Shown here: positions 1 to 64,000 of the stretch, piece after piece
Layout of the letters: each line of letters begins with the position of its first letter
Position numbering within the stretch: the stretch's first letter is position 1
Assembly (NCBI GenBank): GCA_008632985.1
Contig: QPGO01000021.1
Coordinates: 558,001 to 622,000 of the forward strand
Direction of reading: 5' to 3'
Origin: Psammoneis japonica
Lineage: Eukaryota
Length of the DNA: 64,000 nucleotides
The notes under the pieces: model-generated
Database searches by the model: none
What the model saw: only the letters and a program-made list of their open reading frames with translations
Told to the model about the DNA's origin: nothing
Program-made: the position numbers and the translations under genes

Positions 1-7
1 TTGGCTG

Positions 8-616
8 TTGAAATTACAACGATCATGGAGAAGGCAGCATACGCAAGAACCCCGAATTGTGTTGCTTTTGAATCAATTACGCGACCAAGTCGATAAGGAC
101 TGGATTGAGCATCGCCGTTCCAAAGGGCGTATTGCTCCACCGAGCCATGAAGAGGTGCAGGATGCCATTACGTGGCTTTTGATCGAGTTTCAGGTGGAAT
201 GCATTCAATGCGAAACAGTAGAGAGTATGTCTCTGACTCTCATGCAAATGACGAGAGCCATGAGTGACGTGCCTTATCGCCAGCAAGTGACCGAGTTGGA
301 ATGTATTCGCAAGTTGAAAGCATCCGATATTCCGGTTGATGGCGTGCTAGATGAAGGGTTGGTACGAGCCAAAGATTGTTGGATTCGGCAACTGCAACAG
401 ATTCCTCAGGTGTCGGAGAGCAAGGCACTCAACGTTGCTCGAGAATTCCCTACTGCGAGATCATTGTGGGAAGCCTATCAAGATCCAAACATTAGCGAGG
501 ATTCCAAGAGGCTCTTGTTGGCAGACGTGCTTGCAGAAAATCGACGCAACGTCAAGCTATCTGATTCGATTTATCAACTCTTTACCCATGCAGATCCAAA
601 CCAGTTCTTGAACTAA
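8..616 (+). CDS. EME1: EME1-like crossover junction endonuclease subunit, C-terminal part (5' end outside window)
   Basis: C-terminal HhH-type region WIRQLQQIPQVSESKA..VAREFPT..SLWEAY..LLLAD..R..KLS..IY matches the EME1/Mms4 pattern; the frame is open to the window edge. Confidence 0.7.
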   Translation: MKLQRSWRRQHTQEPRIVLLLNQLRDQVDKDWIEHRRSKGRIAPPSHEEVQDAITWLLIEFQVECIQCETVESMSLTLMQMTRAMSDVPYRQQVTELECIRKLKASDIPVDGVLDEGLVRAKDCWIRQLQQIPQVSESKALNVAREFPTARSLWEAYQDPNISEDSKRLLLADVLAENRRNVKLSDSIYQLFTHADPNQFLN

Positions 617-747
617 TTAGTAGAAGGCGTGTATCAATCCACTTAGTACTTTTTTATCCCTCCAGGATTAATTCTTCACATTTCACGTTAAACATTTATC
701 GTGCCCCATATGCTCCCTCTTCTACAGAAAACAAAGCCAGACCCAAC

Positions 748-3700
748 CTACCTGTTTTGTCCGGCACCTCTTCCCCGACGGTTTTGCTGCAGGGTGTTTG
801 CCAACTGCGACCTCAGATTACTCATCAGGTTCGGATTCACTCTCGAATTATTCTGCTGCGGCCTGTTGAAGGAGTACCCGGTTGGGCGGTGTGGTTGCTG
901 AGGTTGGCCTGCAAACTGAGGCCGATTCTGCTGACTCGGTGGCGGGGGAGGTGGTGGAGGCGGAGGACGCTGCTGATTCTGATAACCTCCGCCTCCATAG
1001 CCCTGACGTTGTTGGTGAATATAGCCTGGCTGCCCAGACCCGTACCCACCAGTTCCGTGGTTCTGCTGCCAAACGTTTCCTTGTTGCTGCTGCTGTTGTT
1101 GGTAGGCAGGTGGACCACGCTGGTTGCCATTATGGCTCTGCTGCCAGGGTGGTCGATTCGAACCATAGCTTTGTGGAATGCCTTGCACAGAGTGAGACTG
1201 CGCAAATGGATTTGGCTGGTAAGGCGGTTGCTGATATCCGCCAGCTCCTTGGTTTTGCCTCTGTCTTTTCGGCATGGGCTCCATCGACCCCCAAGTTCTA
1301 TTCCCGGTTTGATACATTTGAGCTCCACGACCGGTCCGATTTGCCAAGTCACGTTCTTGTGCACTTATATTCATGCTACCGTAGCCAGATTGATAAGATG
1401 CTCCACTTCCAGTTGGTGCGCCTCCCATGTTGGCAATAGTGGCCCCTCCTCTATTTAATCGCGGACGTCGAATCACTAGGTCTTGTTGAGTTAGCTTGGG
1501 AGGAGCCGGAGTCGCTCCGGGAAGCAATATGCTTTTGTGCGATAGCTTGGCTGGTTCTGTGAATGAAACGCAAACGGCGCAGTTTGGTTCAATTGGGTCC
1601 GAGAATAAGTTGTCGTGGCTAGCGCGATCAATCCTGTCAGAAGTGGCGGGAGGGTTAATAACTGTGTTCTCATCCCAATCATAAATTTCGTTGCTGAGAG
1701 GAAGTCGGATGGAGCCAGAGAATCCGATAGTGGAGGTATCAGTCAGCCTAGACTTGCTTGTCTTGGCCTGCTCCTTCTTGTCAGATTCATACAGCGTTGT
1801 CAACTTTGACGCCAACGGGTTGGAAAAATGGACATACAGGTAACCATCGTCGAGACCACGGGCATTGCAAAGTAGCTCCTTCTTGCTCCATTTCGCCATG
1901 GTCGGTTTCATCGCTGCTAAAAGCCGCTCTTCGTCAATAAAAGGCAAGAGCACGACCCATAACCATGGCATGGCCTTGCCGTTGGGATCGCATGGCACCT
2001 CCTTTGGATAAAAATCGATGATGGGACTCTCCTTGTCGCCCATGAGCCATCGGGATGGTTTGGGAATGGCATGAGACGAGTCCTCCGGTAGGACAGCCAT
2101 GAGCTGTTCGACTGGTCGAAAGGGCTCGTTCAGTTCAAACGATTGAACATCCTTCTCAAAACGTTCAATGTTTCTGAGATCTGAAGCAAACGGAGCATAA
2201 TGGAAAGGATAATACCACTTCCAGCTTGGGCAGCCATCATAGTAGTACTTCATGACCCAACAAAGCCCCATAATGTAGGAACGAAACAAATGCTCTCTAC
2301 CTCCGTGATTCGCAACGTCGTCAGCTTTGCACTTGTCCGTGTAGTAGCGATCCTTAGTAAAGAGAGAGGGTGGGACGGCCGGATTAGAAAGTGTAGAGCA
2401 TCTTCACACCGAAAACGAAAGTACTATTTCACTTACCTTCCAACCCGGTTGATGTAATTTAACCTTGTCCTCTACGTTGTTTGCATACTCATCGAGTTGT
2501 TTCTGCTTGACTGCCTTGACCTTTTCTTTGAATTGCTTCGACGCGGCTGCAATCTGCTCATCCGTGTACTCGTCTGCGCTTGTTTCATCTACGTCTTCAT
2601 CTTCGTCGTCCTCATCATCATCTTCGTCACTGCCACCTCAATCACCTCCTCCTCGGGTATAGAGTCGGCCTTGCGCTTGGTTCCTACAACAACAACATCA
2701 TCGTCACCTCCTTCGAATTCAGCCTCCTCGTCCTCCTCGGTCGCATCCATCTTTGCACTAGTAGCATCTTTCTCCTCGCCATTGGTCTTCTCCATATCAC
2801 CATTATCAGTACCGTTGAGATCTTGTGGTTCTTTTTCCTTCTTTGCCTCTGACCCTCCAAGGAGAGATTGTTTGAGTTCCATTGCAGCCTTTGCGTTTGC
2901 AAGTGACGACGTTGGTTTGATTTGGTGCGACTCTTTCAACTGCTTTAGTTGCGTCTGCTTTGCCGCATGGCCACGCTGAAGGACCACCATGCCGTCACTT
3001 TCCTTCTGCTCCTGCTGCCGCTGCTGTCTTTCCAAAATCTTGGCGGCCCGTCCCAGTTTCTGGGGTGGTGCTTGTACAGTTGGTTGAACAATGGGCGGTG
3101 CGTCCATGTTTCTGTATCCCTCTTGCTTGCGCCGTTCCTTATGCTGCTTCTTACGCTCCGCTTCCCTCAATTCGTTTTCATGCTTCATGGTAAAAACCAT
3201 ATCTTCAATCGCCCCCACCTCGGCCAAAATAATATCAACGTGACTCAAGTTGACACTCCCTCCGTGGTTCGTAATGTAATTGCCCTGCCCAAAGGTGGGC
3301 AAGATGCGCTTGTAGACATTAAACAGATAGTCCAAGGCCCCGTCACGAATATCCAAGGAGGGCAAATGCGGTAAAAAGTCATTACCGACAAAAAAGCACA
3401 AAAACACCACATCATCAATGACGCGCTCCAACGACGCCATGTGAAGAAGACTCGAAAACTCCGCGGCGAGGTATTCCCTCAAAATGGGAATACTGACCCG
3501 CTGCAACGCTTTGAAGGAATTCTCTGGCAAATCCATATCTCCCATTTCATCAAAATGCCGTTGCTTTTCTGCAAATCCCGATTCTAATTGACGCTGTTCC
3601 ATGGCTTGTACCGATCGACGTCCAAAGGTAACGACTTCACGCAAAATATAAAAGCTCACTTCGTGCGTGGCCAACGCCAACATGATCAAGTCGGCATCGA

Positions 3701-4400
3701 GTCCATGCAAGACATGCACTAGATTGGGATTGTAACCCGGTTGACTCCGTTGTAAGCGAATGTGCGACATGATTTTGTGTTCACCCTCCCCCGGAATGGA
3801 CGCGTCACTAAAAATGACGCGAATGCTCTGCCACGCCTTGTTTTGCGAAATGCGTTTGCGAATATAAAACCGAATATAATCCGACAAGTCCAACATGAAT
3901 TGAGTGCCCGGTGTAATAACGTTGGAGTCCCATGGTTTCTTATGAGCAGGAGGAGGAGCGTTGTTGTCTTTATCGTTTTCCAGCAACTCGACTCGCACGT
4001 TCTGTTCAATCTCTGCCAATTCTCGTGCTTCCTGTGCGCTCCTGAAACGCCGGGATCGTTGTTGATTCATCTTTGCTCGGGGTGCTACTCCATCAATCGC
4101 CAAATACAAAAGCTTGCGGGGCCTTACGACTTCAAACAAGTGATCGACATAGCGACAAACGTTTTCGTACATTTCTTCTTGTGAGTTGGGCTGAGGACCG
4201 TGTTCTGGATGAGAACAGGGATGGATAATGCCGTTCATGTCGATATACAAGTGATCTGTTTCGAGACCTGACGGATTGGGTTTGGTTGGATCGACTCGAA
4301 TCTTTCGATCACCGTCCAGCCGAGTCCGTTCTTCCAAGACATCTTCTACAATCTTGGGGTACTTTTCAGATAACCACCGATAAAAGGCCGGGACTCCCAT
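748..4400 (-). CDS. XRN2: 5'-3' exoribonuclease, XRN2/Rat1 family
   Basis: MGVPAFYRWL start; LYIDMNGIIHPC, DGVAPRAKMNQQRSRRF, PGEGEHKI, GLDADLIML, GNDFLPHLP and CPSWKWYYPFHYAPFASD motifs. GT-AG intron 2436-2353. Apparent 1-nt frameshift near 2638. Q/P/G-rich tail. Confidence 0.93.
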
Positions 4401-4780
4401 GGTATCGTTGGTGTTGTTGCTTTTGACTTTTGAGCGCTCTTATCTCCTAACTTCAAACTTGTGTCGTGAACTGCTATTCCAACTGCTATTTAGCGACACG
4501 GTGTTGCAGTTGAATACTTGTTGGGTGTTGGCTACGACGGGGGAACGGGGGAACACACAGCTGCCGCTGTCATGCCGCATGGACGATGGACGCAGAAAAA
4601 AAAAAATCGAAAACCCTTCCTGTTCTGTCCGTCCATGCGTCAATTTGAATGGACGCGCGACCTCGCGTGTGCTGACGCACGGACGAAATTGCGCGAACGA
4701 GCGCTCGAAACAAGAAACAAAGGGTGTCAAATCCAAAAATCCAAAAAAAGATTTGCCGTCTTTTTCACTTCAACTTTGCC

Positions 4781-5574
4781 ATGATGATGAATCGTTCCTC
4801 GACCGCCGTTCTGATTCTATGCTGCCCACTCGTATCGGCATTTGTCCCGTCTCTTTCACTTACCAAGCGAACAAGTCCATTGTTGCATTGTTCCAAGGAG
4901 ATCAGCAAACATCATGACGAGACAAGGACTTGCTCTCACGTTCCAACAACCATGTAGTGTCAGCACGAACCGCCAGGATCTTGCTTCCACTCTCCTCTTC
5001 CTTGCTTTGGAGTCTCCCCGCGAATGCGGGTATCGGTTCTCCGATTCCGTTTGAAGAATCTCGCAAAAAGTACTTTCCCGGTTCTCTCAACAATTCCGTT
5101 ATTAATTTGCGCGTTTCGAGCAGTCTCCGCAAACGTGGTTATCTCAACCGCAATGCCATCCTTGCGACTCCACAAAGTAGTGATTTGGCCACATCATTGT
5201 CGAGGGAATTTTCCAATGGAAACGTGTTTGATTTGAACAATGACGCCATTGTGAGTCAAGAAAAAGACAGACTCATCGTTTTGTTTGGCCCCGAGGTTGC
5301 CATTGATGGTGACGGCAATGTCGGTGAGGTTACGGGTGAGAGCGTCAAGGAGGTGGAAAAGGCGTTAAAGGAAAAATTCTTGACGACAGATTTGCTGTCT
5401 AAACTGTCGCAAGTTACGCTCTTGGGAGGAGTCGTGGTTCATCGACCCAAGGGAGGAAAGTATGCGGGCGAAGATTGCTTTCAACCGCTCCTTATCAAGA
5501 TTATTTCTGGCAGCGGCGGCGAAACGGACTTGTACGATGAAGCTTTTGGTGACTTGCCGACGCCTCGAAAATGA
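4781..5574 (+). CDS. Plastid-targeted LCIB/theta-carbonic-anhydrase-like protein lacking canonical Zn ligands
   Basis: Signal peptide ends VSA|FVP (ASAFAP-like). A frameshift near 4920 joins ORF 4930-5574. Motifs KYFPGSL, L.KRGY..N.ILAT, LFGPEVAIDGDGNVG, TLLGGVVV and DCFQPL resemble LCIB-family blocks. Confidence 0.6.
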
Positions 5575-6071
5575 AGGAGTTGCAATACAGGCTAGATTGC
5601 TACTACTGTGCATGCTAAAATAACTGCGTAGAGACTTGCTACTAAAAAGTAGAGAGACGTGTGATTTCGTTCCTTTCGTATCTGATAGAAAGAGTGTATC
5701 AAATTGCTTCCATGACGGGCTCGACCGGCACTATTTTGTAGATGAATGCTCAGAAGTAATACATATGTATTGCACATGGCGGGACGAAGCTACAAAGCCA
5801 TTACGACACAAACTAACTACTGTAGTTTCAAGCATTGTCCAATTTCTATTCTTCGTTTGTTCGTCAAAAAGTACAGCAGCCAAAGGCTGATTCGTCATCG
5901 TGCAGATGCCTTTCAAATTTTTAAAATTATCCATTCCTGAATACAATTTATGCCCCTCATTCATTTTTTGAATTATCGTCGGTGTCGCTGAACATTCAAA
6001 TCGAAATCGCTGAAGATGCGTTGACCATGACGAGAAACGAGCAAGCTTCTTCGAGTAGTAACGGCTTCAAC

Positions 6072-7464
6072 ATGCCCCCATGAGACTCGATATCTACGGA
6101 TACATCCAAGAATTACGGTACGATGGGCATCGCTTTTCGTTGTTTTGTGCTTGAGTTCGCGGAGCTTTTTCATCGAGTTGGCAGTTTTTCGTCATGACGA
6201 CGTGACGCGAGACGGAGTTGCACTCATTCAAAACAAGGAGAAGCAACGTGTAGACGCGAAATCATTGAAAATTACATACTCCAAAACGAAGCAGCAGCTA
6301 CAAGACACGCCACCGCAAGGTTATCCGTGGTATCTTGAATTGCCACACCACCAACGGATGAATGTTTCAGCCCTGACTGACGTCTTTGCAACAGAAATCA
6401 ACAACATCAAGTGTCTCGATCAGTTCCAAAATCTAGTTCCAGAAGAAGATGAGACGAATCCAGACATTTTGTTGTGCTGGTATCATCTTCATACCTTACC
6501 CTACATTGTAAAGAATGGCACCATTTTCAAGTCAAAAGCAAAGGAAAGCATGTTGCTAAAGTACAAAAACCGCGTTACAAGCCGGATACATGCCTTTGAC
6601 CAAATGTTAGACATGGCGATGATGCTAGCAAGGCAGTCTTCTAATGCTCGCTTAAGGCGAATCGCAAGTTTGGAAGCGCTTCCCATCATTCTATTCAAAG
6701 GAGACGCAATTCCATATCACATACCAAACAATGTTCCCGTTCTGTCTTGGCTCAATCACTTTGACGACATTGACAGGAATGACACTAATGTTTGGCCAAT
6801 ACCATCTTATCATTTATGGAGAAAAGCGGTCTCAAAAGACTCTGCGTCAGAATGGAAAAAACAGTTTCAAACGTGGCGTCGAGAATATCCATGGTCAAAA
6901 AAGAAACGGCGAGCCGTATGGCGGGGATCGCCCACTGGGCCATTCCATTGGCACTGGAAAGATTTACCGCGGGCTAGGCTTGTACATTATGGAATGCAAC
7001 GGCGTGACTTGTTTAATGTGGGATTTACAAAAGCTCGCAACCCGCAGGAACACGCCGAAATGTTAAACTCGACAGAGGTGCAGTTTCGAAAGAGAATGAA
7101 TCAAGATGACTTTATGAGGTACATGGCTATTGTGGATATGGATGGTAACTCCTGGAGTAGCAGATTTGGTCATTTGTTGTGCTACAATTCGGTCATTATC
7201 AAGGTGCGACCGAAATTTGTGGACTACTTTCATTCCGAGCTTGTGCCTTGGAAACACTACATACCCGTACACGCAAATCTTTCAAACTTGGTTGACGTGA
7301 CGGAGTATGCATTAGACAAGAACAATACAAGGGAAGTGCTACAGATTATAGAAAATGCTAATCGCTGGTGCAAACGGAAGCTTGTCAGGAAGCAGTTGGC
7401 GACCGATTTCCTGTGGATTTTGGTGGCTTATGCGGAGCTGTTGGAGAACTCAAATCCAGAATGA
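6072..7464 (+). CDS. Glycosyltransferase family 90 (CAP10/POGLUT-like)
   Basis: AVWRGSPTG, DMDGNSWSSRF..LLCYNSVIIKV and ELVPWKHYIPV motifs. ATG 6072 joins ORF 6145-7464 if one C of the run 6075-6079 is removed, giving a type II membrane anchor. Confidence 0.82.
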
Positions 7465-7529
7465 CGTCGCGAATAGGAAGCCAATCATGTCTCCTATGAT
7501 TTGCCATACTCAAAAATGAGCACTTAAGG

Positions 7530-7695
7530 CGATCTAGCTTTGTAGACTCTAGAACACTGCAACAGTACAAACAATGTAGCTCTAGGGCCCTCTAGCTAGA
7601 GTAGAGAGTATCTCCGTTCTGGTGTGCCCTACTAGAGTAGCTACTAGCTCTCGCTCTCTACTCTAGCTACTCTCTAGAGAGTAGAGAGGGCCCTG
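7530..7695. repeat. CTAG/GGGCCC-rich imperfect palindromic intergenic motif cluster
   Basis: tagggccctctagctagagtagagag ... ctctctactctagcta ... gagagggccct. Related clusters at about 27715-27870, 46459-46487 and 52752-52856. Confidence 0.55.
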
Positions 7696-7843
7696 TGCCT
7701 CATCCATGCATGTCTGGCATCGCGGTTATGCTACTATCCCGATTCAAGGCGAGGTCCGAGCTCCCAGATCGCACCACTGCGAGATCTGAGATTGAAGATG
7801 GATGCGGTAAGACAATGGATGACAGGGACAAACAACGTAAACG

Positions 7844-9085
7844 ATGGACATCGTCGAAGAGTCCTTGGTGAACGATTTGGGTGCTGGTAAGGTTGGTATG
7901 AGCTTACCACTGACAGAAAAGCAAGAAGCCATGGGAATTTCACAACACCTAGTGTACATTTGCGGCATGGTGACAAACGGAAACCAGCCGCCGTTCAGCA
8001 GCCTTCAAGAGCAACGATTTGAGCTGCTGCAGACTCTGTACCAGTCAAGTCTAGATACCAATGAAACTGAATGCAGCCCATGCGTTCTTACTCCCGCGTT
8101 AATTCCAAGTGAGAAAGCTCAGAGAATGATTGACAGGGACACAGCTCAGCGACAAACGGTAATGACGGAGAAAGCAAATGCAATGGCAAAGAAACTCATG
8201 AAAGAAGAGACACTAAAGGCTGACGAACAGGCGGCGAAGAAGAATCGAAAACAAAGTCGAAATATTGAAGATTTTCGGCGTAGTATCGATTCTGCTCCAA
8301 CAGAAACAGACGAGTCTCCGCCGATGTCACCAGTAGCAGAAAAAGATCACGGTGTTTTGTCTCCCATCAGAGTCCTACGCCACGACAATGAGCAGCAATC
8401 TGATCCGTGGATTGAGGTTACAAAGAAACGACCTCAGCCTTCGAAACCTGTGTGTACACCCAGCTCTGTTGTAAGCAGTGGTATAAAGAAAAACGATGGA
8501 GATGATAACGAAATGGAGGATGAACTGAGGGAGATTGCATCAAAGCCGATTGCGCCAGAAAAAGATAAACCAGCACTAGGAGATGCCAACAGGGGAGGGG
8601 ATACACATCACGACGGACCCACAAAAACAAGCGAGATGGCTTGGAAAGAACCTCTTGTATCAAGTACAACAATTGAGGACGTTTGCTCAGAGATTGTAGG
8701 GGATGTTTCGACGATGGATCGTTCTGCACATCATGACCCTTCTGATATGAAACGGGCTTCTGCTCGCATCAAAGCCCTGGAAGAAGAGGTTCAAAAGCTC
8801 AAACTTGCTATAATAGACAGAGATGAGAAACTAGCTGCTGCGGAAATAGCGCACAAGAGGGCAATGCAGACAGAGAAGGAAAGCGGCGAAGAAAAAATTC
8901 AAGCACTACAGCTTCGACTATTTATCGGCGAAACTCGACTGAAAACTTACCAAGAAGCACTAGCTCAACACGTGGAGACAATTTCTTCAAGCATGTCAAA
9001 CGTCAACACGACACCTGAAAGAGACGATGGTGAAGAGGTTTCGACTCCACTGTTTTCCAGAGGGCCAAGCAGATCAAAGGCGTGA
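7844..9085 (+). CDS. Hypothetical protein with C-terminal coiled coil
   Basis: 413-aa ATG-initiated ORF with genic dinucleotide composition; heptad-like region ARIKALEEEVQKLKLAI..KIQALQLRL. Confidence 0.7.
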   Translation: MDIVEESLVNDLGAGKVGMSLPLTEKQEAMGISQHLVYICGMVTNGNQPPFSSLQEQRFELLQTLYQSSLDTNETECSPCVLTPALIPSEKAQRMIDRDTAQRQTVMTEKANAMAKKLMKEETLKADEQAAKKNRKQSRNIEDFRRSIDSAPTETDESPPMSPVAEKDHGVLSPIRVLRHDNEQQSDPWIEVTKKRPQPSKPVCTPSSVVSSGIKKNDGDDNEMEDELREIASKPIAPEKDKPALGDANRGGDTHHDGPTKTSEMAWKEPLVSSTTIEDVCSEIVGDVSTMDRSAHHDPSDMKRASARIKALEEEVQKLKLAIIDRDEKLAAAEIAHKRAMQTEKESGEEKIQALQLRLFIGETRLKTYQEALAQHVETISSSMSNVNTTPERDDGEEVSTPLFSRGPSRSKA

Positions 9086-9269
9086 GTCGACTCGTTGCCG
9101 AGATGAAATTGTGCGCCCAGTTAACGGTTCTCAAATAAAATGAACTACGAGAGTCCATTAAAGAACTAGTGCAATGTTTTGATGAAAAGAAGGAAGGACA
9201 GTGGTGCTTGGTTTTGGGTTTGATCACTCGTTCGATTTAATGATTGCCAGCATTAGAACTCTGCCTTTA

Positions 9270-10400
9270 TGGCAGGCCTTGCCGATTCTCCTCACACTGA
9301 GGGCAGCCCACAGAGTTGCTCCACTTCAGTCTCCTCTTGGTGATGCACTTTTGCATTGCCTCACTGTCTTGCCTGCATCAAGTGACTGAGTGGGGGGTTC
9401 GTCCTCTCTCTCTCTCTCTCTCTCTCCTTCTCCAGAGCCACTGCATGTTGTCATTTGTTGTCACACAGTGGCTGGGTGCATGCTGAGTGTTTCATGACCC
9501 ACCTGCTGTCCTTCCTCTTTCCAATCCTTTGCTGTGGGCTCTTGAGGTGCAGCTCTTTTTGTGAGCAGCAGCAGCACACTCATGCCACACTGCCAGAGAC
9601 ATTCCTTCTCTGCTCTCAGAGTCAGCACTTGGCTTGGCAGATCTCTTTCATTTGCACACTTCAGGGTTGAATTGGTGGTCATGCCAGAACTTCCTGGGAA
9701 ATGCCAATGGCCACAGTTTGACTGGTTGTGCACATGTTCACAGTCATTGCTCTGCAAAAATCTTGCATGGTCGTGCAAGCAAATGCACCCTGTGTGTCAG
9801 CATCATGCTGCAGCTGTGCAAACTGGTGTGGGACAAAGTCGGGCCTGTTTTTGCCAACCTTTTTGTTTTGACAATTAATGCATGCATGCAACATGGCACA
9901 TCTGGAATTTTTTGATGTGGCCATGACACCTCCAGAGAAAAACTGGCCTCAGTGTGTCAGCCCATCCTTGCTGATTGACCCAATGGCTCCAGCCAGAGAA
10001 AATGAGTGTTGTCTTGACAGACACAATGGGGCAGTTTCTTGGCAGGTTTTGACAATCATTGACAGCAGCCAAGTGCCATGCTCTGCATGGATTTTGATTT
10101 TGCACAATCATGGTTGACTCAGCTTTTGCTGTCAAGCTGCCAAAGACCTGCTGTTTTTTGTTTCAGCATGCTGCTGTGCTGTGTGCTGCATGCCTGGTGT
10201 GTTGATGAGCAGTGCCAAACAATGACGCCACACATCTCCCTTCAATTTTTTAGCACACTCACACCTCTCAGCATCTCAATCATTGCAGAAGTCAGGAGCA
10301 GCAAGTGCAACAAAAGGTGCTGCTTTGTGTGTGACCTCATGGTGTGACCATCATTTTTGTCATGATGTTCGCTGCCTCATGCCCCCCCCCCTCTCTCTCA
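9270..10400. mobile_element. Degenerate repeat-derived sequence (TpA/CpG-depleted), family unresolved
   Basis: Almost no TA or CG dinucleotides; (CT)n at about 9403-9427. Weak integrase-Zn-finger-like remnants on the minus strand (CINCQNKK). Confidence 0.45.
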
Positions 10401-10449
10401 GTGGCCTCCCCATTTGCAATCTGACAGGACAAAACTGGGGGGCATGGGA

Positions 10450-11967
10450 GATGCAGAGTTTGTGGCAGGAAAGAAGATTTCCAAGGTTGTGAGAGAATGG
10501 CTGCAACAGACAATCATGTGGTCAAGGTCAATGCATTGTTGAACATGGCTCAAAAGGTTTGAAAGGGGTTGTGAGCAGGGAGGGTTGGCCATTGTGCCTT
10601 TCCACAGCTGTTGTGGTTCACCCACTTTGAACATTTTGCCAGAGATGTCTTGTCACAATGGGGTTGCCAAGCCAGAGCTCTGGCCCCAAAATTTTCTGTG
10701 CAGTGCAACGCACATTGTCTGGTGGGTTTGTTGAGAGGCATTTGTTTCGAAGCATCTTGGAGGTTTTTCAGCCTTGAGAATGCCACTGCCAGCCACTTGA
10801 ATCCAGCATGCACTTCACAGACATCTTGGTGGATTTTTTGCATCTCTTTGCATGGTGCTCTGCATGGATGGTGTTCTTCTTGGTGAAAAAATGGGACAGT
10901 GCTGGGGTTGGTTGCATCAGTGACATTAGAGCTTGGAGGGTTTTGGCCTTGGAGAGCCACAGAGGCTTCTAAAAGGAGCTGTTGCAAGTGCTTTCTTTGT
11001 TGTGGCCACATGCTGCCAGCTTGTTGAAGAACTGGGTGGCTGTTCATTTGCAGTCCATGGGGTCTGAATTTTGGGCCCAGCACACATGCAGGTTGCCATG
11101 CACGACACCACTTTTCAGCACTCCAGGTGGGTGGGCAGAGCTTGGTGGAGTGCACAAGTGCAGGTTCACTGGTTTTTGGTGCATCTTGGTCTTGATCTTG
11201 TGGCATCAGTTTGCTCCAATCCGGATGTCAAGATCCAGGAAAACTGTGTGTTTGCTGAGTTCAGATGTTTCCCATTTCAGCAGGCCATGGTTGTCAAGTT
11301 CTTGCTTGAGCTTCTCCCAAGTCTTGCCTTGTTTGCTGCCGGTCAGCACGCCAAGTGTGTCATTGACGAATCATCCACAACACAGGAGGTTGCAGATGAA
11401 TCTTGGGATGTTTTGGCAATTGTGGAGGGCTTGGGACATGGCGGCACACATGCAAGCCATGCGGCCACCCATGGCTGTTCCATTTGTTTGGAGCCAGAAG
11501 GCGTTGCAAAGCTGGAGGATGTTCCTTGTCATGATGATCTCAAGGGCGGTCAGAAAAAATTGATTGGGAAATTTTCAGGTGCTTCATCAGGGTGCTTGAG
11601 GAACCAGCAACAGAATGTTTCCAGCGTGTGTGCACAGTGTTGATGTTGGAGTGCATGCTGGCTGCATTGGCTGTGAGTGGTTTTGCATCTGGCAGGAGTT
11701 TCCCCAGTTGTTGGTCACTCATGACTTGGTGAGAGTCTCAGATGCATGTCCGTGAGAGTGGCAGAAGCTCCTTCATTTTTGAATCAAGCCACTTGGAGAA
11801 AATTTTGTTCTCACCATTGATGCAGCTCACAATGGGGTGGGTTGCCCGTGGCTTCTTGTGTGCCTTTGGTGCAGTGCAGAGCTGAGGCACACAGGTGTGC
11901 AGCTTTTTTAAGCTCCGTTGGAAGCAAGTTTGTTCGACAGGTGAGAGTTCTTCCTCTGCAAGGTGCA

Positions 11968-12019
<52 letters not shown>

Positions 12020-12250
12020 GGCTCAACAGAAGGCACTTGTGCTTGGCAACTTCATTTTGACATGATCTGTTGCACTTTTTTGGTGGGTCAGCACAACAAA
12101 ATGACAACCCATCACATGTGGCTGGCAACTGTGCTGTGCCAATGCACGCCATCAAACAACCACAACAAATCAATGTTGACAACACTCATGCCATTTGCTG
12201 GTGGCATGAGACACAAACATGACCAAGAGTTCTTAAATGAGAGACTTGCG
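10450..12250 (-). mobile_element. Degenerate Penelope-like retroelement (RT remnant)
   Basis: Minus-strand fragments PQLCTAPKAHKKPRATHPIVSCIN..FSKWLD, DAKPLTANAASMHSNI, NGTAMG..ACMCA, VFLDLDI and AVAFSRLKNLQD match PLE RT motifs (PKxHK..RPIVS, DxxSMYTNI, GTAMG), with Tyr replaced by Cys or His. Confidence 0.8.
11972..12014. repeat. (CT)n microsatellite inside the Penelope remnant
   Basis: About 21 TC units directly visible. Confidence 0.95.
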
Positions 12251-12844
12251 ACTGCCACTTAGAAACACAAGCAGCCAGGCTGAGAGTGGCTTGGCAAGAG
12301 GAAGGGTGCAGGCAGGCAGGCAGTGCCACTGCACCGGAAGTGGGAGTGCCCCTGGCACCTCGCTTGCTCCCCTGGTGCTCGTGGCTGTGCCAAGGCTGCC
12401 AGCATGCTTGCTGCCTCAGGACTGGCACTGGGTCACTTTTGCCACTGCCTCCCTTTAGCTGCCCCAGCTGGCACAGACAGGGGCCAAGCAAACTACAGTG
12501 CTGGAAGTCTGCTGCAAAGATGGCACTGCAGGTGTTTGTGGCACGTGTCGCGCATGGATCTCGCAGGAGAAAAAACGGTGCAAGTGAATGCTTCAGTTGT
12601 TTCCATCAGCTTTCATCATGCTTGGCTTGAAGTTTTTGCTTGCAGGGTGGATTGTTCTTTCTAGTTTATTGAGTTTCATCTCATCGAATTTCGCTTGCTT
12701 CTTCCCTTCAAACTATTTGCAGCGTAGGCAATGGTTTGATCATATTTTCTAATTGTACTGTTTTGTACTTACTACCTGTTATCCGCCAGTGTCAAAAACA
12801 ATCATAAGTAGTATTCCGCCAAAGGCGCGCAATGATCTAACTAC

Positions 12845-15800
12845 TTAAAGATGCGATTTGCTCTGTATCCTGCAAGCATGAAGAAGACCTCGGATCGTTC
12901 CTTCATCAATCGGCAAGACTGTACGATCCGTAGATCGCTTGGAATCACCAATCATTTCTTGTCCTTCCAATAGAGGCAGGATTGAATATGCTGGACTGCA
13001 TGAACTCCTTGCAAGACTGGCCACAAAGGCTCCCAGGGGGATAGGCTTCATCCCTGTCTCTAAACGCAAAAAACGAAACAACTCCTTCAAATCAAGATCC
13101 ATGACTGTGCATTCTCTCCCTTCGACTAGGTCTTTTGCTGCCTGTTCAACGGGGCACGCTACAACAGTTCCCAAATTGAATGGGAACATCCCCGTTCTGA
13201 GACAATGAGCTACAAGTCGTGTCAACCAATCTCTTTTATTGCCCCAAACGAGCAACGGCGGCCAAAAACACGTTCCACCCGATTTTGCCACCATTTGCTC
13301 GCCCACCCATTTGCTTTGCGTATAACCATTTGAAAAGGGGGGACTACCTTCTTTTGTACTCATTGTAGAACAGTACAACATCGGAGCAAGTTGAAATCTG
13401 AGTAGCTTCTCGGTCAAGTCCACGTTGGAAGCCTTGAGACTTTGATAATCAAGCACATGATTGACCCGAGCTGCGAGGTGAATTACTTGTTTGTATTTCA
13501 CGTCTAAAGGTATTTCAGTGACCGGAATGACACGTCTTGTTGCTTCGATGATATTCAAAGATTCTTTCGTTACGAGACAAACAATTATGGTTTCCGAATC
13601 TTGCTTCAAGAGCTCCTTAAGAACAGCACGACCCAAAAAGCCAGTTGCCCCCGTCAGCAAGACGTGCCTCGAAGTGTCCAAAGGTTGAGGCGGGGAATCT
13701 ATTGATGGAATGTCTTCGACAAGGATGTCACCTCTGTCTTCTGTATCTATCAACTCGTCCGAACCAAGTTCGTCATCACCATAATGAGTGTCCTGCAAGG
13801 ATTCGAGTGGCATACTCAATAGGGAATTCCAACTCGTAGACATAACTTGCTCTCCGAGGTACATTCTCAATTGGTGCATGTACTCCACAGCTGTGACAGA
13901 GTTCCCTCCATTCTCAAAAAAGGAAAGCGAAGGGTCTACTTCCCGTCCTAGGACCCCGGAGGCCAGTGCCAATGGTTTTCGTACACGTGAGTACGAGCTT
14001 TTTTGTATCTTGATATTGTCGGCAGCATCTTGAAACTTTTTCACCATGGACCCGCGCTTCACTTTCATTGTGACTGTCTTTTCGAATGGCTCATTCGTCA
14101 AGATGATACCTTTTGGACGCATTTCCTGCGAAAGATTGGATCGGCAAACAACTTCAGCATAGAGTTCCGATTCGTCGAGGCTTGCTGTTGAAAATGCGAT
14201 AAGAACCAACATGCCGTGATTGTTCTTCATCACGAATGCATCCTCCACAAGCTCTGATGCTTGAAGGATTTCATCCTCAATCTCCACCAGGGAGCACCAC
14301 TTGCCATTCTCCATCTTGAAGGCGGAAGCCACATCCGTACGACCAAGGACACGTATTGCACGTCCTCCATCTGTCACTTCCACAACATCCTGAGTGTTTT
14401 GATCTCCAACCCACAATTCTCCAATCACAGATTCATTTGATTTCGTGTCAACCCATTGTCCCGTGACAGTATTGCGTACTCGGAGTGAATCTCGGACACT
14501 TGGAAGAATGCGACCATCTACAGCTATACCTCCGACCTCTGTCGTTCCATATCCTTCCGTTACCGGTGTTCCATAGATTTCTTTGAAGCAAGCCATAGTT
14601 TGTTTGGAAACTGCTGCTCCGCCACAGCCCACAAACTGAAGACGACGTCCAAGAAACGGTGGTGGTTTGGTAGCACAGAGAAAGCGCAAAACGAGCGGAG
14701 GGACTACCGCATAGGACGGTTCCAAGCGCGTCATATCTTCCACAATCTCGGAAAGAGATGGCTCTGGATGAGAAAAGCCGACACGTCCACCATTGTAGAG
14801 ACATTCGTACACAGCATTGCGGTCGGATGCCCAGCAAGGCGGCAGAAAGCTCAATATCACAATCGGCGTAACGTTGATGGGACTGGTGAAATCTTTCAGA
14901 AAGGCAGTTCTTGTTTCGTGTATTTCCTTACTCTTACCCGTTGTACCACTCGTAAAGTAGATTGTGTAGATAGAATCATGGTCTTTTTCGTCAAGTGGAA
15001 CGTGATACGGTTCGAACTCACATGCATCCGTCACGTCCAAAACGATACAGTTTGTACGTTGAACAATTTCTTCCTGCAGATAGTCTTCACAAAATGCATG
15101 GCTAGCCTCGGGGATGGTATCTGGGAGGGATGACACTGGTACACCAATTGATGTGATTCCACAAAGGGCACAAGCAAAATCACAAAGATAAAAGTTCATA
15201 GACCCTGCTGGGAAGCAAAGCAAAACTCGATCTGCTCTGCAGGAAACGAGCTGACTGGCAATCCGGAGAGACCGGTTTAGAACTTCATGGTACGTTATCC
15301 AGTCTTCTTCATTGTGTGTTCTAAAACATGGCCGATCAGACCAGTTGTTGAACATTCGAAACAATGTCGAAGCCAAACTTTGTCCACCCGACGAAATCTC
15401 TTCACGACGAGAGATTGCACTCGAATGTTCCAATAGAACTACATCGCAATCTTCATGGAATATTGGAAAGTATGTATGACATTGCTCGCATTGAAGCTCA
15501 TCTTGGACACAGTTCATACAGCGCCACCGCGGATCCGTGACACCAAATTCGAAACCACAAGTGCCGCAACACTCGAATCCCACAACACTACCATCTTGCG
15601 TTACTACTTTTTGTATTTCAAAATCAGATACGATGGCATTATCAAAAGCTGGATCGTCAATCTCGGCAATATATCGTAGTTCGAATGGGAGTGTATTTTC
15701 CTTTCCAACAGCGTCTTGAAGAACTGCAAAGTTGAACTCAATTGCTTCACGAATCGCTTCAATCTCCTCTAGTGTATCTCGTGTGTGACATGCAATGGAT

Positions 15801-16096
15801 CTTAAGTGCTTTGAAACGTGTCTTAAATCCTTTAAGACTGCATGGTGGCTCTTCCTTTGCTTGGAGTTTACATCCAGTTCTTCGTATATGCCCTTGCGTC
15901 TTTGCAAAAGCTCCGATCGAACAGCACCAACGTCGCCCTCATAAGTGTCATTTTGTTTTTCAATCAACTTTCGTCCCCTTTCGTCAAGATTAAGAATCGT
16001 ACAGGATATCTCCCTCACAAGTTGCTTCTCTTCTGAGGTAGCTTCAGGAATTAGGGCCAGGACCTCGTTGGTAACGGCCGCTGCAGTTGGTGTCAT
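12845..16096 (-). CDS. NRPS-like carboxylic acid reductase (A-T-R) with N-terminal coiled coil and ZZ-type zinc finger
   Basis: Uninterrupted ORF with likely ATG at 16096. CCGTC..WRCMNC..QCEQCH..H finger; YFTSGTTGKSK and EGYGTTE adenylation motifs; FFENGGNS carrier motif; VLLTGATGFLG, HLAARVNH and GYTQSKWVGE reductase motifs. Confidence 0.88.
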   Translation of the reverse strand: MTPTAAAVTNEVLALIPEATSEEKQLVREISCTILNLDERGRKLIEKQNDTYEGDVGAVRSELLQRRKGIYEELDVNSKQRKSHHAVLKDLRHVSKHLRSIACHTRDTLEEIEAIREAIEFNFAVLQDAVGKENTLPFELRYIAEIDDPAFDNAIVSDFEIQKVVTQDGSVVGFECCGTCGFEFGVTDPRWRCMNCVQDELQCEQCHTYFPIFHEDCDVVLLEHSSAISRREEISSGGQSLASTLFRMFNNWSDRPCFRTHNEEDWITYHEVLNRSLRIASQLVSCRADRVLLCFPAGSMNFYLCDFACALCGITSIGVPVSSLPDTIPEASHAFCEDYLQEEIVQRTNCIVLDVTDACEFEPYHVPLDEKDHDSIYTIYFTSGTTGKSKEIHETRTAFLKDFTSPINVTPIVILSFLPPCWASDRNAVYECLYNGGRVGFSHPEPSLSEIVEDMTRLEPSYAVVPPLVLRFLCATKPPPFLGRRLQFVGCGGAAVSKQTMACFKEIYGTPVTEGYGTTEVGGIAVDGRILPSVRDSLRVRNTVTGQWVDTKSNESVIGELWVGDQNTQDVVEVTDGGRAIRVLGRTDVASAFKMENGKWCSLVEIEDEILQASELVEDAFVMKNNHGMLVLIAFSTASLDESELYAEVVCRSNLSQEMRPKGIILTNEPFEKTVTMKVKRGSMVKKFQDAADNIKIQKSSYSRVRKPLALASGVLGREVDPSLSFFENGGNSVTAVEYMHQLRMYLGEQVMSTSWNSLLSMPLESLQDTHYGDDELGSDELIDTEDRGDILVEDIPSIDSPPQPLDTSRHVLLTGATGFLGRAVLKELLKQDSETIIVCLVTKESLNIIEATRRVIPVTEIPLDVKYKQVIHLAARVNHVLDYQSLKASNVDLTEKLLRFQLAPMLYCSTMSTKEGSPPFSNGYTQSKWVGEQMVAKSGGTCFWPPLLVWGNKRDWLTRLVAHCLRTGMFPFNLGTVVACPVEQAAKDLVEGRECTVMDLDLKELFRFLRLETGMKPIPLGAFVASLARSSCSPAYSILPLLEGQEMIGDSKRSTDRTVLPIDEGTIRGLLHACRIQSKSHL

Positions 16097-16367
16097 GGTG
16101 GCAGAGTTTTGTGGAGCGTAGGAATTCTTGCTCACACACACGACACACGACTCATGCCTCGTGCTATGCTGTCGCACCCAAGGATTTATAAGTCTGTGAG
16201 GATGTACAAGCTCCGGTACAAATCTACGCACGAGCCTGTTGCCATGCGTGGTACGAACACCGTTAAAATTTGTACTGCGTTTTACGGCAGTCAACGTAGG
16301 GCTTCTGACGGGACGAACTTATCATTTATAAATATTCATGCACATATATCATAGATACCTCGAAGAC

Positions 16368-16451
16368 GAAACGTGATGGAGGGGAGAAAACAGACGGCAC
16401 ACGAAACGTGATGGAGGGGGGATAACAGACGGCACGAAATGTGATGGTGGG
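16368..16451. repeat. Short ~34-bp tandem repeat upstream of the CAR-like gene
   Basis: gaaacgtgatggagggg..aacagacggcac repeated about 2.5 times. Confidence 0.7.
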
Positions 16452-17784
16452 TGCGGGCGGTGGCGTACGTGGATGAAGACAGAGACGAAATGGAATTTCA
16501 AATATGGTAGCTCTAAAATCTGCCGCCGATTGCCAATCAACCCAATCACTGATTGATTGTTGTAACGATGAGTGATGATGTATGCTGCTGTAGTTCGCCA
16601 AATTGTCATGTGTTTCGACAAGCGCTGATTCACGCTAATGATCCACTTTGGGGTCGCCCGCTGGCAAGGATACGCGTGACGCAAAACACACGATGCAAGC
16701 GTCTCGTCCAAAGCATTGTCCATTACTTGAAGCCCGAGAGAAGCACTAAAATTTTATGCATTGCCCCTCATCACTGGCCAAGAATCAAAAATAAGAAACC
16801 ACCTAGATGGGAAAGATAGAGATGGAGAATGATGTTGTTAGTTTGTTTGTCATGCCGGTACTGTAAATGCATGATGCATCAATACTGCTTTAAATGTAAA
16901 CATACCTTATTGTACACATCCTTCAGAAGTAAACTGCACGAGATTCCAGCCCGCTCGCTCGCATTGCAATCGCAGAGTCTCCACGCCACCAAGATTTACC
17001 CCAGTTTTCGGTCCCCGAACGAGGGAGTGCTACTAACCGGCACTCGGCAAGGTCATGGACGTCAATATCCAACCCATTGCACATTATAATTGTCATTATT
17101 CGTGAAAGTATCAACTGTAGCTTGCTTGGTTCAGTCCAAAAGAGAGCGTAGGACACACCACAGCCCCGTTCCGATATAAGGAAGAACATGAGTTGAAAAG
17201 AAATGGTGTCGACACCGACACGAAACTATGAGATATTGTTCGTCCGTAGGGGTGATACGTTGCTCAACAGCTTCTCTATATGAGTTATAAAGACGAACAT
17301 GTCAAAGAAAATGAGTGAGATGCCGAAACAAAAGCACAATTTAATTCGATTGCGACAGAGAGCGATAATGAGTCTCGAACCGTGGTGTCAATACAAAATC
17401 CTTTTTCACCTTACAATTGACCGCTTACCTTCGAAAAAGCAACATAAGCTGTTTCTATATGGAGGTAAAGACTAGTAGATAGCGTTGGTATTGTTGAAAG
17501 GATCGTCAATAGTCTAATAAGCGGCGCTCCGATTATCATGGTGTGTGGTGCTTTGATGAATGATGCGCGATCCCTTGAAAAAATGAGGATATACAAAATA
17601 TACATAAATTTATATACTTTAACGGCGGAGTTATAAATCCTTGGTCGCACCACTCCCAGCTGGGAGGCTGTCGCACGACTGCGATGGACACCCGCGAGAC
17701 GCGACCGGTCCTTCAAAAAAACCACGACCACGCTGTGGTGACTTGGGGGGGGGGGGGCGCGGGGCTGGCACTTTAATTTAATCT

Positions 17785-19440
17785 GTCAATGCCCAGCAAT
17801 GGATCTCGATCAGTCTGATGCACTTGACACACCTGGCCCCACACACCAACAATGCACTGTTGTCAACTTCAGCTTGGTCAAGCTCATTGCTGTGCTGGGA
17901 ACTGGGAGAAAGCCACATCACACGGTGCTCCAAACAAGTTGATGCTCCAGAACATTGAAGCCAGCCACAGGAAAATTCCATAAGATCTTTTGAAATGAAC
18001 GAGGCAATGAGAAGAATGAAAAATCCAAGAAAAAACCCAAGGTGAGCAATGTGGGGGGCACCATCAAGAAAGAAAAGGCCTTTGAAGATGTTGGGGTGAC
18101 AAGCGCTCAAAATGGACATTTGATCAGCGAGACAAACTCAGCTGCAAAAGCACCTCATGCCAAGCCTCGTCAAGCTCAAAGTTCAAACAATTGGTCAACT
18201 TGACACAATTGCACCCACCTCCTGAATGCAAAAAATTTGCTGCCCATTCTGACACAACAACTTCTCTCTGTGTGCAGAGCTGGGCTGGGCAAAAAGTTGC
18301 CATGGGGAATGAGATGCTCCAAATCAGTTGCTGTCATGTGGCTTGAAGTGTTTCACCATGTGGGAGATTTTGATGAATGCACACTCCAAGCATGTTTGGA
18401 CTTGTGCTCAAGACCAAAGTTTGCACTCTCATCTGGAATTTGTGGTGGCTGCTCAGCTCTGCTTGCTGTTGTTTTTGAGATGAGAAAGAATGGCAGAGGC
18501 CACTGGAGGGTTGGCGTTGCACATCAGATCTGCGCGACAATGTGGAGTTGTTGCCATGTGGCCCTGACAGAAGGTTGTGCCCAGATTCTGCATTGGCAGG
18601 CAATGGACATGTGTCACAAAGGAGAGTCACACAGAACAAGTCCCCAGATGAAATGGCGCTGGTGCTTGGCTGCTGGCAGGAGGGCATGCACTGCTTTGGC
18701 TTGCTTCTGCCAAGAACTGCCACACTGTCTTTCCTTGCACACTTGAAAAAGAGTGCACCAGCCATGCAGTCAAGCAAGGCAGCTTCCGCAGGGCAAACGC
18801 CCAATTGAGAAATTCTTGTTGGCTGCATTTGAATGAGGTGGTTGGAGTTGATGACAGGTGAGGGAGGAAGGTGCATGAGTCAAGCTGGAGCTTTGCCTGC
18901 ACAAAAACTCTTGCAACAGAATGAGCTGAGGGCTGCACATTCAGAGGTGATGGTGGTGTGGCGTGTGTCAGAAGAGCTGAGTGCAAAAGAGGTGAAGGAG
19001 ACAGGCATGCTCAGATGGACAGCTGCCTTGCAAATGTGGAGTGAAGCGGAGTTGCTCAAAACAGTCAAGCTGCTGCTGCAGCCCAATGGCAAGCTGGTGC
19101 TCCAAATTCAAATGGCACAAATCACATGCCTTGCCAGAGCGCATTGATCTCCAAGCCAAGGGCTGCCCATTTGTTGTGTGGCAGGAGCATGAAACAAGGT
19201 TGGTGGCCTGGAACTGTGCGGGATTTGGCTCAAGAAGAGTGCAACAGAGTCAAGCACAAAAGAGCCAAGAAGGAAAGTTGCGCGGGACTTGGTTTTCTGG
19301 GCTTGTCAGGGAGGGCTGGATTGACTGCTTGGGTTGCGCTTGTGATCAGACACACCAGGTGCATGCTGGCCTCACATCATTGACATCATCAAAGGCTTGA
19401 GAGATGGGGGCAGCATCAAAGAAGATGACCAGCTCATCAG
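17785..19440. mobile_element. Degenerate repeat-derived block (TpA/CpG-depleted), family unresolved
   Basis: Starts just after a poly-G run at about 17744-17757; TA nearly absent; overlapping ORFs have no Tyr. Confidence 0.5.
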
Positions 19441-20886
19441 CCGCTCTGCAGATTTGGCACAAATTCAAACATGCAAATTTGAAATTTGATCAACTTCACA
19501 AAATTCCACATTGCCAAACCGAAAAATTGGTGAGAAAAAGGTTGAGTTGAGAGTGCAAGAAAGAGGAGTGAGGCAAAATGACAGCAGCAACAAAGCCAGC
19601 ACATGGCACCCAGAAGAGAGAGCCAATCGCCCCCACAATCAACAGCTCACCAATTCTGTGAGTTGTGAAATGCTGCGTCACTGCAGCATGCCTGGACTGA
19701 GCAGTCATGCCAAAATGAGAGAAAACAAAGTGAGTGACTCAAAAAAAACATTGGCACACAAGCAAAGTGGGGGTGTGAAAATGAATGACACACAACAGGG
19801 GAGGTTGGAAGCCACCACAAAAACCAGCAATGCAGACATGTTCGTCTTTTGCCAAACAATGTGTGCTCCTCTTGCGTTTTCATTCGCCACCTTGCAACCA
19901 GTTGAGAAACAGCAAAACCATGCATCGGTTGTTTGCAGCAGCCATCTTGCGAAGGCTCAAAGCAAGCTTCCAAAGCGGGTTTGCTTCTCTCCGCTTGTTT
20001 GTCGTCCGCAACACTCGCCGGCGGCGGCACTTGTCATCAGCAAAAACGCGAAAACTGTCATGATCATTTTTCCCCTGTGGGGTGGACAAATTCTGAGCCA
20101 CATCCTACAGCACTGACCATCCATTGTGCAAAAATTAGCGATGGCCGACCGACTGCACACAGGGCCTCTGTCTGTTCTGCTCCAGAGCAGCTTGCCACAA
20201 ATTCCAAAATGCAAACTTGGTCAATTTCACAAAATTCCACATTCCTGAACAGAAAAACAAGTGAGAAAAAGGACGAGTTGAGTGCAAAAAGTGGGGGGCG
20301 ACAATGCTGGCTGCTGGTGCCCCGGAATCCCCGAAGAAATCCAACAACCAAGAGCTCGCCAACTCTGTGAGTTGTGAAAATGCTGCGCGTCACTGCAGCA
20401 TGCCCAGACTGAGCAATTGTGACAAAAAGAGGGAAAAAGTGGATGACTCAAAAGAGCATTGGTGGCACACAAGCAAAATGGATGTAAAAAAAAAAGACAC
20501 ACGATGGGAGAGGTTGTTGGAATCCACAAAAATCAACAAAGACATGTCTTTTGCCACGTGTGCACTCCTCTTGCGTTTTGCATTCGCTGCCTTGTGACCA
20601 GTTGAGAAACGGCAAACCCACGCATTGGTTGTTTGCAGCAGCTGTCTTGTGCTGTCTTCTCTCAACGTCCGTGACACTTGCTGAAAGTTGATGTCGATAA
20701 AGAAAGAGCTTTTCAATCTGGAACAAGCTTGTTTGACATTGGTGCTGCACGCCGACGGCGGCACTTGTCATCAGCGAAAACTGTCATGACCATTTTTTCC
20801 TGTAAAATGGACAAATTCTACCCTACAGTAAGTACCGACCGTCCATTTTGGCAAAATCAGCGATGACCGACCGTGCGTAGGGCCTA
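19440..20886. repeat. Two tandem diverged copies (~720-730 bp) of a non-coding repeat element
   Basis: Colinear matches at about 19440-20170 and 20175-20886, e.g. cacaaaattccacatt, ctgtgagttgtgaaa.tgctgcg, ggcggcacttgtcatcagc.aaaac, and the ends gaccga..agggcct. Confidence 0.85.
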
Positions 20887-21007
20887 GTACAGTGTGTACG
20901 GTACAGTACGTTGGATGACGGGCGGAGTGAACACCACGCACCACGGACCACGCTGAAAATAAGCGACTAACTCCAAACTACTCGCGAAGAGAGCATAGGT
21001 GGCGACC

Positions 21008-22288
21008 ATGAGAATGAGATCAAACTTCCGATATTCCTTTGTGCTTCTGAGCCTTTGTTTGTCAGCTGTCTTGTGCTATTATTTCCTTGCAGGGAATCAA
21101 ACGACTTCCACGTTTGTTGAGGAGAAATCTAGGATCAAGTTCTACATCATTCCCACTCCGGAGATCACAACAGAGCTGATTGTCAAGAACCAATCTGTTG
21201 CTACATCGTACTACAAAAACTCACTGAACGAAGAGCGGGCTGAAATATGGCTGCATCGAGGGCTCGAAAGGCTCACATATGATCAAGGTCACACCACTGA
21301 TCCGGATGAAGCCGATGTATTTTTTATTCCTGCTTACCTGCACTTATCGCATTTGAGTAGTGTTTCAGAAGATTATCCAAGCCAGTTGATAAAACGATTG
21401 CACAAAAAATCCAAGCCACATGTGTTTCTATGCCCCAGTTGGAATGGTGGCATTAGTCGTAACGTGGGTATCGAGAAATTGGTTCATCATTTTATGTCCG
21501 AAGGAGTCAACACTTGGAGTGTTGGTTTCGAACGAAACCGAGCTTGGCAATCACTTGAACCTGAGCGCATCATTCCCATCCCTTACGTGGTCAACCCATC
21601 GTTCTCAAGAGAGGAGCTTCCCGCAAAGACAACTGAAGAACGCATTGAGGACTTTGTCTTTTATGCTGGGGATTCACGAAAAAATGCCGTCGGATGGGGT
21701 GGATGCAATCGCTCAATGATATTGCCGCTGGCAAATGCACCTAATATGGACGTGAGCCTACGCGACAGGGGCAATCGGCTCTCACAAGAGGAGTACAATG
21801 ATCGAATGTTATCAAGTGACTATTGTTTGATACTGTGTGGAGACACACCGTCGTCTCGTTCCCTGTCATCCGCCATAATCTACGACTGCATTCCGGTGCG
21901 GGTGGGTTCTCGTTTGAGAGGATTATGCGAGCCGCCATGTCACACAGGTTTCGGGTGGCAGATAACAGGGAAGGATAATCCCCACTTGCCTTATTCACAT
22001 GCCGTGGATTGGCAGCTATACCCAGAAGTCGACGAGAAAAATTTCTCCTTGGCGCCTCTTGCAACATTGCAGGACATGATTGGATCAATGACGGCAGAAA
22101 GGAAAGCTCGTCTTCGGCAAGAAATGAATGATATGCAAATGGGTTGGATATATGGTTGGGGCGACCCCGTGACATCCAATGAGTTTGGCGATGCCGCCAC
22201 ATACATTTGGAAATCCATCGTCGCGGAGTTAGAGTCAGATCCGTGGTGGCTTTATGACGACGACGATGGGATGGCTGGAGACATCTAA
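21008..22288 (+). CDS. Exostosin-family glycosyltransferase (GT47), paralogue 1
   Basis: N-terminal membrane anchor; TTDPDEADVFFIP and SDYCLILCGDTPSSRSLSSAIIYDCIPV motifs. Confidence 0.85.
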   Translation: MRMRSNFRYSFVLLSLCLSAVLCYYFLAGNQTTSTFVEEKSRIKFYIIPTPEITTELIVKNQSVATSYYKNSLNEERAEIWLHRGLERLTYDQGHTTDPDEADVFFIPAYLHLSHLSSVSEDYPSQLIKRLHKKSKPHVFLCPSWNGGISRNVGIEKLVHHFMSEGVNTWSVGFERNRAWQSLEPERIIPIPYVVNPSFSREELPAKTTEERIEDFVFYAGDSRKNAVGWGGCNRSMILPLANAPNMDVSLRDRGNRLSQEEYNDRMLSSDYCLILCGDTPSSRSLSSAIIYDCIPVRVGSRLRGLCEPPCHTGFGWQITGKDNPHLPYSHAVDWQLYPEVDEKNFSLAPLATLQDMIGSMTAERKARLRQEMNDMQMGWIYGWGDPVTSNEFGDAATYIWKSIVAELESDPWWLYDDDDGMAGDI

Positions 22289-22469
22289 CTCGACGATTCA
22301 TTCTCTTGATAAGACAGATTAACATGTGGCTTGAACTTCAACTCCTTTTGTGGATCATTGTATGACAATCGACGTTGTTGCGGTGCTCATCAAAGCATCT
22401 CGTCTCGAACAATGGCGAAAACAGCACTGCACGGTAGTAAGAGGCACCATGCGCAGCAATCGCCCCCCC

Positions 22470-23610
22470 CCCAGCAGGCCCCATCACCGCACCACATTGT
22501 AGAGTGACATGACAAAATCGGTCCCACATCATTTTTTCACTGTGGCATTTTTCTCTCAAAGTCAAAAGACAGCACAACACCCACAGTTCACAAACGAGAA
22601 TTTCCATGGGATCAAGGTCAAGCAAATCAACAGCCACTGCGATTGTGCCAGTCAAACAGGAGACATCCAGTTGCTGCCTCAACTGGGTGGTGCATGCTCA
22701 GTTTGCTGCCAGTGTGTTGCGCGCAGGTTGTCAAACTGCAAAGTTGCATTCCTTGAAATTTGCACCATGTGCAACTGGGATCAGCACAAAATGAAGCTCA
22801 CCAAATTTGTCAGTTGGACTGTGGCACACTTCACCTTGAGTCATTTGGGTCATGGCATGAGACAGCCCTCCATTTGCACTGCCATCAGTTTCAACCATTG
22901 TGGTTGTTGCACTTTCACCCTGGCAGCAAGAAAACATCAAAGCTAGAGCTGAAACATTGAAAGCAACCCAGCTGGAGATGCACTCCAGCCCCAGGTGGGA
23001 CTCCATGTGAAGGGGGCTTGCAAATTCTGCACACAAGTTCCACGGCAGAATTGCCAAGCAATGAACACACGAGCGATTGCCAACAGAAGAAAAAGAGAGG
23101 CAATTTTGTGAGTGCATCATCTCCTCCTCCACACTCAAAGCACATCATTTCCAGTTTTCCTGGGTGTGTGCTTCAGACACCAAAGAATGCACCTGCCCAC
23201 TTTTGCTGCCACAAATGAAGAAAGCAGCAAGCCTTTGGCTTCTTCGCGCAAAGCAGGGAGTGCGAGCCGAAGCAATTTTGCAGAAGATGGCATGCAGAAA
23301 TGTGCATGCATGACATGCAGCACAAAACCCAAAAACTCTCATGTCACAGTGCCGAAGGGACCAGGGACTTGGGTTGAGAGCAGGTCGAGGAGAGCGAAGA
23401 GCCGAAAAGCTGAAGAGAGATCGATGGCAATGGCGCAGAAGAAGCCAAGGCCACACCAAGATGGTCCTCAACAGTGAAGGGGAGAGGATGAAAATGCCAT
23501 CATTGTTGAGTGAAGCAACAAAGAGTCATCCATCAGTGGAGGAGGCAGAGGGTCCAAGAAACTTTCATGCTGTGTTCAAAACCGCAAGCTCCACAAAAAA
23601 AAGTCGACAC
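22470..23610. mobile_element. Degenerate repeat-derived block between the GT47 paralogues
   Basis: Starts at a poly-C run (~22463); TpA/CpG depleted; ORFs within it have no Tyr. Confidence 0.5.
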
Positions 23611-23962
23611 CTACTGCGCCGATGCTGTGTGCGTGTCTTCCGCCTGGATGTGCCTTCTCCGCATCAGGATCACTCGCACTCCCAACTGGGAGGTCTGTAA
23701 GTGGTACGGAAGAAGACTGGATCACTCGCAATGGGTCTTCGGAAAACTTTCCCGAACTTTCCAGTCCCGCGCGGGAGAAAGGAATGAAGGTTCTTTTTCC
23801 CAATTTGAAATTTTCTTGGAACTCCCAAAGCCCGTGCACATCCTTTTGTCGACAACACTGTTTCAAAGAGCTAAGAGCTATCGATACCATTTACCATTTT
23901 ATCCGCTTCGTATTTGCTGTTGACCAAACACAATGCACGACGGAAGCCGTAGCCTACCGACT

Positions 23963-25227
23963 ATGAGATCAAATTGTTCCTTCGTGCTTCTGAGCCTGTA
24001 TTTGTCGGCTCTCTTCTACTATTGTTTACGTGTAGGCAATCAAACGTCTTCCGTGTTCGTTGAGGAGAAGTCGAGGATCAAGTTCTACATTATTCCCACT
24101 CCAGAGATCACATCCGATCATATTCACAGGAACCGATCTGCTACCATATCCTTCTACGATAAAGCTCTAAACGAAGAACAGGCAGAAATATGGTTGCATC
24201 GAGGGCTCGAAAGACTGACATATGAACAAGGCCACACTACTGATCCGAACGAAGCAGACGTCTTTCTTATTCCTGCGTACCTGCACTTATCGCATTTGAG
24301 TAGTGTTTCAGAAGATTATCCGAGCCAGTTGATAAAACGATTGCACAAAAAATCCAAGCCTCATGTGTTTTTGTGTCCTACTTGGAATGGTGGCATTGGT
24401 CGTAACATGGGTATCCCGGACTTGGTTAACCATTTTGTATCCGAAGGTGTTAACACTTGGTCTGTTGGATTCGAGCGAAACCCGGCTTGGCAATCACTTG
24501 AACCTGACCGCATCATTCCCATCCCTTACGTGGTCAAACCATCGTTCCCAAGGGAGGAGCTGGAAGAAAAGACAATGGAAGAACGCAAGGAAGACTTTAT
24601 CTTTTATGCTGGGAATTCACGAAAAAATGCCGTCGGATGGTCTGGCTGCAATCGCTCAATGATATTGCCGCTGAAAGATGAACCTAACATGGACGTGAGC
24701 CTACGCGACGGGTACGATCGGCTCTCACAAGATGAATACAATGATCGAATGCTATCAAGTGACTATTGTTTGATTCTTTGTGGAGACACGCCGACATCTC
24801 GCTCGCTGTCATCCGCCATAATCTACGACTGCATTCCGGTACGGGTGGGATCTCGTTTGAGAGGACTATGCGAGCCGCCTTGTCACGGAGGTTTCGGATG
24901 GAGGGTAAGCGGGGAGGATAATCCCCACTTGCCTTATTCACATGCCGTGGATTGGCAGCAATACCCAGAACTCAACGAGAGAATTTCTCCTTGGCGCCTC
25001 TTGCAACACTGCAGGAAATGCTTGGATCAATGACAGTAGAAAAGAAAGCTCGATTGCGACAAGAAATGAAGGAGATGCAAATGGGTTGGATCTATGGCTG
25101 GGGTAACCCCGTGACATCCAATGAGTTTGGGGATGCCGCCAAATATATTTGGAAATCCATCGTGGCGACGTTTGAGTCAGAGCCTTCGGGGCTTTACGAC
25201 GACGACGAGCAAGATGGAGACATATAA
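23963..25227 (+). CDS. Exostosin-family glycosyltransferase (GT47), paralogue 2 (1-nt frameshift near 24980)
   Basis: Highly similar to 21008-22288. gagagaatttc here versus gagaaaaatttc in paralogue 1; the C-terminus continues in ORF 24952-25227. Confidence 0.82.
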
Positions 25228-25422
25228 CATGATAATGCATTATTTCAAAACGACTAATTCTTTCTTTAACACATTGTTGCTGTACACAGCAGATTACATC
25301 GACCCACACGACGAAAGTTGCAGATATGATATCTTTGAAAGTTTTGTCCTTGGCAGAAGCGTGCACCAAGCCTTTCGAATTTGCTTTTTTATCAACGGAT
25401 TCGAAGCCTCGCCCGTAATGTT

Positions 25423-27335
25423 TTAATATTCCATATTATCGATTCGGACACTCGGCGTTCTGTCTCTGCTCTCGTCCTCAAAACTGCTTTCCGCCGCCTG
25501 AGGCACTGACATATCGATAACCTCGCTATCCCCCTTCTCCACAAAGGTTTCATCGTACCAAGAATCATCATCCGCATCAAGGAGTAGCGACGACCGAAGC
25601 GTGATCATTAACATCCCAAAAACTCCAACGACCAAAAACGCTGAAAACATCCACGTCGCTCCCTTAATTGAATACTTACAGGTACCCCGCTCAAACGTGT
25701 TGGTATAGAGCGGAACGATCTCATTGCAAGCTGCTAAGCTTAGCAAGTCCCCTATATTCTCCGCTTGAGCAACCAAGTTGCCCAAGATAAGCGCAGTCAA
25801 GTAGAAAACATTTGTCGTGTAGCCTTCCCCACACCTGTCGGTCAAAAACTCTTGGCCAACATCGTATATTGTTTCGTTGAAGGCTTCAGCAGCACTGATA
25901 GTCGCATTCTGACAGATAGATACATTTTTTTCAATATTCATGAGACGAAGAGGTGGTAGAGGACAACGCACTCATTTCTACTCACAAGACCAGTCTCAAA
26001 TAGCCGCTCCGAAACCAGTGGATCTTCGGCGGTGCAACGCTATAAGAACCAGAGACAACAACAGAGAGCATGAATCAAACCTTTTTCCAATTTCAACTGT
26101 GACCAGCTGTTGCGAACCAACTTACCGAAATGTAGAAACGGATCATCTGAACCACGAGATCCTGCTGTGAAAACCCTTCATGTCTGAGAATCTCAATGAT
26201 TGAGCCTCGTGGTGTCTTATCATCCCCTCCCGAACAAAAGTCAGCATTTGCGCTAGCAGCAATGGCAACACCAGCACTAACAGCAAAAGCTGCAACGACC
26301 ATAAGAATGAAAAGCGGAAGGACAAACCATTTCTTTAAACAAAGCAACGGCCGAATTTCCTTGTCTTTCCAGGCCAACACGGTGACAACGATCAAGAAAA
26401 GTGACACCAGTGTGAAGGGGATAATGATAATCAAGCTCTGCCAGTCATTGATGTTGATATCTTGTGTGGTATCCACAAAGTCCGTTGAAGCTCTTCGTAT
26501 GTCGTTGACAGCTGATGTGAGGTTTGGCAGCTGTTTGGCAAGCAAATCGCCCAGATCTGCAACCGCACCAACGACTTCCTCCGCTACCTCCTGGATTGCT
26601 ATTCCAGCTTCTTCATTAATAAGGGGATCAGCCGGACAAAAAGACTCAATCTCGCCGACTAGCAGGGGGAGATTTGTCGCTGTGGAGTTACGTATGAGCC
26701 GCATATCGGCAATGGTTCTAGCGGCTCGAGTGGAAAGACTTTGAATTTGCTGCATGTTGGACCAACATTTCCATGAGACGTGAGTCGAACTCGCACGAAA
26801 GGCATCAAGACATACGTAGCGGTAGGCTTACCCTTCCAGATAGATTCATTGTGTCTACTGTATTGTCCAACTTGTAAGTCCTTCTGTTACGAAACAAATG
26901 GCAAATGCGAGGACCAACACAGCACTAACGATGAATGTCCCTCGGATGATCTTGTTGCGGCGGGTGTACTCAGGCTTGCCTGACAACGGAGACCCATTTA
27001 GAAACCCAACGCCCGGAACGCACTTGAGGACTAACAAAACAACAATCCATGCAAACAAGAATGAAGCGAGAAAGATACCGGCGAATAAAAGCCCCACAAT
27101 ATAATCATTGCGTGTGTTCTCGTCGTCCCAAATATCCGAGAAACTATTGGAATGGCCGAAGCGGGGCAGGTTGTGCATTCTCACTGTCGCTGCATTCTGA
27201 GAGAAACAAGAGATGCCAAAAACGAATGAGAGGTGAAATAGGCCTCTCTTATCGAAAGCTACAAAGGATCCCTTCATTTTTACTTACCCTCGAGAAATCA
27301 GGAATCGACAGGGTGAAATCGCTGCCTTCACTCAT
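25423..27335 (-). CDS. Multi-pass membrane protein, Tweety-like topology (about 5 exons)
   Basis: Predicted exons 27335-27288, 27196-26832, 26749-26126, ~26039-25986 and ~25908-25423 with GT-AG ends. About five hydrophobic segments; ADFCSGG and C.EIVPLY..F..GTC motifs. Apparent 1-nt frameshift near 26872. Confidence 0.65.
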
Positions 27336-28146
27336 TCTGCCTCGTTGGAACACAAGCTTACGATGCCTCTTTCTGAGGCTTATGTTTCAACCCGTACAGG
27401 TCCCGAATCAATACACTATCACCCCGTTTATCCGATGTCGACTCTCTCAAGCCCATTCAACTTCAGTTTACTTTGTAAGAAGGTGTTCAACAACCAGCAA
27501 CTAAAGAACTGTGATGAGGTGGAGGAGCGGCGAGGCGCGTGCGGGGGACTTCTTTGGACAAAAGCTGTCCAAAGAATCTCTGTCCTCCAGTGCGTTTGGG
27601 GGGTTGTTTTGCCTGTGCGACGTCACGACGCTTCCCATGGATCAACCAAGCAGCTAGCTAGAAGTAATTAGAAGCCAAGGCCGTCGTTGTCATTCCAATC
27701 CCATTGTGCAAACGATCTCTCTAGTAGAGAGATCTTTATTGTCGCATTGTGCACGTGTTGAGAAAGGTTCTCTTGGTCTACTCTATCCCATGTTGGACTA
27801 GCTCGTTCCTTCAATGACGGCACAACTCCCTCTTCTCGTACACAGCAACTATCTACTAGTAGAGCACTTTGAGTGACTCACTACTACAGGGAGTATCTTT
27901 TGACACATTCGCAAACTATACGTTGTTCTCAACATGACGAGATGCGCCTCGACAAATGAAAATTCTTGCTACACTACTACGAGACAAGAGACCATGGGAA
28001 ATCCACTTATTCCCGCTCGTGTGTCGCTCTCCCTTTGCTTCTTTCCCCTTCACTACAAACCTATATTCTCTTGCATCGTCTTTTCCCGTCACAACTTTTG
28101 CTCTCGCCCGTCCCCTCTCCTCTCTCTTTTCCTACCTTCTCACAAC

Positions 28147-29175
28147 CTACGCCACAACCATTTCATTGTTCTTATCTTCATTCAAATCACCATGAATTTG
28201 AGACACACACTTGTAATTTCCATCAAAGTCGCTCTTGTATAGCTGCACGACACCACCGCTGCCACTAATGGCCAAGACGGTGCCCGTGACATTCCACTGA
28301 CACGACACCATGTTATTTGTTTGTTCCAGCGATTGGGTAGATTCCAATTTGAGTTCTCCCGTCGTCGTCGAACTACGGGATAGCTTGTAGACTACAACTT
28401 GATTGACAAAGACGGCGGCAATCACGTGATGACGGCGTCCGACGTTGGGTGCCCAAGCGACATTGACGACATTCCCAGCCGTACTAGTAGCAGTGCCACC
28501 ACCCGGCAAGGATAGGAGCGTTTGCCACGACTTGTTGATATAACGATAGACTGTAAGAGACGAAGAATTTGCACTGCTACTCCCCACCACGAGCGTGGGA
28601 GGTTCAAACCGTCCCGTTCCCCACGACAAACACGTGACGCCCAGTGATGTTTCTTCTTGTACGTCAGCATCATTTGCAACAATGGTGGCTTGAATCGGCC
28701 ATTGCGACAAATTCTGTAAATCGACCGCTTCGTAGACTCGTACACTCCCATCGCTACTGCCCGTGGCAATCAAAAGTCCCAATTGTCGCGGTGCAAATTC
28801 ACAACACGTCACGGCACGTCGTGCTTCGGTCAGTTTGGCACGTTCCAGCATGGACGACGATGACGAGTTTAGGTCTTGTTGACGTTCTTCCCAAATCTTC
28901 ACGTCATGATCGGTACCACACGTGGCCAAAAGAGCACCAAATTCCGCGTGGGCCCATGCAAGTTGCGTAATACTCGATTTGTGTGCTTGCCACGGTGCAC
29001 CGACTTGTTTCCAATTGCCTTCTCCACTGAGATCCAACAAACGAACCTTACCATCTCCCGAACACGTGGCCATTTTACGACCGTACATGTCAAAGGCCAC
29101 GTGATGGACATAGTCCGAGTGCATGGAGTTTAAAATTTGAAACGAAGACGATGAATTAGTGGCAGTCGTCGTCAT
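28147..29175 (-). CDS. SEH1: Nucleoporin SEH1 (WD40)
   Basis: HSDYVHHVAFDMYGRKMATCSGD, WQAHKSSI..LAWAHAEFG, FAPRQLGL..ATGSSDG.VRVYEA, VAWAPNVGR and WNVTGTVLA motifs; ATG at 29175. Confidence 0.9.
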   Translation of the reverse strand: MTTTATNSSSSFQILNSMHSDYVHHVAFDMYGRKMATCSGDGKVRLLDLSGEGNWKQVGAPWQAHKSSITQLAWAHAEFGALLATCGTDHDVKIWEERQQDLNSSSSSMLERAKLTEARRAVTCCEFAPRQLGLLIATGSSDGSVRVYEAVDLQNLSQWPIQATIVANDADVQEETSLGVTCLSWGTGRFEPPTLVVGSSSANSSSLTVYRYINKSWQTLLSLPGGGTATSTAGNVVNVAWAPNVGRRHHVIAAVFVNQVVVYKLSRSSTTTGELKLESTQSLEQTNNMVSCQWNVTGTVLAISGSGGVVQLYKSDFDGNYKCVSQIHGDLNEDKNNEMVVA

Positions 29176-29233
29176 TGTGTGTTTTGTTGTTTGTGTTATT
29201 GTTGCGTCGCTGTATCTCCGGGTTTTTAGGAAG

Positions 29234-29548
29234 CGACAAACTCGCAAAATAAGTTGACAAACTCGCTGAAGTCCACAAACTCGTGAAGTTGACAAAGTCC
29301 CCAAAGTTGACAAAGCTGCCAACTCCAAAAGTGGACAAACTTGCCAAAGTCGACAAACTCGCCAAGAGTCAACAAACCTGCCAAAAGTCGACAAACTCGC
29401 CAAAGTCGACAAACTCGCCAAAGTCAACAAACTTGCCAAAGTCGACAAAGTGGACAAACTCGCCAAAGTCTGCAAACTCGCACAAGTCGACAAACTCGCC
29501 AAACTCGCCAAACTCACCAAAAGTCGACAAACTAGCCAAAGTTGACAA
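29234..29548. repeat. Tandem array of an ~18-bp unit (gtcgacaaactcgccaaa)
   Basis: Directly visible; variants gttgac/gtcaac and cttgcc/ctcacc. Confidence 0.9.
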
Positions 29549-29587
29549 AGCAGTGCTTCCCAAATGTGCACTTTGGTCAGACCACAN

Positions 29588-29980
29588 CGGTTGCTGCTTG
29601 CTGCTTGGCTGTTGCCAGTTGCCGGTTGCCGGTTGCTGGTTGCTGCTTGGTGATTGCTGGTTGCAGTTGCCGGTTGCTGGTTGGCGGTTGCTGGCTGCTG
29701 CTGGTTGCTGGTTGGCGGTTGCTGGTGGCTGGCGGCTGGTTGCCAGTTGACAGAGGTGCTGGTTGCCGGGGTTGCCGGTTGCTGTTTGCCGACAGCTGTT
29801 TGCTGGTTGCTGGTTGCCAGTTGCTGGTTGCTGGTTGGCGCCGGTTGCTGGTTGCCAGTTGGTGGTTGGCAGTTGCACATTGCTGGTTGGCGGTTGGCGG
29901 TTGGCGGTTGCCGGTTGGAGGTTGCTGGTTGCCGGTTGCTGGTTGCCAGTTGGCGGTTGCTGGCTGCAGTTGCCGGTTGA
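29588..29980. repeat. Tandem array of a 7-bp unit (gttgccg/gttgctg/gttggcg)
   Basis: Directly visible; begins right after a single N at 29587. Confidence 0.9.
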
Positions 29981-32100
29981 TTTTGTGGAGCCGCATCATC
30001 ATCAACCAGGAGCAGAGCCCCGCCATGCAGGCAGCAAGGTGACTAGAAGCAAGTGCAGAAGAAAAAAAGCAAAGTTTGGTGGGTGCTGAGAGAGTTCTCT
30101 TTGTCCAGCATGCAAGACTGGTCAGTGTCTGGGGCAAAGAAATGAGAAGTCTGCAAGCCAGTCAGATTCCCTGGGGCTCCCAGCACAAGATTGTGACTGC
30201 TCACAACAGGCACAGCAGAGGCCCAGCTGCCAAAAAAGAGAATTTCAAGCACTGGGCTGGAAACCTGCTTTTTGGGCCTCAACACTGCAGCTGGTCCCAT
30301 GTGTTGCCAACCGCATGCAAAGATCAGCAAGTGTGATCTTGGGCACACTGCAACACATCTTCACTGATGCAGTGTGAGATGAAGATCTTGCAAGCCAAAT
30401 TGTTGGGTGCATGGGTGCATCTTTTTGTCTCACATGGCACTTTGACATCAGCTGCACATTCCCAGCTTCTGCTTGGGTTTCTACGAAATTTATTGCACTG
30501 ACGTCACCCTTCTCAGGCAGTGTCATGTTGGCTCCAACAAGCCTGTTTTGCCCACATTTGCCAGCATGGTGCAACCTTGTCACAGCATGATGAGCAATGT
30601 TCTTCAGTGGAAAACAACGAGTGTCGAAGCCTTGTGGTTTGTGTGCTGGTTGTCATTTCTCACAATTTTCCATCATCTCAGAAAATTTCCACATGAGCTC
30701 CGGTGCAAATTCTGATCTGCTTTTTACACATCTCCTGTCAACTTCTGTCCCTGCCAATTGGTCTTCAATGCTGCTTCTTTTCTCTGTTGTTCAACCAAGT
30801 CTTTTAAAGCAGCTCCTCTGTTGCAGCCTTTTTTAGCAAGAACAAGAGTCATCCTTGGTGTCAGTTGACTGTCATCCATTTGCTGTGCACGCACCAGCAT
30901 TTCTGTGCAATTTTTAGCATTGTTTCCACATGTGACACGAATGTTGCACCACTGATGATCTGCGCTGCACATCTCCGGTCATCTTCTGTCCCCGCCAATT
31001 GGCCTTCAATTCCACTTCTTCTTTCTGTTGTTCAGCCAAGCCTTTTGCTTTTTGAGGTGAAAGCAACACCTCTGTTGTGGCCTTTTCTAGCAAGAACAAG
31101 AGTTTTCCTTCAGTGTCAGTTGACTGTTCTCCATTTGATGCATGCACCAGCATTTCTGTGCAATGTCTGGTGTTGTTTCTACATGCAATGAACATTTTTT
31201 TTCAACAACCCACCCGGCTCACCTTCAAGGCTCCCAGCTCCACACATCCAAGTCCTGTGCAATCTTTTCTTCAGTTTGCTCTCTGCTCTTCTCCCTCTCA
31301 CACCCATGTGCTGTTGTGTGTGTGTGTGATCTTCTCATGCTTGAAAGTTTTGACATTTGCTTTCTCAACCAAATCTGCTGTCACAATCTCTTTGCGAGTG
31401 TGTGAGAAAAAACAACTCATGTTGGCAGTCAAAAAGTGGGTGTGCAGTGCCACAAGATGAACTCAGCAGCCAGCACCCATCTGAGCTCCTTTGTGCTTAG
31501 ATGAACCTGGTTGATGCCCAAAATCTTCACTGCCCCACGCTCATGATGAAGCAACATGCAACATGGGCTGGTGGTGCACAGACCACCAGAGTGACATCCC
31601 CCACTGTGTCAACAATCTCAACACTGTGTGTGTTCCCTGGGCACAAGTTCAAGACATGGAAGAAATTGGTCTCATCCACAAGAGTTGCAAAACATCTCCC
31701 ATGTCTCTGTGTTTGCTGCACAGCTTCTTTGCTTTTCACAACTCCTCCATTTTTCCTGACACTTCTGTCAAAGCTGGGTGCATGCATGGTGTGCTCAAGT
31801 CATCATGCCTCAAGGCCCCAGGCTCTTCAACTTCTGCATTGAAGATCCTGTCGAAACATTTGATTCTCATGTGCTCCACACAATTTGGCCATGCCTTGCA
31901 ACTTTGGAGCCTGTGGAAGCAGGCCAAACAGCATTTGAAGCATGTCCTTTTGACAAGAAGGGTGAAAATTCCTGGTGGAAAGAGAGAGAGGAGTGGATTT
32001 GGTCCATGAAAGGTGAGAGTGAATCCATGCAGAATGATGCATCCTTGAGAAAGATGAGAAGAAGAACTAAAGGCTGAAGAGGCCAGGTGATGAGAGTGAA
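29980..32100. mobile_element. Degenerate repeat-derived block with an internal ~240-bp direct duplication (30727-30960 and 30968-31190)
   Basis: TpA/CpG depleted; cacatctcc.gtca.cttctgtccc.gccaattgg occurs at 30727 and 30968 with colinear downstream sequence. Confidence 0.55.
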
Positions 32101-32535
32101 CCAACTGCATCTGAATTGAGACCAAACTTTCAAAAGAAGGGACCTGAACCAGGGGCACCGAAATCGAGACCAAGACCTCAGAATAAGAAGGGGCCTGGTC
32201 GCGGAAAGGGAAAGCGTGCAAAATGCACAGAAGCCAAACGCACCAGAACCAAATCTCGGCGATTCTTCTAGCTAGAAGCCGGATGAAAAACCACTCAAAT
32301 CGAACGGAAAACACGAGGGCAATGTCAAAGGAACAACAAGCGACGAGGAGCAAACGAACAAGAAACCTCCGCGACGACGGAGAGAGAATGTTGTTAGCAA
32401 GGAGGTCCCTCCACCAAATGCGCAAGGGAAGCGTTTGGGCAAGGGGCTACATTATGGCAAGACGTCTAGCTGTATATTTTCAGAAACAGAATTGAATGGA
32501 AGATTCGTTGTTTCCTATACAATCAATCTCTGACC

Positions 32536-33791
32536 CTATCGTCTCTCTGTTGCCTGTTCAAGAACTGTCATACCTCGCTGCAACACGTTCTTTCGGAAGA
32601 TTTTTGTGTGGGGATAGAATGCCTTGCGAAGCAAGTCACTCCGAACTTTTGGCTTTTCGCTTCCAAAGAATTGCTCGGCCATATTCTCCAGAACTAGTGC
32701 TTTGGCCACGGCAATGGAAGGGATTGTTCCAAATTCTTGAGACAGCCTCCACGACTTCTCAAACAAACTAGAATAGAAACTGTCAGTGGTACCTAAAACC
32801 CATTCATATCCGGCAGCAACACTTTCGTCCTGAATCGAGGCATTGACAAAATGACGTCCAACCTCCTGCGATAACGAGGGCTCCTTTTCCCTGTCATCCG
32901 AGAAGCTCAATAAAGTATCCATTCCCTGTACCTTTCCTAAACCCGTATGGATATCAATCCAAGTAACCGGCGCGTCGCCTTGTAAATTAATAGACGGTAG
33001 CACGGTATCCTTCATAAAGTTGTACAATAATTCATGGGAGGGCTGGAGTTTGGAGCCCCCATAGAACACGCCTCGTGGTGAATTGTACTGTCCCGTCACC
33101 ATGGCTGCCTTGAGTTTGCTATAGCCATGTCTTACAATGCCCATAACAGCATGCCAAAGGAACAGAACTTTCACATCCATAAGAGTCGGTTCCTGATTTT
33201 TCGGATAAAAGAGAGACTCTTCAAATTCACTGTAGAGTTTGGAGTTTCGTTCCAGCAGCGGTTGGACATCGTCACCCCATGAATGCATAGCATTGCGATT
33301 CAGATCGACGTTATCCTGATCGACGCGACGATAGTTAGCCATACCGTATGGATTCACGGCATGGACTAGAACTATTGTTGGAATGTCGCCGTCATGAGAA
33401 GTTTGTAGCCATGCGATTTGAATCGCACTGCCCGCATATCCTTCCACGCCGTGAACACCCGATGTGTGCACGACAAGACCTGGTAAGCTTCCCGGAATCA
33501 CCGCAATATCTGTAGCATAATCTTCGTAACATGATAAGAAAACAATTTTGCCGTTGGCTGTTGTCTTGCCGCTACGCGGAACTTGGCACGGGCCTCGTTA
33601 TATGTTTCTGAGAACACCAGACATGGATTCACTTGTTTTTCGTCGAAAAACAGGATATCATCTGCGTTTTCTGTACCACAAGGCTCCTCTCTGGAACTGA
33701 TCGAGCCGCTAAGGAAAACTGCGACTAAAGCAACTAGTAAAGCCACGGCGGGACCGCCGAAGAGTAGCGTTCGAGAGGAGAGACGGCCCAT
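32536..33791 (-). CDS. DUF2817 / M14 metallocarboxypeptidase-like protein with N-terminal anchor (1-nt frameshift near 33527)
   Basis: FSETYNEARAKF, SGVHGVEGYAGSAIQ, HAVNPYG..RR....VDLNRN, IDIHTGLG and QEFGT motifs across ORFs 33498-33866 and 32536-33501. Confidence 0.82.
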
Positions 33792-34169
33792 TGTGGAAAG
33801 TGATGATGATGCTACTGAATTTTGTGTTCGCATCACGAAGGATTGCCATCCGGGTTTCAAAATCAAAATGGGGCTTACGTATGATTTTTATTCAGTGGTG
33901 AAGATGATCAATATTTGTCATATGTAAAATATAATATTGATTGGTTATATGGGTTCTAAGTTCACGATCCGTTGAGTTTGTATCCTATTATTTACATAAG
34001 AATGTTATATAGACATATATTGAATGTCCGACCCCATAGCCGCCATTATGTTCGCTCACATTTTGGCGAACGACGATCCGAAATTGTGGCGATCACGTAG
34101 TCGTAGATTACACCACTACAACAACGTGGTCATCACTTTGTACAAGAGAAGAGAGAGAGAGAGGGCAAG

Positions 34170-35131
34170 ATGAGGCTTTCCTGTATCGCGTTCTTCCCGG
34201 CTTTAGTTGGCTTTGCAGCCGCCAACAACGAGGGCGAGGATATCAGTTGGATGTCAGGATATCGTATCAGGTATAACAGCTGTGCCCCTCAAAGCCAAAT
34301 GGCCTTTTATCGTCTCTGTCCAGACCAGGGGCACGAAAGCTGTGATTTGGATTGTGAGGGAGGACTTTCTTACGCAACCAGCGTGAGCGTTTTCATCGAC
34401 GCATTTACCGAGGCTCAAATGAAAAAAAAGAATATGCTTGCGAGATGGTCCGAGAAAACTGTGAAGATGAGGATGAAAGCCAGTGCTATGAAGATGCTAA
34501 TCTCAATTGTGAAGATAACAACAACAACGAGAATAACTTGAATGTGCAGGAATACTTGGAATGCGTACAGTTTGATGGAGAAGTTAACGACGGTTACGAA
34601 GATGAGTACTGGGTGGGTCCTTATTGTTCTGGCGATGCGAAGAGTATTTTGATTGAACTCTTCTCGGATGAAGATTGTACCATTAGAACAGATGAAACAT
34701 TCCTTGACGTTTACGGATACAGCCCAGAATTTACCACTTCGTCAATCATTAATCCAGACGACTGTGTGAAGTGCGAGGAGCCCAAGAAAGAAGATGATCA
34801 GGCAGAGGGAGATAAAGACGATGAAGATGATGTTCTGGAGCAATGTGAGGAGCTGTATGAGTACGCCGACAGGTGTGAATCAGCAATTGATGGCGATGTT
34901 AGCTCATGTGACTACATTGACACTCTCCTCGAAGAAGAGGTTACTCCTGTAATTACGTATTCTACCGGCGGCAAAGGCGATGGCTGGTGGGAGAGCACTA
35001 CACCGTTGTGGATTGCATTGGCTATCACGATCGTAGTCGTCTGTGCGATGCAGTGCTGCTTGCTTCGGGAAGTGCGCAAGAGCAGCAACAAAAGGAAGAA
35101 GACTGGACCTAGTGAAGAGTTGTTGCCCTGA
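34170..35131 (+). CDS. Cys-rich acidic type I membrane protein of a diatom-typical family (1-nt frameshift near 34421)
   Basis: Signal peptide; FIDAFTEAQM, EYLECVQ, YWVGPYC and C-terminal TM followed by basic residues; two ORFs overlap at the A8 run. Confidence 0.75.
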
Positions 35132-35327
35132 GTTTCCTTCATCTCAGTACCACAAAGCTATGAAAGAAAAGGGAGAGTTGTTTGTTTTAACCCAGAGTAA
35201 AAGAGGGGAAAGATCTGCCGGTAGATGTAGAAGATTTCCGTACTAGTTTATGCTTCTTCATAAAGAGTGACCTGCTTTGGGCCAAACTCCAGTTCACAGT
35301 GAATTCATCCATCATGAGGACAACAGT

Positions 35328-35512
35328 NNNNNNNNNNNNNNNNNNNNNNNNNNNNNNNNNNNNNNNNNNNNNNNNNNNNNNNNNNNNNNNNNNNNNNNNN
35401 NNNNNNNNNNNNNNNNNNNNNNNNNNNNNNNNNNNNNNNNNNNNNNNNNNNNNNNNNNNNNNNNNNNNNNNNNNNNNNNNNNNNNNNNNNNNNNNNNNNN
35501 NNNNNNNNNNNN
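35328..35512. other. Assembly gap (N run)
   Basis: Run of n. Confidence 0.99.
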
Positions 35513-38350
35513 TCAACACGACAGTCACCATTCTTCAGGATGAGGTTGCACAAGGCTGGAAGCTGGTGCTCCCAAAGGAGGTTGTGAACTCCATTCTTGG
35601 AGGAGTTGTTGTTGCCTCACTGGGATTCATTGCACAGTGCACAGCAATCATTCTGCAGGCATGGGGACACTGTGGTGAAACAAACAGGTTGACACATGAC
35701 CAGCCCTTCAATCTGACAAACGGCAGACATGGTCCTTGCTGAGGAACTCACCCCATGCTGATTCAGCTGGGCACTTCTGTGGCACATGCATCACATTGTG
35801 CACCTGTGCTCATGTTTTTCCAACAAGCACATCTTGCAAACTGCAAGGAAGGTTGACTGGAATTTGGCTCAAAGACACCTGCACCTGCACCCATCCTCCA
35901 CCATGCAAGCCCTCATGACCATTGGCGCCTTTGCCCTGTGCACTCTTTTCCTCGCTTTAGAGACACCACCAATGCCAGTCTGCAGTTGGATGTCAGCAAG
36001 CTCTTGTGCAACCTCAGCATCAATCTTGTCAGACACTCCTGCTTTGACCCATCCACACACTGCTCAAATTGTCTGCTGTTGATTGCCCACATGCCACCTC
36101 CACACCTCCGGTGCCTCATCATCACTGCCAGCAGAGTTGGCAGTCTTGGATTCTTTGCCTCCCATTTCTTGCTCATGCCCTGAGTTTGATGCACACACCA
36201 ACAACATGTTTGGTCCCATTTTGGAGTGCAGCTGTGAATGGGGCAGCGCCATTGTGCTGCTTGCATTTTGCATCTCCTTGGTCAGCCCATTTCACAGGTG
36301 GAGACAACCCCATGCAAAGGAGACTTGCTCTTCCTCACACCAAGTTTCTGGTGGCGGCAATGCCAGATGAGATCCAAACTTTTTTGGGTTTTCTCCTCAA
36401 CAACACTGGTGCTCTCTTTGTTGTGCTGCTGAGGAAAAAGGAGACAGCTTGGGTGGCCTCTGTCCACACTGCTGTTGCTCTGTTGCACATTGGCAAAGTC
36501 CTCCAGCTTGACTCCTCCCCTCGTTGGCCACCTCAACCACATTGCATCAGTCATTCCAGCAGCCTGGCACTTCCTTCTTAGAGGTTGCCTGTGTCAAGCA
36601 TTGCACGTCACTCAATGTGTCAAGGGAGCACCACATCTTGTCACCGGCTCAATCATGAGCTGACTTGACACTGTGGTTGGGTTTCTTCCATCATGCTGCC
36701 CTGGCAGTCAGCCTCAACATCTGGGGCAGCATGGTGTTGGGAATTGCCAACCCACCTCAACACTCCAAAATTTCTTGTGTGGTGCATCATGCACCAAATG
36801 AACCTGCTCTTGGGAAACCAGCTGATGGAGTCCTGCCATTTGCTCCTCCAGGACAACAGCACCTCCACCAATGGCCAGATGCAAAAAGCTGGCTTCAATG
36901 ATCGTGCCATCGTCATCCAGCTGGAGACAGGAAGGACACTGCCTGCACAGTCAACAGCTCCCAGGGAAGGTGATGAGCCTGATTTGCAGTTCTTTGCTCC
37001 AAGGCAACACCCACCTCTCCCACACACAACTGACTGACACATGTTCTCAGTCTGCGCACTTGCCACCCTCCCTGTGGGCTCCAACTGGACTTTGAATCCA
37101 TCCTCCACTGCCCAAGCTCACCTCACAAGTCATGATGCAGCTGCTTGACAATCCCATCAGCACCCAAGAAGGAATTGCTGCCACAGCTTCCCAGAAGCAA
37201 ACTTGCAATTGCAGCTGCTGTGCCCAGTTTCTTCACATCAATCTCAACAACAATTGTCCCTTGCTTGATGGCATTGACCTTTGCAACCAAGAAAAGTGCC
37301 TTGTTGGTGCCTTTGACTCTGCCATCATGCCAACACCATCCAATCCAGTGCAGGCACAAATTCAGCTTTGGTGCCATCATCTGGCAAAATTCATGCCACC
37401 ACTGATGCTGTGGCTGAGACCTGCTGGGCTCGCCACCACCCTTTTCCCACCCATCCACAATGAATCCAACAAGCTTTGCTGGCTTCTGCAAAAATGGCTG
37501 GAAAGGCTGCACAAATCCAGACAACTCTCCAGCAAAAATCTCAGAATGCTGTGGGTCCTCCTCTCCCAGTCATCCATTGACAGCACCAACCTTGTTGGCA
37601 AGGCTTGCTGCCAAACTCCTCACATGAGGACGAGAGGGCTTTCTTTTTTGCAACGCACTTGTGTGAACTCCTCTGAAAGTGTTGGGCAAGAAACAGCACA
37701 CTGTGCTGCTCACCACCCTTGCAAGCTTGTTGCAGCATTTCTTTTGCAGCCAATGCAAAAAGCCCTGCAAGAATGATCCTGAACTGTGCCCAGCTGACAG
37801 TTTTTCCATCACCGCTGCACTCCAGAAGAATGGTGAGAGGGGTGGGACTGCAGTGCAACACTGCACCCACAATCCACCCATGCCCTGTCAAGGCTCAGGT
37901 TGCTGTTGTTTGCTGCATCTTGTCACATCTGGGCACCAGCTGAAGCACCAGGTGCTCCACGCAAAAATCTGGCACAGCCACGGGCGCGCAGCACCTGGCG
38001 CCAGTGTCCCATCAAGTCCCTGCATCAGATGACTGACACAGAAGCAACACATGAGCCTGAAAGCAACACATGGGCCACAGCAAGCTCATTCCTTTCTTCC
38101 ATCAACATTGCACTGCAACATTGATGAGTTCGAGAGTGAGTTTTCGCTTGCAGCTCGCGCCGCCACCCACCCTTTGCGGCTCTCTGGCTGGAGCTCCAAA
38201 TCTGGGTTGCCTCAGACTTGGCTGGCTCCAGCTCGAGGTCTGATGCTGGTGGCCATGCCACAAACAACCAGAGAGCTAGTCCAGGAGTGCATCAGCCACC
38301 AAAGGAAAGCAGAGTCAAGAGCGACAGAGGGCAATCGACCCATCGATTGG
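35513..38350 (+). mobile_element. Degenerate tyrosine-recombinase (DIRS/Ngaro-like) retrotransposon
   Basis: RT-like remnants DEVAQGWKLVLP, RLTHDQPF, RKVDWNLAQRHLHL and QTFLGFLLNN; YR-like ADSFSIT..QKNGERG..QH.T..P.PC near 37790-37890; ends in a ~330-bp repeat. Confidence 0.65.
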
Positions 38351-38677
38351 GCAGTTCGTGTGTTGGGAGACATTTCCCCCCCTCCGCTCGCGGTGCTGCC
38401 ACATGCGCCCAAATCCAACGGATGAAAATTTCAAATTTCGCGGTAACCGACGATGTTCGTCGTCCATTTTACTGTACTGTAAAGTTGTTCAATGCACCCC
38501 ATCTAGAGGATATGTCAAAGAACCTGGATATTACGTATGTCATGCGGCATAGCATGGAATGTTCCGTGATTCATTCCAGCGATCATCGTAGCGCCATTTT
38601 ATCGATTATCGTCGTCAAAAAATCACAGTCTCAACGCAAACAACAACGTATTACTCTTCGACTTGCAACAAAGCGCA

Positions 38678-39668
38678 ATGGCGGTTGGCCCTCGGTCGCC
38701 ATCGTTGCGACACCGTCATGGAGGTACGGCTCGTATGGTGCTAACCCTGTTGATGGTGACTGCTATATTGCTGTGTGGTTGGCAGGCTAGTGCTCAGACT
38801 GTTGGGACAGACATTTGTGCTTGTCAACCGGGAACGTACGAATTTACCCTCAATTTTGGCTTGGTGTGCGATGACACGACTGTGGGGGGTCCTGGTGTCA
38901 ATGAGACGGTCTGTTTGACAGAGATTCGCGGTCGAGACAATGTTCCAGCGGAGGATTTGGTGCCCAAGTCGGTGCAAAACGTTCAGATTTTTGAATTGGA
39001 CCAAAATCTGCAGGTGGTTGCCCAAGCGGTCCGAACAGGTCCCTATGTTAACGGTGGCACCTTTACCTACACATCCATCATCGCCACCATGACGCAGGAC
39101 CTTGACTCGATAAGCCTGCCCCGTGGACTGCAAGCTGTAATGACTGGATTGAACGACAATGAAGAGACTGTGATAAACACTTATATAATAGTTTATAACA
39201 ATGACTGCGGAATCTTTCCCGTCTTGGAGGAGGGCGATCAGGCTGGTTGGACCGTGTTTGTAAGTTGCGACATGCATGCAGTCGTTTCCCATGAAGTTGG
39301 CTCACACTGGCCGCTTCTTTTTTGTCTTTTAGACCGATTTGGGCAGTCCTCCGCAGAGCATTTGCCCCGTGGTACCGACGACCCCAGACCCGTCAATGGC
39401 CCCGTCGGATGCTCCAAGCACGGTCCCGTCAATGATCCCGTCGGAGGCTCCGACTCATCCACCCTCTAGCTCACCAAGTCTCAGCAAGGGTGGAAAAAAG
39501 GGCTGCTCCTCGTCCTCCAAGGGCAAGGGTGGAAAAAAGGGCTATTACTTCTCGTCCTCCAAGGGCAAGGGTGGAAAAAAGGGCCACCACTCCTCGTCCT
39601 CCAAGGGCAAGGGTGGAAAAAAGGTCCACCACTCCTCGTCCTCCAAGGGCAAGGGGTATAGGGTATGA
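38678..39668 (+). CDS. Secreted cell-wall/biosilica-type protein with P/S/T linker and silaffin-like Lys-Gly-Ser repeats
   Basis: Signal peptide ..GWQASA|QTVGTDICAC; intron 39260-39332 (GTAAGT..TTTTAG) restores frame; PSMAPSDAPSTVPS linker; SSSKGKGGKK repeats. Confidence 0.8.
39486..39655 (+). repeat. Coding tandem repeat (33-36-bp unit, ~4.5 copies)
   Basis: ctcgtcctccaagggcaagggtggaaaaaagg repeated. Confidence 0.9.
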
Positions 39669-39946
39669 AGTAGCATTGCTGTATTTGACGTTGGAACGAT
39701 TCTTGTGAGACTAGCAAAAATCAGTGAATAACGCGGACACATTTCTTTGAATGAGACGCGGGAATGATGCGTTTACATGAAGCATCAGCAGTAGATTGTT
39801 GTTATTTTCCTGAACACGCTTTTTCGCGACACATTAGACTTGTAACAATTAGCAAATGCTCAAGCCAATACAAAATAGTTGAAATTCAACAAGAAGATTG
39901 TTCTGCACATCACACTCGAGCAATTGGTGAGCCTTCTGCTGTCAAT

Positions 39947-42660
39947 GCCAATCGATGGGTTGATTGCCCTCTGTTGCTCTCAACTCTGCTTTCCTCTGGT
40001 GGCTGAAGTGCTCTTGGACAAGCTCTCTGGTTGGTTGTGGTTCAGGGCCCCAGCCACCAGCACCAGACCTTGAGCTAGAGCTGGCCAAGTTTGGGGTGAC
40101 CCGGATTTGGAGCTCCAGCTAGAAAGCTGCAAAGGGTGGGTGGCATGGGCTGCAAGTGAAGACTCACTCTCAAACTCATCAACGTTGCAGTGCAATGCTG
40201 ATGAAAGAAAGGAATGAGCTTGCTGTGGCTTGCATGGTGCTCATGGGCTCATGCACTGCTTCTGCATTGGCTGTCCAATGCAGGGGCATGTCACAGAAGA
40301 CAACCTCTGCTGATGCAGGGAGAGGCACAGACCAGCACCATCTCTTTGTTGGTCTCAAATCTGTGCTGAGCAAACTTTGTCTTGTTTTCTCCACACTTTG
40401 CCACCAATCACAGAGTGCATTTGGTTGAGAACAAAATGTCCCTGAGCCATGAGTCTGATGCATGGGTGCATGTTGATGAGATCCTCTGCCACTGTTGGCG
40501 GAGGGGGGCATGTGGTGTTTTCTGTGCATGCAGTGCACAGCTCCTCTGTTGCGTGGGATGGTGGTGGCCATGAGGTTGCTGCCAATGTGGGTGGGTGGGA
40601 AAAGTGCTTTCCGTCTCCAGCAAGTCTTTGCTTGTCTGTGTTTCTCCAATTTGTGGGATGTTGTGAGCACTTGCTCCTCTCCAAGGCACCAAAGTTCTGC
40701 CTTTTGTGCAGCTGCTCTCATTTGCAGGGTTGCTGCTTCTTGTCAACACACCCACATTTCTGCAGGTCAGGGCCAAAGCAGAGCCCTTCCAAGGCACCAC
40801 ATCAGTGCAGCTGGCCCTCTTTCTCCAAATCTGATCTCATGCATTCCTCAACCTGTGGCCCTCCACTCCTTGTTGTCTGCTGAGCAAGCACAAGCTTGCG
40901 CGCAGCTCTGACCTGCCTGGGGGGCTGTGTGGAGAGAGAGACATGCCACAGCCTGCTTGAGCATTTGGCATGGGCAGTGCCAGACATGCACTCTGCACTT
41001 TTGGTGCTGTTTGCTCAGCATGGATTTCAGCTGGCACTTGTGTCTGACTTCCACTGCCCTCCTCTGTGCAGTCTTTGTGAGAGCCCTTTGATTTGCAAGG
41101 AGCAACAACCAAGACATTTGGGGCTTCTAAAGACAGATGCAGCAAGTCAGCCCCCCCCTTGGGCTGCACATTGGGTGCATGTGCTGCACATGCCAGTCTC
41201 AAGAACTGTGGGGAACAACAAGAAATTTCATGCACACTCATCATGCTTCAGCAAGAATGGCAAAGTTGCTGGGCCAAGTGCAGGGATCTTTCTGGCTTGA
41301 GTCACAAAAATTCACATGATCAACAATGGCCCATGGTGTGCCACTGTCACTGCTTGCACCTTGTGGTGCTTTCATCAATGTGCAACCTGGCCAATCATGG
41401 CGGGGCACAAAGCTTGCGATGTTTTTCATGCTGGTGGCTTGCTGGCACTGGTGGTGTGCCACTGTCTGCAAAAAAAAAGCTGACTGCTGGGAGCTCATTG
41501 TGCCAAACATTTGGGAGGGGGGTTGTTTCTGCAAGGAGGAGCCACTTTTGGGTTGCTTGATCAGTGTGTTGTCAACTTGAGCTGGAGAGGTTGGCACTCC
41601 CTCTTGCTTCTGCCAGCACACAAGTGAAGCTCAAAGCAGAGAGCATGGCAGCCAACAAAGAGAGCCAAGTTGTGGCAGGCATTTTTGCAGCAGACATTGT
41701 TGGGAAGGTTGTCACTTTGGCAATGAAGGAAAACCCAGACCATGAAAACATGTCCAAAAAGTGCTGGGATGCACTGCATGACATTTTTGCATTTCAGCAC
41801 TTGCTGCCCAACATGGGTCGCCCCATTTTTGTTGTTTTTCATTGCAGCCACCTGCAAATGATGGACTTCTTCAAGCACACAGCACTGCCAACATGCTGCA
41901 CCACAACTCTCTGACATGTGGGTCTTGTGGTCTCTCACCACACTGGTGCACATTTGAGGAAAGTTGCTTTTCTCACCACCTGTGCTGGAAAGAACCCCTG
42001 GTCTCTCTGTTGTTTGGTGCCATGCTTCAAATTTTTGGAAAGTTGGGTCTGCTCCTTGTCTTCTGAAACTGTCAAGAATGCACAGCAAGAGGCAAAGCAG
42101 CAAGTCTGGCCTCTCAGTGACTTCTCTGTGTGGTCCAGTGTTTGCCAAATGACACCCAGAGCTGGGCATGGCTCCCAGCTTTCTCTCTCCATCACTGAAG
42201 CAGCACCCAAAGGCTCAGGGGAGTTTTGTGGAAACACCCCCAAACCACTGACTTCCAACTCCCAACACAACTTCAACTGCCCCAGGCACAGTTGCAGGCG
42301 CACATGTCTTTGTCATGTGCTGCAAAAAAAAGAGCACACACGAGTGAGGAGAGAGACAGCATCTGCCCTGCACATCAGTGGGCACAAGAAGTGGGGCAAT
42401 GCAGGCAGCACTCTCAGGCTTTGACAAACCATTGTTGTTGCAACACCAGGAGCTCCGCCAGAGCTCTGCAGATGGCCCAAATTGTTCCTCCCGCCCCCGG
42501 CCCACCACCACACACTCGGTCACTCCTTGTTTGCATGCTTCTGGCTCTGGGCCCAGGTCCCAACATTGGGATCTCAGTCAATCTTTAGCAATTGGGTGGG
42601 CACAGTCTCAAACTGCTGGCTTCGAACTAACTCTGCTCCAACTGTCCTCTCCTGGCAGCC
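39947..42660. mobile_element. Degenerate repeat-derived block starting with an inverted copy of 38017-38350
   Basis: 39947-40288 is the reverse complement of about 38017-38350; the remainder is TpA/CpG depleted. Confidence 0.6.
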
Positions 42661-43039
42661 ACAGCTAGAGCGACCGTTGTAGCGGACGACTGGTTTCGAA
42701 GCATCTGCGCTTCCGAATGATTCATTCGCTCGCGCGCTCTCGCCAGAAAATTTTCGGTTCTCGAGAGCTTGTCGAGAGGCAAATCGGAAGGAAAAACAGC
42801 TGACACTATCTACGTGGAAATTACTTGGAAAAGACATTTTGATAGGAGAAGTTTCCTTTCGAACATCACGTTCTCACAGACACCCTAAATCTTGCTGACA
42901 GCTGCTTCCACAGCACTTCACGTCCAAGAGGGACATCATCATCAATCATCACCAGAGAAGAGAATCAGAGTGTTCCCAACGCACAGCTCCTCCATTCATC
43001 GCTTAAGAGATACTTCAGGAAGTTGTGGTGTTGTCGACC

Positions 43040-44263
43040 ATGAGTGTGACGGTGACAGAAGTGAGGTGTGCTACCTCAACCCTTCGATTGCACAATCACA
43101 GAGAGCCTATTGATGAATCGCGCTTTGATTCAGACGCTGAACCGGATGATGCGGGACCGGAGACATTGACTTGGAGAAGTGACCCCAAAGAGAGCTTGAG
43201 CGATTGGTGTATTCGAGTAAAGTACATTGAGACTGATTCAGGAGAAGCGAGAACGACAGAGTATCACGTTCATAAGAATATGTTGGTGGTAGGCAAGCGG
43301 AAGAGCGAGTACTTTGCGTCTCTGTTTCGGAATGACTTTGCAGAAAAACTCGATCATACGAGCACTGTAGAATTTCCAGAACTGGCAGCCAAGGCCTTTC
43401 CCGCTCTGTTGGACTATCTGTATTCGTCAGACGACACTCTTCACATCACTACCCAGAGCGCTACGGCTCTTTATCATCTCGCTGGATACTTTGGGATTCG
43501 CCGCTTACGGTGGAAAGCTAAACGTTTCTGGACTCAAGATATGAATCTCAACTTTACGACCTGCGGTATTTACTTGGAACACGCCAGTATTCTTCATGAC
43601 GAAAAGGTATTGGAGGTGTCTCTTGATACTTGCAAGAAACATATTATGGATATGGATACGTCTTCGCGGCTGGTCCATGTCTATCGTCCAGAGGTTTGGT
43701 TGGAGTTGCTCGAATCCGTCCCCAAGGACACGGAGGGCAGTTTGCACTTTAGCCATCTCGTTTCTGTCTTGTTTGAGAACTTAGAGATGGAGAATGAGAG
43801 CTTTCAGAGACTTACAGACCAGCAGGCCATGCCGGAGATCCACCCAGACGCTGCTATCGCACTCCTGGACGCTGAACGGAGATTTGTCAAACCGACGTAT
43901 GCGGACCAGTCTTGCCTTCAGAAACGATGCATTCGCAGTCTTGCCGCAAACTGGGACTTTGTAAGCTTGGAGAATGTGGAGAGAATCAAGCGTCAGCACC
44001 CTTCGGTGTTGGGAGAAATCATTGTACAAGTCATTGGAGCTGCAAAGACCAAGAAAGAATTATTCAAGAAGGAGCTCTCCAACTTCAAGAGAGTCCCCGA
44101 CGCGGCATCCATCTACTACTCGCCATCTGAGCCTCCATCACACGATCAATTGCCTTCGCTCCTCAAGACGGATTCACAAGGGCTCATGACCAAGCAGTTT
44201 AGTGCACGTAAGGTGCGCCAGAGTTATCCAATGTTTTACTACCAATACGACGCTTTGGGATAG
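43040..44263 (+). CDS. BTB/POZ domain protein, paralogue 1
   Basis: LTWRSDPKESLSDW, YHVHKNMLVVGKRKSEYF..LF, AFPALLDYLY and ATALYHLAGYFGI motifs. Confidence 0.85.
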   Translation: MSVTVTEVRCATSTLRLHNHREPIDESRFDSDAEPDDAGPETLTWRSDPKESLSDWCIRVKYIETDSGEARTTEYHVHKNMLVVGKRKSEYFASLFRNDFAEKLDHTSTVEFPELAAKAFPALLDYLYSSDDTLHITTQSATALYHLAGYFGIRRLRWKAKRFWTQDMNLNFTTCGIYLEHASILHDEKVLEVSLDTCKKHIMDMDTSSRLVHVYRPEVWLELLESVPKDTEGSLHFSHLVSVLFENLEMENESFQRLTDQQAMPEIHPDAAIALLDAERRFVKPTYADQSCLQKRCIRSLAANWDFVSLENVERIKRQHPSVLGEIIVQVIGAAKTKKELFKKELSNFKRVPDAASIYYSPSEPPSHDQLPSLLKTDSQGLMTKQFSARKVRQSYPMFYYQYDALG

Positions 44264-44958
44264 CTCGACACTACACAAGAAGTGGTGGTGGTTCTCTTGT
44301 TCTTTCTGTCCTACGATACATCAGAAACTGGAAATGACGCTACTCTGATGCGTTTAAACATGTGACTGTGAATCGTTATTGTTTCCATGTCTCCCTCGGC
44401 ACACTCTTCATCCTGCATATTTATCACTCAGCCATTAACACGATAGTAACCTTAGGACTGGCGTTTTCAAAGTTTTTCTTTTAAAATGTGGAATCTTAAA
44501 TGCAACTTCGCTATGATTGTTTCTTAGAGAATGGTTGGGTTCAGCGCTCAGAACTACAGTATGATAGCCTCTCTCTAGAATGTAGAGAACATCCTTTTTT
44601 ATTGTGTTTGAAACAAGCACTGGTGTTTTCATTTGAACCAGCTAGAGATTGACTCCAAAGAATCCTTTTGCAGCAAGCGTTGCGACTTAAACTCACAGAC
44701 TCCTATGGCATAGCTATACGGTAGAATATTATAGCTCATCGCGTCGTCGAGAGGATCAAGATTACCATTCGCATGTTGAGAAGCCGACGAATCCTTTTTG
44801 AGTCACGACCACGATTGGAACGATGTCTCCTAAATGTCAATGACATCACCAACTGCAACTTCAACGCACCCGGAAATTCCCTTCTGACTCCGACCTTTTC
44901 AAACCAACTTGACCACGCATGCGAATTTCAACGAATCTGCGTCGACAACGTGCAGAAG

Positions 44959-46239
44959 ATGAGACGAGGGCTTCTCTTTCGATATCTCATCATCATTGCG
45001 ACCAACACTACACTATGCAAGGACTGTTCTCCTTACTATACTGAACTAGGATCCCTCAAGCATAGCAATAATGACTCCGAGGATGAAGAACACGATCTTG
45101 CAGCCTTTGATTCCGATCAAGAACCAGATGATTCTGATCACGAGAATTTGACCTGGCGCATGCCTCCCGAACAAAGCTTGAGCGATTGGTGTATTCAGTT
45201 AAATTACACAGAGGAAGAAACCGGAAAGACTGTAACCGATATATACCATGTACACAAGAACATGTTGGTGGTGGGAAAGCGGAAAAGCGAGTACTTTATG
45301 TCGCTGTTTCGCAACGAATTCGCCGAGCAGGAAACGCAGAGAAGCGTGATTGACTTGCCAGAGATTGCAGCCAAAGCGTTCCCGATTGCGTTGGACTATA
45401 TGTATTCTTCTTCGGATATCATTGCGGAAATGAAAACCCACAACGCGACGGCTCTTTCGTTCCTTGCTCGATACTTTGGGATATGGCGATTGCGCTGGCG
45501 AACAAAGCAGTTCTGGAGTCAGGACTTGAATCTCAATTTTACAACTTGCGGTGTGTACATGGAACACGCCACGATACTGGGGGAAGAAAAGGTGCTTGAT
45601 GCTGCTCTCAAGACTTGTAAAGCGCACATTATGGATATGGACGCTTCTTCCCGGCTTGTTCATGTGAACTACCCCGACGTGTGGTTTGCTCTGCTTGAAA
45701 GCATCCCCAAGGATAGCGAGGGATCATATCATATGAGCACGCTGCTTTCCATGCTGTTTGAGAACGTTGAGATGACACCAGAAAACTTCCAAATGCTTAC
45801 AGATCAGGCTGTTCTGCCACATATCCATCCAGATGCAACACTGCCTCTGTTGGACGCAGAACGAAGAATTGTGAAACCAACTTACACAGAGCAGACCAGT
45901 CTGCAGACACGCTGCATTCAGGCTCTCGCCAGTAACTGGGATTTTGTAAGTTTGAATAATGTTGAACGCATTAAACTCCAGCATCCGTCCATTCTCGGAG
46001 AAATCCTTATTCAAGTCATGACAGAAGCCAAGACAAAGAAGGAACGGTACAAAAAGGAGCTTTCTCGGTTCAAGCGCGCACCCGAGACTGCCCAAGTCTA
46101 TCCGGCATCAAACTTGTTGACAAGCAACCAACTCCCCTCTCTGCTCAAGAGCGAGTCGCAAGGTCTCATGACGAACCAATACGATCGCCGCAAAACGCTT
46201 CGGAGTTACCCGTTGTTTTACTACCAAAATGACGCCTAG
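44959..46239 (+). CDS. BTB/POZ domain protein, paralogue 2 (true start uncertain)
   Basis: Colinear with 43040-44263 from FDSDQEPDD to YPLFYYQNDA. Confidence 0.82.
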   Translation: MRRGLLFRYLIIIATNTTLCKDCSPYYTELGSLKHSNNDSEDEEHDLAAFDSDQEPDDSDHENLTWRMPPEQSLSDWCIQLNYTEEETGKTVTDIYHVHKNMLVVGKRKSEYFMSLFRNEFAEQETQRSVIDLPEIAAKAFPIALDYMYSSSDIIAEMKTHNATALSFLARYFGIWRLRWRTKQFWSQDLNLNFTTCGVYMEHATILGEEKVLDAALKTCKAHIMDMDASSRLVHVNYPDVWFALLESIPKDSEGSYHMSTLLSMLFENVEMTPENFQMLTDQAVLPHIHPDATLPLLDAERRIVKPTYTEQTSLQTRCIQALASNWDFVSLNNVERIKLQHPSILGEILIQVMTEAKTKKERYKKELSRFKRAPETAQVYPASNLLTSNQLPSLLKSESQGLMTNQYDRRKTLRSYPLFYYQNDA

Positions 46240-46781
46240 AGAGGATCACTTCGTTTTGATCGTTTGTACATATGCATGTGGTATGTGGTTTTTCCCTAGC
46301 AAACTGTTGTCTGCAACAGATTTTCTCTATTACTCTACCTAATAATAACAAATTTTGCGGATTTCATTCAAATCAGATTCGAACTCAGCCGGGGTATTAT
46401 TATTTGTAACCTCTTACTCGTACCGGTATTTGCCTTCGCATCGTTGTAGAATCCCAATCTACTCTAGCTAGGGCCCTAGCTCTAGAGAATTGCGCAAAAG
46501 ATCGCGCGTCCACCGGCTCAGATATCTGAGCCTGTAGTGGCGCGTCGAGCTCACAAATCCGCAAGAGTTTCAATTTCAGCGGACTGACTCTATCTGAGAC
46601 TGCTGCGTGTCTGGTGTCAGCAAAACAAGATCTGCGTTGGATGGGATCTGGTGCGTACACACCACCACCAAGTTGAAGCAAAACGCCTGTGTGTCCTGTC
46701 TATGGAGTATCGAGGATATAGAAATAGAGGAACAACCAGTGAAAGATTGGCGCACAACAGAGAAATCAGAAAAACCGCAGC

Positions 46782-48336
46782 ATGGGCCGATTCTTTCGAG
46801 CCAAACTCACCGGCGCGCAAGCCAACCTCTTTGCTCAAGGTTGTATCCACTACAGCGAGGCGGCAGAGGAAGAGTGTAACGACACTCCAGAAAGATATCC
46901 GCTCTTTTCTTGGATGAGCCCGAACCAACGAATTCATCTCGTGAGCGAATTAGCGGTCGGATTGCTTTGCCCAGAAGAACCGTTACCGCCCGATACACTT
47001 CAACACTACGCGTCATATCTTGGAGTCATCGACTGTATTGACACTGAGCTTGCAATCGAAATGGATGACAATTCAGTTGCAGGTGATTTTCTAAATGAGT
47101 TTTATGGAAGAAAGGAGCCTGTATATCAACCTTCAACCTGGAGCCAAGAAGAAGAGGCAAAATATAGGCACGATAAGTTTCTCATTGGACGCGCTGCGGA
47201 GAAGAGCAAGCGAAGAATCGACCGAAAGGTGGCCAGCAATAAAGGGAATAGCAGGCATGCGGAATACGCAGCAAAGGAACCGTCGCATCAAGACAGGATG
47301 GATACGTTCAAATTTGTATCAGAGTTGATTTCCAACGTGTTTTCGGGCACACCTTGCAGTGAAGAAGACCGCCGTCCTCCCCGCCCACTGACAGCTGAAG
47401 AAAAGATTTATGGATTTCACTGGCGGCTACTGTGTGATGCTGCTTTCCAACAAGACAGGCCTGTAAACGCCATTCAGTCTCCACCCCCACTGTCTCGTGT
47501 CAACTTCTGCTGGCATTGTGACGAACATAAAAGGTGGTCTGGCGCTTTACACATGTTGATGTCAGGCAGACTGGGGGCTTTAAGGCTTGATCAAATGGAA
47601 GAGAGCTTACTCTGCGGCGGCGAGATCGGCGACTTACAGTACGCCGATCGCACGCAACATCCCCGTATTCGTGCAGTTCAAGAAAAGGTGGATGAGTACC
47701 GCTCTTCGTATGATTCACGTTGGAAGCCCGAAGATAGTGGGTATGATCAACGCTTGATCTTTGCTGTTTGTAGTACAGAGTTTTACGTCAGCACAGAACA
47801 CTGTCCATTTGCGTTGGAGTTCCAAAAAAGGTGCCGCGAAGCAGGGTTTGAGCTGAATGAATCCTTTGAGGACGAAGAAAAGATGGTCTGGTGCCAGGCT
47901 GGACACTTTCAGGAACGTCTCAACATATTTCGTGACATGAAGCGTGGTGAGGACTTCCAGATTGGACTTGCAAAATGCTACAATCACAAGCTTGACTGGT
48001 CTGAGCGGCACCCGAAAGACTTTCAGCCAATGGCGGTCTTTTTCAACCAAGGATGTTCCAATCCTGAATCATCGAAACGTTGCATTCTTGCAAGTGAGGA
48101 CTCATTGAAACGATGTGCACGCTGCAGGGTTGTCCAGTACTGCTCAAAGGAATGTCAACGAGAGGACTGGCCAAGGCACAAGAAGTAAGGCACTTGTATA
48201 GTTTCGGTACGCTTTTCGCAAAGGCCAGCAACTTACTGTTCTCGATTTCCTCTTTGCGCCCTTCAGGGAATGCGATTCACTTGCCAAAAATCGGAAAGAC
48301 AAAGAAAAGCTGAAGCAGATAATGGAGGACTTTTGA
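46782..48336 (+). CDS. MYND zinc-finger protein
   Basis: C-terminal [23 protein letters not shown]; intron 48185-48266 (GTAAGG..TTCAG) completes HKKEC; stop at 48334-48336. Confidence 0.82.
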
Positions 48337-49019
48337 GATATTGGCGAGGGAGATTGAGACCCACGGTATATTGATGGTACTCTCACTCGTCTGTCGATAC
48401 GCAGAATGGAGATTGAGAACCCAATGTAATGTTGGTCGATGCCTCAACATGGAAAGTTGTGTCTCAGTGTTCGTGTGTCGCGTAGGTTTTCTTTGACTTA
48501 CACGTTCAAATCAACATGTGTCAGATCCAAAACTACGTATCTCTGAGATAACATGAAATAGTGTTTGTTGCAGATTGTGTAAGATTCATTAATGCCGAGC
48601 AATCACCGCCGGGTCGACGCATCCTGTACTGTCTCTCTTTTTGCCCTTCGGCTTGCATTGAATTGTGTATTTTGTGTGTAAAGAGTGTAACTGTCGCAGA
48701 TACGGTACGTGCCCTCCTCAATCATACGTATGATATTCTGATGCTCCACAGAGGCGTAAACTTTGACAGATTGGTTAATGTTTGTTTGCTGCAACGGTTG
48801 CACTGGTTTTGTCAGCTCAGGCTGGGAATGATCCGTAACCCGCCGGGATATCTCTTCCACGAGGTCGAGTTGAGTTGAGTACATCTACAAGATCACTCGC
48901 GTTCTTAATTCTAGAAAATGCACGATGATCTCGAATCACTCCCAAATTGACAACATGTCTTATTATTAGTAATGTACCACAATGTAACAAAACTATGGAC
49001 CCGATCGATGATAGCGACT

Positions 49020-50831
49020 TTAGTTGAAACTTCCAGTGATGTTGCTCAAGTTTGCAATCACTGTAACCGTTGTCAATATTGCCACGGCCCAATAGAATAC
49101 CGTGAATTGGTCCCTGACGTCTTTAGCGAGTTTTTCATTCGACTCCCTCATGGCCTTGGCCAGCTCTTGGTTCGACGTGCAAAACTCTTGGCAACAACCC
49201 TTCAGCTCTGAGAGAAGCGCTTCGTTAGAGACTTGAATGTCGCTTAGCAGCTTCTTGTTTGATACTCGCAGCATTTCCTTGGCAAAATTTTCGTTGGATT
49301 TCTGAAAGTTCTTGCGGCACTCTTCACTCAGGACGGCCATTTCCTTGGCTAGCAATTCATTCGACTGTTCAACAGTTTTGCTTGTCTCTCTAACAACGCT
49401 CTTCATCTCCTTTGCAAGTGTCTCGTTCGATTTCTGAATGCCGTGGCGGGTTTCAGTCAAAGAATTGTTCAGGTCCTTGGCCAAAGCTGCATTCTGTTCT
49501 CGAACGTCCTTGTAATTTCCAACAAGAGCATTCATCGTTTGCTTTACAAGCTCCTTGGTCGACGTATGCGTATCGTTTTGCGCCTTTGCCACGGCGCCCG
49601 TAATTTCCTCGAGTACGGCCTTGTTCGAAACCTGAACAGTCGCGAGGGCCTCGGCTGCAGCGTCGCTCACATCCTTGACGGACGTCTCATTCAATCTTTC
49701 AATACCCTTGCGGCTTTCCGAAATCAAATGTTCCAGTCGCTGGGCCAAAGCTTCATTTGACTTTTCAAAATCCGTTCGGGACTGCACAATCGAATCTTTC
49801 GTTTCCTTGACCAAAACACTGTTGGAATTCTGAACCGCATCACAGCACTTGGTCACTGAAGCGCGGAGTCCCTTGCGCAGAGCTTCATTCCAGTTCTGTA
49901 CATCCTTACTAGACCGCACAATACAATCACGCATGCCCTTGACATGAACATCGTTTGAGCTCTGGATATCCTTGACGAGATGTTGGTTCGATGCAGTCAT
50001 TTCGTTGGATAGCTCTTGATTCGAGTTTCGAATATCATTGACCAGGTTCTTGTTGGAGCTCGTCATCCCCTCGACAAGAGCATCGCGCGACTTTTGAATA
50101 TCCCTGACGAGGTCTTCGTTTGATGCAATGGTTGCCTTGACGAGCAGTTCGTTAGAGGTATGAATATCGTTGCAGCACTCCCCTACAGATACACGCACAT
50201 CGTTGGCAAGCGCATCGTTGGAGCTCTGCAGGTCCTTTTCCAGAAGAGCCTTGTTGGAATTGCAAAAGCTTTCGCAGCACTCCACAATCAAATCTCGCAT
50301 TCTCTGGGTAAGACTTTCGTTTGGTTCAAGCTCGCTTGCGGCAACGTCTTGATCAACCACGCGTCTCTCAATGCCGGTATCATGACTACGACGACTCGTG
50401 CCCAAAAGCTCCATACGATGCCGGAGCTCCACGGCAGACGCGTCTCTTGCTTCCTTGTCAAGCGCGGCTGCCACGACCGACATTTCCTGAACACAAGATG
50501 ATTCGTTGGAGCTGCAATCTGAATCCGAATCTCTCGTCGTGTTGTGGATAGACGTACGTGTTGGTTGAGCCGCTGCTTCTAGAGCAAGAGTGCCTCGAGG
50601 AGCTTTCTTGGTCGTGTTGTTGTCCTTGTCAATCGTGGGATAGGTCCACTTGTCACCAAATAAGCTGGAAAGGGGTATAATCACCGTCATGACACAAAAC
50701 AAACCCAATATCGTTGTCTTGTTGTCGTGAGGAACCACCTCACGGAGAAGGACCGAGCAGAAATGAATCATAAAGGGTAATAGGCAGGCTAGCAGTGATG
50801 ACGGAGACGACAAGGGTCCTCTTGTTCTCAT
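49020..50831 (-). CDS. Membrane-anchored coiled-coil protein with repeated SNExL.. units
   Basis: Two N-terminal hydrophobic segments, about 20 repeats of an 11/22-aa amphipathic unit and a C-terminal TM; start uncertain (ORF open to 50942). Confidence 0.72.
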   Translation of the reverse strand: MRTRGPLSSPSSLLACLLPFMIHFCSVLLREVVPHDNKTTILGLFCVMTVIIPLSSLFGDKWTYPTIDKDNNTTKKAPRGTLALEAAAQPTRTSIHNTTRDSDSDCSSNESSCVQEMSVVAAALDKEARDASAVELRHRMELLGTSRRSHDTGIERRVVDQDVAASELEPNESLTQRMRDLIVECCESFCNSNKALLEKDLQSSNDALANDVRVSVGECCNDIHTSNELLVKATIASNEDLVRDIQKSRDALVEGMTSSNKNLVNDIRNSNQELSNEMTASNQHLVKDIQSSNDVHVKGMRDCIVRSSKDVQNWNEALRKGLRASVTKCCDAVQNSNSVLVKETKDSIVQSRTDFEKSNEALAQRLEHLISESRKGIERLNETSVKDVSDAAAEALATVQVSNKAVLEEITGAVAKAQNDTHTSTKELVKQTMNALVGNYKDVREQNAALAKDLNNSLTETRHGIQKSNETLAKEMKSVVRETSKTVEQSNELLAKEMAVLSEECRKNFQKSNENFAKEMLRVSNKKLLSDIQVSNEALLSELKGCCQEFCTSNQELAKAMRESNEKLAKDVRDQFTVFYWAVAILTTVTVIANLSNITGSFN

Positions 50832-51545
50832 ATTGTGATTGTGTTTCGTGGCTGCAATCATGATCATGTGTGGATGGTGTTGGCACGTGAAAACTCGAAA
50901 CTTGCCGTTGCCAAAAAAAACTTTTTCGAAACATGCCGACAACGATTTTCCACGTTCGTTTCTGCAAGTATCGAAGACTCACTCCAAGACCAACATATAT
51001 CCATATGGCTTATGCTTTACACGATAAGTACAATCATCTTGCAAGTAACGGGCGACATCATTTGTCGTCGCGACGCTTATCCTCGCGGCTCATTGTCGTT
51101 TCCGTTTCAAAACACTTTGAAATCCTTCAAGTTTTATCGGTTCAAAGAACTCAAGCATTCTTTGTCATCATCGTACTCACGAGCTCTATATCTTTTTGCC
51201 CGCGCGAGGCATTCCGGATTCCGGATGTTCTCGCTTTCAGCAAGTTTCAAGACGCAATGGCAACATCAGCAGGACGCTTCGAATCGCCTTAGACTACAAT
51301 AAGCGGAGCTCACTGGATGCATCCTCTATTCAAATTCTGCCGTTTATAAGCTCTTTGTCGATGCAACAAAATCATGAATAAGCCAGAACTCGCCCGGCGT
51401 CTTGTGCGCTTATTGTGCACGGGGACACCTCTTTGTTTTCGCACACAAACACACTCACACACGACACACCGCGCTTCGCATACAGTATGGCAATGGGATT
51501 GACTGGTCACAAAAAGAATATGTTACGAACAAGAACTAATCTACC

Positions 51546-52598
51546 ATGAAAGGCCTCCAACGAGCACTTTTTGCCTTTATTGTGCTGGGGATTGCCACGG
51601 CAGTTCCTACACCTCTATATCTCGATGACTGGGAGCTTGTCTCGGTCCCGACAAGAACCAAGAGGATGACGAGTTGCACGACACTTCGAATTACCCCAAA
51701 TACAATTTCTGGAACCATCTCTTGCAAATCCTATTCAGCACTGGTGGCTTTACTCATACATCAAACCCTGTTGGCTGGGATACCTCGGTTGGTACAATGC
51801 TGGTACGCGGACTTGTTGTTGTCACCACAAGCAGCGAGAATGAGTGTAAAAATGACAATGGGGAGTTGGATGCCTTTGCAGACTTTTATCTCGAATCCAT
51901 ACAAGGTCTCAACAATTATACAGTCATTACATCCAGTGAGCAAACCCTCCTGGGGTCGAGTTGCGTCTATGGGTGATGGCGGCAATGATGGATCCTCAAA
52001 CGAGTGGATCTTTGAACGGCCAGCCACCGACACGGAGTGCGCGGAGCCTCCAATGCCCTATCTACCCATGTCGAAAGATTTGGATGGAGAGTGGTTTGCT
52101 ATATCAAGCGACACAGTCACAGATACGGAACTGCTTGGATCCATAACGTTGACGCTTTTAGACAATGAAATTTCGGGATTTGCATCTTGCAATACGTACC
52201 GTGGAACTGTTCGCATGGATACCTCGAGTCCAATGCCTCATGCAGACTTAAACGAGGCGGGAATCTACATGCATAGAGACGTTTCAGTGAGTGACCTAGA
52301 ATGGACCGAAAAAAGCTGCAGAGATGAGCTCATGGTTGTGGAACAACACTATCTTGAGGCCTTGTCGAACGTTTACTCGTTTTCGTACACGGCCATTTGG
52401 GATCAAGATGGTACTCCTACCTTTCAACTTGGCATGGATGCACCTGACGATTCTTGGGAATTTCGGCGACTACAGCCCTTGTCAAGCACCACCACCAATG
52501 AGCCGACCGTGTCTCCGGTAAAATCGTCAGCCTCTGCGAAAGCATTGTTTGGTGCAGTGGTCGGGGCTATCTCCTTTGGTCTGTCTCTTGTTACATAA
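51546..52598 (+). CDS. Secreted/anchored META (HslJ-like) domain protein, probably two domains; internal frameshifts
   Basis: Signal peptide; ISGTISCKSY and ITLTL.DNEISGFASCNTYRG..TEKSC..LM.VEQHYLEAL; hydrophobic C-terminus. Part of domain 1 reads better in the frame of ORF 51674-51976. Confidence 0.7.
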   Translation: MKGLQRALFAFIVLGIATAVPTPLYLDDWELVSVPTRTKRMTSCTTLRITPNTISGTISCKSYSALVALLIHQTLLAGIPRLVQCWYADLLLSPQAARMSVKMTMGSWMPLQTFISNPYKVSTIIQSLHPVSKPSWGRVASMGDGGNDGSSNEWIFERPATDTECAEPPMPYLPMSKDLDGEWFAISSDTVTDTELLGSITLTLLDNEISGFASCNTYRGTVRMDTSSPMPHADLNEAGIYMHRDVSVSDLEWTEKSCRDELMVVEQHYLEALSNVYSFSYTAIWDQDGTPTFQLGMDAPDDSWEFRRLQPLSSTTTNEPTVSPVKSSASAKALFGAVVGAISFGLSLVT

Positions 52599-53079
52599 GA
52601 ATCTCATTGAGAAGCGAGGAATTTGTCTGCCACTTTTCTACTCTAGCTTGTCTTTTCCTAATAAATAAAAGTCAATGGCTCATAATATTATGTAGGCCAG
52701 GAGCCGTCTTATCGATGCTCTTGGTGTAATGCCGTCCGTGTTTGCCTCTCTTCTCTACTCTCTAGAGCTCTAGCTAGAGTAGAGAGAGAGAGTCACTGTA
52801 GGAATCGACGAGCGAGATCGACACATTCATAGGGCCTACAGCTAACCTTAGCTACTACCCGTAGCAAAGAGATGAAAACCGAACGAGATTGAAGATGCGC
52901 GTCTTGCGTGCTCCGCCTCACGCGCAAGCAATAACGCGCAACGCGACGCTATCTCTTCTCGACGAGCAACCATGACACAGCAGACGGCGCTTCGAGTTTT
53001 AATAAGCGCTGCTCATTGACTACATCCTCTATCCCGCTTCTACCCTTGACAACATCTATAAGTCGTCTCACTAAACATC

Positions 53080-54159
53080 ATGGAAGAGCCAGAACTTAGC
53101 TCGACGTCGCTGTCTTCCAACGAAGAGTCGTCTTCGTCTCCCCCCTCTCCAGCCACACCACCACCGGCTGAATCATCTCCGCCTACTACAGCAGCTGCAT
53201 CGTCTTTGGGTACTAATATGCAAGCCATGATTGTGGAAGAAAAGTCCTATCATGATTTGGAGGCATGGCTATCAAAATTATCCGTCGGAACGCCTCTTGC
53301 CGAAAACGAAGTCAAATTGTTGTGTGAAATGGCTCGTGCGACGCTCCTGTCGGAATCCAACGTGCAGCCCGTATCGGCTCCCGTCACGGTATGCGGTGAC
53401 ATTCACGGTCAATGGCACGATCTCATGGAACTCTATCGTATCGGAGGCAGTGCGCCCGATACGAATTACCTATTCATGGGTGATTATGTCGACCGTGGCT
53501 ATTATTCCGTCGAGACGGTGAGCATGTTGGTGTGTCTCAAGGTGCGTTATCCCGATCGGGTGTACTGTCTGCGAGGCAATCACGAGTCGAGACAAATCAC
53601 ACAAGTCTATGGCTTTTATGACGAGTGTGTGCGCAAATATGGATCGGCCAATGTGTGGAAACTCTTTACCGACCTCTTTGATTACTTTCCTCTGACGGCC
53701 TTGGTGGAGCACTCGATCTTTTGTCTGCACGGTGGATTGAGTCCTTCGATTGATACACTCGATCATGTCCGTCAATTGGATCGTGTGCAGGAAGTCCCAC
53801 ACGAGGGACCCATGTGTGATTTGCTTTGGTCGGATCCAGACGAACGGTCCGGATGGGGCATCTCTCCTCGGGGCGCGGGGTTCACCTTTGGTCAGGACAT
53901 TTCGCAGCAGTTTAACGAACGCAACGGACTCGAGTTGGTCGGACGGGCGCATCAACTCGTCATGGAGGGTTACAATTGGAGCCATGAACAGTCGGTTGTT
54001 ACAATCTTTAGCGCGCCAAACTATTGTTATCGATGTGGTAATCAAGCCGCTATTATGGAGGTGGATGAAGAATTGAACAAGACCTTTTTGCAATTCGATC
54101 CTGCTCCGCGTCGGGGAGAACCGCATGTTACGAGAAGAACACCCGATTACTTTTTATAA
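53080..54159 (+). CDS. PPP2CA: Serine/threonine protein phosphatase 2A catalytic subunit
   Basis: [21 protein letters not shown] and [11 protein letters not shown] motifs and the diagnostic C-terminus TPDYFL; S/P-rich N-terminal extension. Confidence 0.96.
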
Positions 54160-54637
54160 TCAGAGCAAGATGCCAAACAAGGATTACAGTATGGAATGAT
54201 AAAAGAAAAGGTACTACTAAACAAATTAAGGAAGTGATGAGACAAGTTATAACCGAATTCGAGTGAATTCATTTTTGACGCTTCCTTCATAGTGCAAGTC
54301 TTCGTAGTGGTCTCTTTCTCCGTTGGAACCTCCACACAGGTAACAAAATACGTGTTGCTGATACAGTCACGCTATTGCGTTCGCTCTTAGATCATTCCTA
54401 CACAGTGTTGACATGTCCCATTCAAACACTTGAAGGGGCTAAAATTGAAAATACGGAAGAGGAGTAGAGGTGACTTTCCTTTGCGTCGGACCTTCAGTGA
54501 CGTTGTTGCTCTCTAAGGTCTGTACTTGATGAGGTGTGATGCCAGGCATAGCAAATGCTTCCAATTTCGTCTCTAAGAACATAGGCACCTACTGTAGCAC
54601 CGGTACCTCGATCTCCCAGCGATGTTTGTGACGTTGC

Positions 54638-55572
54638 TAGTCCAGTGTAGATGCTAGGTCATTTCCGGTAGACCTTTAATGTCGGGCATTGGGAACGTTT
54701 CCACCTTGGGAGCTAAGAACATCGGAGCCTTGATTAGTTTCTCGCCTGCAATGACTTTTGTGTCGCTGCAACAAGCCCAATGTATATAGTCATTGGAAGC
54801 ATTCCAATTGCTCTCCGTGAATGCCGCGGACTTCATGGGCACCTTCTGTAGACTAGTACCTCGCCAACAATGCGGTCTGCGGCGTTACTAGCTAATCCGG
54901 TGTAGACGCTAGGTATTCTTTTCTGGAAGAGCTTTAATGTCAGGCATTGGGAAAGTTTCCAACTTGGGAGCTACGAACATCGGAGCCTTGATTAGTTTCT
55001 CGCCTGCAACGCGGTTTGTGTCGTTACAAGTCGAATGATATAGACATTCCAGTTGCTCTCCGTGAATGCCGCGGACTTCATGGGCACCTTCTATAGTACC
55101 TCGCCAGCAATGCGGTCTCTGGCATTACGAGCTAATCCAGTGTAGACGCTACTAGGTCTTCTTTTCTGGTGGAGCTTTAATGTCAGGCATTGGGAACGTT
55201 TCCAGCTTGGGAGCTAAGAACGTCGGAGCCTTGATTAGTTTCTCGCCTGCAACGCGGTTTGTGTCGTTGCAAGTCGAATGATATAGACATTCCAGTTGTT
55301 CTCCGTGAATGCCGCGGACTTCATGGGCACCTTCTGTAGTACCTCGCCAGCAATGCGGTCTCTGGCATTACGAGCTAATCCAGTGTAGACGCTACTAGGT
55401 CTTCTTTTCTGGTAGAGCTTTAATGTCAGGCATTGGGAACGTTTCCAACTGGGGAGCTAAGAACGTTGGAGCCTTGATTAGTTTCTCGCCTGCAACGCGA
55501 TTTGTGTCGTTGCAGGCCCAGTGTAAATAGTCATTGAAGCATTCAACTGCTCACCGTGAATGCCACGGACTT
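54638..55572. repeat. Tandem array of ~240-255-bp units (about 4) derived from the 3' end of the adjacent gene
   Basis: cc.gtgtaga.gcta starts at about 54642, 54897, 55137 and 55380; each unit encodes AGEKLIKAP.F.AP..ETFPMPDIK on the minus strand. Confidence 0.92.
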
Positions 55573-56722
55573 CACAGTATGGTGTGACCACTTTGCGTTC
55601 ACTTTTGTTCCGACCAAACACAATCGCCAAGGGCATGGTTTGGGAAAATGACGACGTCTTACCGGCAATCACCACATCTGCGTGACTGAGCAGTACCTGA
55701 TCCATCAAGGTATCTTCCCAATTTTGCACACAAAAAGTTTGGTTGGGAGCCACTTTGTGCTTACCCCACTCCCCAAAAAAGACACCTTCGCCTTCGGAGA
55801 CTCGATTCTGCTCCCAGACAACAACCGGCATGACGCCCTGCAGACCCGAGCGAAAGCGCTCAATGTAGGACGGCGTATCGGTTGCCATGAACAAGATTGT
55901 CGGATCCGTCCCATTATAGTTGTTGGCGACAAGGTTCTGTAGGTTGTTTGTAACATTTTTTGCCCATGCTTCAGCGTCGAGAATTTCCCTCCTCTTTCTT
56001 GAAAAATCACCCGTCTCTCCGTTTCCAGCACGAACATGAATGCCAAACACTACTTTGCCGGCAAAGTGCTTCTCAACAAACGCGTTGACATCGTCACGGC
56101 GTTTGAATCGATTGCGCAACGACGTATAGAATTCCAAGTCGGTGGCAATCTTGTCTTCTTGAGGGCATAGTCCTCCCCGTCGTTCTTGGCCCGTGAAACC
56201 ACGCACTTCATTGTCGTACCTAACATACAAATTTGTCGAGTTGACATATGCTAGTTCATCTCTGGAGGGAGGATCAAAGAGCAATGGGTAAATATCTAGC
56301 TTTCCACTTCCTACTCCTGTAGGTGTACACCACCCCCATAAAGCTTGCAACCTGAAACGCAGCCGCTTTGCAACGTAATACGCACTCGACATGCGGGCTA
56401 AACGATGTCCCAAGCCGCAACACGCCCCGTATTCGACTGTTGAAAATTCTTCAATGCTGAAGTTGTTCATGATGTTCTTTTGCCCTTCATGTGTACTGAC
56501 GTTCCGTTCCTGAGCCGAACCATTCACTGCGGCTGATATTCGGATAGCTTCGATTCCTTGCTCCTGTTCCTGGGAGAAAGATGCTTGCTGAATCGAATTC
56601 TGCTCCCTCTTTAAAGCAACCAGAGTCATGTAGAGGACTATTATAGTCGCTGAAGGGCGTTTCAACCAACGTCGCCATCCGCCCATCGCGTTGTTCCCAT
56701 CGTCGTTGTCCTCCGGCATCAT
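55395..56722 (-). CDS. Fucosyltransferase-like glycosyltransferase (NodZ/O-FucT-like fold)
   Basis: Type II anchor; CCGLGHRL, GIHVRAGNGE.GDF, FMATDT and DQVLLSHADVVIAGKTSSFS motifs. A G missing near 55543 relative to the repeat copies places the true stop at 55395. Confidence 0.7.
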
Positions 56723-56778
56723 CGTTCGAGCAAACAGCAAAAGGATAATAAATGATGCGGCTCTATAAGCCATGTGCA

Positions 56779-57237
56779 CTGGTACAAAAATCACGTAGAA
56801 ATTTTACGTAGAAAAAATTATAAAAATTAGGGTTTGGGCCGATTTTTTTCTCGTGCTTCTACCGTGCTTCTCTGCTCCACCGACGCCTCAAGGAATCGTT
56901 TTCCCCTGAAACCATTGACACTTTACATGATGACTTTTACATAAGTAACACGATTCTGTGCGTGAACACTTCAAAATTCCATTTTCAGAAATTCGATCAA
57001 CACTTCACTACGGTCCTACCACGGTAAACATTTTCCAATGATGGAATTTTGCCGAACGGTGGACATCGTCGTGTTTGTCATCAAAAAGTAAGTACGCAAA
57101 GTGTCAACCGTTATGACTGAAATCGATTCCTTGAGGTCGTGGCCTATTTTTCGCAAAGCACGGGAAAAGCACGACGAACAAAATATTCTACGCGAATTTT
57201 CTACGTGAGTTTTGTACCAGAAATCGGCCCAAACCCT
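56779..57237. mobile_element. MITE-like element with multiple inverted-repeat segments
   Basis: ctggtacaaaaatcacgtagaaa (56779) pairs with tttctacgtgagttttgtaccag (ends 57220); agggtttgggccgattt (56829) pairs with aaatcggcccaaaccct (57221); cctcaaggaatcg pairs with cgattccttgagg. Confidence 0.7.
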
Positions 57238-57339
57238 GTTTTTCGGGACTCATAACCCCTGCACATGGCTTATGGAGCTCACTCTCACTCTCAACTCGGG
57301 GTGCTCGTTGGTCGTGAACGATTTTAGTGACTCGTGCTT

Positions 57340-58630
57340 CATGCTTCATGTCCACAGCCCGCCCTCCATCGCATCTTGAATCTATCTCTAGAAGTACCAT
57401 CCGCAGCCATGTGGCCTTCCTGCCTGCACCTCATCGGTTTTCCTCACATCACATCTGTCAAGAAAACATCAAGACATCTCAAGCCACCAGCAGATCTCAC
57501 ACTGCAGTTGCAGTCATTTTCCCAGCTTGCTCTTTGTTCCACTTTGTGGCAACAACGTCCTCTCAGAATGAACGCTGATGAGAAAAAAGAAAAGAGAGAG
57601 AATTTGCTTGAGCTTGGGACAAAAGCCAGGCTCATGAAAGAAAAGAAAATTGCCACTGTGCTTGCAAAATTGGCAACAGGGAGCACCGCTGTTTGTTTGA
57701 CTTCAAAACTTGTCTCTTGCTGTGCTTGAATTTTTTTGCTTTTGTGCACTGTTGTGTGTTGTTGTGCAGGTTGAGCAGGGAGCAAGGCAGAGCTGCACTT
57801 CCACACTTTTGCTTTGTTGTCATCACACTGTTGGCTGACTGACAGCTGCACATTGGTTGCTCCATGTGCTCTGGAAACTGTGCACATTGAGCACAAAATG
57901 ACATTTTTGTTCACTCGTCCATCAGCCACAAAGGCGTGTCAAACTCAACCAGGAGTTTGACGATGGCTCAAAGTGTGCTTGCACTGATGCCTGCTCTGTT
58001 TCACTGGAGAGCACAGCACTGATGAAGTGATGTTGTGTGACAAGGATTGGCTTTGCAATGTGGGCTCACCAGTTGCAGCACTCAACTGGGCCAGAGATGT
58101 TCAGCCACTTCAAAGATCATTTGCACAATGATGATGCCAAGGGAAAATCACCAAGCACTGCCACTGGCAGGGTGGCTGTGCATCAGCCTGACCACATGAA
58201 GCCATGCAATCAATGTGCTTGTGCTGCCTGAAACTTCCAGCTCATGACCTTGCAAAAGCATGCATGTGCCCACTTGCAAGAAGCTGCATTTGGTCAAAAC
58301 CCTGTCACACCTGTGGAAAACACCCAGCATTGAATTGAAACTTTTGCAGCTGACATGCAGCATTGGATCAAACAGATGAGTTCAATGAAAATCATGAAGA
58401 TGAAGCCAACTGCCACAAAAATGTGCCCGCAACAATTTCTCTCATGCTTCTGCCAACAATCCCACCCAGTCGCTCCTGGGCACCTTCTCTTTTTCTTTGC
58501 TTTTGATGAGCCAGAACTGCTCAAGTGCTTGTTTTGAGCTGCCCAAGATGCCAAATTGCCCAACCAAAATGCTGCAGCTGCAGCAGCTTCAGTTCAAGGA
58601 CACACAGTTGAGAGCATTGACAGAGGCAAG
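57340..58630. mobile_element. Degenerate repeat-derived block (TpA/CpG-depleted), family unresolved
   Basis: Practically TA-free over ~1.3 kb; ORFs within it have no Tyr. Confidence 0.5.
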
Positions 58631-60229
58631 AGATCCCTAAAATGGGAAAATACCCCTGACAGATTAATTTTGTCCCCTCACAGATTAGTCGTAAAATAGG
58701 AATCCAAGACTCAGCGTGGGTTCCTTGTCGTTCGCGGGACTCGTCGTCCCCTCCCCCGCGGTCGGAAACTTGTGACATACATTTCTACGTCAAACCACGT
58801 ATGTACGGACCCACGCGATAACAACACCGGCTGCAATCGACCGCGACAAACACGAACCACCTGGTGGTCCGTGTGCATTTTTGGGTGCACACGAACCACC
58901 TGGTGGTTCGTGTGCACCCTACGCAAAATGCTGCGTAGATTTGTACCGAATAAATCTGAGTACTGTAAATCCGACGTAGGATCTACGTGTTTGTACCACT
59001 CAACACTTGTCCACCGAGCCGGCAGTCTGTGCCGGCCGTCGTGACAAATATTTTATGTCAAAGAAAGAGTTCGTCAGGGCCGGCGAACAACACCCCACTA
59101 CGATGCGACTGGTATAAAATGTACGTAAATGCACAGGAACCAGCATGTGGTTCGTGTGCAAATTAGAGCTCGTGAAAAATAAGCAGGGATATGGGCAAGA
59201 CACGCAATGGCGCGTTCGAATCCATTTTATGACGGCAATTGTCAATCAATCATGACACAAGTCAATGTAGTCGATAATGTTGATTGAATGTGATCTATAA
59301 CATAAAAATAAGATGAAACATGGTAGCTTATGTGCAGAATGCTAGCACAACAGATTGTTTGTCGTGAAAAGTGCTGTTCTTGTGTCGTTTCATCACAGAT
59401 GCAAATCACAAGGCGACTGAAGTGGTGGCTAAGGCAAAATCAGAACCGTGTATGGCTAATGAAAATATGGTGGATTGAATGGTCACGTTTTTTCCTCCCT
59501 TCTACGTGTCTCATGTGCAGAACACAGCGGATCGTTTTGTCATGCTTGTGTTGTGTGGCCACAAATGCAAGGCACAAGTCATCTACAGTGAAGGCTAAGG
59601 CCGCAGCAGAACCATGTTAGATTGATGTTAACATGGAGAATTTAATGGAAAAGCTTGTTCCTCCTAATTCCACCAGAAGGGGGCGCATCGCGTCGATGTG
59701 TCGATGCATCGGTCATGGTCGTCCCAGGTGGTGGATTTGCACGTGGCGAAGGTGCCACTAACTTGGCATGCAGCAACGTAGAATCTTGCTGCTTGCAACA
59801 GAAGATTGTCTGGTTAAATCGACAGGGAGTGGAATTTCATTGGCCTTTTGCCAATTGAAGAAGTTGAAGAAGCAGATTCTGAAAAAGCAGATTCCCAAAA
59901 TTTTTTTAATCTGTGGCGGGACCGACTTGGTCTGTGAGGAGTTGGTGCCCCCCTAAAATGTTGTTGTGATTTTCACAAACAACTGTCCTTTGGCACAATG
60001 TTGTCAGCAAATGCATGATCTGCTGCAAGCCTTGGAAAAATTTTGCACTGCACTGTTGCTGTCTGGCATGTTTGCTTGCGTCATGGCATTGCCGCATGTC
60101 CTTTTCTCAGGGCTTTGTGCCAGCACTTTTTCATTTTGTGCAAAAGCGCTGAAGCTCATTTGCATCATCCTTGTTGGTGCTGTCATTGCAGTGAGCTTGT
60201 GTGCAATGCTTGTTGTTGTTCAACAAACA

Positions 60230-60800
60230 ACTTGGACCCAGGGCTGGTGTGGCAAGCTGGTCCTGTGCCAGAGTGAGGTGCATGGTTGGCTGCTCAGGCT
60301 GAAGCTGTGGCATGGATTTGATTGGACCATTTGCAACCACCATCAAGCCAGAGCTCAACATGCTCACATGCAATGACAACACAACTGGCTTGACAGAACT
60401 GGTGTGTGCATTGATGACAAAATGTTGCAGTGTGCTGCCAACAAATTTTGCAATCTTTGGTTGTCTCCTTGCTGCCTCAGACCAAAAATTGCTGCGCCGA
60501 TCACAGCAGTGGTGAATTTGTTGGTTGGGAACATTTCACATGTTGTTGAATCAAGCAGGCATGGCAGATGTGTGTCAACTGTGAACTCTGCAATTCTCAA
60601 ACCAGTGCAGTGTGTGAAAGAATGCACCAAACAGCAGCCAATGTTTTGTGAGTGCTGCTCCCATTGCTGACCACCCTCCTTCTGCTGCAAACCTTCAACG
60701 TGCAAGTGAAATTGCAGACAATGCTTTGGCAGCTCTTTTCCACAAGAAAGAATGCACTGTCCTGTTTGTTCTCAAAATCTGTGGTCATTTCTTTGAGTGT
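60230..60800 (+). mobile_element. Degenerate Ty3/gypsy-type integrase remnant
   Basis: Fragments DLIGPF, LNMLTCNDNTTGLTELV, DHSSGEFVGWE and PQTSAVCERMHQTAANVL resemble the rve core (DxxGP, LT.ID..T, DNG.EF, PQ.N...ER). Confidence 0.75.
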
Positions 60801-62435
60801 CCCAGTGTTTTGATGAAATGTGACTTTTGACCTTCCATTCAATTCAAACCAGCAACACTGTCAAGTGCTTGTTGACAACAGTCTTGACCGCAGGGCTCAA
60901 AGCAGTGTGATCCTTTGACCACCAAGTTGGGCAAGATGTTTTGACCAAGTCTGCTTCTGACCCTGCCAAGTTGGGGGCTTGAGCAATTGGTCCATTTGAG
61001 GTGCTGCAAGTCCATGTCAATGGGGCCATTGTCTCAGCTTTGCATGGGCACCACACATCATTGAATGGATTGGTGTTTGTCAAGTGGTGTCATGTTGGAA
61101 ATGATGGGCTTCTTCTCAATGTCTGGGTGGCTTGAAGCATGGCACACAGTTCCTTGCACCATGGGGGGAAGAGTGGACAACTTCAGCCAACTGCACTTCA
61201 TGTGCAGATGGCACCTGCTCTGACATGATGTGGCATGTGCTGACAGATGTGCCAGATGTCAGGGTCAGAAGCATGTGAGGGGTTCAGTGGCAGCGGCAGG
61301 CCCTTTTCAGCTCTTCTCACAAATGCCAAGACATTTCAGGCTGGGTCTTGCAAATCACTCACTCCAATTTGTGGCAAGTGTGGGGCCACAAAAAAAAAAC
61401 ACTGGGCTCTGCTGACACAAAAAAAACACTGAGCTCTGCTGGCACAGAGTGCTTGTTTTGCCAGAAGCCCTCACTTTGTTCAGTGCTTGGCAGCGGCCAC
61501 TCACACAGAATGCCTGTGTGCAAGGTTTTGCAACCATGCATCTTTGTGAACAGCAGTCTTGCTTGCTTGTTGGGTTGCACGTGCTGTGGCTAGAACAATG
61601 GCTGGTGCTGCTTTGCTTCTGTTTTCCCAATGCTGTGTTTTGGCTGGTGCCAGGAGAAACAGGCTCTGGCTGTTTTTGAGTCATCTTGGGACAGAGCTCT
61701 GCCAACTTGGTGCAAGGTGTTGACCAAAAATTCACCTGGTGGCTTGTTTGCACAATGTTCCAAAAAAGAGACACTGGTGGTGGGTTGATTTCCCCGAGTT
61801 GATGCCATTGCATCTTCCCTGCTCTTTCTGTTTCACTCAACAATGATCTGTGCAACATTTTTGAAAAAAATGGCACACCCAGCATCTCCAACCAAAACAA
61901 TGTTTTTCTCCAACCCAGCTCATCTCACCCTTTTTTGCATCTTTTTGTCAATGGCAAATCTGTGATTTGTCTGGCCAAATTTTGACCACACCATTTTCCT
62001 TTGCAGCTTGACCCAGAAACAAAAACAAGGTTGCAGACCACATTGCATTTGTGCCAGGTGTGAGCTCTTGTCATGCTGCAACAAGGAATCATGGCACAGC
62101 AGCAGACCATGCTTCAATTCCTTGCAAGTGCTGCTCTTTGACTGCATTTTCCACCCTGCTTTTTCTTTTTACAAGATCTGCATTGTTCTCCACTGAACCT
62201 CATGGCAGAGTCAGAACTGAGCTCAGCATCACTGTCTTGCAATGAAGAGAGTTGTCTTCATCTCATCCCCCTCCTTCCATGCCACCACTGGCTGAATCAT
62301 TTCCACCCACAGCCATGCTGTCCTCATTTTTGAGCCATGTGCAAGCCAAAATGTGGAAGGAAAGTCCTGTCATGACTTGGGGACACACAACCACTCAATG
62401 CTCTTGTCTCAAAGCATGATGTGCAGCCCACATTT

Positions 62436-62639
62436 TGGGTGTCGCCACTCACAAAGAGAGCTGCAGTGTGGCAGTCTGTCTGCACGACAGTTTCCACTCT
62501 GTGCACATTTTGTGCCATCATCTGTCCCCACCACCCCCCGGCTGGAGGTGGGAGGGAGGGACAACAGTGCAAAACAAGCACAGAAACTGTCCCACAGACA
62601 GATCTCCACTGCAGCTCTTCTTGCAAGTGGCGACACCCA
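62436..62639. mobile_element. 204-bp MITE with ~55-bp TIRs and probable ATTT target-site duplication
   Basis: tgggtgtcgccact..gagctgcagtg..gacagtttc pairs with gaaactgtc..cactgcagctc..agtggcgacaccca; attt at 62432-62435 and 62640-62643; absent from the intact gene. Confidence 0.85.
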
Positions 62640-63426
62640 ATTTGCTTTTGTCACAGCATGTGGCCAGACAGTTGCTGCAATGGCGCAATCTCATGGAAGT
62701 CTGTTGCACATTGGAGGCAGTGTGCACCCAATGTAAGCTGTTTGTTCATGGGTGATTGTGTCAACTGTTGCTGTTGTTTGGTCAAGGCAGTGAGCATGCT
62801 GGTGTGTCTTGAGGTGCATCACCCCGATCAGGTGAGTTGCTTGCAAGGCAGTCATGGGTCAATTCAAATGACACAGCTCTGTGGCTTTTTGCAACAAGGG
62901 TGTGCAGAAATGTTGATCAGTCAATGCATGGAAAGTCTTCATCAATCTCTTTGATTGCTTTCCTCTGCTGGCCTTGGTGGTGGAGCACTCTGTGTTTGTC
63001 TGCATGCACCGCATCAATCAAATTGGGTTTTGTGCAGGAAGAAGTGCCACATGAGGGACCCACATGAAATTTGATTTCATCAGATCCAGACAAACCGCCT
63101 CACCTTTTGTCAGGACATTTTGCAGCAGTTGGTTCAATGAATGCAATGGACTCAACTTTGGGCACATCAATCATGTCGTCATGGAGGGTCGCAATTGGAG
63201 TCATGATCAGCGTCCTGCTGCAATCCTTGGCACGCCAAACCAGTGTTGTTGATGTGGAAATCAAGCTGCCATTGTGGAGGTGGATGAAGAATTGAACAAG
63301 ATTTTTTTGCAATTCGTTCCTGCTCCTCGTTGGGGAGAACCGCATGTTGCAAAAAGAAGGCCCGATTGCTTTTTATAATCAGAGCAAGAAACCAAGCAAT
63401 GACTGTGGAATGACAAAAGAAAATGT

Positions 63427-63908
63427 CGTGCTGCGGTCTAATTTAAAATGGCTCGCATTTCCCGCACTTCACCGTGTCATTTTGACCTGCCTCGGAACAC
63501 CCCCGAACACCCATGCGTTCGTCAAACCCTCACGCACAGGGGCTGTTAGACGGCTGTGAGAGCTGCACATTTGGCGCTTCAAATGCCACTCATCGACCTG
63601 AGCCCTGTTGTCAGGTCGAAAAAACCGCTAATTTTCGCTGGGGTCGGGCTTCTTATGGGAGATTAGCGGTAACTTTCTGGGAAATGCCGACAAGTGGCAT
63701 TTGACTGGCTATTGACATATCTACAGTCGTTAAGGTAAAAGTCGCGCATGGTCATACCTGTCGTTTAAGCATTCTAGGGTGTCTGGCGAACGGACAAAGT
63801 TCGACCGATCGCTGAAATTTTTTTTTGCGAACGCGCGCGCATTTACTACGATGCATCCGGGTTATTTTTATAAAAATTACGAGCTCCCAAAAAACAGACC
63901 GCAGCACG
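63427..63908. mobile_element. ~480-bp TIR element inserted in the 3' flank of the PP2A copy
   Basis: cgtgctgcggtct (63427) pairs with agaccgcagcacg (ends 63908); the flanks on both sides match near-contiguous sequence at about 54200-54240. Confidence 0.8.
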
Positions 63909-64000
63909 TAGATCCATCCTTAATGAAGTGATGAGACAAGTCAAAACAGAATTGGAGTGAATTCTTTTGATGTTTCCTTCATAGTGTGAGTCTTTGTGGT

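Follow-up and report, generated by a model that had tools for sequence, protein, structure and literature searches.

The locus described here raises the question of why long intergenic stretches should be almost devoid of two dinucleotides, TA and CG, and whether this composition was imposed on the DNA where it lies. The analysis as a whole covers 64 kb from one genome, a single 64,000-nucleotide stretch of Psammoneis japonica (hereafter the window; GCA_008632985.1, contig QPGO01000021.1, positions 558,001-622,000 of the forward strand). A previous reading made from the sequence alone had delimited eight blocks poor in TA and CG. All eight were recovered, at coordinates within about 50-200 bp of those it gave (Table 1). 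Counts were pooled over the eight blocks (19,888 bp) and expected numbers were calculated from background rates. The blocks contain 31 TA and 227 CG, for about 803 and about 1082 expected, respectively. The observed/expected ratio (o/e) of TA, which that reading had predicted to lie outside the range of ordinary intergenic DNA, is 0.02 in the blocks as compared to 0.58 in the background, and that of CG is 0.18 as compared to 0.98. Conversely, TG and CA are in excess (o/e 1.80 and 1.87, versus 1.20 and 1.14 in the background). The combined deficit of TA and CG (about 1630) is matched by the excess of TG and CA (about 1650), and the near equality of TG (2328) and CA (2222) shows that both strands are about equally affected. 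G+C is essentially unaltered (0.497 in the blocks, 0.472 in the background).

The blocks are sharply delimited. Within them, TA-free runs reach 2125 bp, as compared to a median TA spacing of 15 bp and to a maximum of 285 bp outside the blocks. The edges are abrupt, being resolved to about 10-50 bp. The blocks occupy long intergenic spaces and leave gene-side margins of 130-470 bp, the size of a UTR or a promoter, with a normal composition. Block 1, for instance, fills the gap between two convergent genes, whose stop codons at 9085 and 12845 both lie 184 bp away. TA and CG o/e are 0.58 and 0.92 in the interval that separates blocks 5 and 6 (38351-39876); the gene that it carries has 58 homologues with 37-75% identity, and Cys and Gly columns that do not vary. 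In block 4, the left 450 bp (29589-29979) correspond to a 7-bp tandem array (GGTTGCT) that is TA-less by its own make-up.

Table 1. Positions in the window of the blocks and of neighbouring features.
Feature	Position	Strand	TA-gap boundaries	Remarks
Block 1	9269..12661	.	9269-12661	9 TA, 32 CG in 3393 bp; sharp edges
Block 2	17780..20697	.	17780/17982-20697	3 TA, 55 CG in 17982-20697
GT47 (exostosin-type) tandem paralogs	21014-22302, 23963-25241			85% identical; normal composition
Block 3	22501..23611	.	22501-23611	1 TA, 20 CG in 1111 bp; between the tandem GT47 paralogs
Block 4	29534..32067	.	29534-32067	Converted part ~29980-32067
Block 5	35262..38350	.	35262/35513-38276	2 TA, 29 CG in 35513-38276; contains assembly gap 35328-35512; right end is an inverted-repeat arm
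Inverted-repeat arm 1	38016..38350	+		Partner 39948-40287; 82% identity in plain letters, 95% in purine/pyrimidine letters
Conserved hypothetical gene	38678..39469	+		Between blocks 5 and 6; normal composition, spared
Block 6	39877..42585	.	39877-42585	3 TA, 18 CG in 2709 bp; inverted-repeat arm 2 at its left end (39948-40287)
Parent PPP-type Ser/Thr phosphatase gene with flanks	52962..54308	+		ORF 53080-54159; Pfam Metallophos, E 6.4e-42
Fold-back MITE	56760..57278	.		Nested inverted repeats; 117 bp left of block 7
Block 7	57396..58644	.	57396-58637	Left part of one old block; 0 TA, 10 CG in 57396-58637
MITE-like insertion	58645..59950	.		Splits blocks 7/8; 36-nt terminal inverted repeat, 75%
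Block 8	59951..63426	.	59955-63373	3 TA, 27 CG in 59955-63373
Decayed phosphatase copy	62081..63426	+		Lies in block 8; beyond a MITE, homology resumes at 63920-64000
MITE-like insertion	63427..63908	.		Interrupts the decayed phosphatase copy; terminal inverted repeat of 18 nt, 89%

Four open reading frames (ORFs) had been put forward as additional support for the blocks. These indeed lack Tyr and have raised Cys, His and Gln contents, but they add nothing to the dinucleotide count. The blocks hold 4 ORFs of at least 200 amino acids as compared to 4.0 ± 1.9 in dinucleotide-preserving shuffles, and the Tyr-free ORFs are chance products because the stop codons TAA and TAG were lost together with TA.

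The blocks had also been taken for dead Penelope, YR, gypsy and MITE elements. We did not recover this identity. No transposon domain was found with Pfam in 150 block ORFs, 48 full-frame read-throughs and 87 ORFs at E<=1, a low-power test that also misses the known phosphatase copy. Protein searches with block sequences returned no relatives, and a self-comparison in purine/pyrimidine letters revealed no LTR pairs. Contrary to that proposal, TA and CG are at normal levels in three MITE-like inserts, which are the only mobile elements that could be recognised. One of them, 1306 bp long, splits a single old block into blocks 7 and 8 and is flanked by the identical 10-bp target duplication CCCTAAAATG (58635-58644 and 59951-59960). 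Its TA and CG o/e are 0.58 and 0.98, and it is multi-copy because its summed depth is 190-2190 in k-mer contigs of run X1, where genes are at 54-67. The 482-bp MITE, behind which block 8 resumes beyond 63373 to the window end, has o/e values of 0.69 and 1.28 and a summed depth of 1400-2760. The fold-back MITE has values of 0.62 and 1.32, with a summed depth of up to 5240. The normal composition of the younger inserts in the blocks indicates that the process is slow, has ended, or is not applied to all mobile DNA.

Three internal duplicate pairs gave access to the direction of the changes: the phosphatase gene and its copy, the two inverted-repeat arms, and a direct duplicate within block 2 (19454-20151 and 20192-20873). 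They show TA and CG both changing to TG or CA, and the signature thus arose by mutation in place. This agrees with the proposal of the sequence-only reading that the signature was imposed on DNA of differing origin rather than being native to one element; the host-gene copy that it had noted among the blocks is indeed converted, whereas the parent is not. The parent phosphatase gene, 9 kb away, is intact and of normal composition. Compared with positions 52962-54212, the copy shows 71% identity but 88-93% in purine/pyrimidine letters, and tblastn with the parent protein retrieves it (E 1.6e-48) with Tyr positions now Cys or His. Among 40 parental TA, 21 became TG, 9 became CA and 2 were kept. 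Among 65 parental CG, 48 became TG or CA (20 and 28, respectively) and 8 were kept. Parental TG and CA were retained at 84%. The rates were T[A>G] 24/38, [T>C]A 11/39, [C>T]G 22/65 and C[G>A] 29/65, whereas the remaining contexts were at 0.02-0.15, with one at 0.25. Thus, A[A>G] was at the background level (4/53) and [C>T]A was observed in 2/66 cases. The converted zone crosses the left end of the phosphatase duplicate without any change in composition. The inverted-repeat arms differ by 53 transitions and 6 transversions in 332 columns. At 13 discordant steps, one arm has TG and the other CA, which shows that the arms were converted independently.

Modified bases, if misread during sequencing or assembly, could also give transitions; some long-read base-callers are known to make systematic transition errors at such bases. 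Such an artefact is barely credible here. In run X1, a DNA run assembled as k-mer contigs that is perhaps from the same sample as the window assembly and hence not independent, one contig covers 57245-58673 (block 7) with 0 differences at a depth of 66, and another covers 59866-63456 (block 8) with 2 differences and 1 gap at a depth of 67. The presence of both blocks in single-copy k-mer contigs argues against a long-read artefact, and the scaffold contains N gaps, as is typical for short-read assemblies. Moreover, there are indels and 6% transversions between the copies as well, and misreading on both strands would predict mixed calls rather than fixed TG or CA.

The losses of TA and of CG are two separable processes. 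In the right part of block 2 (~19800-20800), 0-2 TA but 4-11 CG are found per 200 bp, and ancestral CGs are retained in both copies of the duplicate (20010-20160 and 20748-20880). TA loss can therefore proceed without CG loss. It is also more complete and extends slightly further. Each process has its own flank preferences. Residual TA carry a 5′ pyrimidine in 29 of 31 cases, for 16.1 expected (p 7e-7), showing that YTAR sites resist; most are TTAG or CTAG, and the refractory contexts are TAG and TAA. The ratio (TGY+RCA)/(TGR+YCA) is 1.29 in the blocks as compared to 1.04 in a context-free simulation, and YTAY sites gave 16 TG and 7 CA. Residual CG are found in GC-rich flanks (GCGC, CCGG, CCGC) at 2-3 times their background share; decay of 5-methylcytosine is known to be slower in such flanks. 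A two-process simulation gave a GC o/e of 1.05 as compared to 1.32 in the blocks, an AT o/e of 0.95 as compared to 0.78, and a G+C of 0.467 as compared to 0.497. The TA flank rule accounts for these residuals only in part.

These contexts bear on editing before integration, in which retro-copied RNA would have been hyperedited by ADAR- or APOBEC-type enzymes, as well as on an origin from foreign DNA natively lacking TA and CG. A-to-G changes with a 5′ U/T preference resemble ADAR, but ADAR favours a 3′ G whereas TAG and TAA are refractory here, and both strands are equally affected. In addition, the phosphatase copy includes its flanks and is thus a DNA-level duplicate. The arms of the inverted repeat, for their part, diverged in place. 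We find both origins scarcely plausible.

The loss of TA might also be a side effect of CpG methylation that needs no enzyme of its own: deamination of 5-methylcytosine would draw mismatch or excision repair, and a Pol-eta-like polymerase would miscopy T at TA in the repair patch. TA and CG losses do share locations, outcomes are strand-symmetric, and a fuller TA loss reaching further is expected if many deaminations are repaired for each one fixed. However, Pol eta in antibody hypermutation shows an A>G bias at WA motifs, which include AA, whereas here A[A>G] remains at background and T[A>G] does not. Repair patches of hundreds of bases should also blur edges that are in fact sharp, and ancestral CG persist over about 1 kb from which TA has been lost. 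We therefore consider this explanation quite unlikely.

Genes are spared together with their flanks of 130-470 bp, and so are gene paralogs and the three younger MITE-like insertions. The 16 genes keep CG, with synonymous NCG about as frequent as NCA (TCG 114, TCA 110) and a CG o/e of 0.88 at codon 3|1 boundaries. They also keep TA at the background level, synonymous and codon-boundary sites included. A genome-wide neutral mutation bias, under which all unconstrained DNA would drift towards a TA- and CG-free state and normal DNA would be either selected or young, fits the filling of long intergenic spaces up to the gene margins as well as the youth of the normal inserts interrupting and adjoining blocks 7 and 8. 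Nevertheless, the synonymous and codon-boundary sites contradict it, as does a normal 1.46-kb intergenic stretch (16319-17781; TA o/e 0.78, CG o/e 1.11), making it very improbable.

Neither the GT47 paralogs (85% identity) nor the BTB paralogs (68%) are mutated. Together with the untouched parent phosphatase gene, they indicate that duplication as such is not the trigger, unlike in RIP. This weighs on a RIP-like genome defence, in which homology-recognised repeats would be mutated in a few episodes, perhaps at the sexual cycle with a DNMT4/RID-type enzyme, by one activity acting on CpG and TpA. Such a defence would explain the sharp edges and the near-complete conversion even in inverted-repeat arms that are only 6 transversions apart. 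All blocks of traceable origin are duplicates (the phosphatase copy, the inverted-repeat arms and the block 2 duplicate), and, according to passages of PMC9998398, diatoms have DNMT4 enzymes related to fungal RID, with a function that is not established. On the other hand, the parent gene, two gene-paralog pairs and multi-copy MITEs are untouched, TG and CA outcomes show no strand clustering (runs-test z -2.7 to +1.5), TA loss occurs without CG loss, and the spectrum is opposite to that of Neurospora RIP, which creates TpA. We judge a RIP-like defence unlikely.

Overall, the data are probably best explained by old silent non-genic DNA in which methylated-CpG decay is combined with a new A:T-to-G:C process at TpA. 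The blocks would consist of decayed duplicates, a pseudogene and sequence of unassigned origin, hypermutated in situ by two transition processes, each specific to a context. The first would turn CpG into TpG or CpA through deamination of 5-methylcytosine in methylated silent DNA. The second would turn TpA into TpG or CpA by an A:T-to-G:C change at the A of 5′-T-A-Y-3′ on either strand; more complete and running even where CG survives, it would be without described counterpart. A putative enzyme tied to the same silent state would most likely act by adenine deamination in DNA, a mutagenic thymine modification being an alternative chemistry. We know of no natural enzyme deaminating adenine in double-stranded DNA. 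Genes, short flanks and younger MITE insertions would escape, and sequence duplication would not be a trigger. The very sharp edges are as compatible with targeting bounded by elements as with a chromatin domain, and genome defence inactivating repeats is possible. We found no description of combined TA and CG loss to TG/CA in the literature, and no depleted block in nine related metagenome loci, which are short and gene-dense (26 kb in total). The change thus looks like an undescribed mutation pattern resembling a host process that degrades silent DNA.

Several known systems share part of this signature. Methylation-driven CpG decay, as in vertebrate genomes and methylated transposons, likewise converts CpG to TpG and CpA on both strands, in part of the genome only and more slowly in GC-rich flanks. 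It leaves TpA untouched, however, and would thus explain at most half of the block signature. Indeed, it failed as an explanation of the whole, as TA loss (31 of about 803 left) exceeds CG loss and extends to places that retain CG. Clusters of A-to-G or C-to-T changes are also left in mobile DNA by ADAR hyperediting and APOBEC editing, but these act before integration, on a single strand of RNA or cDNA, with a 3′ G or a TC/CC context, whereas the changes in the blocks are symmetric, made in place, and at TAY and CG. For Pol eta, the WA motif implies A-to-G at TA and AA, in contrast to the 24/38 and 4/53 observed here.

RIP requires a RID/DNMT4-type enzyme, acts before meiosis and on copies above ~80% identity, and to our knowledge has no adenine or thymine component. 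As in RIP of Neurospora and other ascomycetes, dense context-specific transitions permanently wreck non-genic or duplicated DNA in the blocks, with sharp edges and nearly all target sites converted. The same likeness holds for RIP-like hypermutation of basidiomycetes in the TCG context (PMC3318451). In contrast, RIP makes TpA by C-to-T changes at CpA, whereas the blocks have their TpA destroyed and the C of CpA spared. RIP also mutates all duplicate copies, while here the parent gene, the GT47 paralogs and the multi-copy MITEs are intact.

Base J of kinetoplastids is a thymine-directed mark comparable to 5-hydroxymethyluracil, and the latter prefers TpA according to older work. In dinoflagellates, passages of PMC11572971 describe 5-hydroxymethyluracil made on repeats by TET/JBP enzymes and silencing transposons. 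This is a thymine-directed mark on repeats in a SAR-group protist, and it indicates that silencing chemistry can be directed at T:A pairs, although a mutational signature is not reported in those passages.

An enzyme linked to genome defence or heterochromatin might deaminate adenine in chromosomal double-stranded DNA at 5′-T-A-Y-3′, erasing stop-rich and promoter-rich TA steps from silent DNA, and might even be a dual A/C deaminase also taking the C of CpG; we advance this only tentatively, as a rather doubtful extension. TadA/ADAT2-type adenosine deaminases act on tRNA position 34 in a U-A-C context, and DNA adenine base editors were derived from them; trypanosome ADAT2/3 reportedly has C-to-U activity on DNA. 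We know of no natural member of this family acting on chromosomal double-stranded DNA. Their U-A-C context nevertheless matches the 5′-T-A-Y-3′ target deduced for the blocks, and the fold can reach deamination of both A and C. If this is true, no natural DNA adenine hypermutator would have been known before, and RIP would have a counterpart outside fungi.

A sliding count over the whole window gave 0-8 TA and 4-20 CG per kb in eight stretches, where the observed/expected ratio of TG+CA rose to about 1.9 while G+C held steady at about 0.49. A sequence-only reading had described eight sharply bounded, TpA- and CpG-poor domains, and this fall of TA and CG with rising TG+CA bears it out. Limits of the stretches (blocks 1 to 8 in the table) were set from the gaps between consecutive TA, and the coordinates first proposed proved accurate to about 50-200 bp. 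Some of the edges are, however, young insertions, and the block number is really six or seven. Summed, the blocks cover 19,888 bp and contain 31 TA and 227 CG, as compared to 803 and 1082 expected at the rate of the remaining 44,112 bp. TA-free runs extended to at most 2125 bp within the blocks and 285 bp outside, the median TA spacing being 15 bp. The deficit of TA+CG in the blocks (about 1630) equals the surplus of TG+CA (about 1650). All observations come from one 64-kb window.

Features compared in the analysis of the depleted blocks
Feature	Position	Remarks
TA/CG-depleted blocks 1 to 8	9269-12661, 17780-20697, 22501-23611, 29534-32067, 35262-38350, 39877-42585, 57396-58644, 59951-63426	intergenic
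Intact PPP-type phosphatase gene (parent)	52962-54308	Pfam Metallophos, E 6.4e-42
Decayed phosphatase copy	62081-63426, resumes 63920-64000	right part of block 8
Inverted-repeat arms	38016-38350 and 39948-40287	facing ends of block 5 (right) and block 6 (left)
GT47 (exostosin-type) glycosyltransferase genes, tandem pair	21014-22302 and 23963-25241	85% identity; unmutated; converted block 3 between
BTB/POZ-domain genes, tandem pair	43123-44253 and 45105-46235	68% identity; normal composition
MITE-like insert	56760-57278	normal composition; beside converted DNA
MITE-like insert	58645-59950	normal composition; perfect 10-bp target duplication; separates blocks 7 and 8
MITE-like insert	63427-63908	normal composition; within phosphatase copy

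The direction of change could be followed in the phosphatase gene and its decayed copy. Parent and copy were 71% identical in plain letters and 88-93% identical when purines and pyrimidines were each collapsed to one letter, showing that their differences are mostly transitions; transversions amounted to 58/941. Out of 40 parental TA, 21 had become TG and 9 CA in the copy, and 2 were kept. The 65 parental CG had yielded 28 CA and 20 TG, with 8 kept, and 84% of parental TG and CA were retained. By context, the rates were 24/38 for T[A>G], 11/39 for [T>C]A, 22/65 for [C>T]G and 29/65 for C[G>A]; all remaining transition contexts lay at 0.02-0.15, except [C>T]C at 0.25. A protein-level alignment of the copy to the parent nevertheless persists (E 1.6e-48), with Cys or His in place of Tyr. 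As judged from this parent/copy pair, the depletion is mutational and its direction is known. Between the parent gene and a NodZ-like fucosyltransferase gene lies a 243-bp tandem repeat (54662-55511; 3.4 copies, 90% matches) with normal TA and CG.

Comparison of the two inverted-repeat arms gave 53 transitions and 6 transversions. TG in one arm stood opposite CA in the other at 13 steps, and at 10 further steps a CG surviving in one arm faced TG or CA. This discordance shows that each arm was converted separately, after the repeat had formed. The arms are separated by a gene of normal composition (38678-39469) encoding a conserved hypothetical protein, for which public data hold 58 homologues (37-75% identity). 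The protein has no Pfam match and displays invariant Cys (C83, C85, C100, C115, C213) and Gly columns; directly downstream of the gene is a 42-bp tandem repeat (39484-39655, 4.2 copies). Composition was also unchanged where the converted zone crosses the left boundary of the duplicated phosphatase segment, so that a single block covers DNA of more than one origin.

The window's N gaps suggest a short-read scaffold, and accuracy was examined in a public DNA sequencing run (X1). Sampled words of 56500-63900 were present in this run at 86%. Its k-mer contigs showed no difference from the window over block 7 (57245-58673), and two differences and one gap over block 8 (59866-63456). Depth was 66-67 over both blocks as compared to 54 at neighbouring genes. 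Such near-gene depth, together with the matching contigs, indicates that blocks 7 and 8 are single-copy and reproduced by accurate reads, although the run may derive from the sample behind the assembly and is thus stronger as evidence against an assembly slip than as independent proof. The block signature is not an obvious artefact.

We then considered what is spared. In 16 ORFs, NCG codons were about as common as NCA codons (TCG 114 vs TCA 110; ACG 113 vs ACA 129), and at codon 3|1 boundaries the observed/expected ratio was 0.88 for CG and 0.59 for TA. A genome-wide bias held in check by selection is therefore unlikely. Blocks end 130-470 bp away from ORF ends, and block 1 ends 184 bp before both stop codons of a convergent gene pair. 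The three MITE-like inserts are multi-copy, with summed k-mer depths of 190-5240 in run X1. The 10-bp target duplication of the central one is of a size typical for Mutator-type elements. These young inserts, as well as two TA within the 10-bp target duplicates, are unconverted. From the pooled counts, the leftover TA in the blocks (1.6/kb) would permit later ordinary transitions of about 1.4% at most. A RIP-like system triggered by homology is a possible explanation. Diatoms carry DNMT4, a relative of RID whose function is not known (PMC9998398). Such a system is, however, difficult to reconcile with the intact state of the parent phosphatase gene, of gene paralogs and of the MITEs.

Some further features of the window were recorded. 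A large NRPS-like reductase gene (12845-16096, minus strand) has AMP-binding, PP-binding and NAD_binding_4 domains, as in carboxylate/aminoadipate reductases. Two neighbouring ORFs at 748-4400 (minus strand), corresponding to the N-terminal and helical domains of an XRN 5′-3′ exoribonuclease, are probably parts of a single gene, interrupted at about 2400-2590 by an intron or a break in frame. The 5′ end of a WD40 gene carries two adjacent microsatellite-like arrays (29251-29979): one with a 9/18-bp unit, AAGTCGACA (29251-29550), and one of about 55 copies of the 7-bp unit GGTTGCT (29589-29979), with one N at 29587 separating them. Scans of the window for tRNA and Rfam families gave no matches.

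The TG and CA outcomes in the blocks were symmetric, without strand clustering. A simulation imposing 96% TA loss and 80% CG loss on background sequence recovered the excess of TG and CA (r 0.96) but underestimated GC and overestimated AT, a discrepancy due in part to a flank rule on TA. A pyrimidine preceded 29 of the 31 surviving TA on the 5′ side (16.1 expected; p 7e-7), and a purine followed 24 of them; the survivors were mainly TTAG, CTAG and TTAA, and none was ATAN. In the phosphatase pair, YTAY became TG in 16 cases vs CA in 7, whereas RTAR became CA in 3 and TG in 1. Across the blocks, (TGY+RCA)/(TGR+YCA) was 1.29 as compared to 1.04 in a context-free simulation, NTGC being the most enriched. 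We read these contexts as reflecting a putative A-to-G change at 5′-T-A-Y-3′ on either strand, to which the self-complementary YTAR would be resistant on both strands.

Among the surviving CG, the contexts GCGC, CCGG and CCGC were over-represented 2-3 fold. Over about 1 kb (19800-20800), TA was gone and CG retained, including ancestral CG that the two copies of the duplicate in block 2 (19454-20151 and 20192-20873) have in common. The two losses are thus separable, that of TA being the more penetrant. This retention of CG where TA is lost argues against error-prone repair synthesis triggered by 5mC deamination as the cause of TA loss, as do the sharp block edges and the lack of an effect at AA (4/53); we rank it third. 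In the same duplicate (20064-20077 vs 20790-20802), the unmutated copy reads GTAAAATGG and the converted copy GTGGGGTGG. These four adjacent A/G differences may hint that A-to-G change can continue along an A tract past the first TA.

Overall, the comparisons show two context-specific transition processes acting in place on non-genic DNA, with genes, gene paralogs and young inserts exempt. The CG losses would stem from ordinary 5-methylcytosine decay, the DNA presumably being methylated and silent. Loss of TA would require a separate cause, for which adenine deamination in DNA is our first choice. TadA/ADAT enzymes target U-A-C, which the T-A-Y context of the TA loss resembles. A modification of thymine that is mutagenic comes second; dinoflagellate repeats carry 5hmU produced by TET/JBP enzymes (PMC11572971).

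In the absence of TA there are neither TAA/TAG stops nor TAY codons, which results in long Tyr-free false ORFs. The four Tyr-free ORFs of the sequence-only reading are real as strings, but ORFs of at least 200 aa were equally common in dinucleotide-preserving shuffles (4 vs 4.0 ± 1.9). That reading had also assigned the blocks to named transposon classes. Pfam searches of 150 block ORFs (80 aa or longer), of all 48 full-frame read-throughs and, at E<=1, of 87 ORFs detected no transposon domains, a weak test because Pfam also overlooks the known phosphatase copy. Searches of large protein collections gave no hit for the block 2 ORF 19490-20113 or the phosphatase-copy ORF 62376-62951; none was found for the block 2 frame 17984-20697 among 1.84 billion protein representatives. 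With tests of such low power, the assignments are neither confirmed nor disproved. Weak Pfam matches in block frames (SWIM, E 0.003; OrsD; zf-C2HE) were taken as artefacts of Cys/His-rich false ORFs. A codon score for ancestral frames in purine/pyrimidine letters was discarded, as it placed the known phosphatase copy on the wrong strand and scarcely distinguished genes from other DNA. False ORFs from such blocks can contaminate gene predictions and protein databases, and the ancestry of DNA within them is masked from ordinary homology searches.

A mutational process that removes TpA almost completely, within sharp bounds and via A:T-to-G:C transitions, would be new. Its study could uncover an enzyme occurring in nature, or a mark on DNA, that is directed at adenine or thymine, with relevance to genome defence, mutation-spectrum evolution and base editing. 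We class the signature as host hypermutation of silent DNA; a bolder reading would be a natural DNA adenine hypermutator. Full-text literature searches, which covered few subscription journals, turned up no eukaryote in which TpA and CpG are jointly converted to TpG/CpA. Nine metagenome loci (26 kb) around homologues of the conserved gene, too short to be informative, contained no TA/CG-free stretch. To our knowledge, fungi (RIP) are the only organisms in which hypermutation of unwanted DNA by the host has been worked out in detail, besides the passive CpG decay of methylated genomes. Both of these closest known systems target cytosine. The block signature shares with RIP a dense, bounded and permanent wrecking of non-genic DNA, but neither the CpA-to-TpA spectrum nor the mutation of all copies that characterize RIP is seen here. 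The likeness to methylation-driven CpG decay extends to the CG half of the signature only.

Follow-up and report, generated by a model that had tools for sequence, protein, structure and literature searches.

The few TpA dinucleotides that survive in TpA-depleted intergenic DNA of Psammoneis japonica lie mostly in the context YTAR, and a TpA-specific mutational process that prefers 5'-TAY-3', whatever its chemistry, probably exists and explains them. The evidence comes from one window, the 64-kb stretch of DNA that was analyzed, with 32 surviving TA sites and 57 aligned TA sites. The window is part of a compact diatom genome; it contains N gaps, and the assembly is a draft.

A two-state HMM on TA+CG density identified eight intergenic blocks depleted of both dinucleotides (9284-12543, 17808-19874, 22520-23582, 30045-32158, 35262-38130, 39877-42622, 57403-58637, and 59821-63314), 18,848 bp in total, which retain 32 TA and 155 CG. 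Observed/expected ratios in the blocks are 0.03 for TpA and 0.14 for CpG, and TpG/CpA stands at almost twice expectation; outside them, non-coding DNA amounts to 15.3 kb and contains 5.2% TA and 5.5% CG. Block edges are sharp, and depletion is close to all-or-none. The preliminary description gave the extent of the pattern as 9870..41130; it is present there, but continues past that end to ~63,373. No coding capacity was recognizable in the blocks, whose 147 open frames of at least 70 aa gave no Pfam match at the curated cut-off.

TpA loss is restricted to domains, which the HMM placed, with no strand assigned, at 9269..12661 (domain 1; 9 surviving TA, 8 of them YTAR), 17635..20802 (domain 2, around the second block, with a tandem pair at 19482-19951 / 20213-20651), 22501..23871 (domain 3, flanked by two tandem GT47 [exostosin] genes), 29251..32268 (domain 4, around the fourth block; 10 surviving TA, 6 of them YTAR), 35262..38443 (domain 5, including a 185-N gap at 35328-35512), 39877..42585 (domain 6), 57396..58637 (domain 7, 0 TA), and 59816..63373 (domain 8). 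Domains 7 and 8 are separated by a high-copy repeat (58690..59815, no strand assigned; summed word depth up to ~2,400 versus ~60 for single-copy DNA) with normal rho values of 0.63 for TA and 1.06 for CG, which looks like a young insertion in old mutated DNA.

The loss of TpA is separable from that of CpG. Four margins of 0.5 to 1 kb each, all facing gene 5' ends, have a rho TA of 0.03-0.08 and a rho CG of 0.61-0.70; they include 19843-20802 in domain 2 (0.06 and 0.70), where the gene in question is the GT47 gene at 20999, 23245-23871 in domain 3 (0.08 and 0.67), and 37960-38443 in domain 5 (0.04 and 0.61). TA-low DNA reaches up to 1 kb past CG-low DNA, CG-low DNA never exceeds TA-low DNA by more than ~190 bp, and residual TA does not track residual CG from block to block. 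Because TpA loss reaches beyond CpG loss, these are two separate processes, and the change of CpG to TpG/CpA is a second one operating over most, but not all, of the TA-depleted DNA. It is best read as deamination of methylated cytosine: as in the CpG decay of methylated transposons, CG becomes TG/CA symmetrically on the two strands, only silent-looking DNA is affected, and CpG is partly retained in the four margins. Such decay, for which methylation of these blocks is presumed, cannot affect TpA, the loss of which is both fuller (rho 0.03 versus 0.14) and wider. CpG loss was quicker at WCG than at SCG.

By tetramer, the survivors are TTAG (10), TTAA (5), CTAG (5), CTAA (4), CTAC (3), TTAC (2), and one each of TTAT, ATAA, and GTAA, with every other NTAN at zero; they occur in six blocks, with 0 to 8 YTAR per block. 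YTAR accounts for 24/32 TAs inside the blocks and 300/1788 outside (odds ratio, 14.9; Fisher P = 1.3e-12), a comparison that presumes that the blocks were originally composed like the remaining window sequence, which is chiefly coding or young repeats, and that includes at least one pair of survivors (30834 and 31088) which are homologous in a tandem duplication and hence non-independent. RTAY, at 522/1788 outside, is absent inside (0/32). The preliminary description was therefore right that surviving TpA is mostly YTAR, and the 12 sites that it quoted are all YTAR and lie where it put them: 9876 (TTAA), 10251 (TTAG), 10927 (TTAG), 10970 (CTAA), 11909 (TTAA), 12234 (TTAA), 12260 (TTAG), 30834 (TTAG), 30915 (TTAG), 35958 (TTAG), 36579 (TTAG), and 41128 (CTAA).

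The enrichment in this 16-tetramer count holds under composition-type controls. It persists when the baseline is limited to non-coding DNA outside the blocks (157/795; P = 8e-11 versus inside), when the 75% share of YTAR among TAs is compared with the 23.8% of TG/CA in the blocks that lie within a Y..R frame (binomial P = 1.7e-9), and when sites in TTTTA/TAAAA are removed (16/22 inside versus 278/1706 outside; P = 1e-8); in the wider TA-only domains, the figures are 29/44 versus 295/1776 (P = 1e-12). T/A-tracts flanking TpA also protect it, TTTTA/TAAAA sites making up 10/32 survivors inside the blocks and 82/1788 TAs outside. That context was absent from the preliminary description.

The direction of change was polarized by aligning two unmutated reference copies with their mutated partners. 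The intact PP2A catalytic-subunit gene (53062..54159, + strand; Metallophos, E = 6e-42) aligns to a hypermutated pseudo-copy (62068..63452, + strand) contained in domain 8, which is a real diverged paralogue because it has indels and ~8% transversions. In the 3' flank of this pseudo-copy lies an inserted high-copy repeat (63460..63920, no strand assigned; summed depth ~1,500-3,300; TA and CG normal), the unmutated counterpart of a mutated relic at 9688-10040 in domain 1 (alignment score, 324.5 versus at most 247.5 in 20 shuffles). The main aligned stretch of the PP2A pseudo-copy keeps 0/25 TA of the gene (15 are now TG, 7 CA, and 3 other) and 3/45 CG (21 CA and 13 TG), and its final ~80 bp, outside the depleted domain, retain TA. 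For gene and repeat together, none of the 57 aligned TA sites is kept; 27 read TG, 16 CA, and 14 otherwise (43 clean TG/CA, 2 CG, and 12 transversions or other changes). The changes thus run from TA to TG/CA and from CG to TG/CA; non-hotspot sites show 163 transitions and 86 transversions in 1098, and since the reference copies have themselves diverged, some inferred changes are mis-polarized.

The change is specific to TA and favors a 3' pyrimidine. Counted per strand, A>G occurred at 50/117 adenines in TA versus 80/565 preceded by A, C, or G (P = 4e-11), a background of 12-16% (AA, 23/185; CA, 26/183; GA, 31/197). By 3' base, the counts were 14/25 for TAC, 19/33 for TAT, 9/24 for TAG, and 8/35 for TAA, that is, 33/58 for TAY versus 17/59 for TAR (P = 0.003, each site being counted twice, once per strand), which upholds the proposed target motif TAY, or RTA on the other strand. 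At informative YTAY/RTAR sites, change took the direction predicted from TAY 22 times and the opposite direction 11 times (P = 0.08, not significant alone), so the earlier statement that TAY usually becomes TGY and RTA becomes RCA is fair, but a strict TAY rule is not. Nor is YTAR exempt: about 80-87% of expected YTAR sites are lost, and of eight aligned in the unmutated copies, none is kept, five having become TG or CA and three having changed otherwise. With YTAR itself ~80% depleted, we conclude that the preference for TAY is ~3- to 4-fold, not absolute. A model in which the strands act independently, with k(TAY)/k(TAR) of ~3.8 (3.1 with the non-coding baseline), reproduces the 24 YTAR and 8 one-sided survivors and predicts 0.4 RTAY, of which none was observed. 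Strand outcomes were 32:30, 12:13, and 13:9, and runs tests gave z values of 0.2-0.6; both strands are struck equally and independently, site by site.

We propose that in old, single-copy, non-coding DNA between diatom genes (transposon relics and a pseudogene) TpA would become TpG or CpA through an A:T-to-G:C change of the TpA adenine in either strand, at a rate ~3 to 4 times higher where the 3' base is a pyrimidine than where it is a purine, and that T- or A-tracts alongside would slow conversion further. YTAR would be the slowest to decay because it presents TAR on both strands, and a finite dose, with k(TAR)*t of ~0.8-1.0 and k(TAY)*t of ~3, would leave mostly YTAR. The domains may be marked by a chromatin state or by past duplication. 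As the chemistry, our tentative first choice, which we would not call likely, is that an enzyme with a TadA-like preference for 5' T deaminates adenine in DNA to hypoxanthine. TadA/ADAT deaminases and TadA-derived adenine base editors likewise make A>G via inosine with a marked 5' T/U preference; UACG is required by native TadA, and UA is favored by TadA-8e (PMC12296453). The likeness to TadA suggested earlier is borne out for the T before A, but the match to UACG ends at "TA": TAT is as frequent a target as TAC, with no sign of a +2 G. Moreover, the natural enzymes work on tRNA, whereas here duplex genomic DNA is changed evenly on both strands. The 64-kb window contains no deaminase, methyltransferase, or dioxygenase gene.

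A duplication-triggered defense like RIP, in which one or more bursts of hypermutation at the sexual cycle had dual TpA and CpG specificity and few rounds left the YTAR bias, is compatible with the TAY preference and is a possibility to be taken seriously, at well under even chances. Like RIP in Neurospora and other fungi, the diatom pattern is near-saturating hypermutation over kilobases that consists of transitions only, falls in non-functional or duplicated DNA, depends on a dinucleotide context, has sharp edges, and affects each duplicate inside the blocks. A gene duplicate and a repeat-family copy are among the mutated DNA. Tandem copies in domain 4 (30601-30900 and 30852-31155) were mutated independently after duplication, with 11 TG/CA double differences across 317 alignment columns, approximately the yield expected from all ancestral TA+CG sites; the arms of an inverted duplication (38016-38350 on the left, in domain 5; 39948-40287 on the right, in domain 6) are 80% identical, or 95% in purine/pyrimidine code. 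Survivor load varies by block as though doses had differed. Diatoms also possess DNMT4 enzymes, which PMC9998398 relates to fungal RID and describes as of unknown function. RIP itself, however, makes only C:G-to-T:A changes, chiefly at CpA, which becomes TpA, so that TpA is gained (PMC2621366), whereas the diatom blocks lose TpA and half of their changes are A:T to G:C. The intact PP2A source gene is untouched; present-day repeats (summed word depth of ~1,000-5,500 versus ~60 for single-copy DNA) are normal in TA and CG; and there is no excess of transitions between the tandem GT47 genes, which are 85% identical. The depleted domain stops within the duplicated PP2A segment rather than at its end, the domains of TA loss and CG loss differ, and the copies, with their ~8% transversions, are old enough that slow decay is equally possible. 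No report of RIP in diatoms was found in the literature searched.

Sequence alone cannot separate adenine deamination at TAY from a primary lesion at the thymine of 5'-RTA-3', for example 5-hydroxymethyl- or 5-formyl-uracil made by a TET/JBP-type dioxygenase, which would mispair with G and give T>C, CpG loss being unrelated deamination of 5mC. TAY>TGY and RTA>RCA are one event on opposite strands, and the counts fit either route equally; the context preference, suggested earlier as a discriminator between mechanisms, restricts the choice without deciding it. The AA>AG test proposed with it does come out against Pol eta (see below). In trypanosomes, thymine hydroxylases modify the T of TTA/TAA at telomeres; TpA is reportedly a site of 5hmU enrichment in dinoflagellates; and 5-formyluracil forms mispairs with G. 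We nevertheless consider the thymine route unlikely: we know of no modified thymine in diatoms, oxidized thymine also yields transversions whereas 43/57 aligned TA outcomes are clean TG/CA, and the thymines of TpG are evidently unconverted, because CG stays depleted.

It is considerably less probable that the residual TAs are new, arising where ordinary C>T/G>A changes hit the abundant TG/CA, with YTAR reflecting an equilibrium of mutation and decay. The PP2A pseudo-copy does contain two new TAs (62734, from CG by two transitions, and 62170, from TTGACA by G>T), but both belong to the eight that are not YTAR. The inverted duplication has, in its right arm, two CTAG where the left arm has CTGG and CCAG, which by itself can be read either way. 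The tandem copies in domain 4 retain TTAG/CTAG at an equivalent position, and the Y..R frame is too rare among block TG/CA, as given above. For an equilibrium, the mutability of TAY would have to be ~15 times that of TAR, a ratio that the 22/33 changes in the TAY direction reject (P = 2.6e-6). The shared position, the rejected equilibrium, and the non-YTAR context of the new sites lead us to conclude that the survivors are left-overs rather than re-created sites.

We give very little credence to selection on YTAR as stop codons or signals, or to an artifact of sequencing or assembling modified DNA. YTAR does read TAA/TAG on both strands, TTTTTAGC occurs three times among the survivors (10251, 30834, and 30915), and the draft assembly has N gaps; however, the blocks lack recognizable coding capacity, and the survivors are dispersed over six of them. 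Raw-read unitigs (Logan contigs from a public run, possibly of the same sample as the assembly) match domains 7 and 8 at single-copy depth, 57245-58673 at depth 66 with 0 differences and 59866-63456 at depth 67 with 2 differences, and the indels and transversions of the PP2A pseudo-copy mark a real paralogue. Scarcely credible is A>G by Pol-eta-type error-prone synthesis (WA), as in somatic hypermutation, or by copying ADAR-edited double-stranded RNA back into DNA: both make A>G with a preferred 5' T or U, clustered in repeats in ADAR hyper-editing, but both also target AA, which here is at background (versus 57/380 for CA and GA combined; P = 0.44), so that Pol eta was rejected; ADAR acts on single RNA strands and prefers a 3' G, whereas these changes alternate between strands without runs and favor a 3' pyrimidine; and they are saturating and domain-wide, a single domain spanning unrelated elements (the PP2A copy and other DNA).

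No published counterpart of a mutator that purges TpA was found in the literature searched. The YTAR-biased residue in this diatom points to an undescribed mutator that favors the A of 5'-TAY-3'.

A 1-kb profile of the window reveals stretches in which TA and CG are both near zero and TG and CA are doubled. A two-state HMM called eight such blocks, numbered here in coordinate order: 9284-12543, 17808-19874, 22520-23582, 30045-32158, 35262-38130, 39877-42622, 57403-58637, and 59821-63314. Together they amount to 18,848 bp, with 32 TA, 155 CG, 2170 TG, and 2132 CA; the observed/expected ratio (rho) is 0.03 for TA (0.57 outside), 0.14 for CG (0.97 outside), 1.81 for TG (1.21), 1.88 for CA (1.15), and 1.25 for AA (1.16). 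The 15.3 kb of noncoding DNA outside the blocks has normal contents of TA (5.2%) and CG (5.5%), so the depletion is no general trait of the noncoding DNA of this genome. Read support came from Logan contigs of one public run placed on positions 52,001-64,000: single unitigs at a depth of about 66 span 57245-58673 with no differences and 59866-63456 with two, the neighboring genes having a depth of 54-63 in the same run. An assembler artifact is thereby excluded; the run may be the assembly's own sample and hence is not a second biological source. In run X2, from the same sample, the genes at 52-56.7 kb were covered and the blocks were not, and we draw no inference from this. The TA-normal stretches that lie beside or split blocks (about 56.4-57.4, 58.7-59.8, and 63.46-64.0 kb) have a summed word depth of about 1,000-5,500, versus about 60 in single-copy DNA. 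These present-day high-copy repeats (56400-57390, 58690-59815, and 63460-63920) have a normal composition, with rho of 0.56-0.69 for TA and 1.06-1.24 for CG, and look like young insertions in old junk.

The window is compact and eukaryotic, with long, mostly uninterrupted reading frames encoding an XRN exonuclease, GT90, two tandem GT47 exostosins, WD40, BTB, and MYND proteins, and the catalytic subunit of PP2A. The XRN fragment is 60 to 67% identical to named diatom proteins (Cylindrotheca, Nitzschia, Pseudo-nitzschia, Fistulifera, and Thalassiosira) and less so to those of other stramenopiles, and the PP2A protein matches agree with this diatom affinity; among the proteins of the collection there is no close named relative. 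XRN (748-4439, minus strand) occupies two open frames, 2589-4439 and 748-2403, possibly separated by an intron or a frameshift. Every block is intergenic. A Pfam scan of the 147 stop-free block frames of at least 70 amino acids returned two weak matches only, both below cutoff (DUF7451 and SWIM, E of about 0.003), and in the same scan the PP2A pseudo-copy described below itself escapes recognition. Other features of the window include (CT)n microsatellites at 9400-9430 and 11975-12015, close to the two ends of block 1, and, just downstream of the PP2A gene, a 250-bp unit repeated in tandem about four times (54580-55577), the copies being 83 to 86% identical and normal in TA and CG. A TA-free, repetitive, and partly self-complementary stretch (29224-30013) makes up the first ∼280 codons of a stop-free frame that ends in a WD40 domain (28147-30042, minus strand); the lack of TAA and TAG may be all that keeps this frame open over the stretch. 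Among 80 metagenome loci encoding PP2A relatives (371,597 bp, with few long loci and relatives at no more than 92% protein identity), no block free of TA and CG and rich in TG and CA was seen. Four 400- to 450-bp windows in these loci had at most one TA but 31 to 74 CG (GC content, 0.52 to 0.65), a different phenomenon.

The preliminary description had proposed that the TpA sites surviving in the blocks are mostly YTAR, which reads TAR on both strands, and that the target motif is therefore TAY (RTA on the other strand). All 12 of the examples that it quoted are present in the sequence, and the enrichment is strong: YTAR accounts for 24/32 residual TA sites in the blocks versus 300/1788 outside (Fisher p = 1.3e-12). 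By tetramer these survivors are TTAG (10), TTAA (5), CTAG (5), and CTAA (4); the remainder are YTAY (6) and RTAR (2), with no RTAY. Outside, the other contexts are YTAY (514), RTAR (452), and RTAY (522). The bias holds against noncoding outside DNA alone (157/795; p = 8e-11), against the TG and CA of the blocks themselves, 23.8% of which stand in a Y..R frame (p = 1.7e-9), and in the wider domains segmented on TA only (29/44 versus 295/1776). With both strands pooled, the base after a surviving TA is a purine in 87% of cases and the next is A in 58%. Flanking T- or A-tracts are a second signal, partly independent of YTAR: 10/32 survivors lie in TTTTA/TAAAA, versus 82/1788 sites outside (p = 2e-6), and with such sites left out YTAR still makes up 16/22 versus 278/1706. 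YTAR survivors number 8, 0, 1, 6, 2, 4, 0, and 3 in blocks 1 to 8, and the dose differs from block to block. This evidence comprises 32 sites in one window, and that from the alignments below 57 aligned TA sites, both with imperfect baselines; most of the DNA outside the blocks is coding.

The direction of change can be read from copies that have remained unmutated. The PP2A gene (53062-54159, plus strand) has a pseudo-copy in block 8 (62068-63452, plus strand) in which none of the 25 aligned gene TA sites is kept (15 became TG, 7 CA, and 3 other) and only 3 of the 45 aligned CG sites are (21 became CA and 13 TG). A relic in block 1 (9688-10040) is a mutated form of the high-copy repeat at 63671-63990; their transition-tolerant alignment scores 324.5, and 20 shuffles reach at most 247.5. 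Per-strand rates were pooled over three alignments. A>G change occurred at 50/117 TA sites versus 80/565 remaining A sites (p = 4e-11), the rate after A, C, or G being 12 to 16% (AA, 23/185; CA, 26/183; GA, 31/197). AA did not differ from CA and GA combined (57/380; p = 0.44), and Pol-eta-type mutagenesis at WA, which the preliminary description had set against a TAY-directed process, is accordingly rejected, A>G being raised at TA and not at AA. ADAR hyper-editing, with its one-strand A>G runs, 5' U/A, and 3' G, is likewise rejected: the strands are balanced, AA is not raised, and a 3' pyrimidine is favored. By triplet, the A>G counts are TAC 14/25, TAT 19/33, TAG 9/24, and TAA 8/35, giving TAY 33/58 versus TAR 17/59 (p = 0.003) in a test that sees every site from both strands. 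C>T change was found at 73/187 CG sites versus 66/454 other C sites (p = 5e-11) and was more frequent at WCG (49/108) than at SCG (24/79; p = 0.05). This preference agrees with the CpG sites surviving in the blocks, whose density relative to outside is highest for GCGC (0.55) and CCGG (0.29) and lowest for ACGG/CCGT, TCGG, ACGT, and TCGA (0.06 to 0.09).

We modeled the loss of TA as a dose, with independent hits on the A of each strand, k1 being the rate for TAY and k2 that for TAR. Fitted to the survivor counts, the model puts k2*t at 0.82 and k1*t at 3.09 (ratio, 3.8, or 3.1 with the noncoding baseline) and expects 0.45 RTAY survivors, with none seen. At YTAY and RTAR sites, which are informative for strand choice, TAY-strand changes outnumber TAR-strand changes 22 to 11 (p = 0.08); the model ratios expect 75 to 79% on the TAY strand, with which 22/33 is compatible (probability of a count no higher than 22, 0.17 and 0.07). 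The idea that a TAY preference spares YTAR therefore stands in the sense of slowest decay, but not of immunity, since about 80 to 87% of the YTAR sites expected have been lost and, of the eight that could be aligned in the reference copies, not one is kept (five became TG or CA and three other). An equilibrium of creation and decay at all TA sites would need the mutability of TAY to exceed that of TAR about 15-fold, which the 22/33 count rejects (P = 2.6e-6). Two tandem copies in block 4 pair TTAG with CTAG at one corresponding position and differ over 317 columns by 11 double changes of the TG/CA type; the shared TA is thus ancestral, and nearly all TA and CG loss came later than that duplication. 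The two new TAs of the PP2A pseudo-copy, at 62734 (from CG) and 62170 (by G>T), are both non-YTAR. Given the shared TA, the context of the new TAs, and the rejection of equilibrium, we conclude that most YTAR sites are left-overs of a finite dose.

TAY>TGY and RTA>RCA are one event read on opposite strands. Outcomes are balanced between the strands (32:30, 12:13, and 13:9) and without runs (z = 0.2 to 0.6), a pattern that speaks against a processive mode of attack on exposed single strands, and against editing of one RNA strand followed by reverse transcription. A single domain can span unrelated elements, as in block 8, which holds the PP2A copy and 2 kb of other DNA. When TA and CG were segmented separately, the TA-low domains reached 0.5 to 1 kb beyond the CG-low ones at four edges, and CG-low DNA extended at most about 190 bp past TA-low DNA. 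The TA-low margins that keep CG lie at 19843-20802, 23245-23871, 29251-30021, and 37960-38443 (rho of 0.03-0.08 for TA and 0.61-0.70 for CG). By our reading, each of these margins flanks its block on the side turned toward the 5' end of the neighboring gene, and edges facing gene 3' ends have no margin; it looks as if CpG is protected near promoters and TpA is not. Per block, residual TA and residual CG do not track each other. The simplest reading is that CpG loss requires a putative cytosine methylation that ends short of promoters and that TpA loss has no such need.

Two explanations of what marks the domains fit about equally well. One is slow decay confined to a domain marked in chromatin, where TpA would be about as hot as methylated CpG or hotter; it is consistent with the age of the aligned copies, which are old, as judged from 163 transitions and 86 transversions in 1098 non-hotspot sites. 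The other is a trigger by duplication, as in RIP. Depletion close to all-or-none favors such a trigger, as does the presence of duplicates among the mutated DNA, the within-block copies having been mutated later than their duplication. A purine/pyrimidine-coded self-comparison of the window recovered the PP2A pair, an inverted pair, two pairs in tandem, and a single repeat relic, with no block-to-block families above noise (score of about 40). The arms of the inverted pair (38016-38350 and 39948-40287) are 80% identical, or 95% in purine/pyrimidine code, with TG/CA double differences and a CTAG in one arm opposite CTGG and CCAG in the other. This 335-bp inverted duplication brackets a 1.6-kb segment of normal TA and CG with a 299-amino-acid open frame (38570-39469) that lacks a Pfam match; arms and interior together may represent a gene, or else a mobile element, with long inverted ends that are mutated and an interior that is not. 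A duplication trigger is harder to reconcile with the intact PP2A source gene, with the unmutated present-day high-copy repeats, and with a domain edge that falls within the duplicated PP2A segment. Nor is there an excess of transitions in the tandem gene duplicates, namely, the GT47 exostosins (21034-22320 and 23977-25259; 85.5% identical, 92.5% in purine/pyrimidine code), between which a mutated block sits, and the BTB proteins (43123-44260 and 45105-46242; 67% identical).

RIP is the nearest known kind of process, with an opposite effect on TpA. The fungal type makes only C:G>T:A changes, mainly at CpA, which raises TpA, whereas here TpA falls to a rho of 0.03 with A>G at 50/117 TA sites. 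On a further trait of RIP, mutation of every copy of a duplicate, the observations point both ways: duplicates within blocks are both mutated, and the PP2A source and the high-copy repeats are not. The CpG half resembles decay driven by 5mC, which likewise yields CG>TG and CG>CA on both strands and affects other C far less. RIP depends on a cytosine methyltransferase of the RID/DNMT4 type. The diatom DNMT4 enzymes, which one source (PMC9998398) describes as related to fungal RID and without known function, would be a lead for the CpG half alone. A TDG-driven TpG>CpG change described in PMC4041421 runs in the opposite direction. The loss of TpA itself would be explained by deamination of adenine to hypoxanthine, which in TAY turns A:T into G:C; the same counts also fit a lesion on the RTA thymine. 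Native TadA depends on UACG and TadA-8e favors UA (PMC12296453). TadA-family deaminases have a 5' T/U preference in common with the process here (TA at 50/117 versus 12 to 16% elsewhere). The likeness may end at this 5' T: the native motif is T-A-C-G, and here either pyrimidine serves at +1, TAT being equal to TAC, and the substrate would be duplex genomic DNA; position +2 is confounded, as CG is itself a hotspot. No deaminase gene is found among the genes of the 64-kb window.

In the freely accessible full texts searched, neither domains purged of TpA nor junk DNA hypermutated from A to G have been described, whether for diatoms or for other eukaryotes. To our knowledge, all described genome-defense hypermutation (RIP, APOBEC editing, and CpG decay) acts on cytosine, and we rate what is new here as a variant of context-specific hypermutation of junk DNA. 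A bolder proposal, which we put forward as speculative and consider rather unlikely, is that diatoms, or at least this lineage, clear away transposon relics and stray copies of genes by two means: CpG methylation and a natural enzyme system that edits duplex genomic DNA, either at the adenine of 5'-TAY-3' (converted to G by way of inosine) or at the thymine paired with it. If true, fungal RIP would have a counterpart directed at A:T, and a natural hypermutator of DNA adenine would be known from a eukaryote for the first time; TpA removal to completion over kilobases, with an enzyme-like neighbor preference, would constitute a new mutator class. Shortage of TpA would gain a mutational, rather than selective, precedent, and the YTAR rule would offer a simple, countable signature by which to recognize and dose the process in other genomes. 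The finding would also suggest a function to seek in diatom deaminases, DNMT4, and dioxygenases, and the process might serve as a natural source of an activity that edits adenine in DNA within a defined context, TAY.

Follow-up and report, generated by a model that had tools for sequence, protein, structure and literature searches.

Kilobase-scale non-genic DNA of the diatom Psammoneis japonica has been altered by two kinds of transition, each tied to its own sequence context and acting on the DNA itself, one changing TpA to TpG or CpA (A:T>G:C) and the other changing CpG to the same two dinucleotides (G:C>A:T). Together they have converted nearly every palindromic pyrimidine-purine step into TG/CA, with the G+C content unchanged. 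Both were observed in 64,000 nucleotides of contig QPGO01000021.1 (assembly GCA_008632985.1, positions 558,001 to 622,000), hereafter the window, which contains an intact gene for the PP2A catalytic subunit and a decayed copy of it. The best protein matches likewise point to a diatom. Taken as a whole, the data are best explained by two regional processes including a targeted hypermutation of TpA, a reading to which we assign a probability of about 0.7.

Blocks purged of CpG and TpA

Nine blocks poor in both dinucleotides were found in the window (Table 1), with a total length of 17,839 bp (27.9%). Within them the observed/expected ratio (o/e) was 0.13 for CpG, 0.03 for TpA and approximately 1.85 for TG/CA; in the normal DNA outside, values of 0.99 (CpG) and 0.59 (TpA) were obtained. 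ApT (0.79) and GpC (1.30) were not depleted in the blocks. The edges are sharp (at ~9300 on the left side of the first block of Table 1) and the neighbours are normal genes. The block holding the PP2A copy measures ~4.7 kb without insertions, and the non-homologous DNA that surrounds the copy is affected to an equal degree. The first 340 bp of the block at 39954–42497 are an inverted copy of 38013–38344 (80% identity), with 12 TG<>CA double switches among the 59 TG/CA sites of this pair. A tandem array at 17780–20802 was ruled out on inspection for repeats. The TpA-free stretch at 29228–29974, which adjoins the block at 29955–32199 and was once taken as a fourth TpA-only margin, was discounted, as it consists of 7-bp and 18-bp tandem repeats.

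Table 1. Positions of the purged blocks, the PP2A gene and its copy, and the inserted elements in the window
Feature	Position	Strand	Evidence or remarks
Purged block, between two convergent genes	9239..12334		24 CpG, 9 TpA, 714 TG+CA, 3,096 bp
Purged block (17780-19884) and TpA-poor, CpG-bearing margin (19140-20802)	17780..20802		Composition; block, 25 CpG and 1 TpA in 2,105 bp; margin, 48 CpG and 4 TpA in 1,663 bp, faces 5' end of gene at 21008
Small purged block and TpA-only margin (23074-23697)	22439..23697		Margin faces 5' end of gene at 23933
Purged block, called in two pieces (29955-30804, 30977-32199)	29955..32199		Composition
Purged block (to 37986) and TpA-only margin (37981-38443)	35242..38443		Margin faces gene at 38678; N gap at 35328-35512
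Purged block	39954..42497		14 CpG, 3 TpA, 2,544 bp
PP2A catalytic-subunit gene, intact, intronless	53080..54159	+	ORF, 359 aa
Older purged block with PP2A copy, left part	57403..58644		9 CpG, 1 TpA, 293 TG+CA, 1,242 bp
1.3-kb transposon-like insertion splitting the block	58645..59950		36-nt terminal inverted repeats
Purged block with PP2A copy, right part	59951..63426		27 CpG, 6 TpA, 834 TG+CA, 3,476 bp
Decayed PP2A copy including 5' and 3' flanks	62081..63426	+	blastn, 71-74% identity to 52962-54212
Small inverted-repeat element inside the copy, not in the gene	62435..62640		34-nt arms, 88% complementary
MITE in the 3' flank of the copy	63427..63908		18-nt terminal inverted repeats, 89% complementary
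3' flank of the copy, resumed past the MITE	63920..64000	+	84% identity to 54226-54308

The two depletions coincide in large part. Both CpG and TpA were low in 154 of 630 overlapping 300-bp windows (100-bp steps); none was CpG-low with normal TpA and 8 were TpA-low with normal CpG, the correlation between the two being r = 0.76. TpA-poor domains covered 20,174 bp in total and CpG-poor domains 15,421 bp, with 5,311 bp poor in TpA only and 558 bp poor in CpG only. The TpA-poor margins that still bear CpG contain 48, 19 and 22 of these dinucleotides. CpG-poor DNA is, accordingly, nested within wider TpA-poor DNA, and this difference in extent separates the two processes.

When 99 stop-to-stop ORFs of at least 90 amino acids from the blocks were searched against Pfam, no family was found over the cut-off; one SWIM-finger match (E = 0.003) fell below it. 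The ORFs derived from the PP2A copy were equally missed, and therefore this test is blind and silent on the origin of the blocks.

Substitutions in a decayed copy of a PP2A gene

The product of the intact gene matched the Pfam family Metallophos (E = 6e-42) and, over residues 58–359, human PP2A C-alpha (E = 8e-172). The gene segment (52962–54212) has a normal composition (CpG o/e 1.15, TpA o/e 0.65), and the gene was used as the ancestral-state reference for the copy. Indels and a 206-bp inverted-repeat element interrupt the copy, which retains 16 CpG and 4 TpA versus 89 and 51 in the gene segment. The flanks common to gene and copy extend on the 5' side from ~52962 and on the 3' side to at least 54308, and their presence in the copy rules out its descent from an old TA-poor paralogue. 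The copy originated as a host-gene duplicate, which either settled in a purged stretch or came to form part of one. Past the MITE, its 3' flank was only partly mutated, with 3 TpA kept, and the stretch is cut off by the end of the window. The direction of change, which the earlier note had read from the alignment of copy and gene, is sound: where a TA- or CG-containing codon for Tyr or Arg has been altered in the copy, human PP2A C-alpha has the same residue as the intact gene.

A global alignment was made between 52901–54330 (gene plus flanks) and 62021–63430 joined to 63906–64000 (copy, with the 480-bp insertion taken out). Columns were scored if the nearest gap was 7 or more columns away and if matches and transitions made up at least 80% of the 15-column window in which they lay; 787 columns passed this filter and the rest were discarded. 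Among the 34 TpA sites of the gene, 24 had become TG (16) or CA (8), whereas 3 were unchanged and the others were found as TT (2), AA (2), GA (1), CG (1) or AG (1). In the same DNA, 37 of the 50 CpG sites had been converted into CA (24) or TG (13), 6 were unchanged and 7 had other fates. Transitions affected 27/68 TpA bases (0.40) and 39/96 CpG bases (0.41), versus 25/322 other A/T (0.078) and 31/260 other G/C (0.119); the excess at TpA over other A/T was highly significant (Fisher p = 5e-10). Transversions were scarce at TpA bases (6/68). None of the 102 ancestral TG/CA sites has become TA, and a double switch between TG and CA was seen at 5 of them, whereas C>T was found at 24/161 CpC/CpT sites (Fisher p = 7.5e-6 against the absence of new TA). 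Any TpA arising by ordinary mutation during the decay of the copy was erased by the TpA process, and the steady-state ratio of removal to creation was estimated at ~60 for TpA and ~15 for CpG.

The earlier note, made from the sequence alone, had counted by hand the changes in the last part of the coding sequence (53965–54152). This count proved exact: all 10 TpA were changed (6 to TG, 2 to CA, 1 to CG and 1 to AA), and about half of the CpG were changed, 5 of the 11 scored being unaltered. The example changes it quoted are present in the sequence. Its central claim, that TpA is lost by A:T>G:C transitions in a region-confined manner and much more often than other A/T sites change, was borne out by the tabulation by context, as was the drift towards TG/CA that TpA loss produces beside CpG decay.

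The frequency of A>G at TpA varied with the 3' neighbour, with 9/13 at TAC, 10/21 at TAT, 4/11 at TAG and 4/23 at TAA. As for the choice between the two adenines of a site (24 events), the adenine preceding C was mutated in 7 of 8 informative TpA sites (p = 0.07) and the adenine preceding A in 3 of 15 (p = 0.035). A tetranucleotide table of the blocks, in which normal DNA served as proxy for the ancestors and class totals differed markedly from that proxy, fitted the order C, T over G, A in 5 of 6 independent flank classes; the sixth (G versus A) showed no difference. The TpA process thus appears to prefer adenine before C, then before T, and to spare adenine before A. The order TAC > TAT > TAG > TAA is a first hint of the preference of the agent and a prediction for candidate deaminases.

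No same-strand tracts were detected in the nine blocks by runs tests on the TG/CA order (z from -1.9 to +1.2; values from 11 normal segments spanned the same range). The TpA process works on individual sites of either strand and does not leave long tracts on one of them. When TpA and CpG events in the copy were taken together, changes of purines on the + strand predominated (40 versus 21, binomial p = 0.02). Runs tests on the order of these events were not significant (p = 0.62 and 0.22), nor were the strand concordance of TA and CG events (26/40 pairs within 20 bp, p = 0.10; range tested 0.10–0.26) and a scan of the copy for a regional strand switch (p = 0.16).

The block contains or adjoins three transposon insertions whose composition is normal (58645–59950, 63427–63908 and 56760–57278). 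The insertion at 58645–59950 is bounded by a 10-bp direct repeat, CCCTAAAATG, at 58635–58644 and 59951–59960; it contains 70 CpG and 54 TpA and has a high k-mer depth in the public run X1. The MITE contains 38 CpG and 21 TpA in 482 bp, without hypermutation, and its depth in the same run is 1,470–3,340 versus ~55–67 for single-copy DNA. A constitutive process acting on the whole domain would be expected to have struck these three insertions. The small inverted-repeat element inside the copy has 4 CpG and no TpA in 206 bp.

One k-mer contig of run X1 (3,592 letters, depth 66.9) covers 59866–63456 with 2 differences and 1 gap. The differences (60901 A>G and 61803 T>C) do not lie at TpA, and one of them is a TpG/CpG difference. 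The depth of the block is no lower than that of the neighbouring normal DNA (54–66). Run X1, with short-read-like k-mers, is not an independent specimen, since it may be the sample from which the window itself was assembled. In run X2, transcript-like contigs were present over genes (e.g. a record at 52985–54746) and none on 56801–63600, which was not counted as evidence of silencing.

Relation to known systems

The earlier note knew of no described system with this signature. That statement is outdated, since mutation-accumulation lines of the chlorarachniophyte Bigelowiella natans have provided direct evidence of TpA hypermutation. According to the available text of the preprint, de novo TpA>TpG/CpA changes occur in silent integrated viral DNA at ~6e-7 per site per generation, ~1000-fold over background, the targets being integrated giant-virus and virophage DNA; 230 of 231 hypermutations were A:T>G:C, with no excess of G:C>A:T, and an ADAT2-like adenine deaminase was proposed (Mettrop et al., bioRxiv 10.64898/2026.01.13.699255). 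As far as that text goes, the two cases share A:T>G:C transitions at TpA that yield TpG or CpA depending on the strand, confinement to discrete regions of otherwise normal DNA, and a long-term footprint in which clusters of 1-kb windows are low in TpA and high in CpA+TpG, the TpA-depleted clusters of B. natans numbering 124; by the o/e measure used here, 20 of the 64 1-kb windows of our DNA pass the 5%-tail thresholds of that study. Neither is induced by repeats (the target is single-copy there, and the block is at single-copy depth here), and both are apparently not constitutive.

The differences from the B. natans case, as presented in the same preprint, concern host, target, degree and spectrum. 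The host is a diatom, and the only target whose origin is known arose from a host gene by duplication, not from viral DNA. TpA o/e is 0.03 over 17.8 kb, compared with 0.45 in the NCLDV region of B. natans. CpG decay is co-located with TpA loss here, at the 37 of 50 sites given above, whereas CpG does not occur in the available text of the preprint. No report of TpA loss or hypermutation in diatoms was found in the literature searched, in which the B. natans preprint is the only relevant work. The diatom host, the host-gene target, the saturation and the co-located CpG decay are what is new here.

In repeat-induced point mutation (RIP) of ascomycetes, C>T at CpA creates TpA, so that TpA is enriched and the TpA/ApT index rises; duplication is the trigger, and both copies as well as all repeats are mutated. 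The process described here resembles RIP in the irreversible inactivation of non-genic or duplicated DNA, in its context-specific transitions and in its strong dinucleotide footprint. Unlike in RIP, TpA is destroyed and CpA/TpG enriched (TpA o/e 0.03, with no TG/CA turned into TA among 102 sites), the parent PP2A gene is intact, high-copy MITEs keep a normal composition, and the block is at single-copy depth and far exceeds the 1.35-kb duplicated segment. The CpG half of the changes is like the decay by 5-methylcytosine deamination seen in vertebrates and plants, and it is likewise confined to non-genic DNA; the TpA loss, however, is not explained by that route, and the CpG-poor DNA lies inside a wider TpA-poor domain. 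The earlier note was thus right that neither 5-methylcytosine deamination nor fungal RIP accounts for the TpA loss.

The edits made by ADAR and APOBEC enzymes cluster on one strand, and the substrate of ADAR is RNA. In the blocks, by contrast, both strands were hit in random order, and DNA that does not look transcribed is affected. ADAR-type hyperediting of RNA, fixed through a retrocopy, would give clustered A>G on one strand only and does not fit, since the 16 TA>TG and 8 TA>CA changes are interleaved without tracts and the surrounding DNA is equally affected. Deaminase editing shares with the TpA process the A>G change and the requirement for a 5' T (U), and the apparent preference for a 3' C is like that of a TadA-derived editor with a 'YAC' context (PMC13109818). 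As for CpG, the part of the literature available describes diatom transposons as CpG-methylated and methylation in Phaeodactylum as limited to transposable elements (PMC12344493).

Other DNA was also inspected. Eighty metagenome loci with XRN2 relatives (596,088 bases) contained no block poor in both CG and TA; TpA-poor stretches were present in 6 of the 80, all of them CpG-rich and with 59–73% G+C. Hence, either the trait is not general or this sample is too gene-centred to show such blocks.

Candidate agents and consequences

The loss of CpG would correspond to the usual decay of 5-methylcytosine by deamination, in silent DNA that is methylated. By analogy with B. natans, the loss of TpA may be of the same kind as the process reported there, that is, locally targeted, probably enzymatic and guided by chromatin; the three young transposon insertions left untouched in or beside the block suggest that it would act in episodes or only on certain chromatin. 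For the chemistry, the conversion of adenine into hypoxanthine in DNA by a TadA/ADAT-like deaminase is a candidate to which we give somewhat less than even odds. Such an enzyme is compatible with the 3'-neighbour preference. No deaminase was found among the 17 long ORFs scanned against Pfam in the window outside the purged blocks.

A single mutator could in principle be responsible for both changes, if an enzyme or repair system recognised CpG and TpA steps in silent chromatin and flipped one base by transition, so that the CpG loss would not be 5-methylcytosine decay. The co-location of the depletions (154 windows low in both, none low in CpG alone, r = 0.76), the restriction of the hits to the two YpR palindromes and the shared + strand bias of purine changes fit this proposal, and ADAT2-type enzymes are described in the B. 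natans preprint as DNA deaminases of A as well as of C (bioRxiv 10.64898/2026.01.13.699255). We nevertheless consider it unlikely: TpA loss reaches 5.3 kb past CpG loss, including the margins with 48, 19 and 22 CpG; the 3' end of the copy keeps 5 of 11 CpG where every TpA was changed; the strand concordance and the regional switch were not significant; and the hypermutations of B. natans, on the preprint's figures, were almost exclusively A:T>G:C.

Co-location would also follow from error-prone patch repair, which would couple CpG decay and A:T mutation locally. T:G mismatches arising from 5-methylcytosine deamination would recruit non-canonical mismatch repair, and a Pol-eta-like polymerase, with the A>G errors at WA motifs that are typical of Pol eta, would place G opposite T there, much as happens in phase two of somatic hypermutation. 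In the copy, on small numbers, ApA was no hotspot (A>G at 11/106 ApA, 14/216 CpA/GpA and 27/68 TpA). Together with the occurrence of TpA-only margins without CpG loss, the few transversions at TpA bases and a TpA spectrum in the B. natans preprint without a C>T component, this makes patch repair very improbable, and Pol-eta-like repair fits worst among the three candidates of the earlier note, the others being a DNA adenine deaminase and a modified adenine that decays to G. We regard as slightly less probable again a route through modified thymine, in which a TET/JBP-like dioxygenase would oxidise T in TpA, as well as 5-methylcytosine in CpG, to mispairing 5-hydroxymethyl- or 5-formyl-pyrimidines, so that T>C and C>T changes would share a strand. 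Oxidised pyrimidines of these kinds can mispair and give both changes, and the 40:21 bias does pair TA>TG with CG>CA, both of them pyrimidine changes on the (-) strand; the strand coupling was, however, not significant locally, and the 3'-neighbour preference of adenine accounts for the bias at TpA sites on its own.

That the changes are an artefact, with modified bases miscalled or converted chemically during library preparation and carried into the assembly, is scarcely credible, even though the only run with the stretch may be the source of the assembly. The basecalling form of this objection, raised in the earlier note, is ruled out by the X1 contig, which shows TG/CA with the few differences given above. 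The block is found in a k-mer contig at full depth with each site fixed as TG or CA, whereas strand-dependent miscalls or conversions would split k-mers; the N gaps of the window are typical of scaffolded short-read assemblies, and the copy also bears indels and transposon insertions. Least probable of all, and with nothing specific in its favour, is an account that replaces targeted mutation by selection, by biased gene conversion or by an origin of the copy from a TA-poor paralogue. The copy is a broken pseudogene that carries the untranslated flanks of the gene, conversion of the GC-biased type would neither make TpG/CpA from CpG nor be specific for TpA, and both the unchanged G+C of the blocks and the context table of substitutions contradict this explanation.

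Returning to the targeted hypermutation of TpA, a broader and more doubtful proposal, which we offer tentatively, is that an enzymatic system targeted by chromatin edits adenine in the DNA of diatoms (TpA>TpG/CpA, with TAC and TAT preferred). It would be related or analogous to that of the rhizarian Bigelowiella, its domain would include but exceed CpG-methylated DNA, and it would irreversibly erase duplicated and other non-genic DNA. If this were true, a RIP-like genome defence of opposite chemistry would be widespread in SAR algae, and such editing could alter at least a quarter of a gene-dense region.

Until now a single preprint, on one chlorarachniophyte, has described TpA hypermutation, which it interprets as defending the host against integrated viruses. 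Its signature in a diatom, from a group of major marine primary producers, indicates that it is not the peculiarity of one species, and a viral origin would not be required of the target. The signature is at saturation here, and ancestral and derived states can be read side by side in the host-gene duplicate. There are also practical consequences. Repeat and homology searches are blind to purged DNA, as the failure of the PP2A-derived ORFs in Pfam illustrates. Since TA-free DNA lacks TAA and TAG stops, gene finders call or extend spurious ORFs in it; an example is a false N-terminus of 217 residues at 28147–29880.

Substitutions between the PP2A gene and its decayed copy

The intact PP2A catalytic-subunit gene (53080-54159) matches Pfam Metallophos (E = 6e-42), and its residues 58-359 match human PP2A C-alpha (E = 8e-172). 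The decayed copy (62081-63426) includes the 5' and 3' flanks of the gene; it also contains indels and a 206-bp inverted-repeat element, and it is interrupted by a 482-bp MITE insertion, homology to the gene picking up again at 63920. Substitutions were scored in 787 alignment columns that lay far from gaps and were locally well matched, all remaining columns being excluded. Of the 34 TpA steps of the gene, 16 were TG and 8 were CA in the copy, and 3 were unchanged; among the 50 CpG steps, 24 had become CA and 13 TG, with 6 unchanged. Transitions were found at 27/68 bases of TpA vs 25/322 other A/T positions (p = 5e-10), and at 39/96 bases of CpG vs 31/260 other G/C positions. The count reported in the earlier note for 53965-54152, where all ten TpA sites were said to be changed (6 to TG, 2 to CA, 1 to CG and 1 to AA), proved to be exact. 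On the protein comparison, the state of the gene is the ancestral one, since the residues of the Tyr and Arg codons bearing the lost TA or CG are identical in human PP2A.

The point at which homology between copy and gene starts (62081 vs 52962-52985) is at most ~25 bp away from where a transcript-like contig of the sequencing run X2 (52985-54746) begins. Hence, the copy could be a retrocopy of the intronless PP2A mRNA instead of a DNA duplication, its 3' limit lying beyond the window end.

The TA/CG-purged pattern is not an artefact. A second public run, X1, contains 91% of the words sampled from 60001-64000, and one of its k-mer contigs (3,592 letters, word depth 66.9) spans 59866-63456 with two other letters and one gap; the depth of the PP2A gene region in the same run was 53.9. 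If bases had been miscalled in a strand-dependent way or chemically converted, words would be split and depth halved; neither was observed in X1, which is technical support and not an independent specimen, being possibly the assembly's own source.

Extent of the purged blocks

Using a criterion of at most four CG plus TA per 300 bp, nine blocks were delimited (17,839 bp, 27.9% of the window), every one of them intergenic. The observed/expected ratio was 0.13 in blocks vs 0.99 in normal DNA for CpG and 0.03 vs 0.59 for TpA. Ratios for CA and TG reached 1.89 and 1.81 in blocks, the remaining palindromic steps were not depleted (ApT 0.79, GpC 1.30) and G+C content was unaltered (0.47-0.52). Among 630 overlapping 300-bp windows (100-bp steps), 154 were low in both CpG and TpA, 8 were low in TpA with normal CpG, and none was low in CpG with normal TpA. 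TpA-poor domains total 20,174 bp, 5,311 bp of them poor in TpA only, and CpG-poor domains total 15,421 bp, with 558 bp poor in CpG only. CpG loss is therefore nested within TpA loss.

The three TpA-poor margins that keep CpG (see table) all point toward the 5' end of the next gene; a fourth stretch, 29228-29974, was discounted as it is made of tandem repeats. Several other block edges, those toward gene 3' ends included, are sharp for CpG and TpA alike. The block containing the copy measures ~4.7 kb minus insertions vs 1.35 kb for the duplicated segment, and has single-copy depth. The PP2A copy is the sole recognisable content of the blocks. In a Pfam scan of 99 block ORFs (90 aa or longer), no family scored above the cut-off; the PP2A-derived ORFs likewise drew no match, so the scan is powerless on such DNA.

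Three young insertions are normal in composition, and their copy depth in X1 is high, very high (k-mer depth to ~5,500) for the two MITE-like elements. Since these insertions are unmutated, the TpA process is episodic, or chromatin-specific, or slower than their age.

Insertions, TpA-only margins and tandem paralogues of the window
Feature	Position	Details
Non-autonomous transposon-like element, 1.3 kb	58645-59950	10-bp target duplication (58635-59960 overall), 36-nt imperfect terminal inverted repeats, internal hairpin repeats
MITE-like element	63427-63908	in 3' flank of PP2A copy
MITE-like element	56760-57278	just upstream of gene 55478-56773
TpA-only margin	19140-20802	48 CpG, 4 TpA kept
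TpA-only margin	23074-23697	19 CpG, 1 TpA kept
TpA-only margin	37981-38443	22 CpG, 1 TpA kept
GT47 exostosin-like tandem paralogue pair	21008-22288 / 23933-25033	
BTB-domain tandem paralogue pair	43040-44263 / 44773-46239	

Behaviour and possible mechanism of TpA loss

Along the blocks, TG and CA follow one another at random, just as they do in normal DNA (runs-test z -1.9 to +1.2), and no strand tract among the labelled events of the copy was significant; the process works on both strands, at single sites at a time. By 3' neighbour, A>G changes affected TAC in 9/13, TAT in 10/21, TAG in 4/11 and TAA in 4/23 cases. Within single TpA sites the changed adenine was the one before C in 7 of 8 informative cases (p = 0.07) and the one before A in 3 of 15 (p = 0.035); strand choice varies with the 3' neighbour of the adenine. 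Block-wide tetranucleotides, with normal DNA as a proxy for the ancestors, showed the predicted shift in five of six independent flank classes and no difference in the sixth, in which G is set against A.

None of 102 ancestral TG/CA sites of the copy is now TA, vs C>T at 24 of 161 CpC/CpT sites (p = 7.5e-6). TpA is not regenerated in the copy, so either its removal ran throughout the decay or a burst caused nearly all of the change. Double switches between TG and CA, expected if sites pass via TA or CG, were found at five sites of the copy and in 12/59 cases in the inverted pair 39954-40290 / 38013-38344. Assuming a steady state in the blocks, loss of TpA outpaces its creation ~60-fold and loss of CpG ~15-fold. 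The analysis covers one window, one rooted gene/copy pair and 24 strand-informative TpA events.

What is shown is a TpA-specific A:T>G:C process at the level of DNA that favours a 3' pyrimidine, with a domain wider than that of CpG decay and with genes and young insertions spared. Our tentative reading, to which we give a probability of about 0.4, is that enzymatic deamination of adenine in DNA underlies the TpA loss: an enzyme would deaminate the adenine, and chromatin state may guide its targeting. The T-A-C preference is reminiscent of TadA-type enzymes, the natural substrate of TadA being U33-A34-C35. For one TadA-derived editor, a 'YAC' context is reported (PMC13109818). Error-prone repair of the Pol-eta type, a candidate of the earlier note, is a poor fit, as ApA is no hotspot, and we consider it improbable; the odds are likewise low for oxidised thymine and for one mutator that would target both palindromic steps. 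Fungal RIP has the wrong chemistry, as it creates TpA, and depends on repeats, and ADAR-type editing does not match in strandedness. Ordinary 5mC deamination is a plausible source of the CpG decay, given that in another diatom, Phaeodactylum, methylation is reported to be confined to transposable elements (PMC12344493).

A full-text literature search returned a single relevant report, a preprint on Bigelowiella natans mutation-accumulation lines (bioRxiv 10.64898/2026.01.13.699255). There, 231 of 302 nuclear point mutations fell in two integrated viral regions, and 230 of these 231 were A>G or T>C changes, every one located at a TpA; the rate was ~6e-7 per site per generation, hypermutation was seen in a subset of lines only, and neither CpG nor diatoms are mentioned in the text. 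Both systems share the TpA signature, regional confinement and independence from repetition, whereas the present window differs in lineage, in its host-derived target, in saturation and in the co-located CpG decay.

Local repeats and other genes

Upstream of the GT47 gene, a ~700-bp tandem duplication (19450-20160 vs 20190-20870) is TpA-poor in both copies; its proximal copy has TAAAA (20802-20806) and its distal copy TGGGG (20076-20080), a run of four A/G differences beyond TpA context. Just 3' of the PP2A gene lies an array (54662-55511) in which a 243-bp unit is repeated 3.4 times with 90% matches, and one part of which occurs in X1 as two diverged versions of equal depth.

The genes of the window are dense and intron-poor, and the two tandem paralogue pairs show that genes are often duplicated locally in the region. 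Without TA steps a sequence cannot contain TAA or TAG stops, so ORFs in TA-free DNA are inflated. The WD40 protein ORF 28147-29880 (-), of 577 aa, has a false N-terminal extension of ~217 residues, which runs through TA-free tandem repeats (7-bp unit, 29589-29979; 18-bp unit, 29251-29549); translation probably begins at the ATG near 29174. An XRN2-type 5'-3' exoribonuclease, 748-4400 (-), is spread over two ORFs, 2589-4400 and 748-2271; either a single intron or a frameshift presumably separates them. The best named matches of this XRN2-like protein are diatom proteins with 57-63% identity (Bacillariaceae, Pseudo-nitzschia, Proboscia and Stephanocyclus), and identity to the Corethron protein is 50%.
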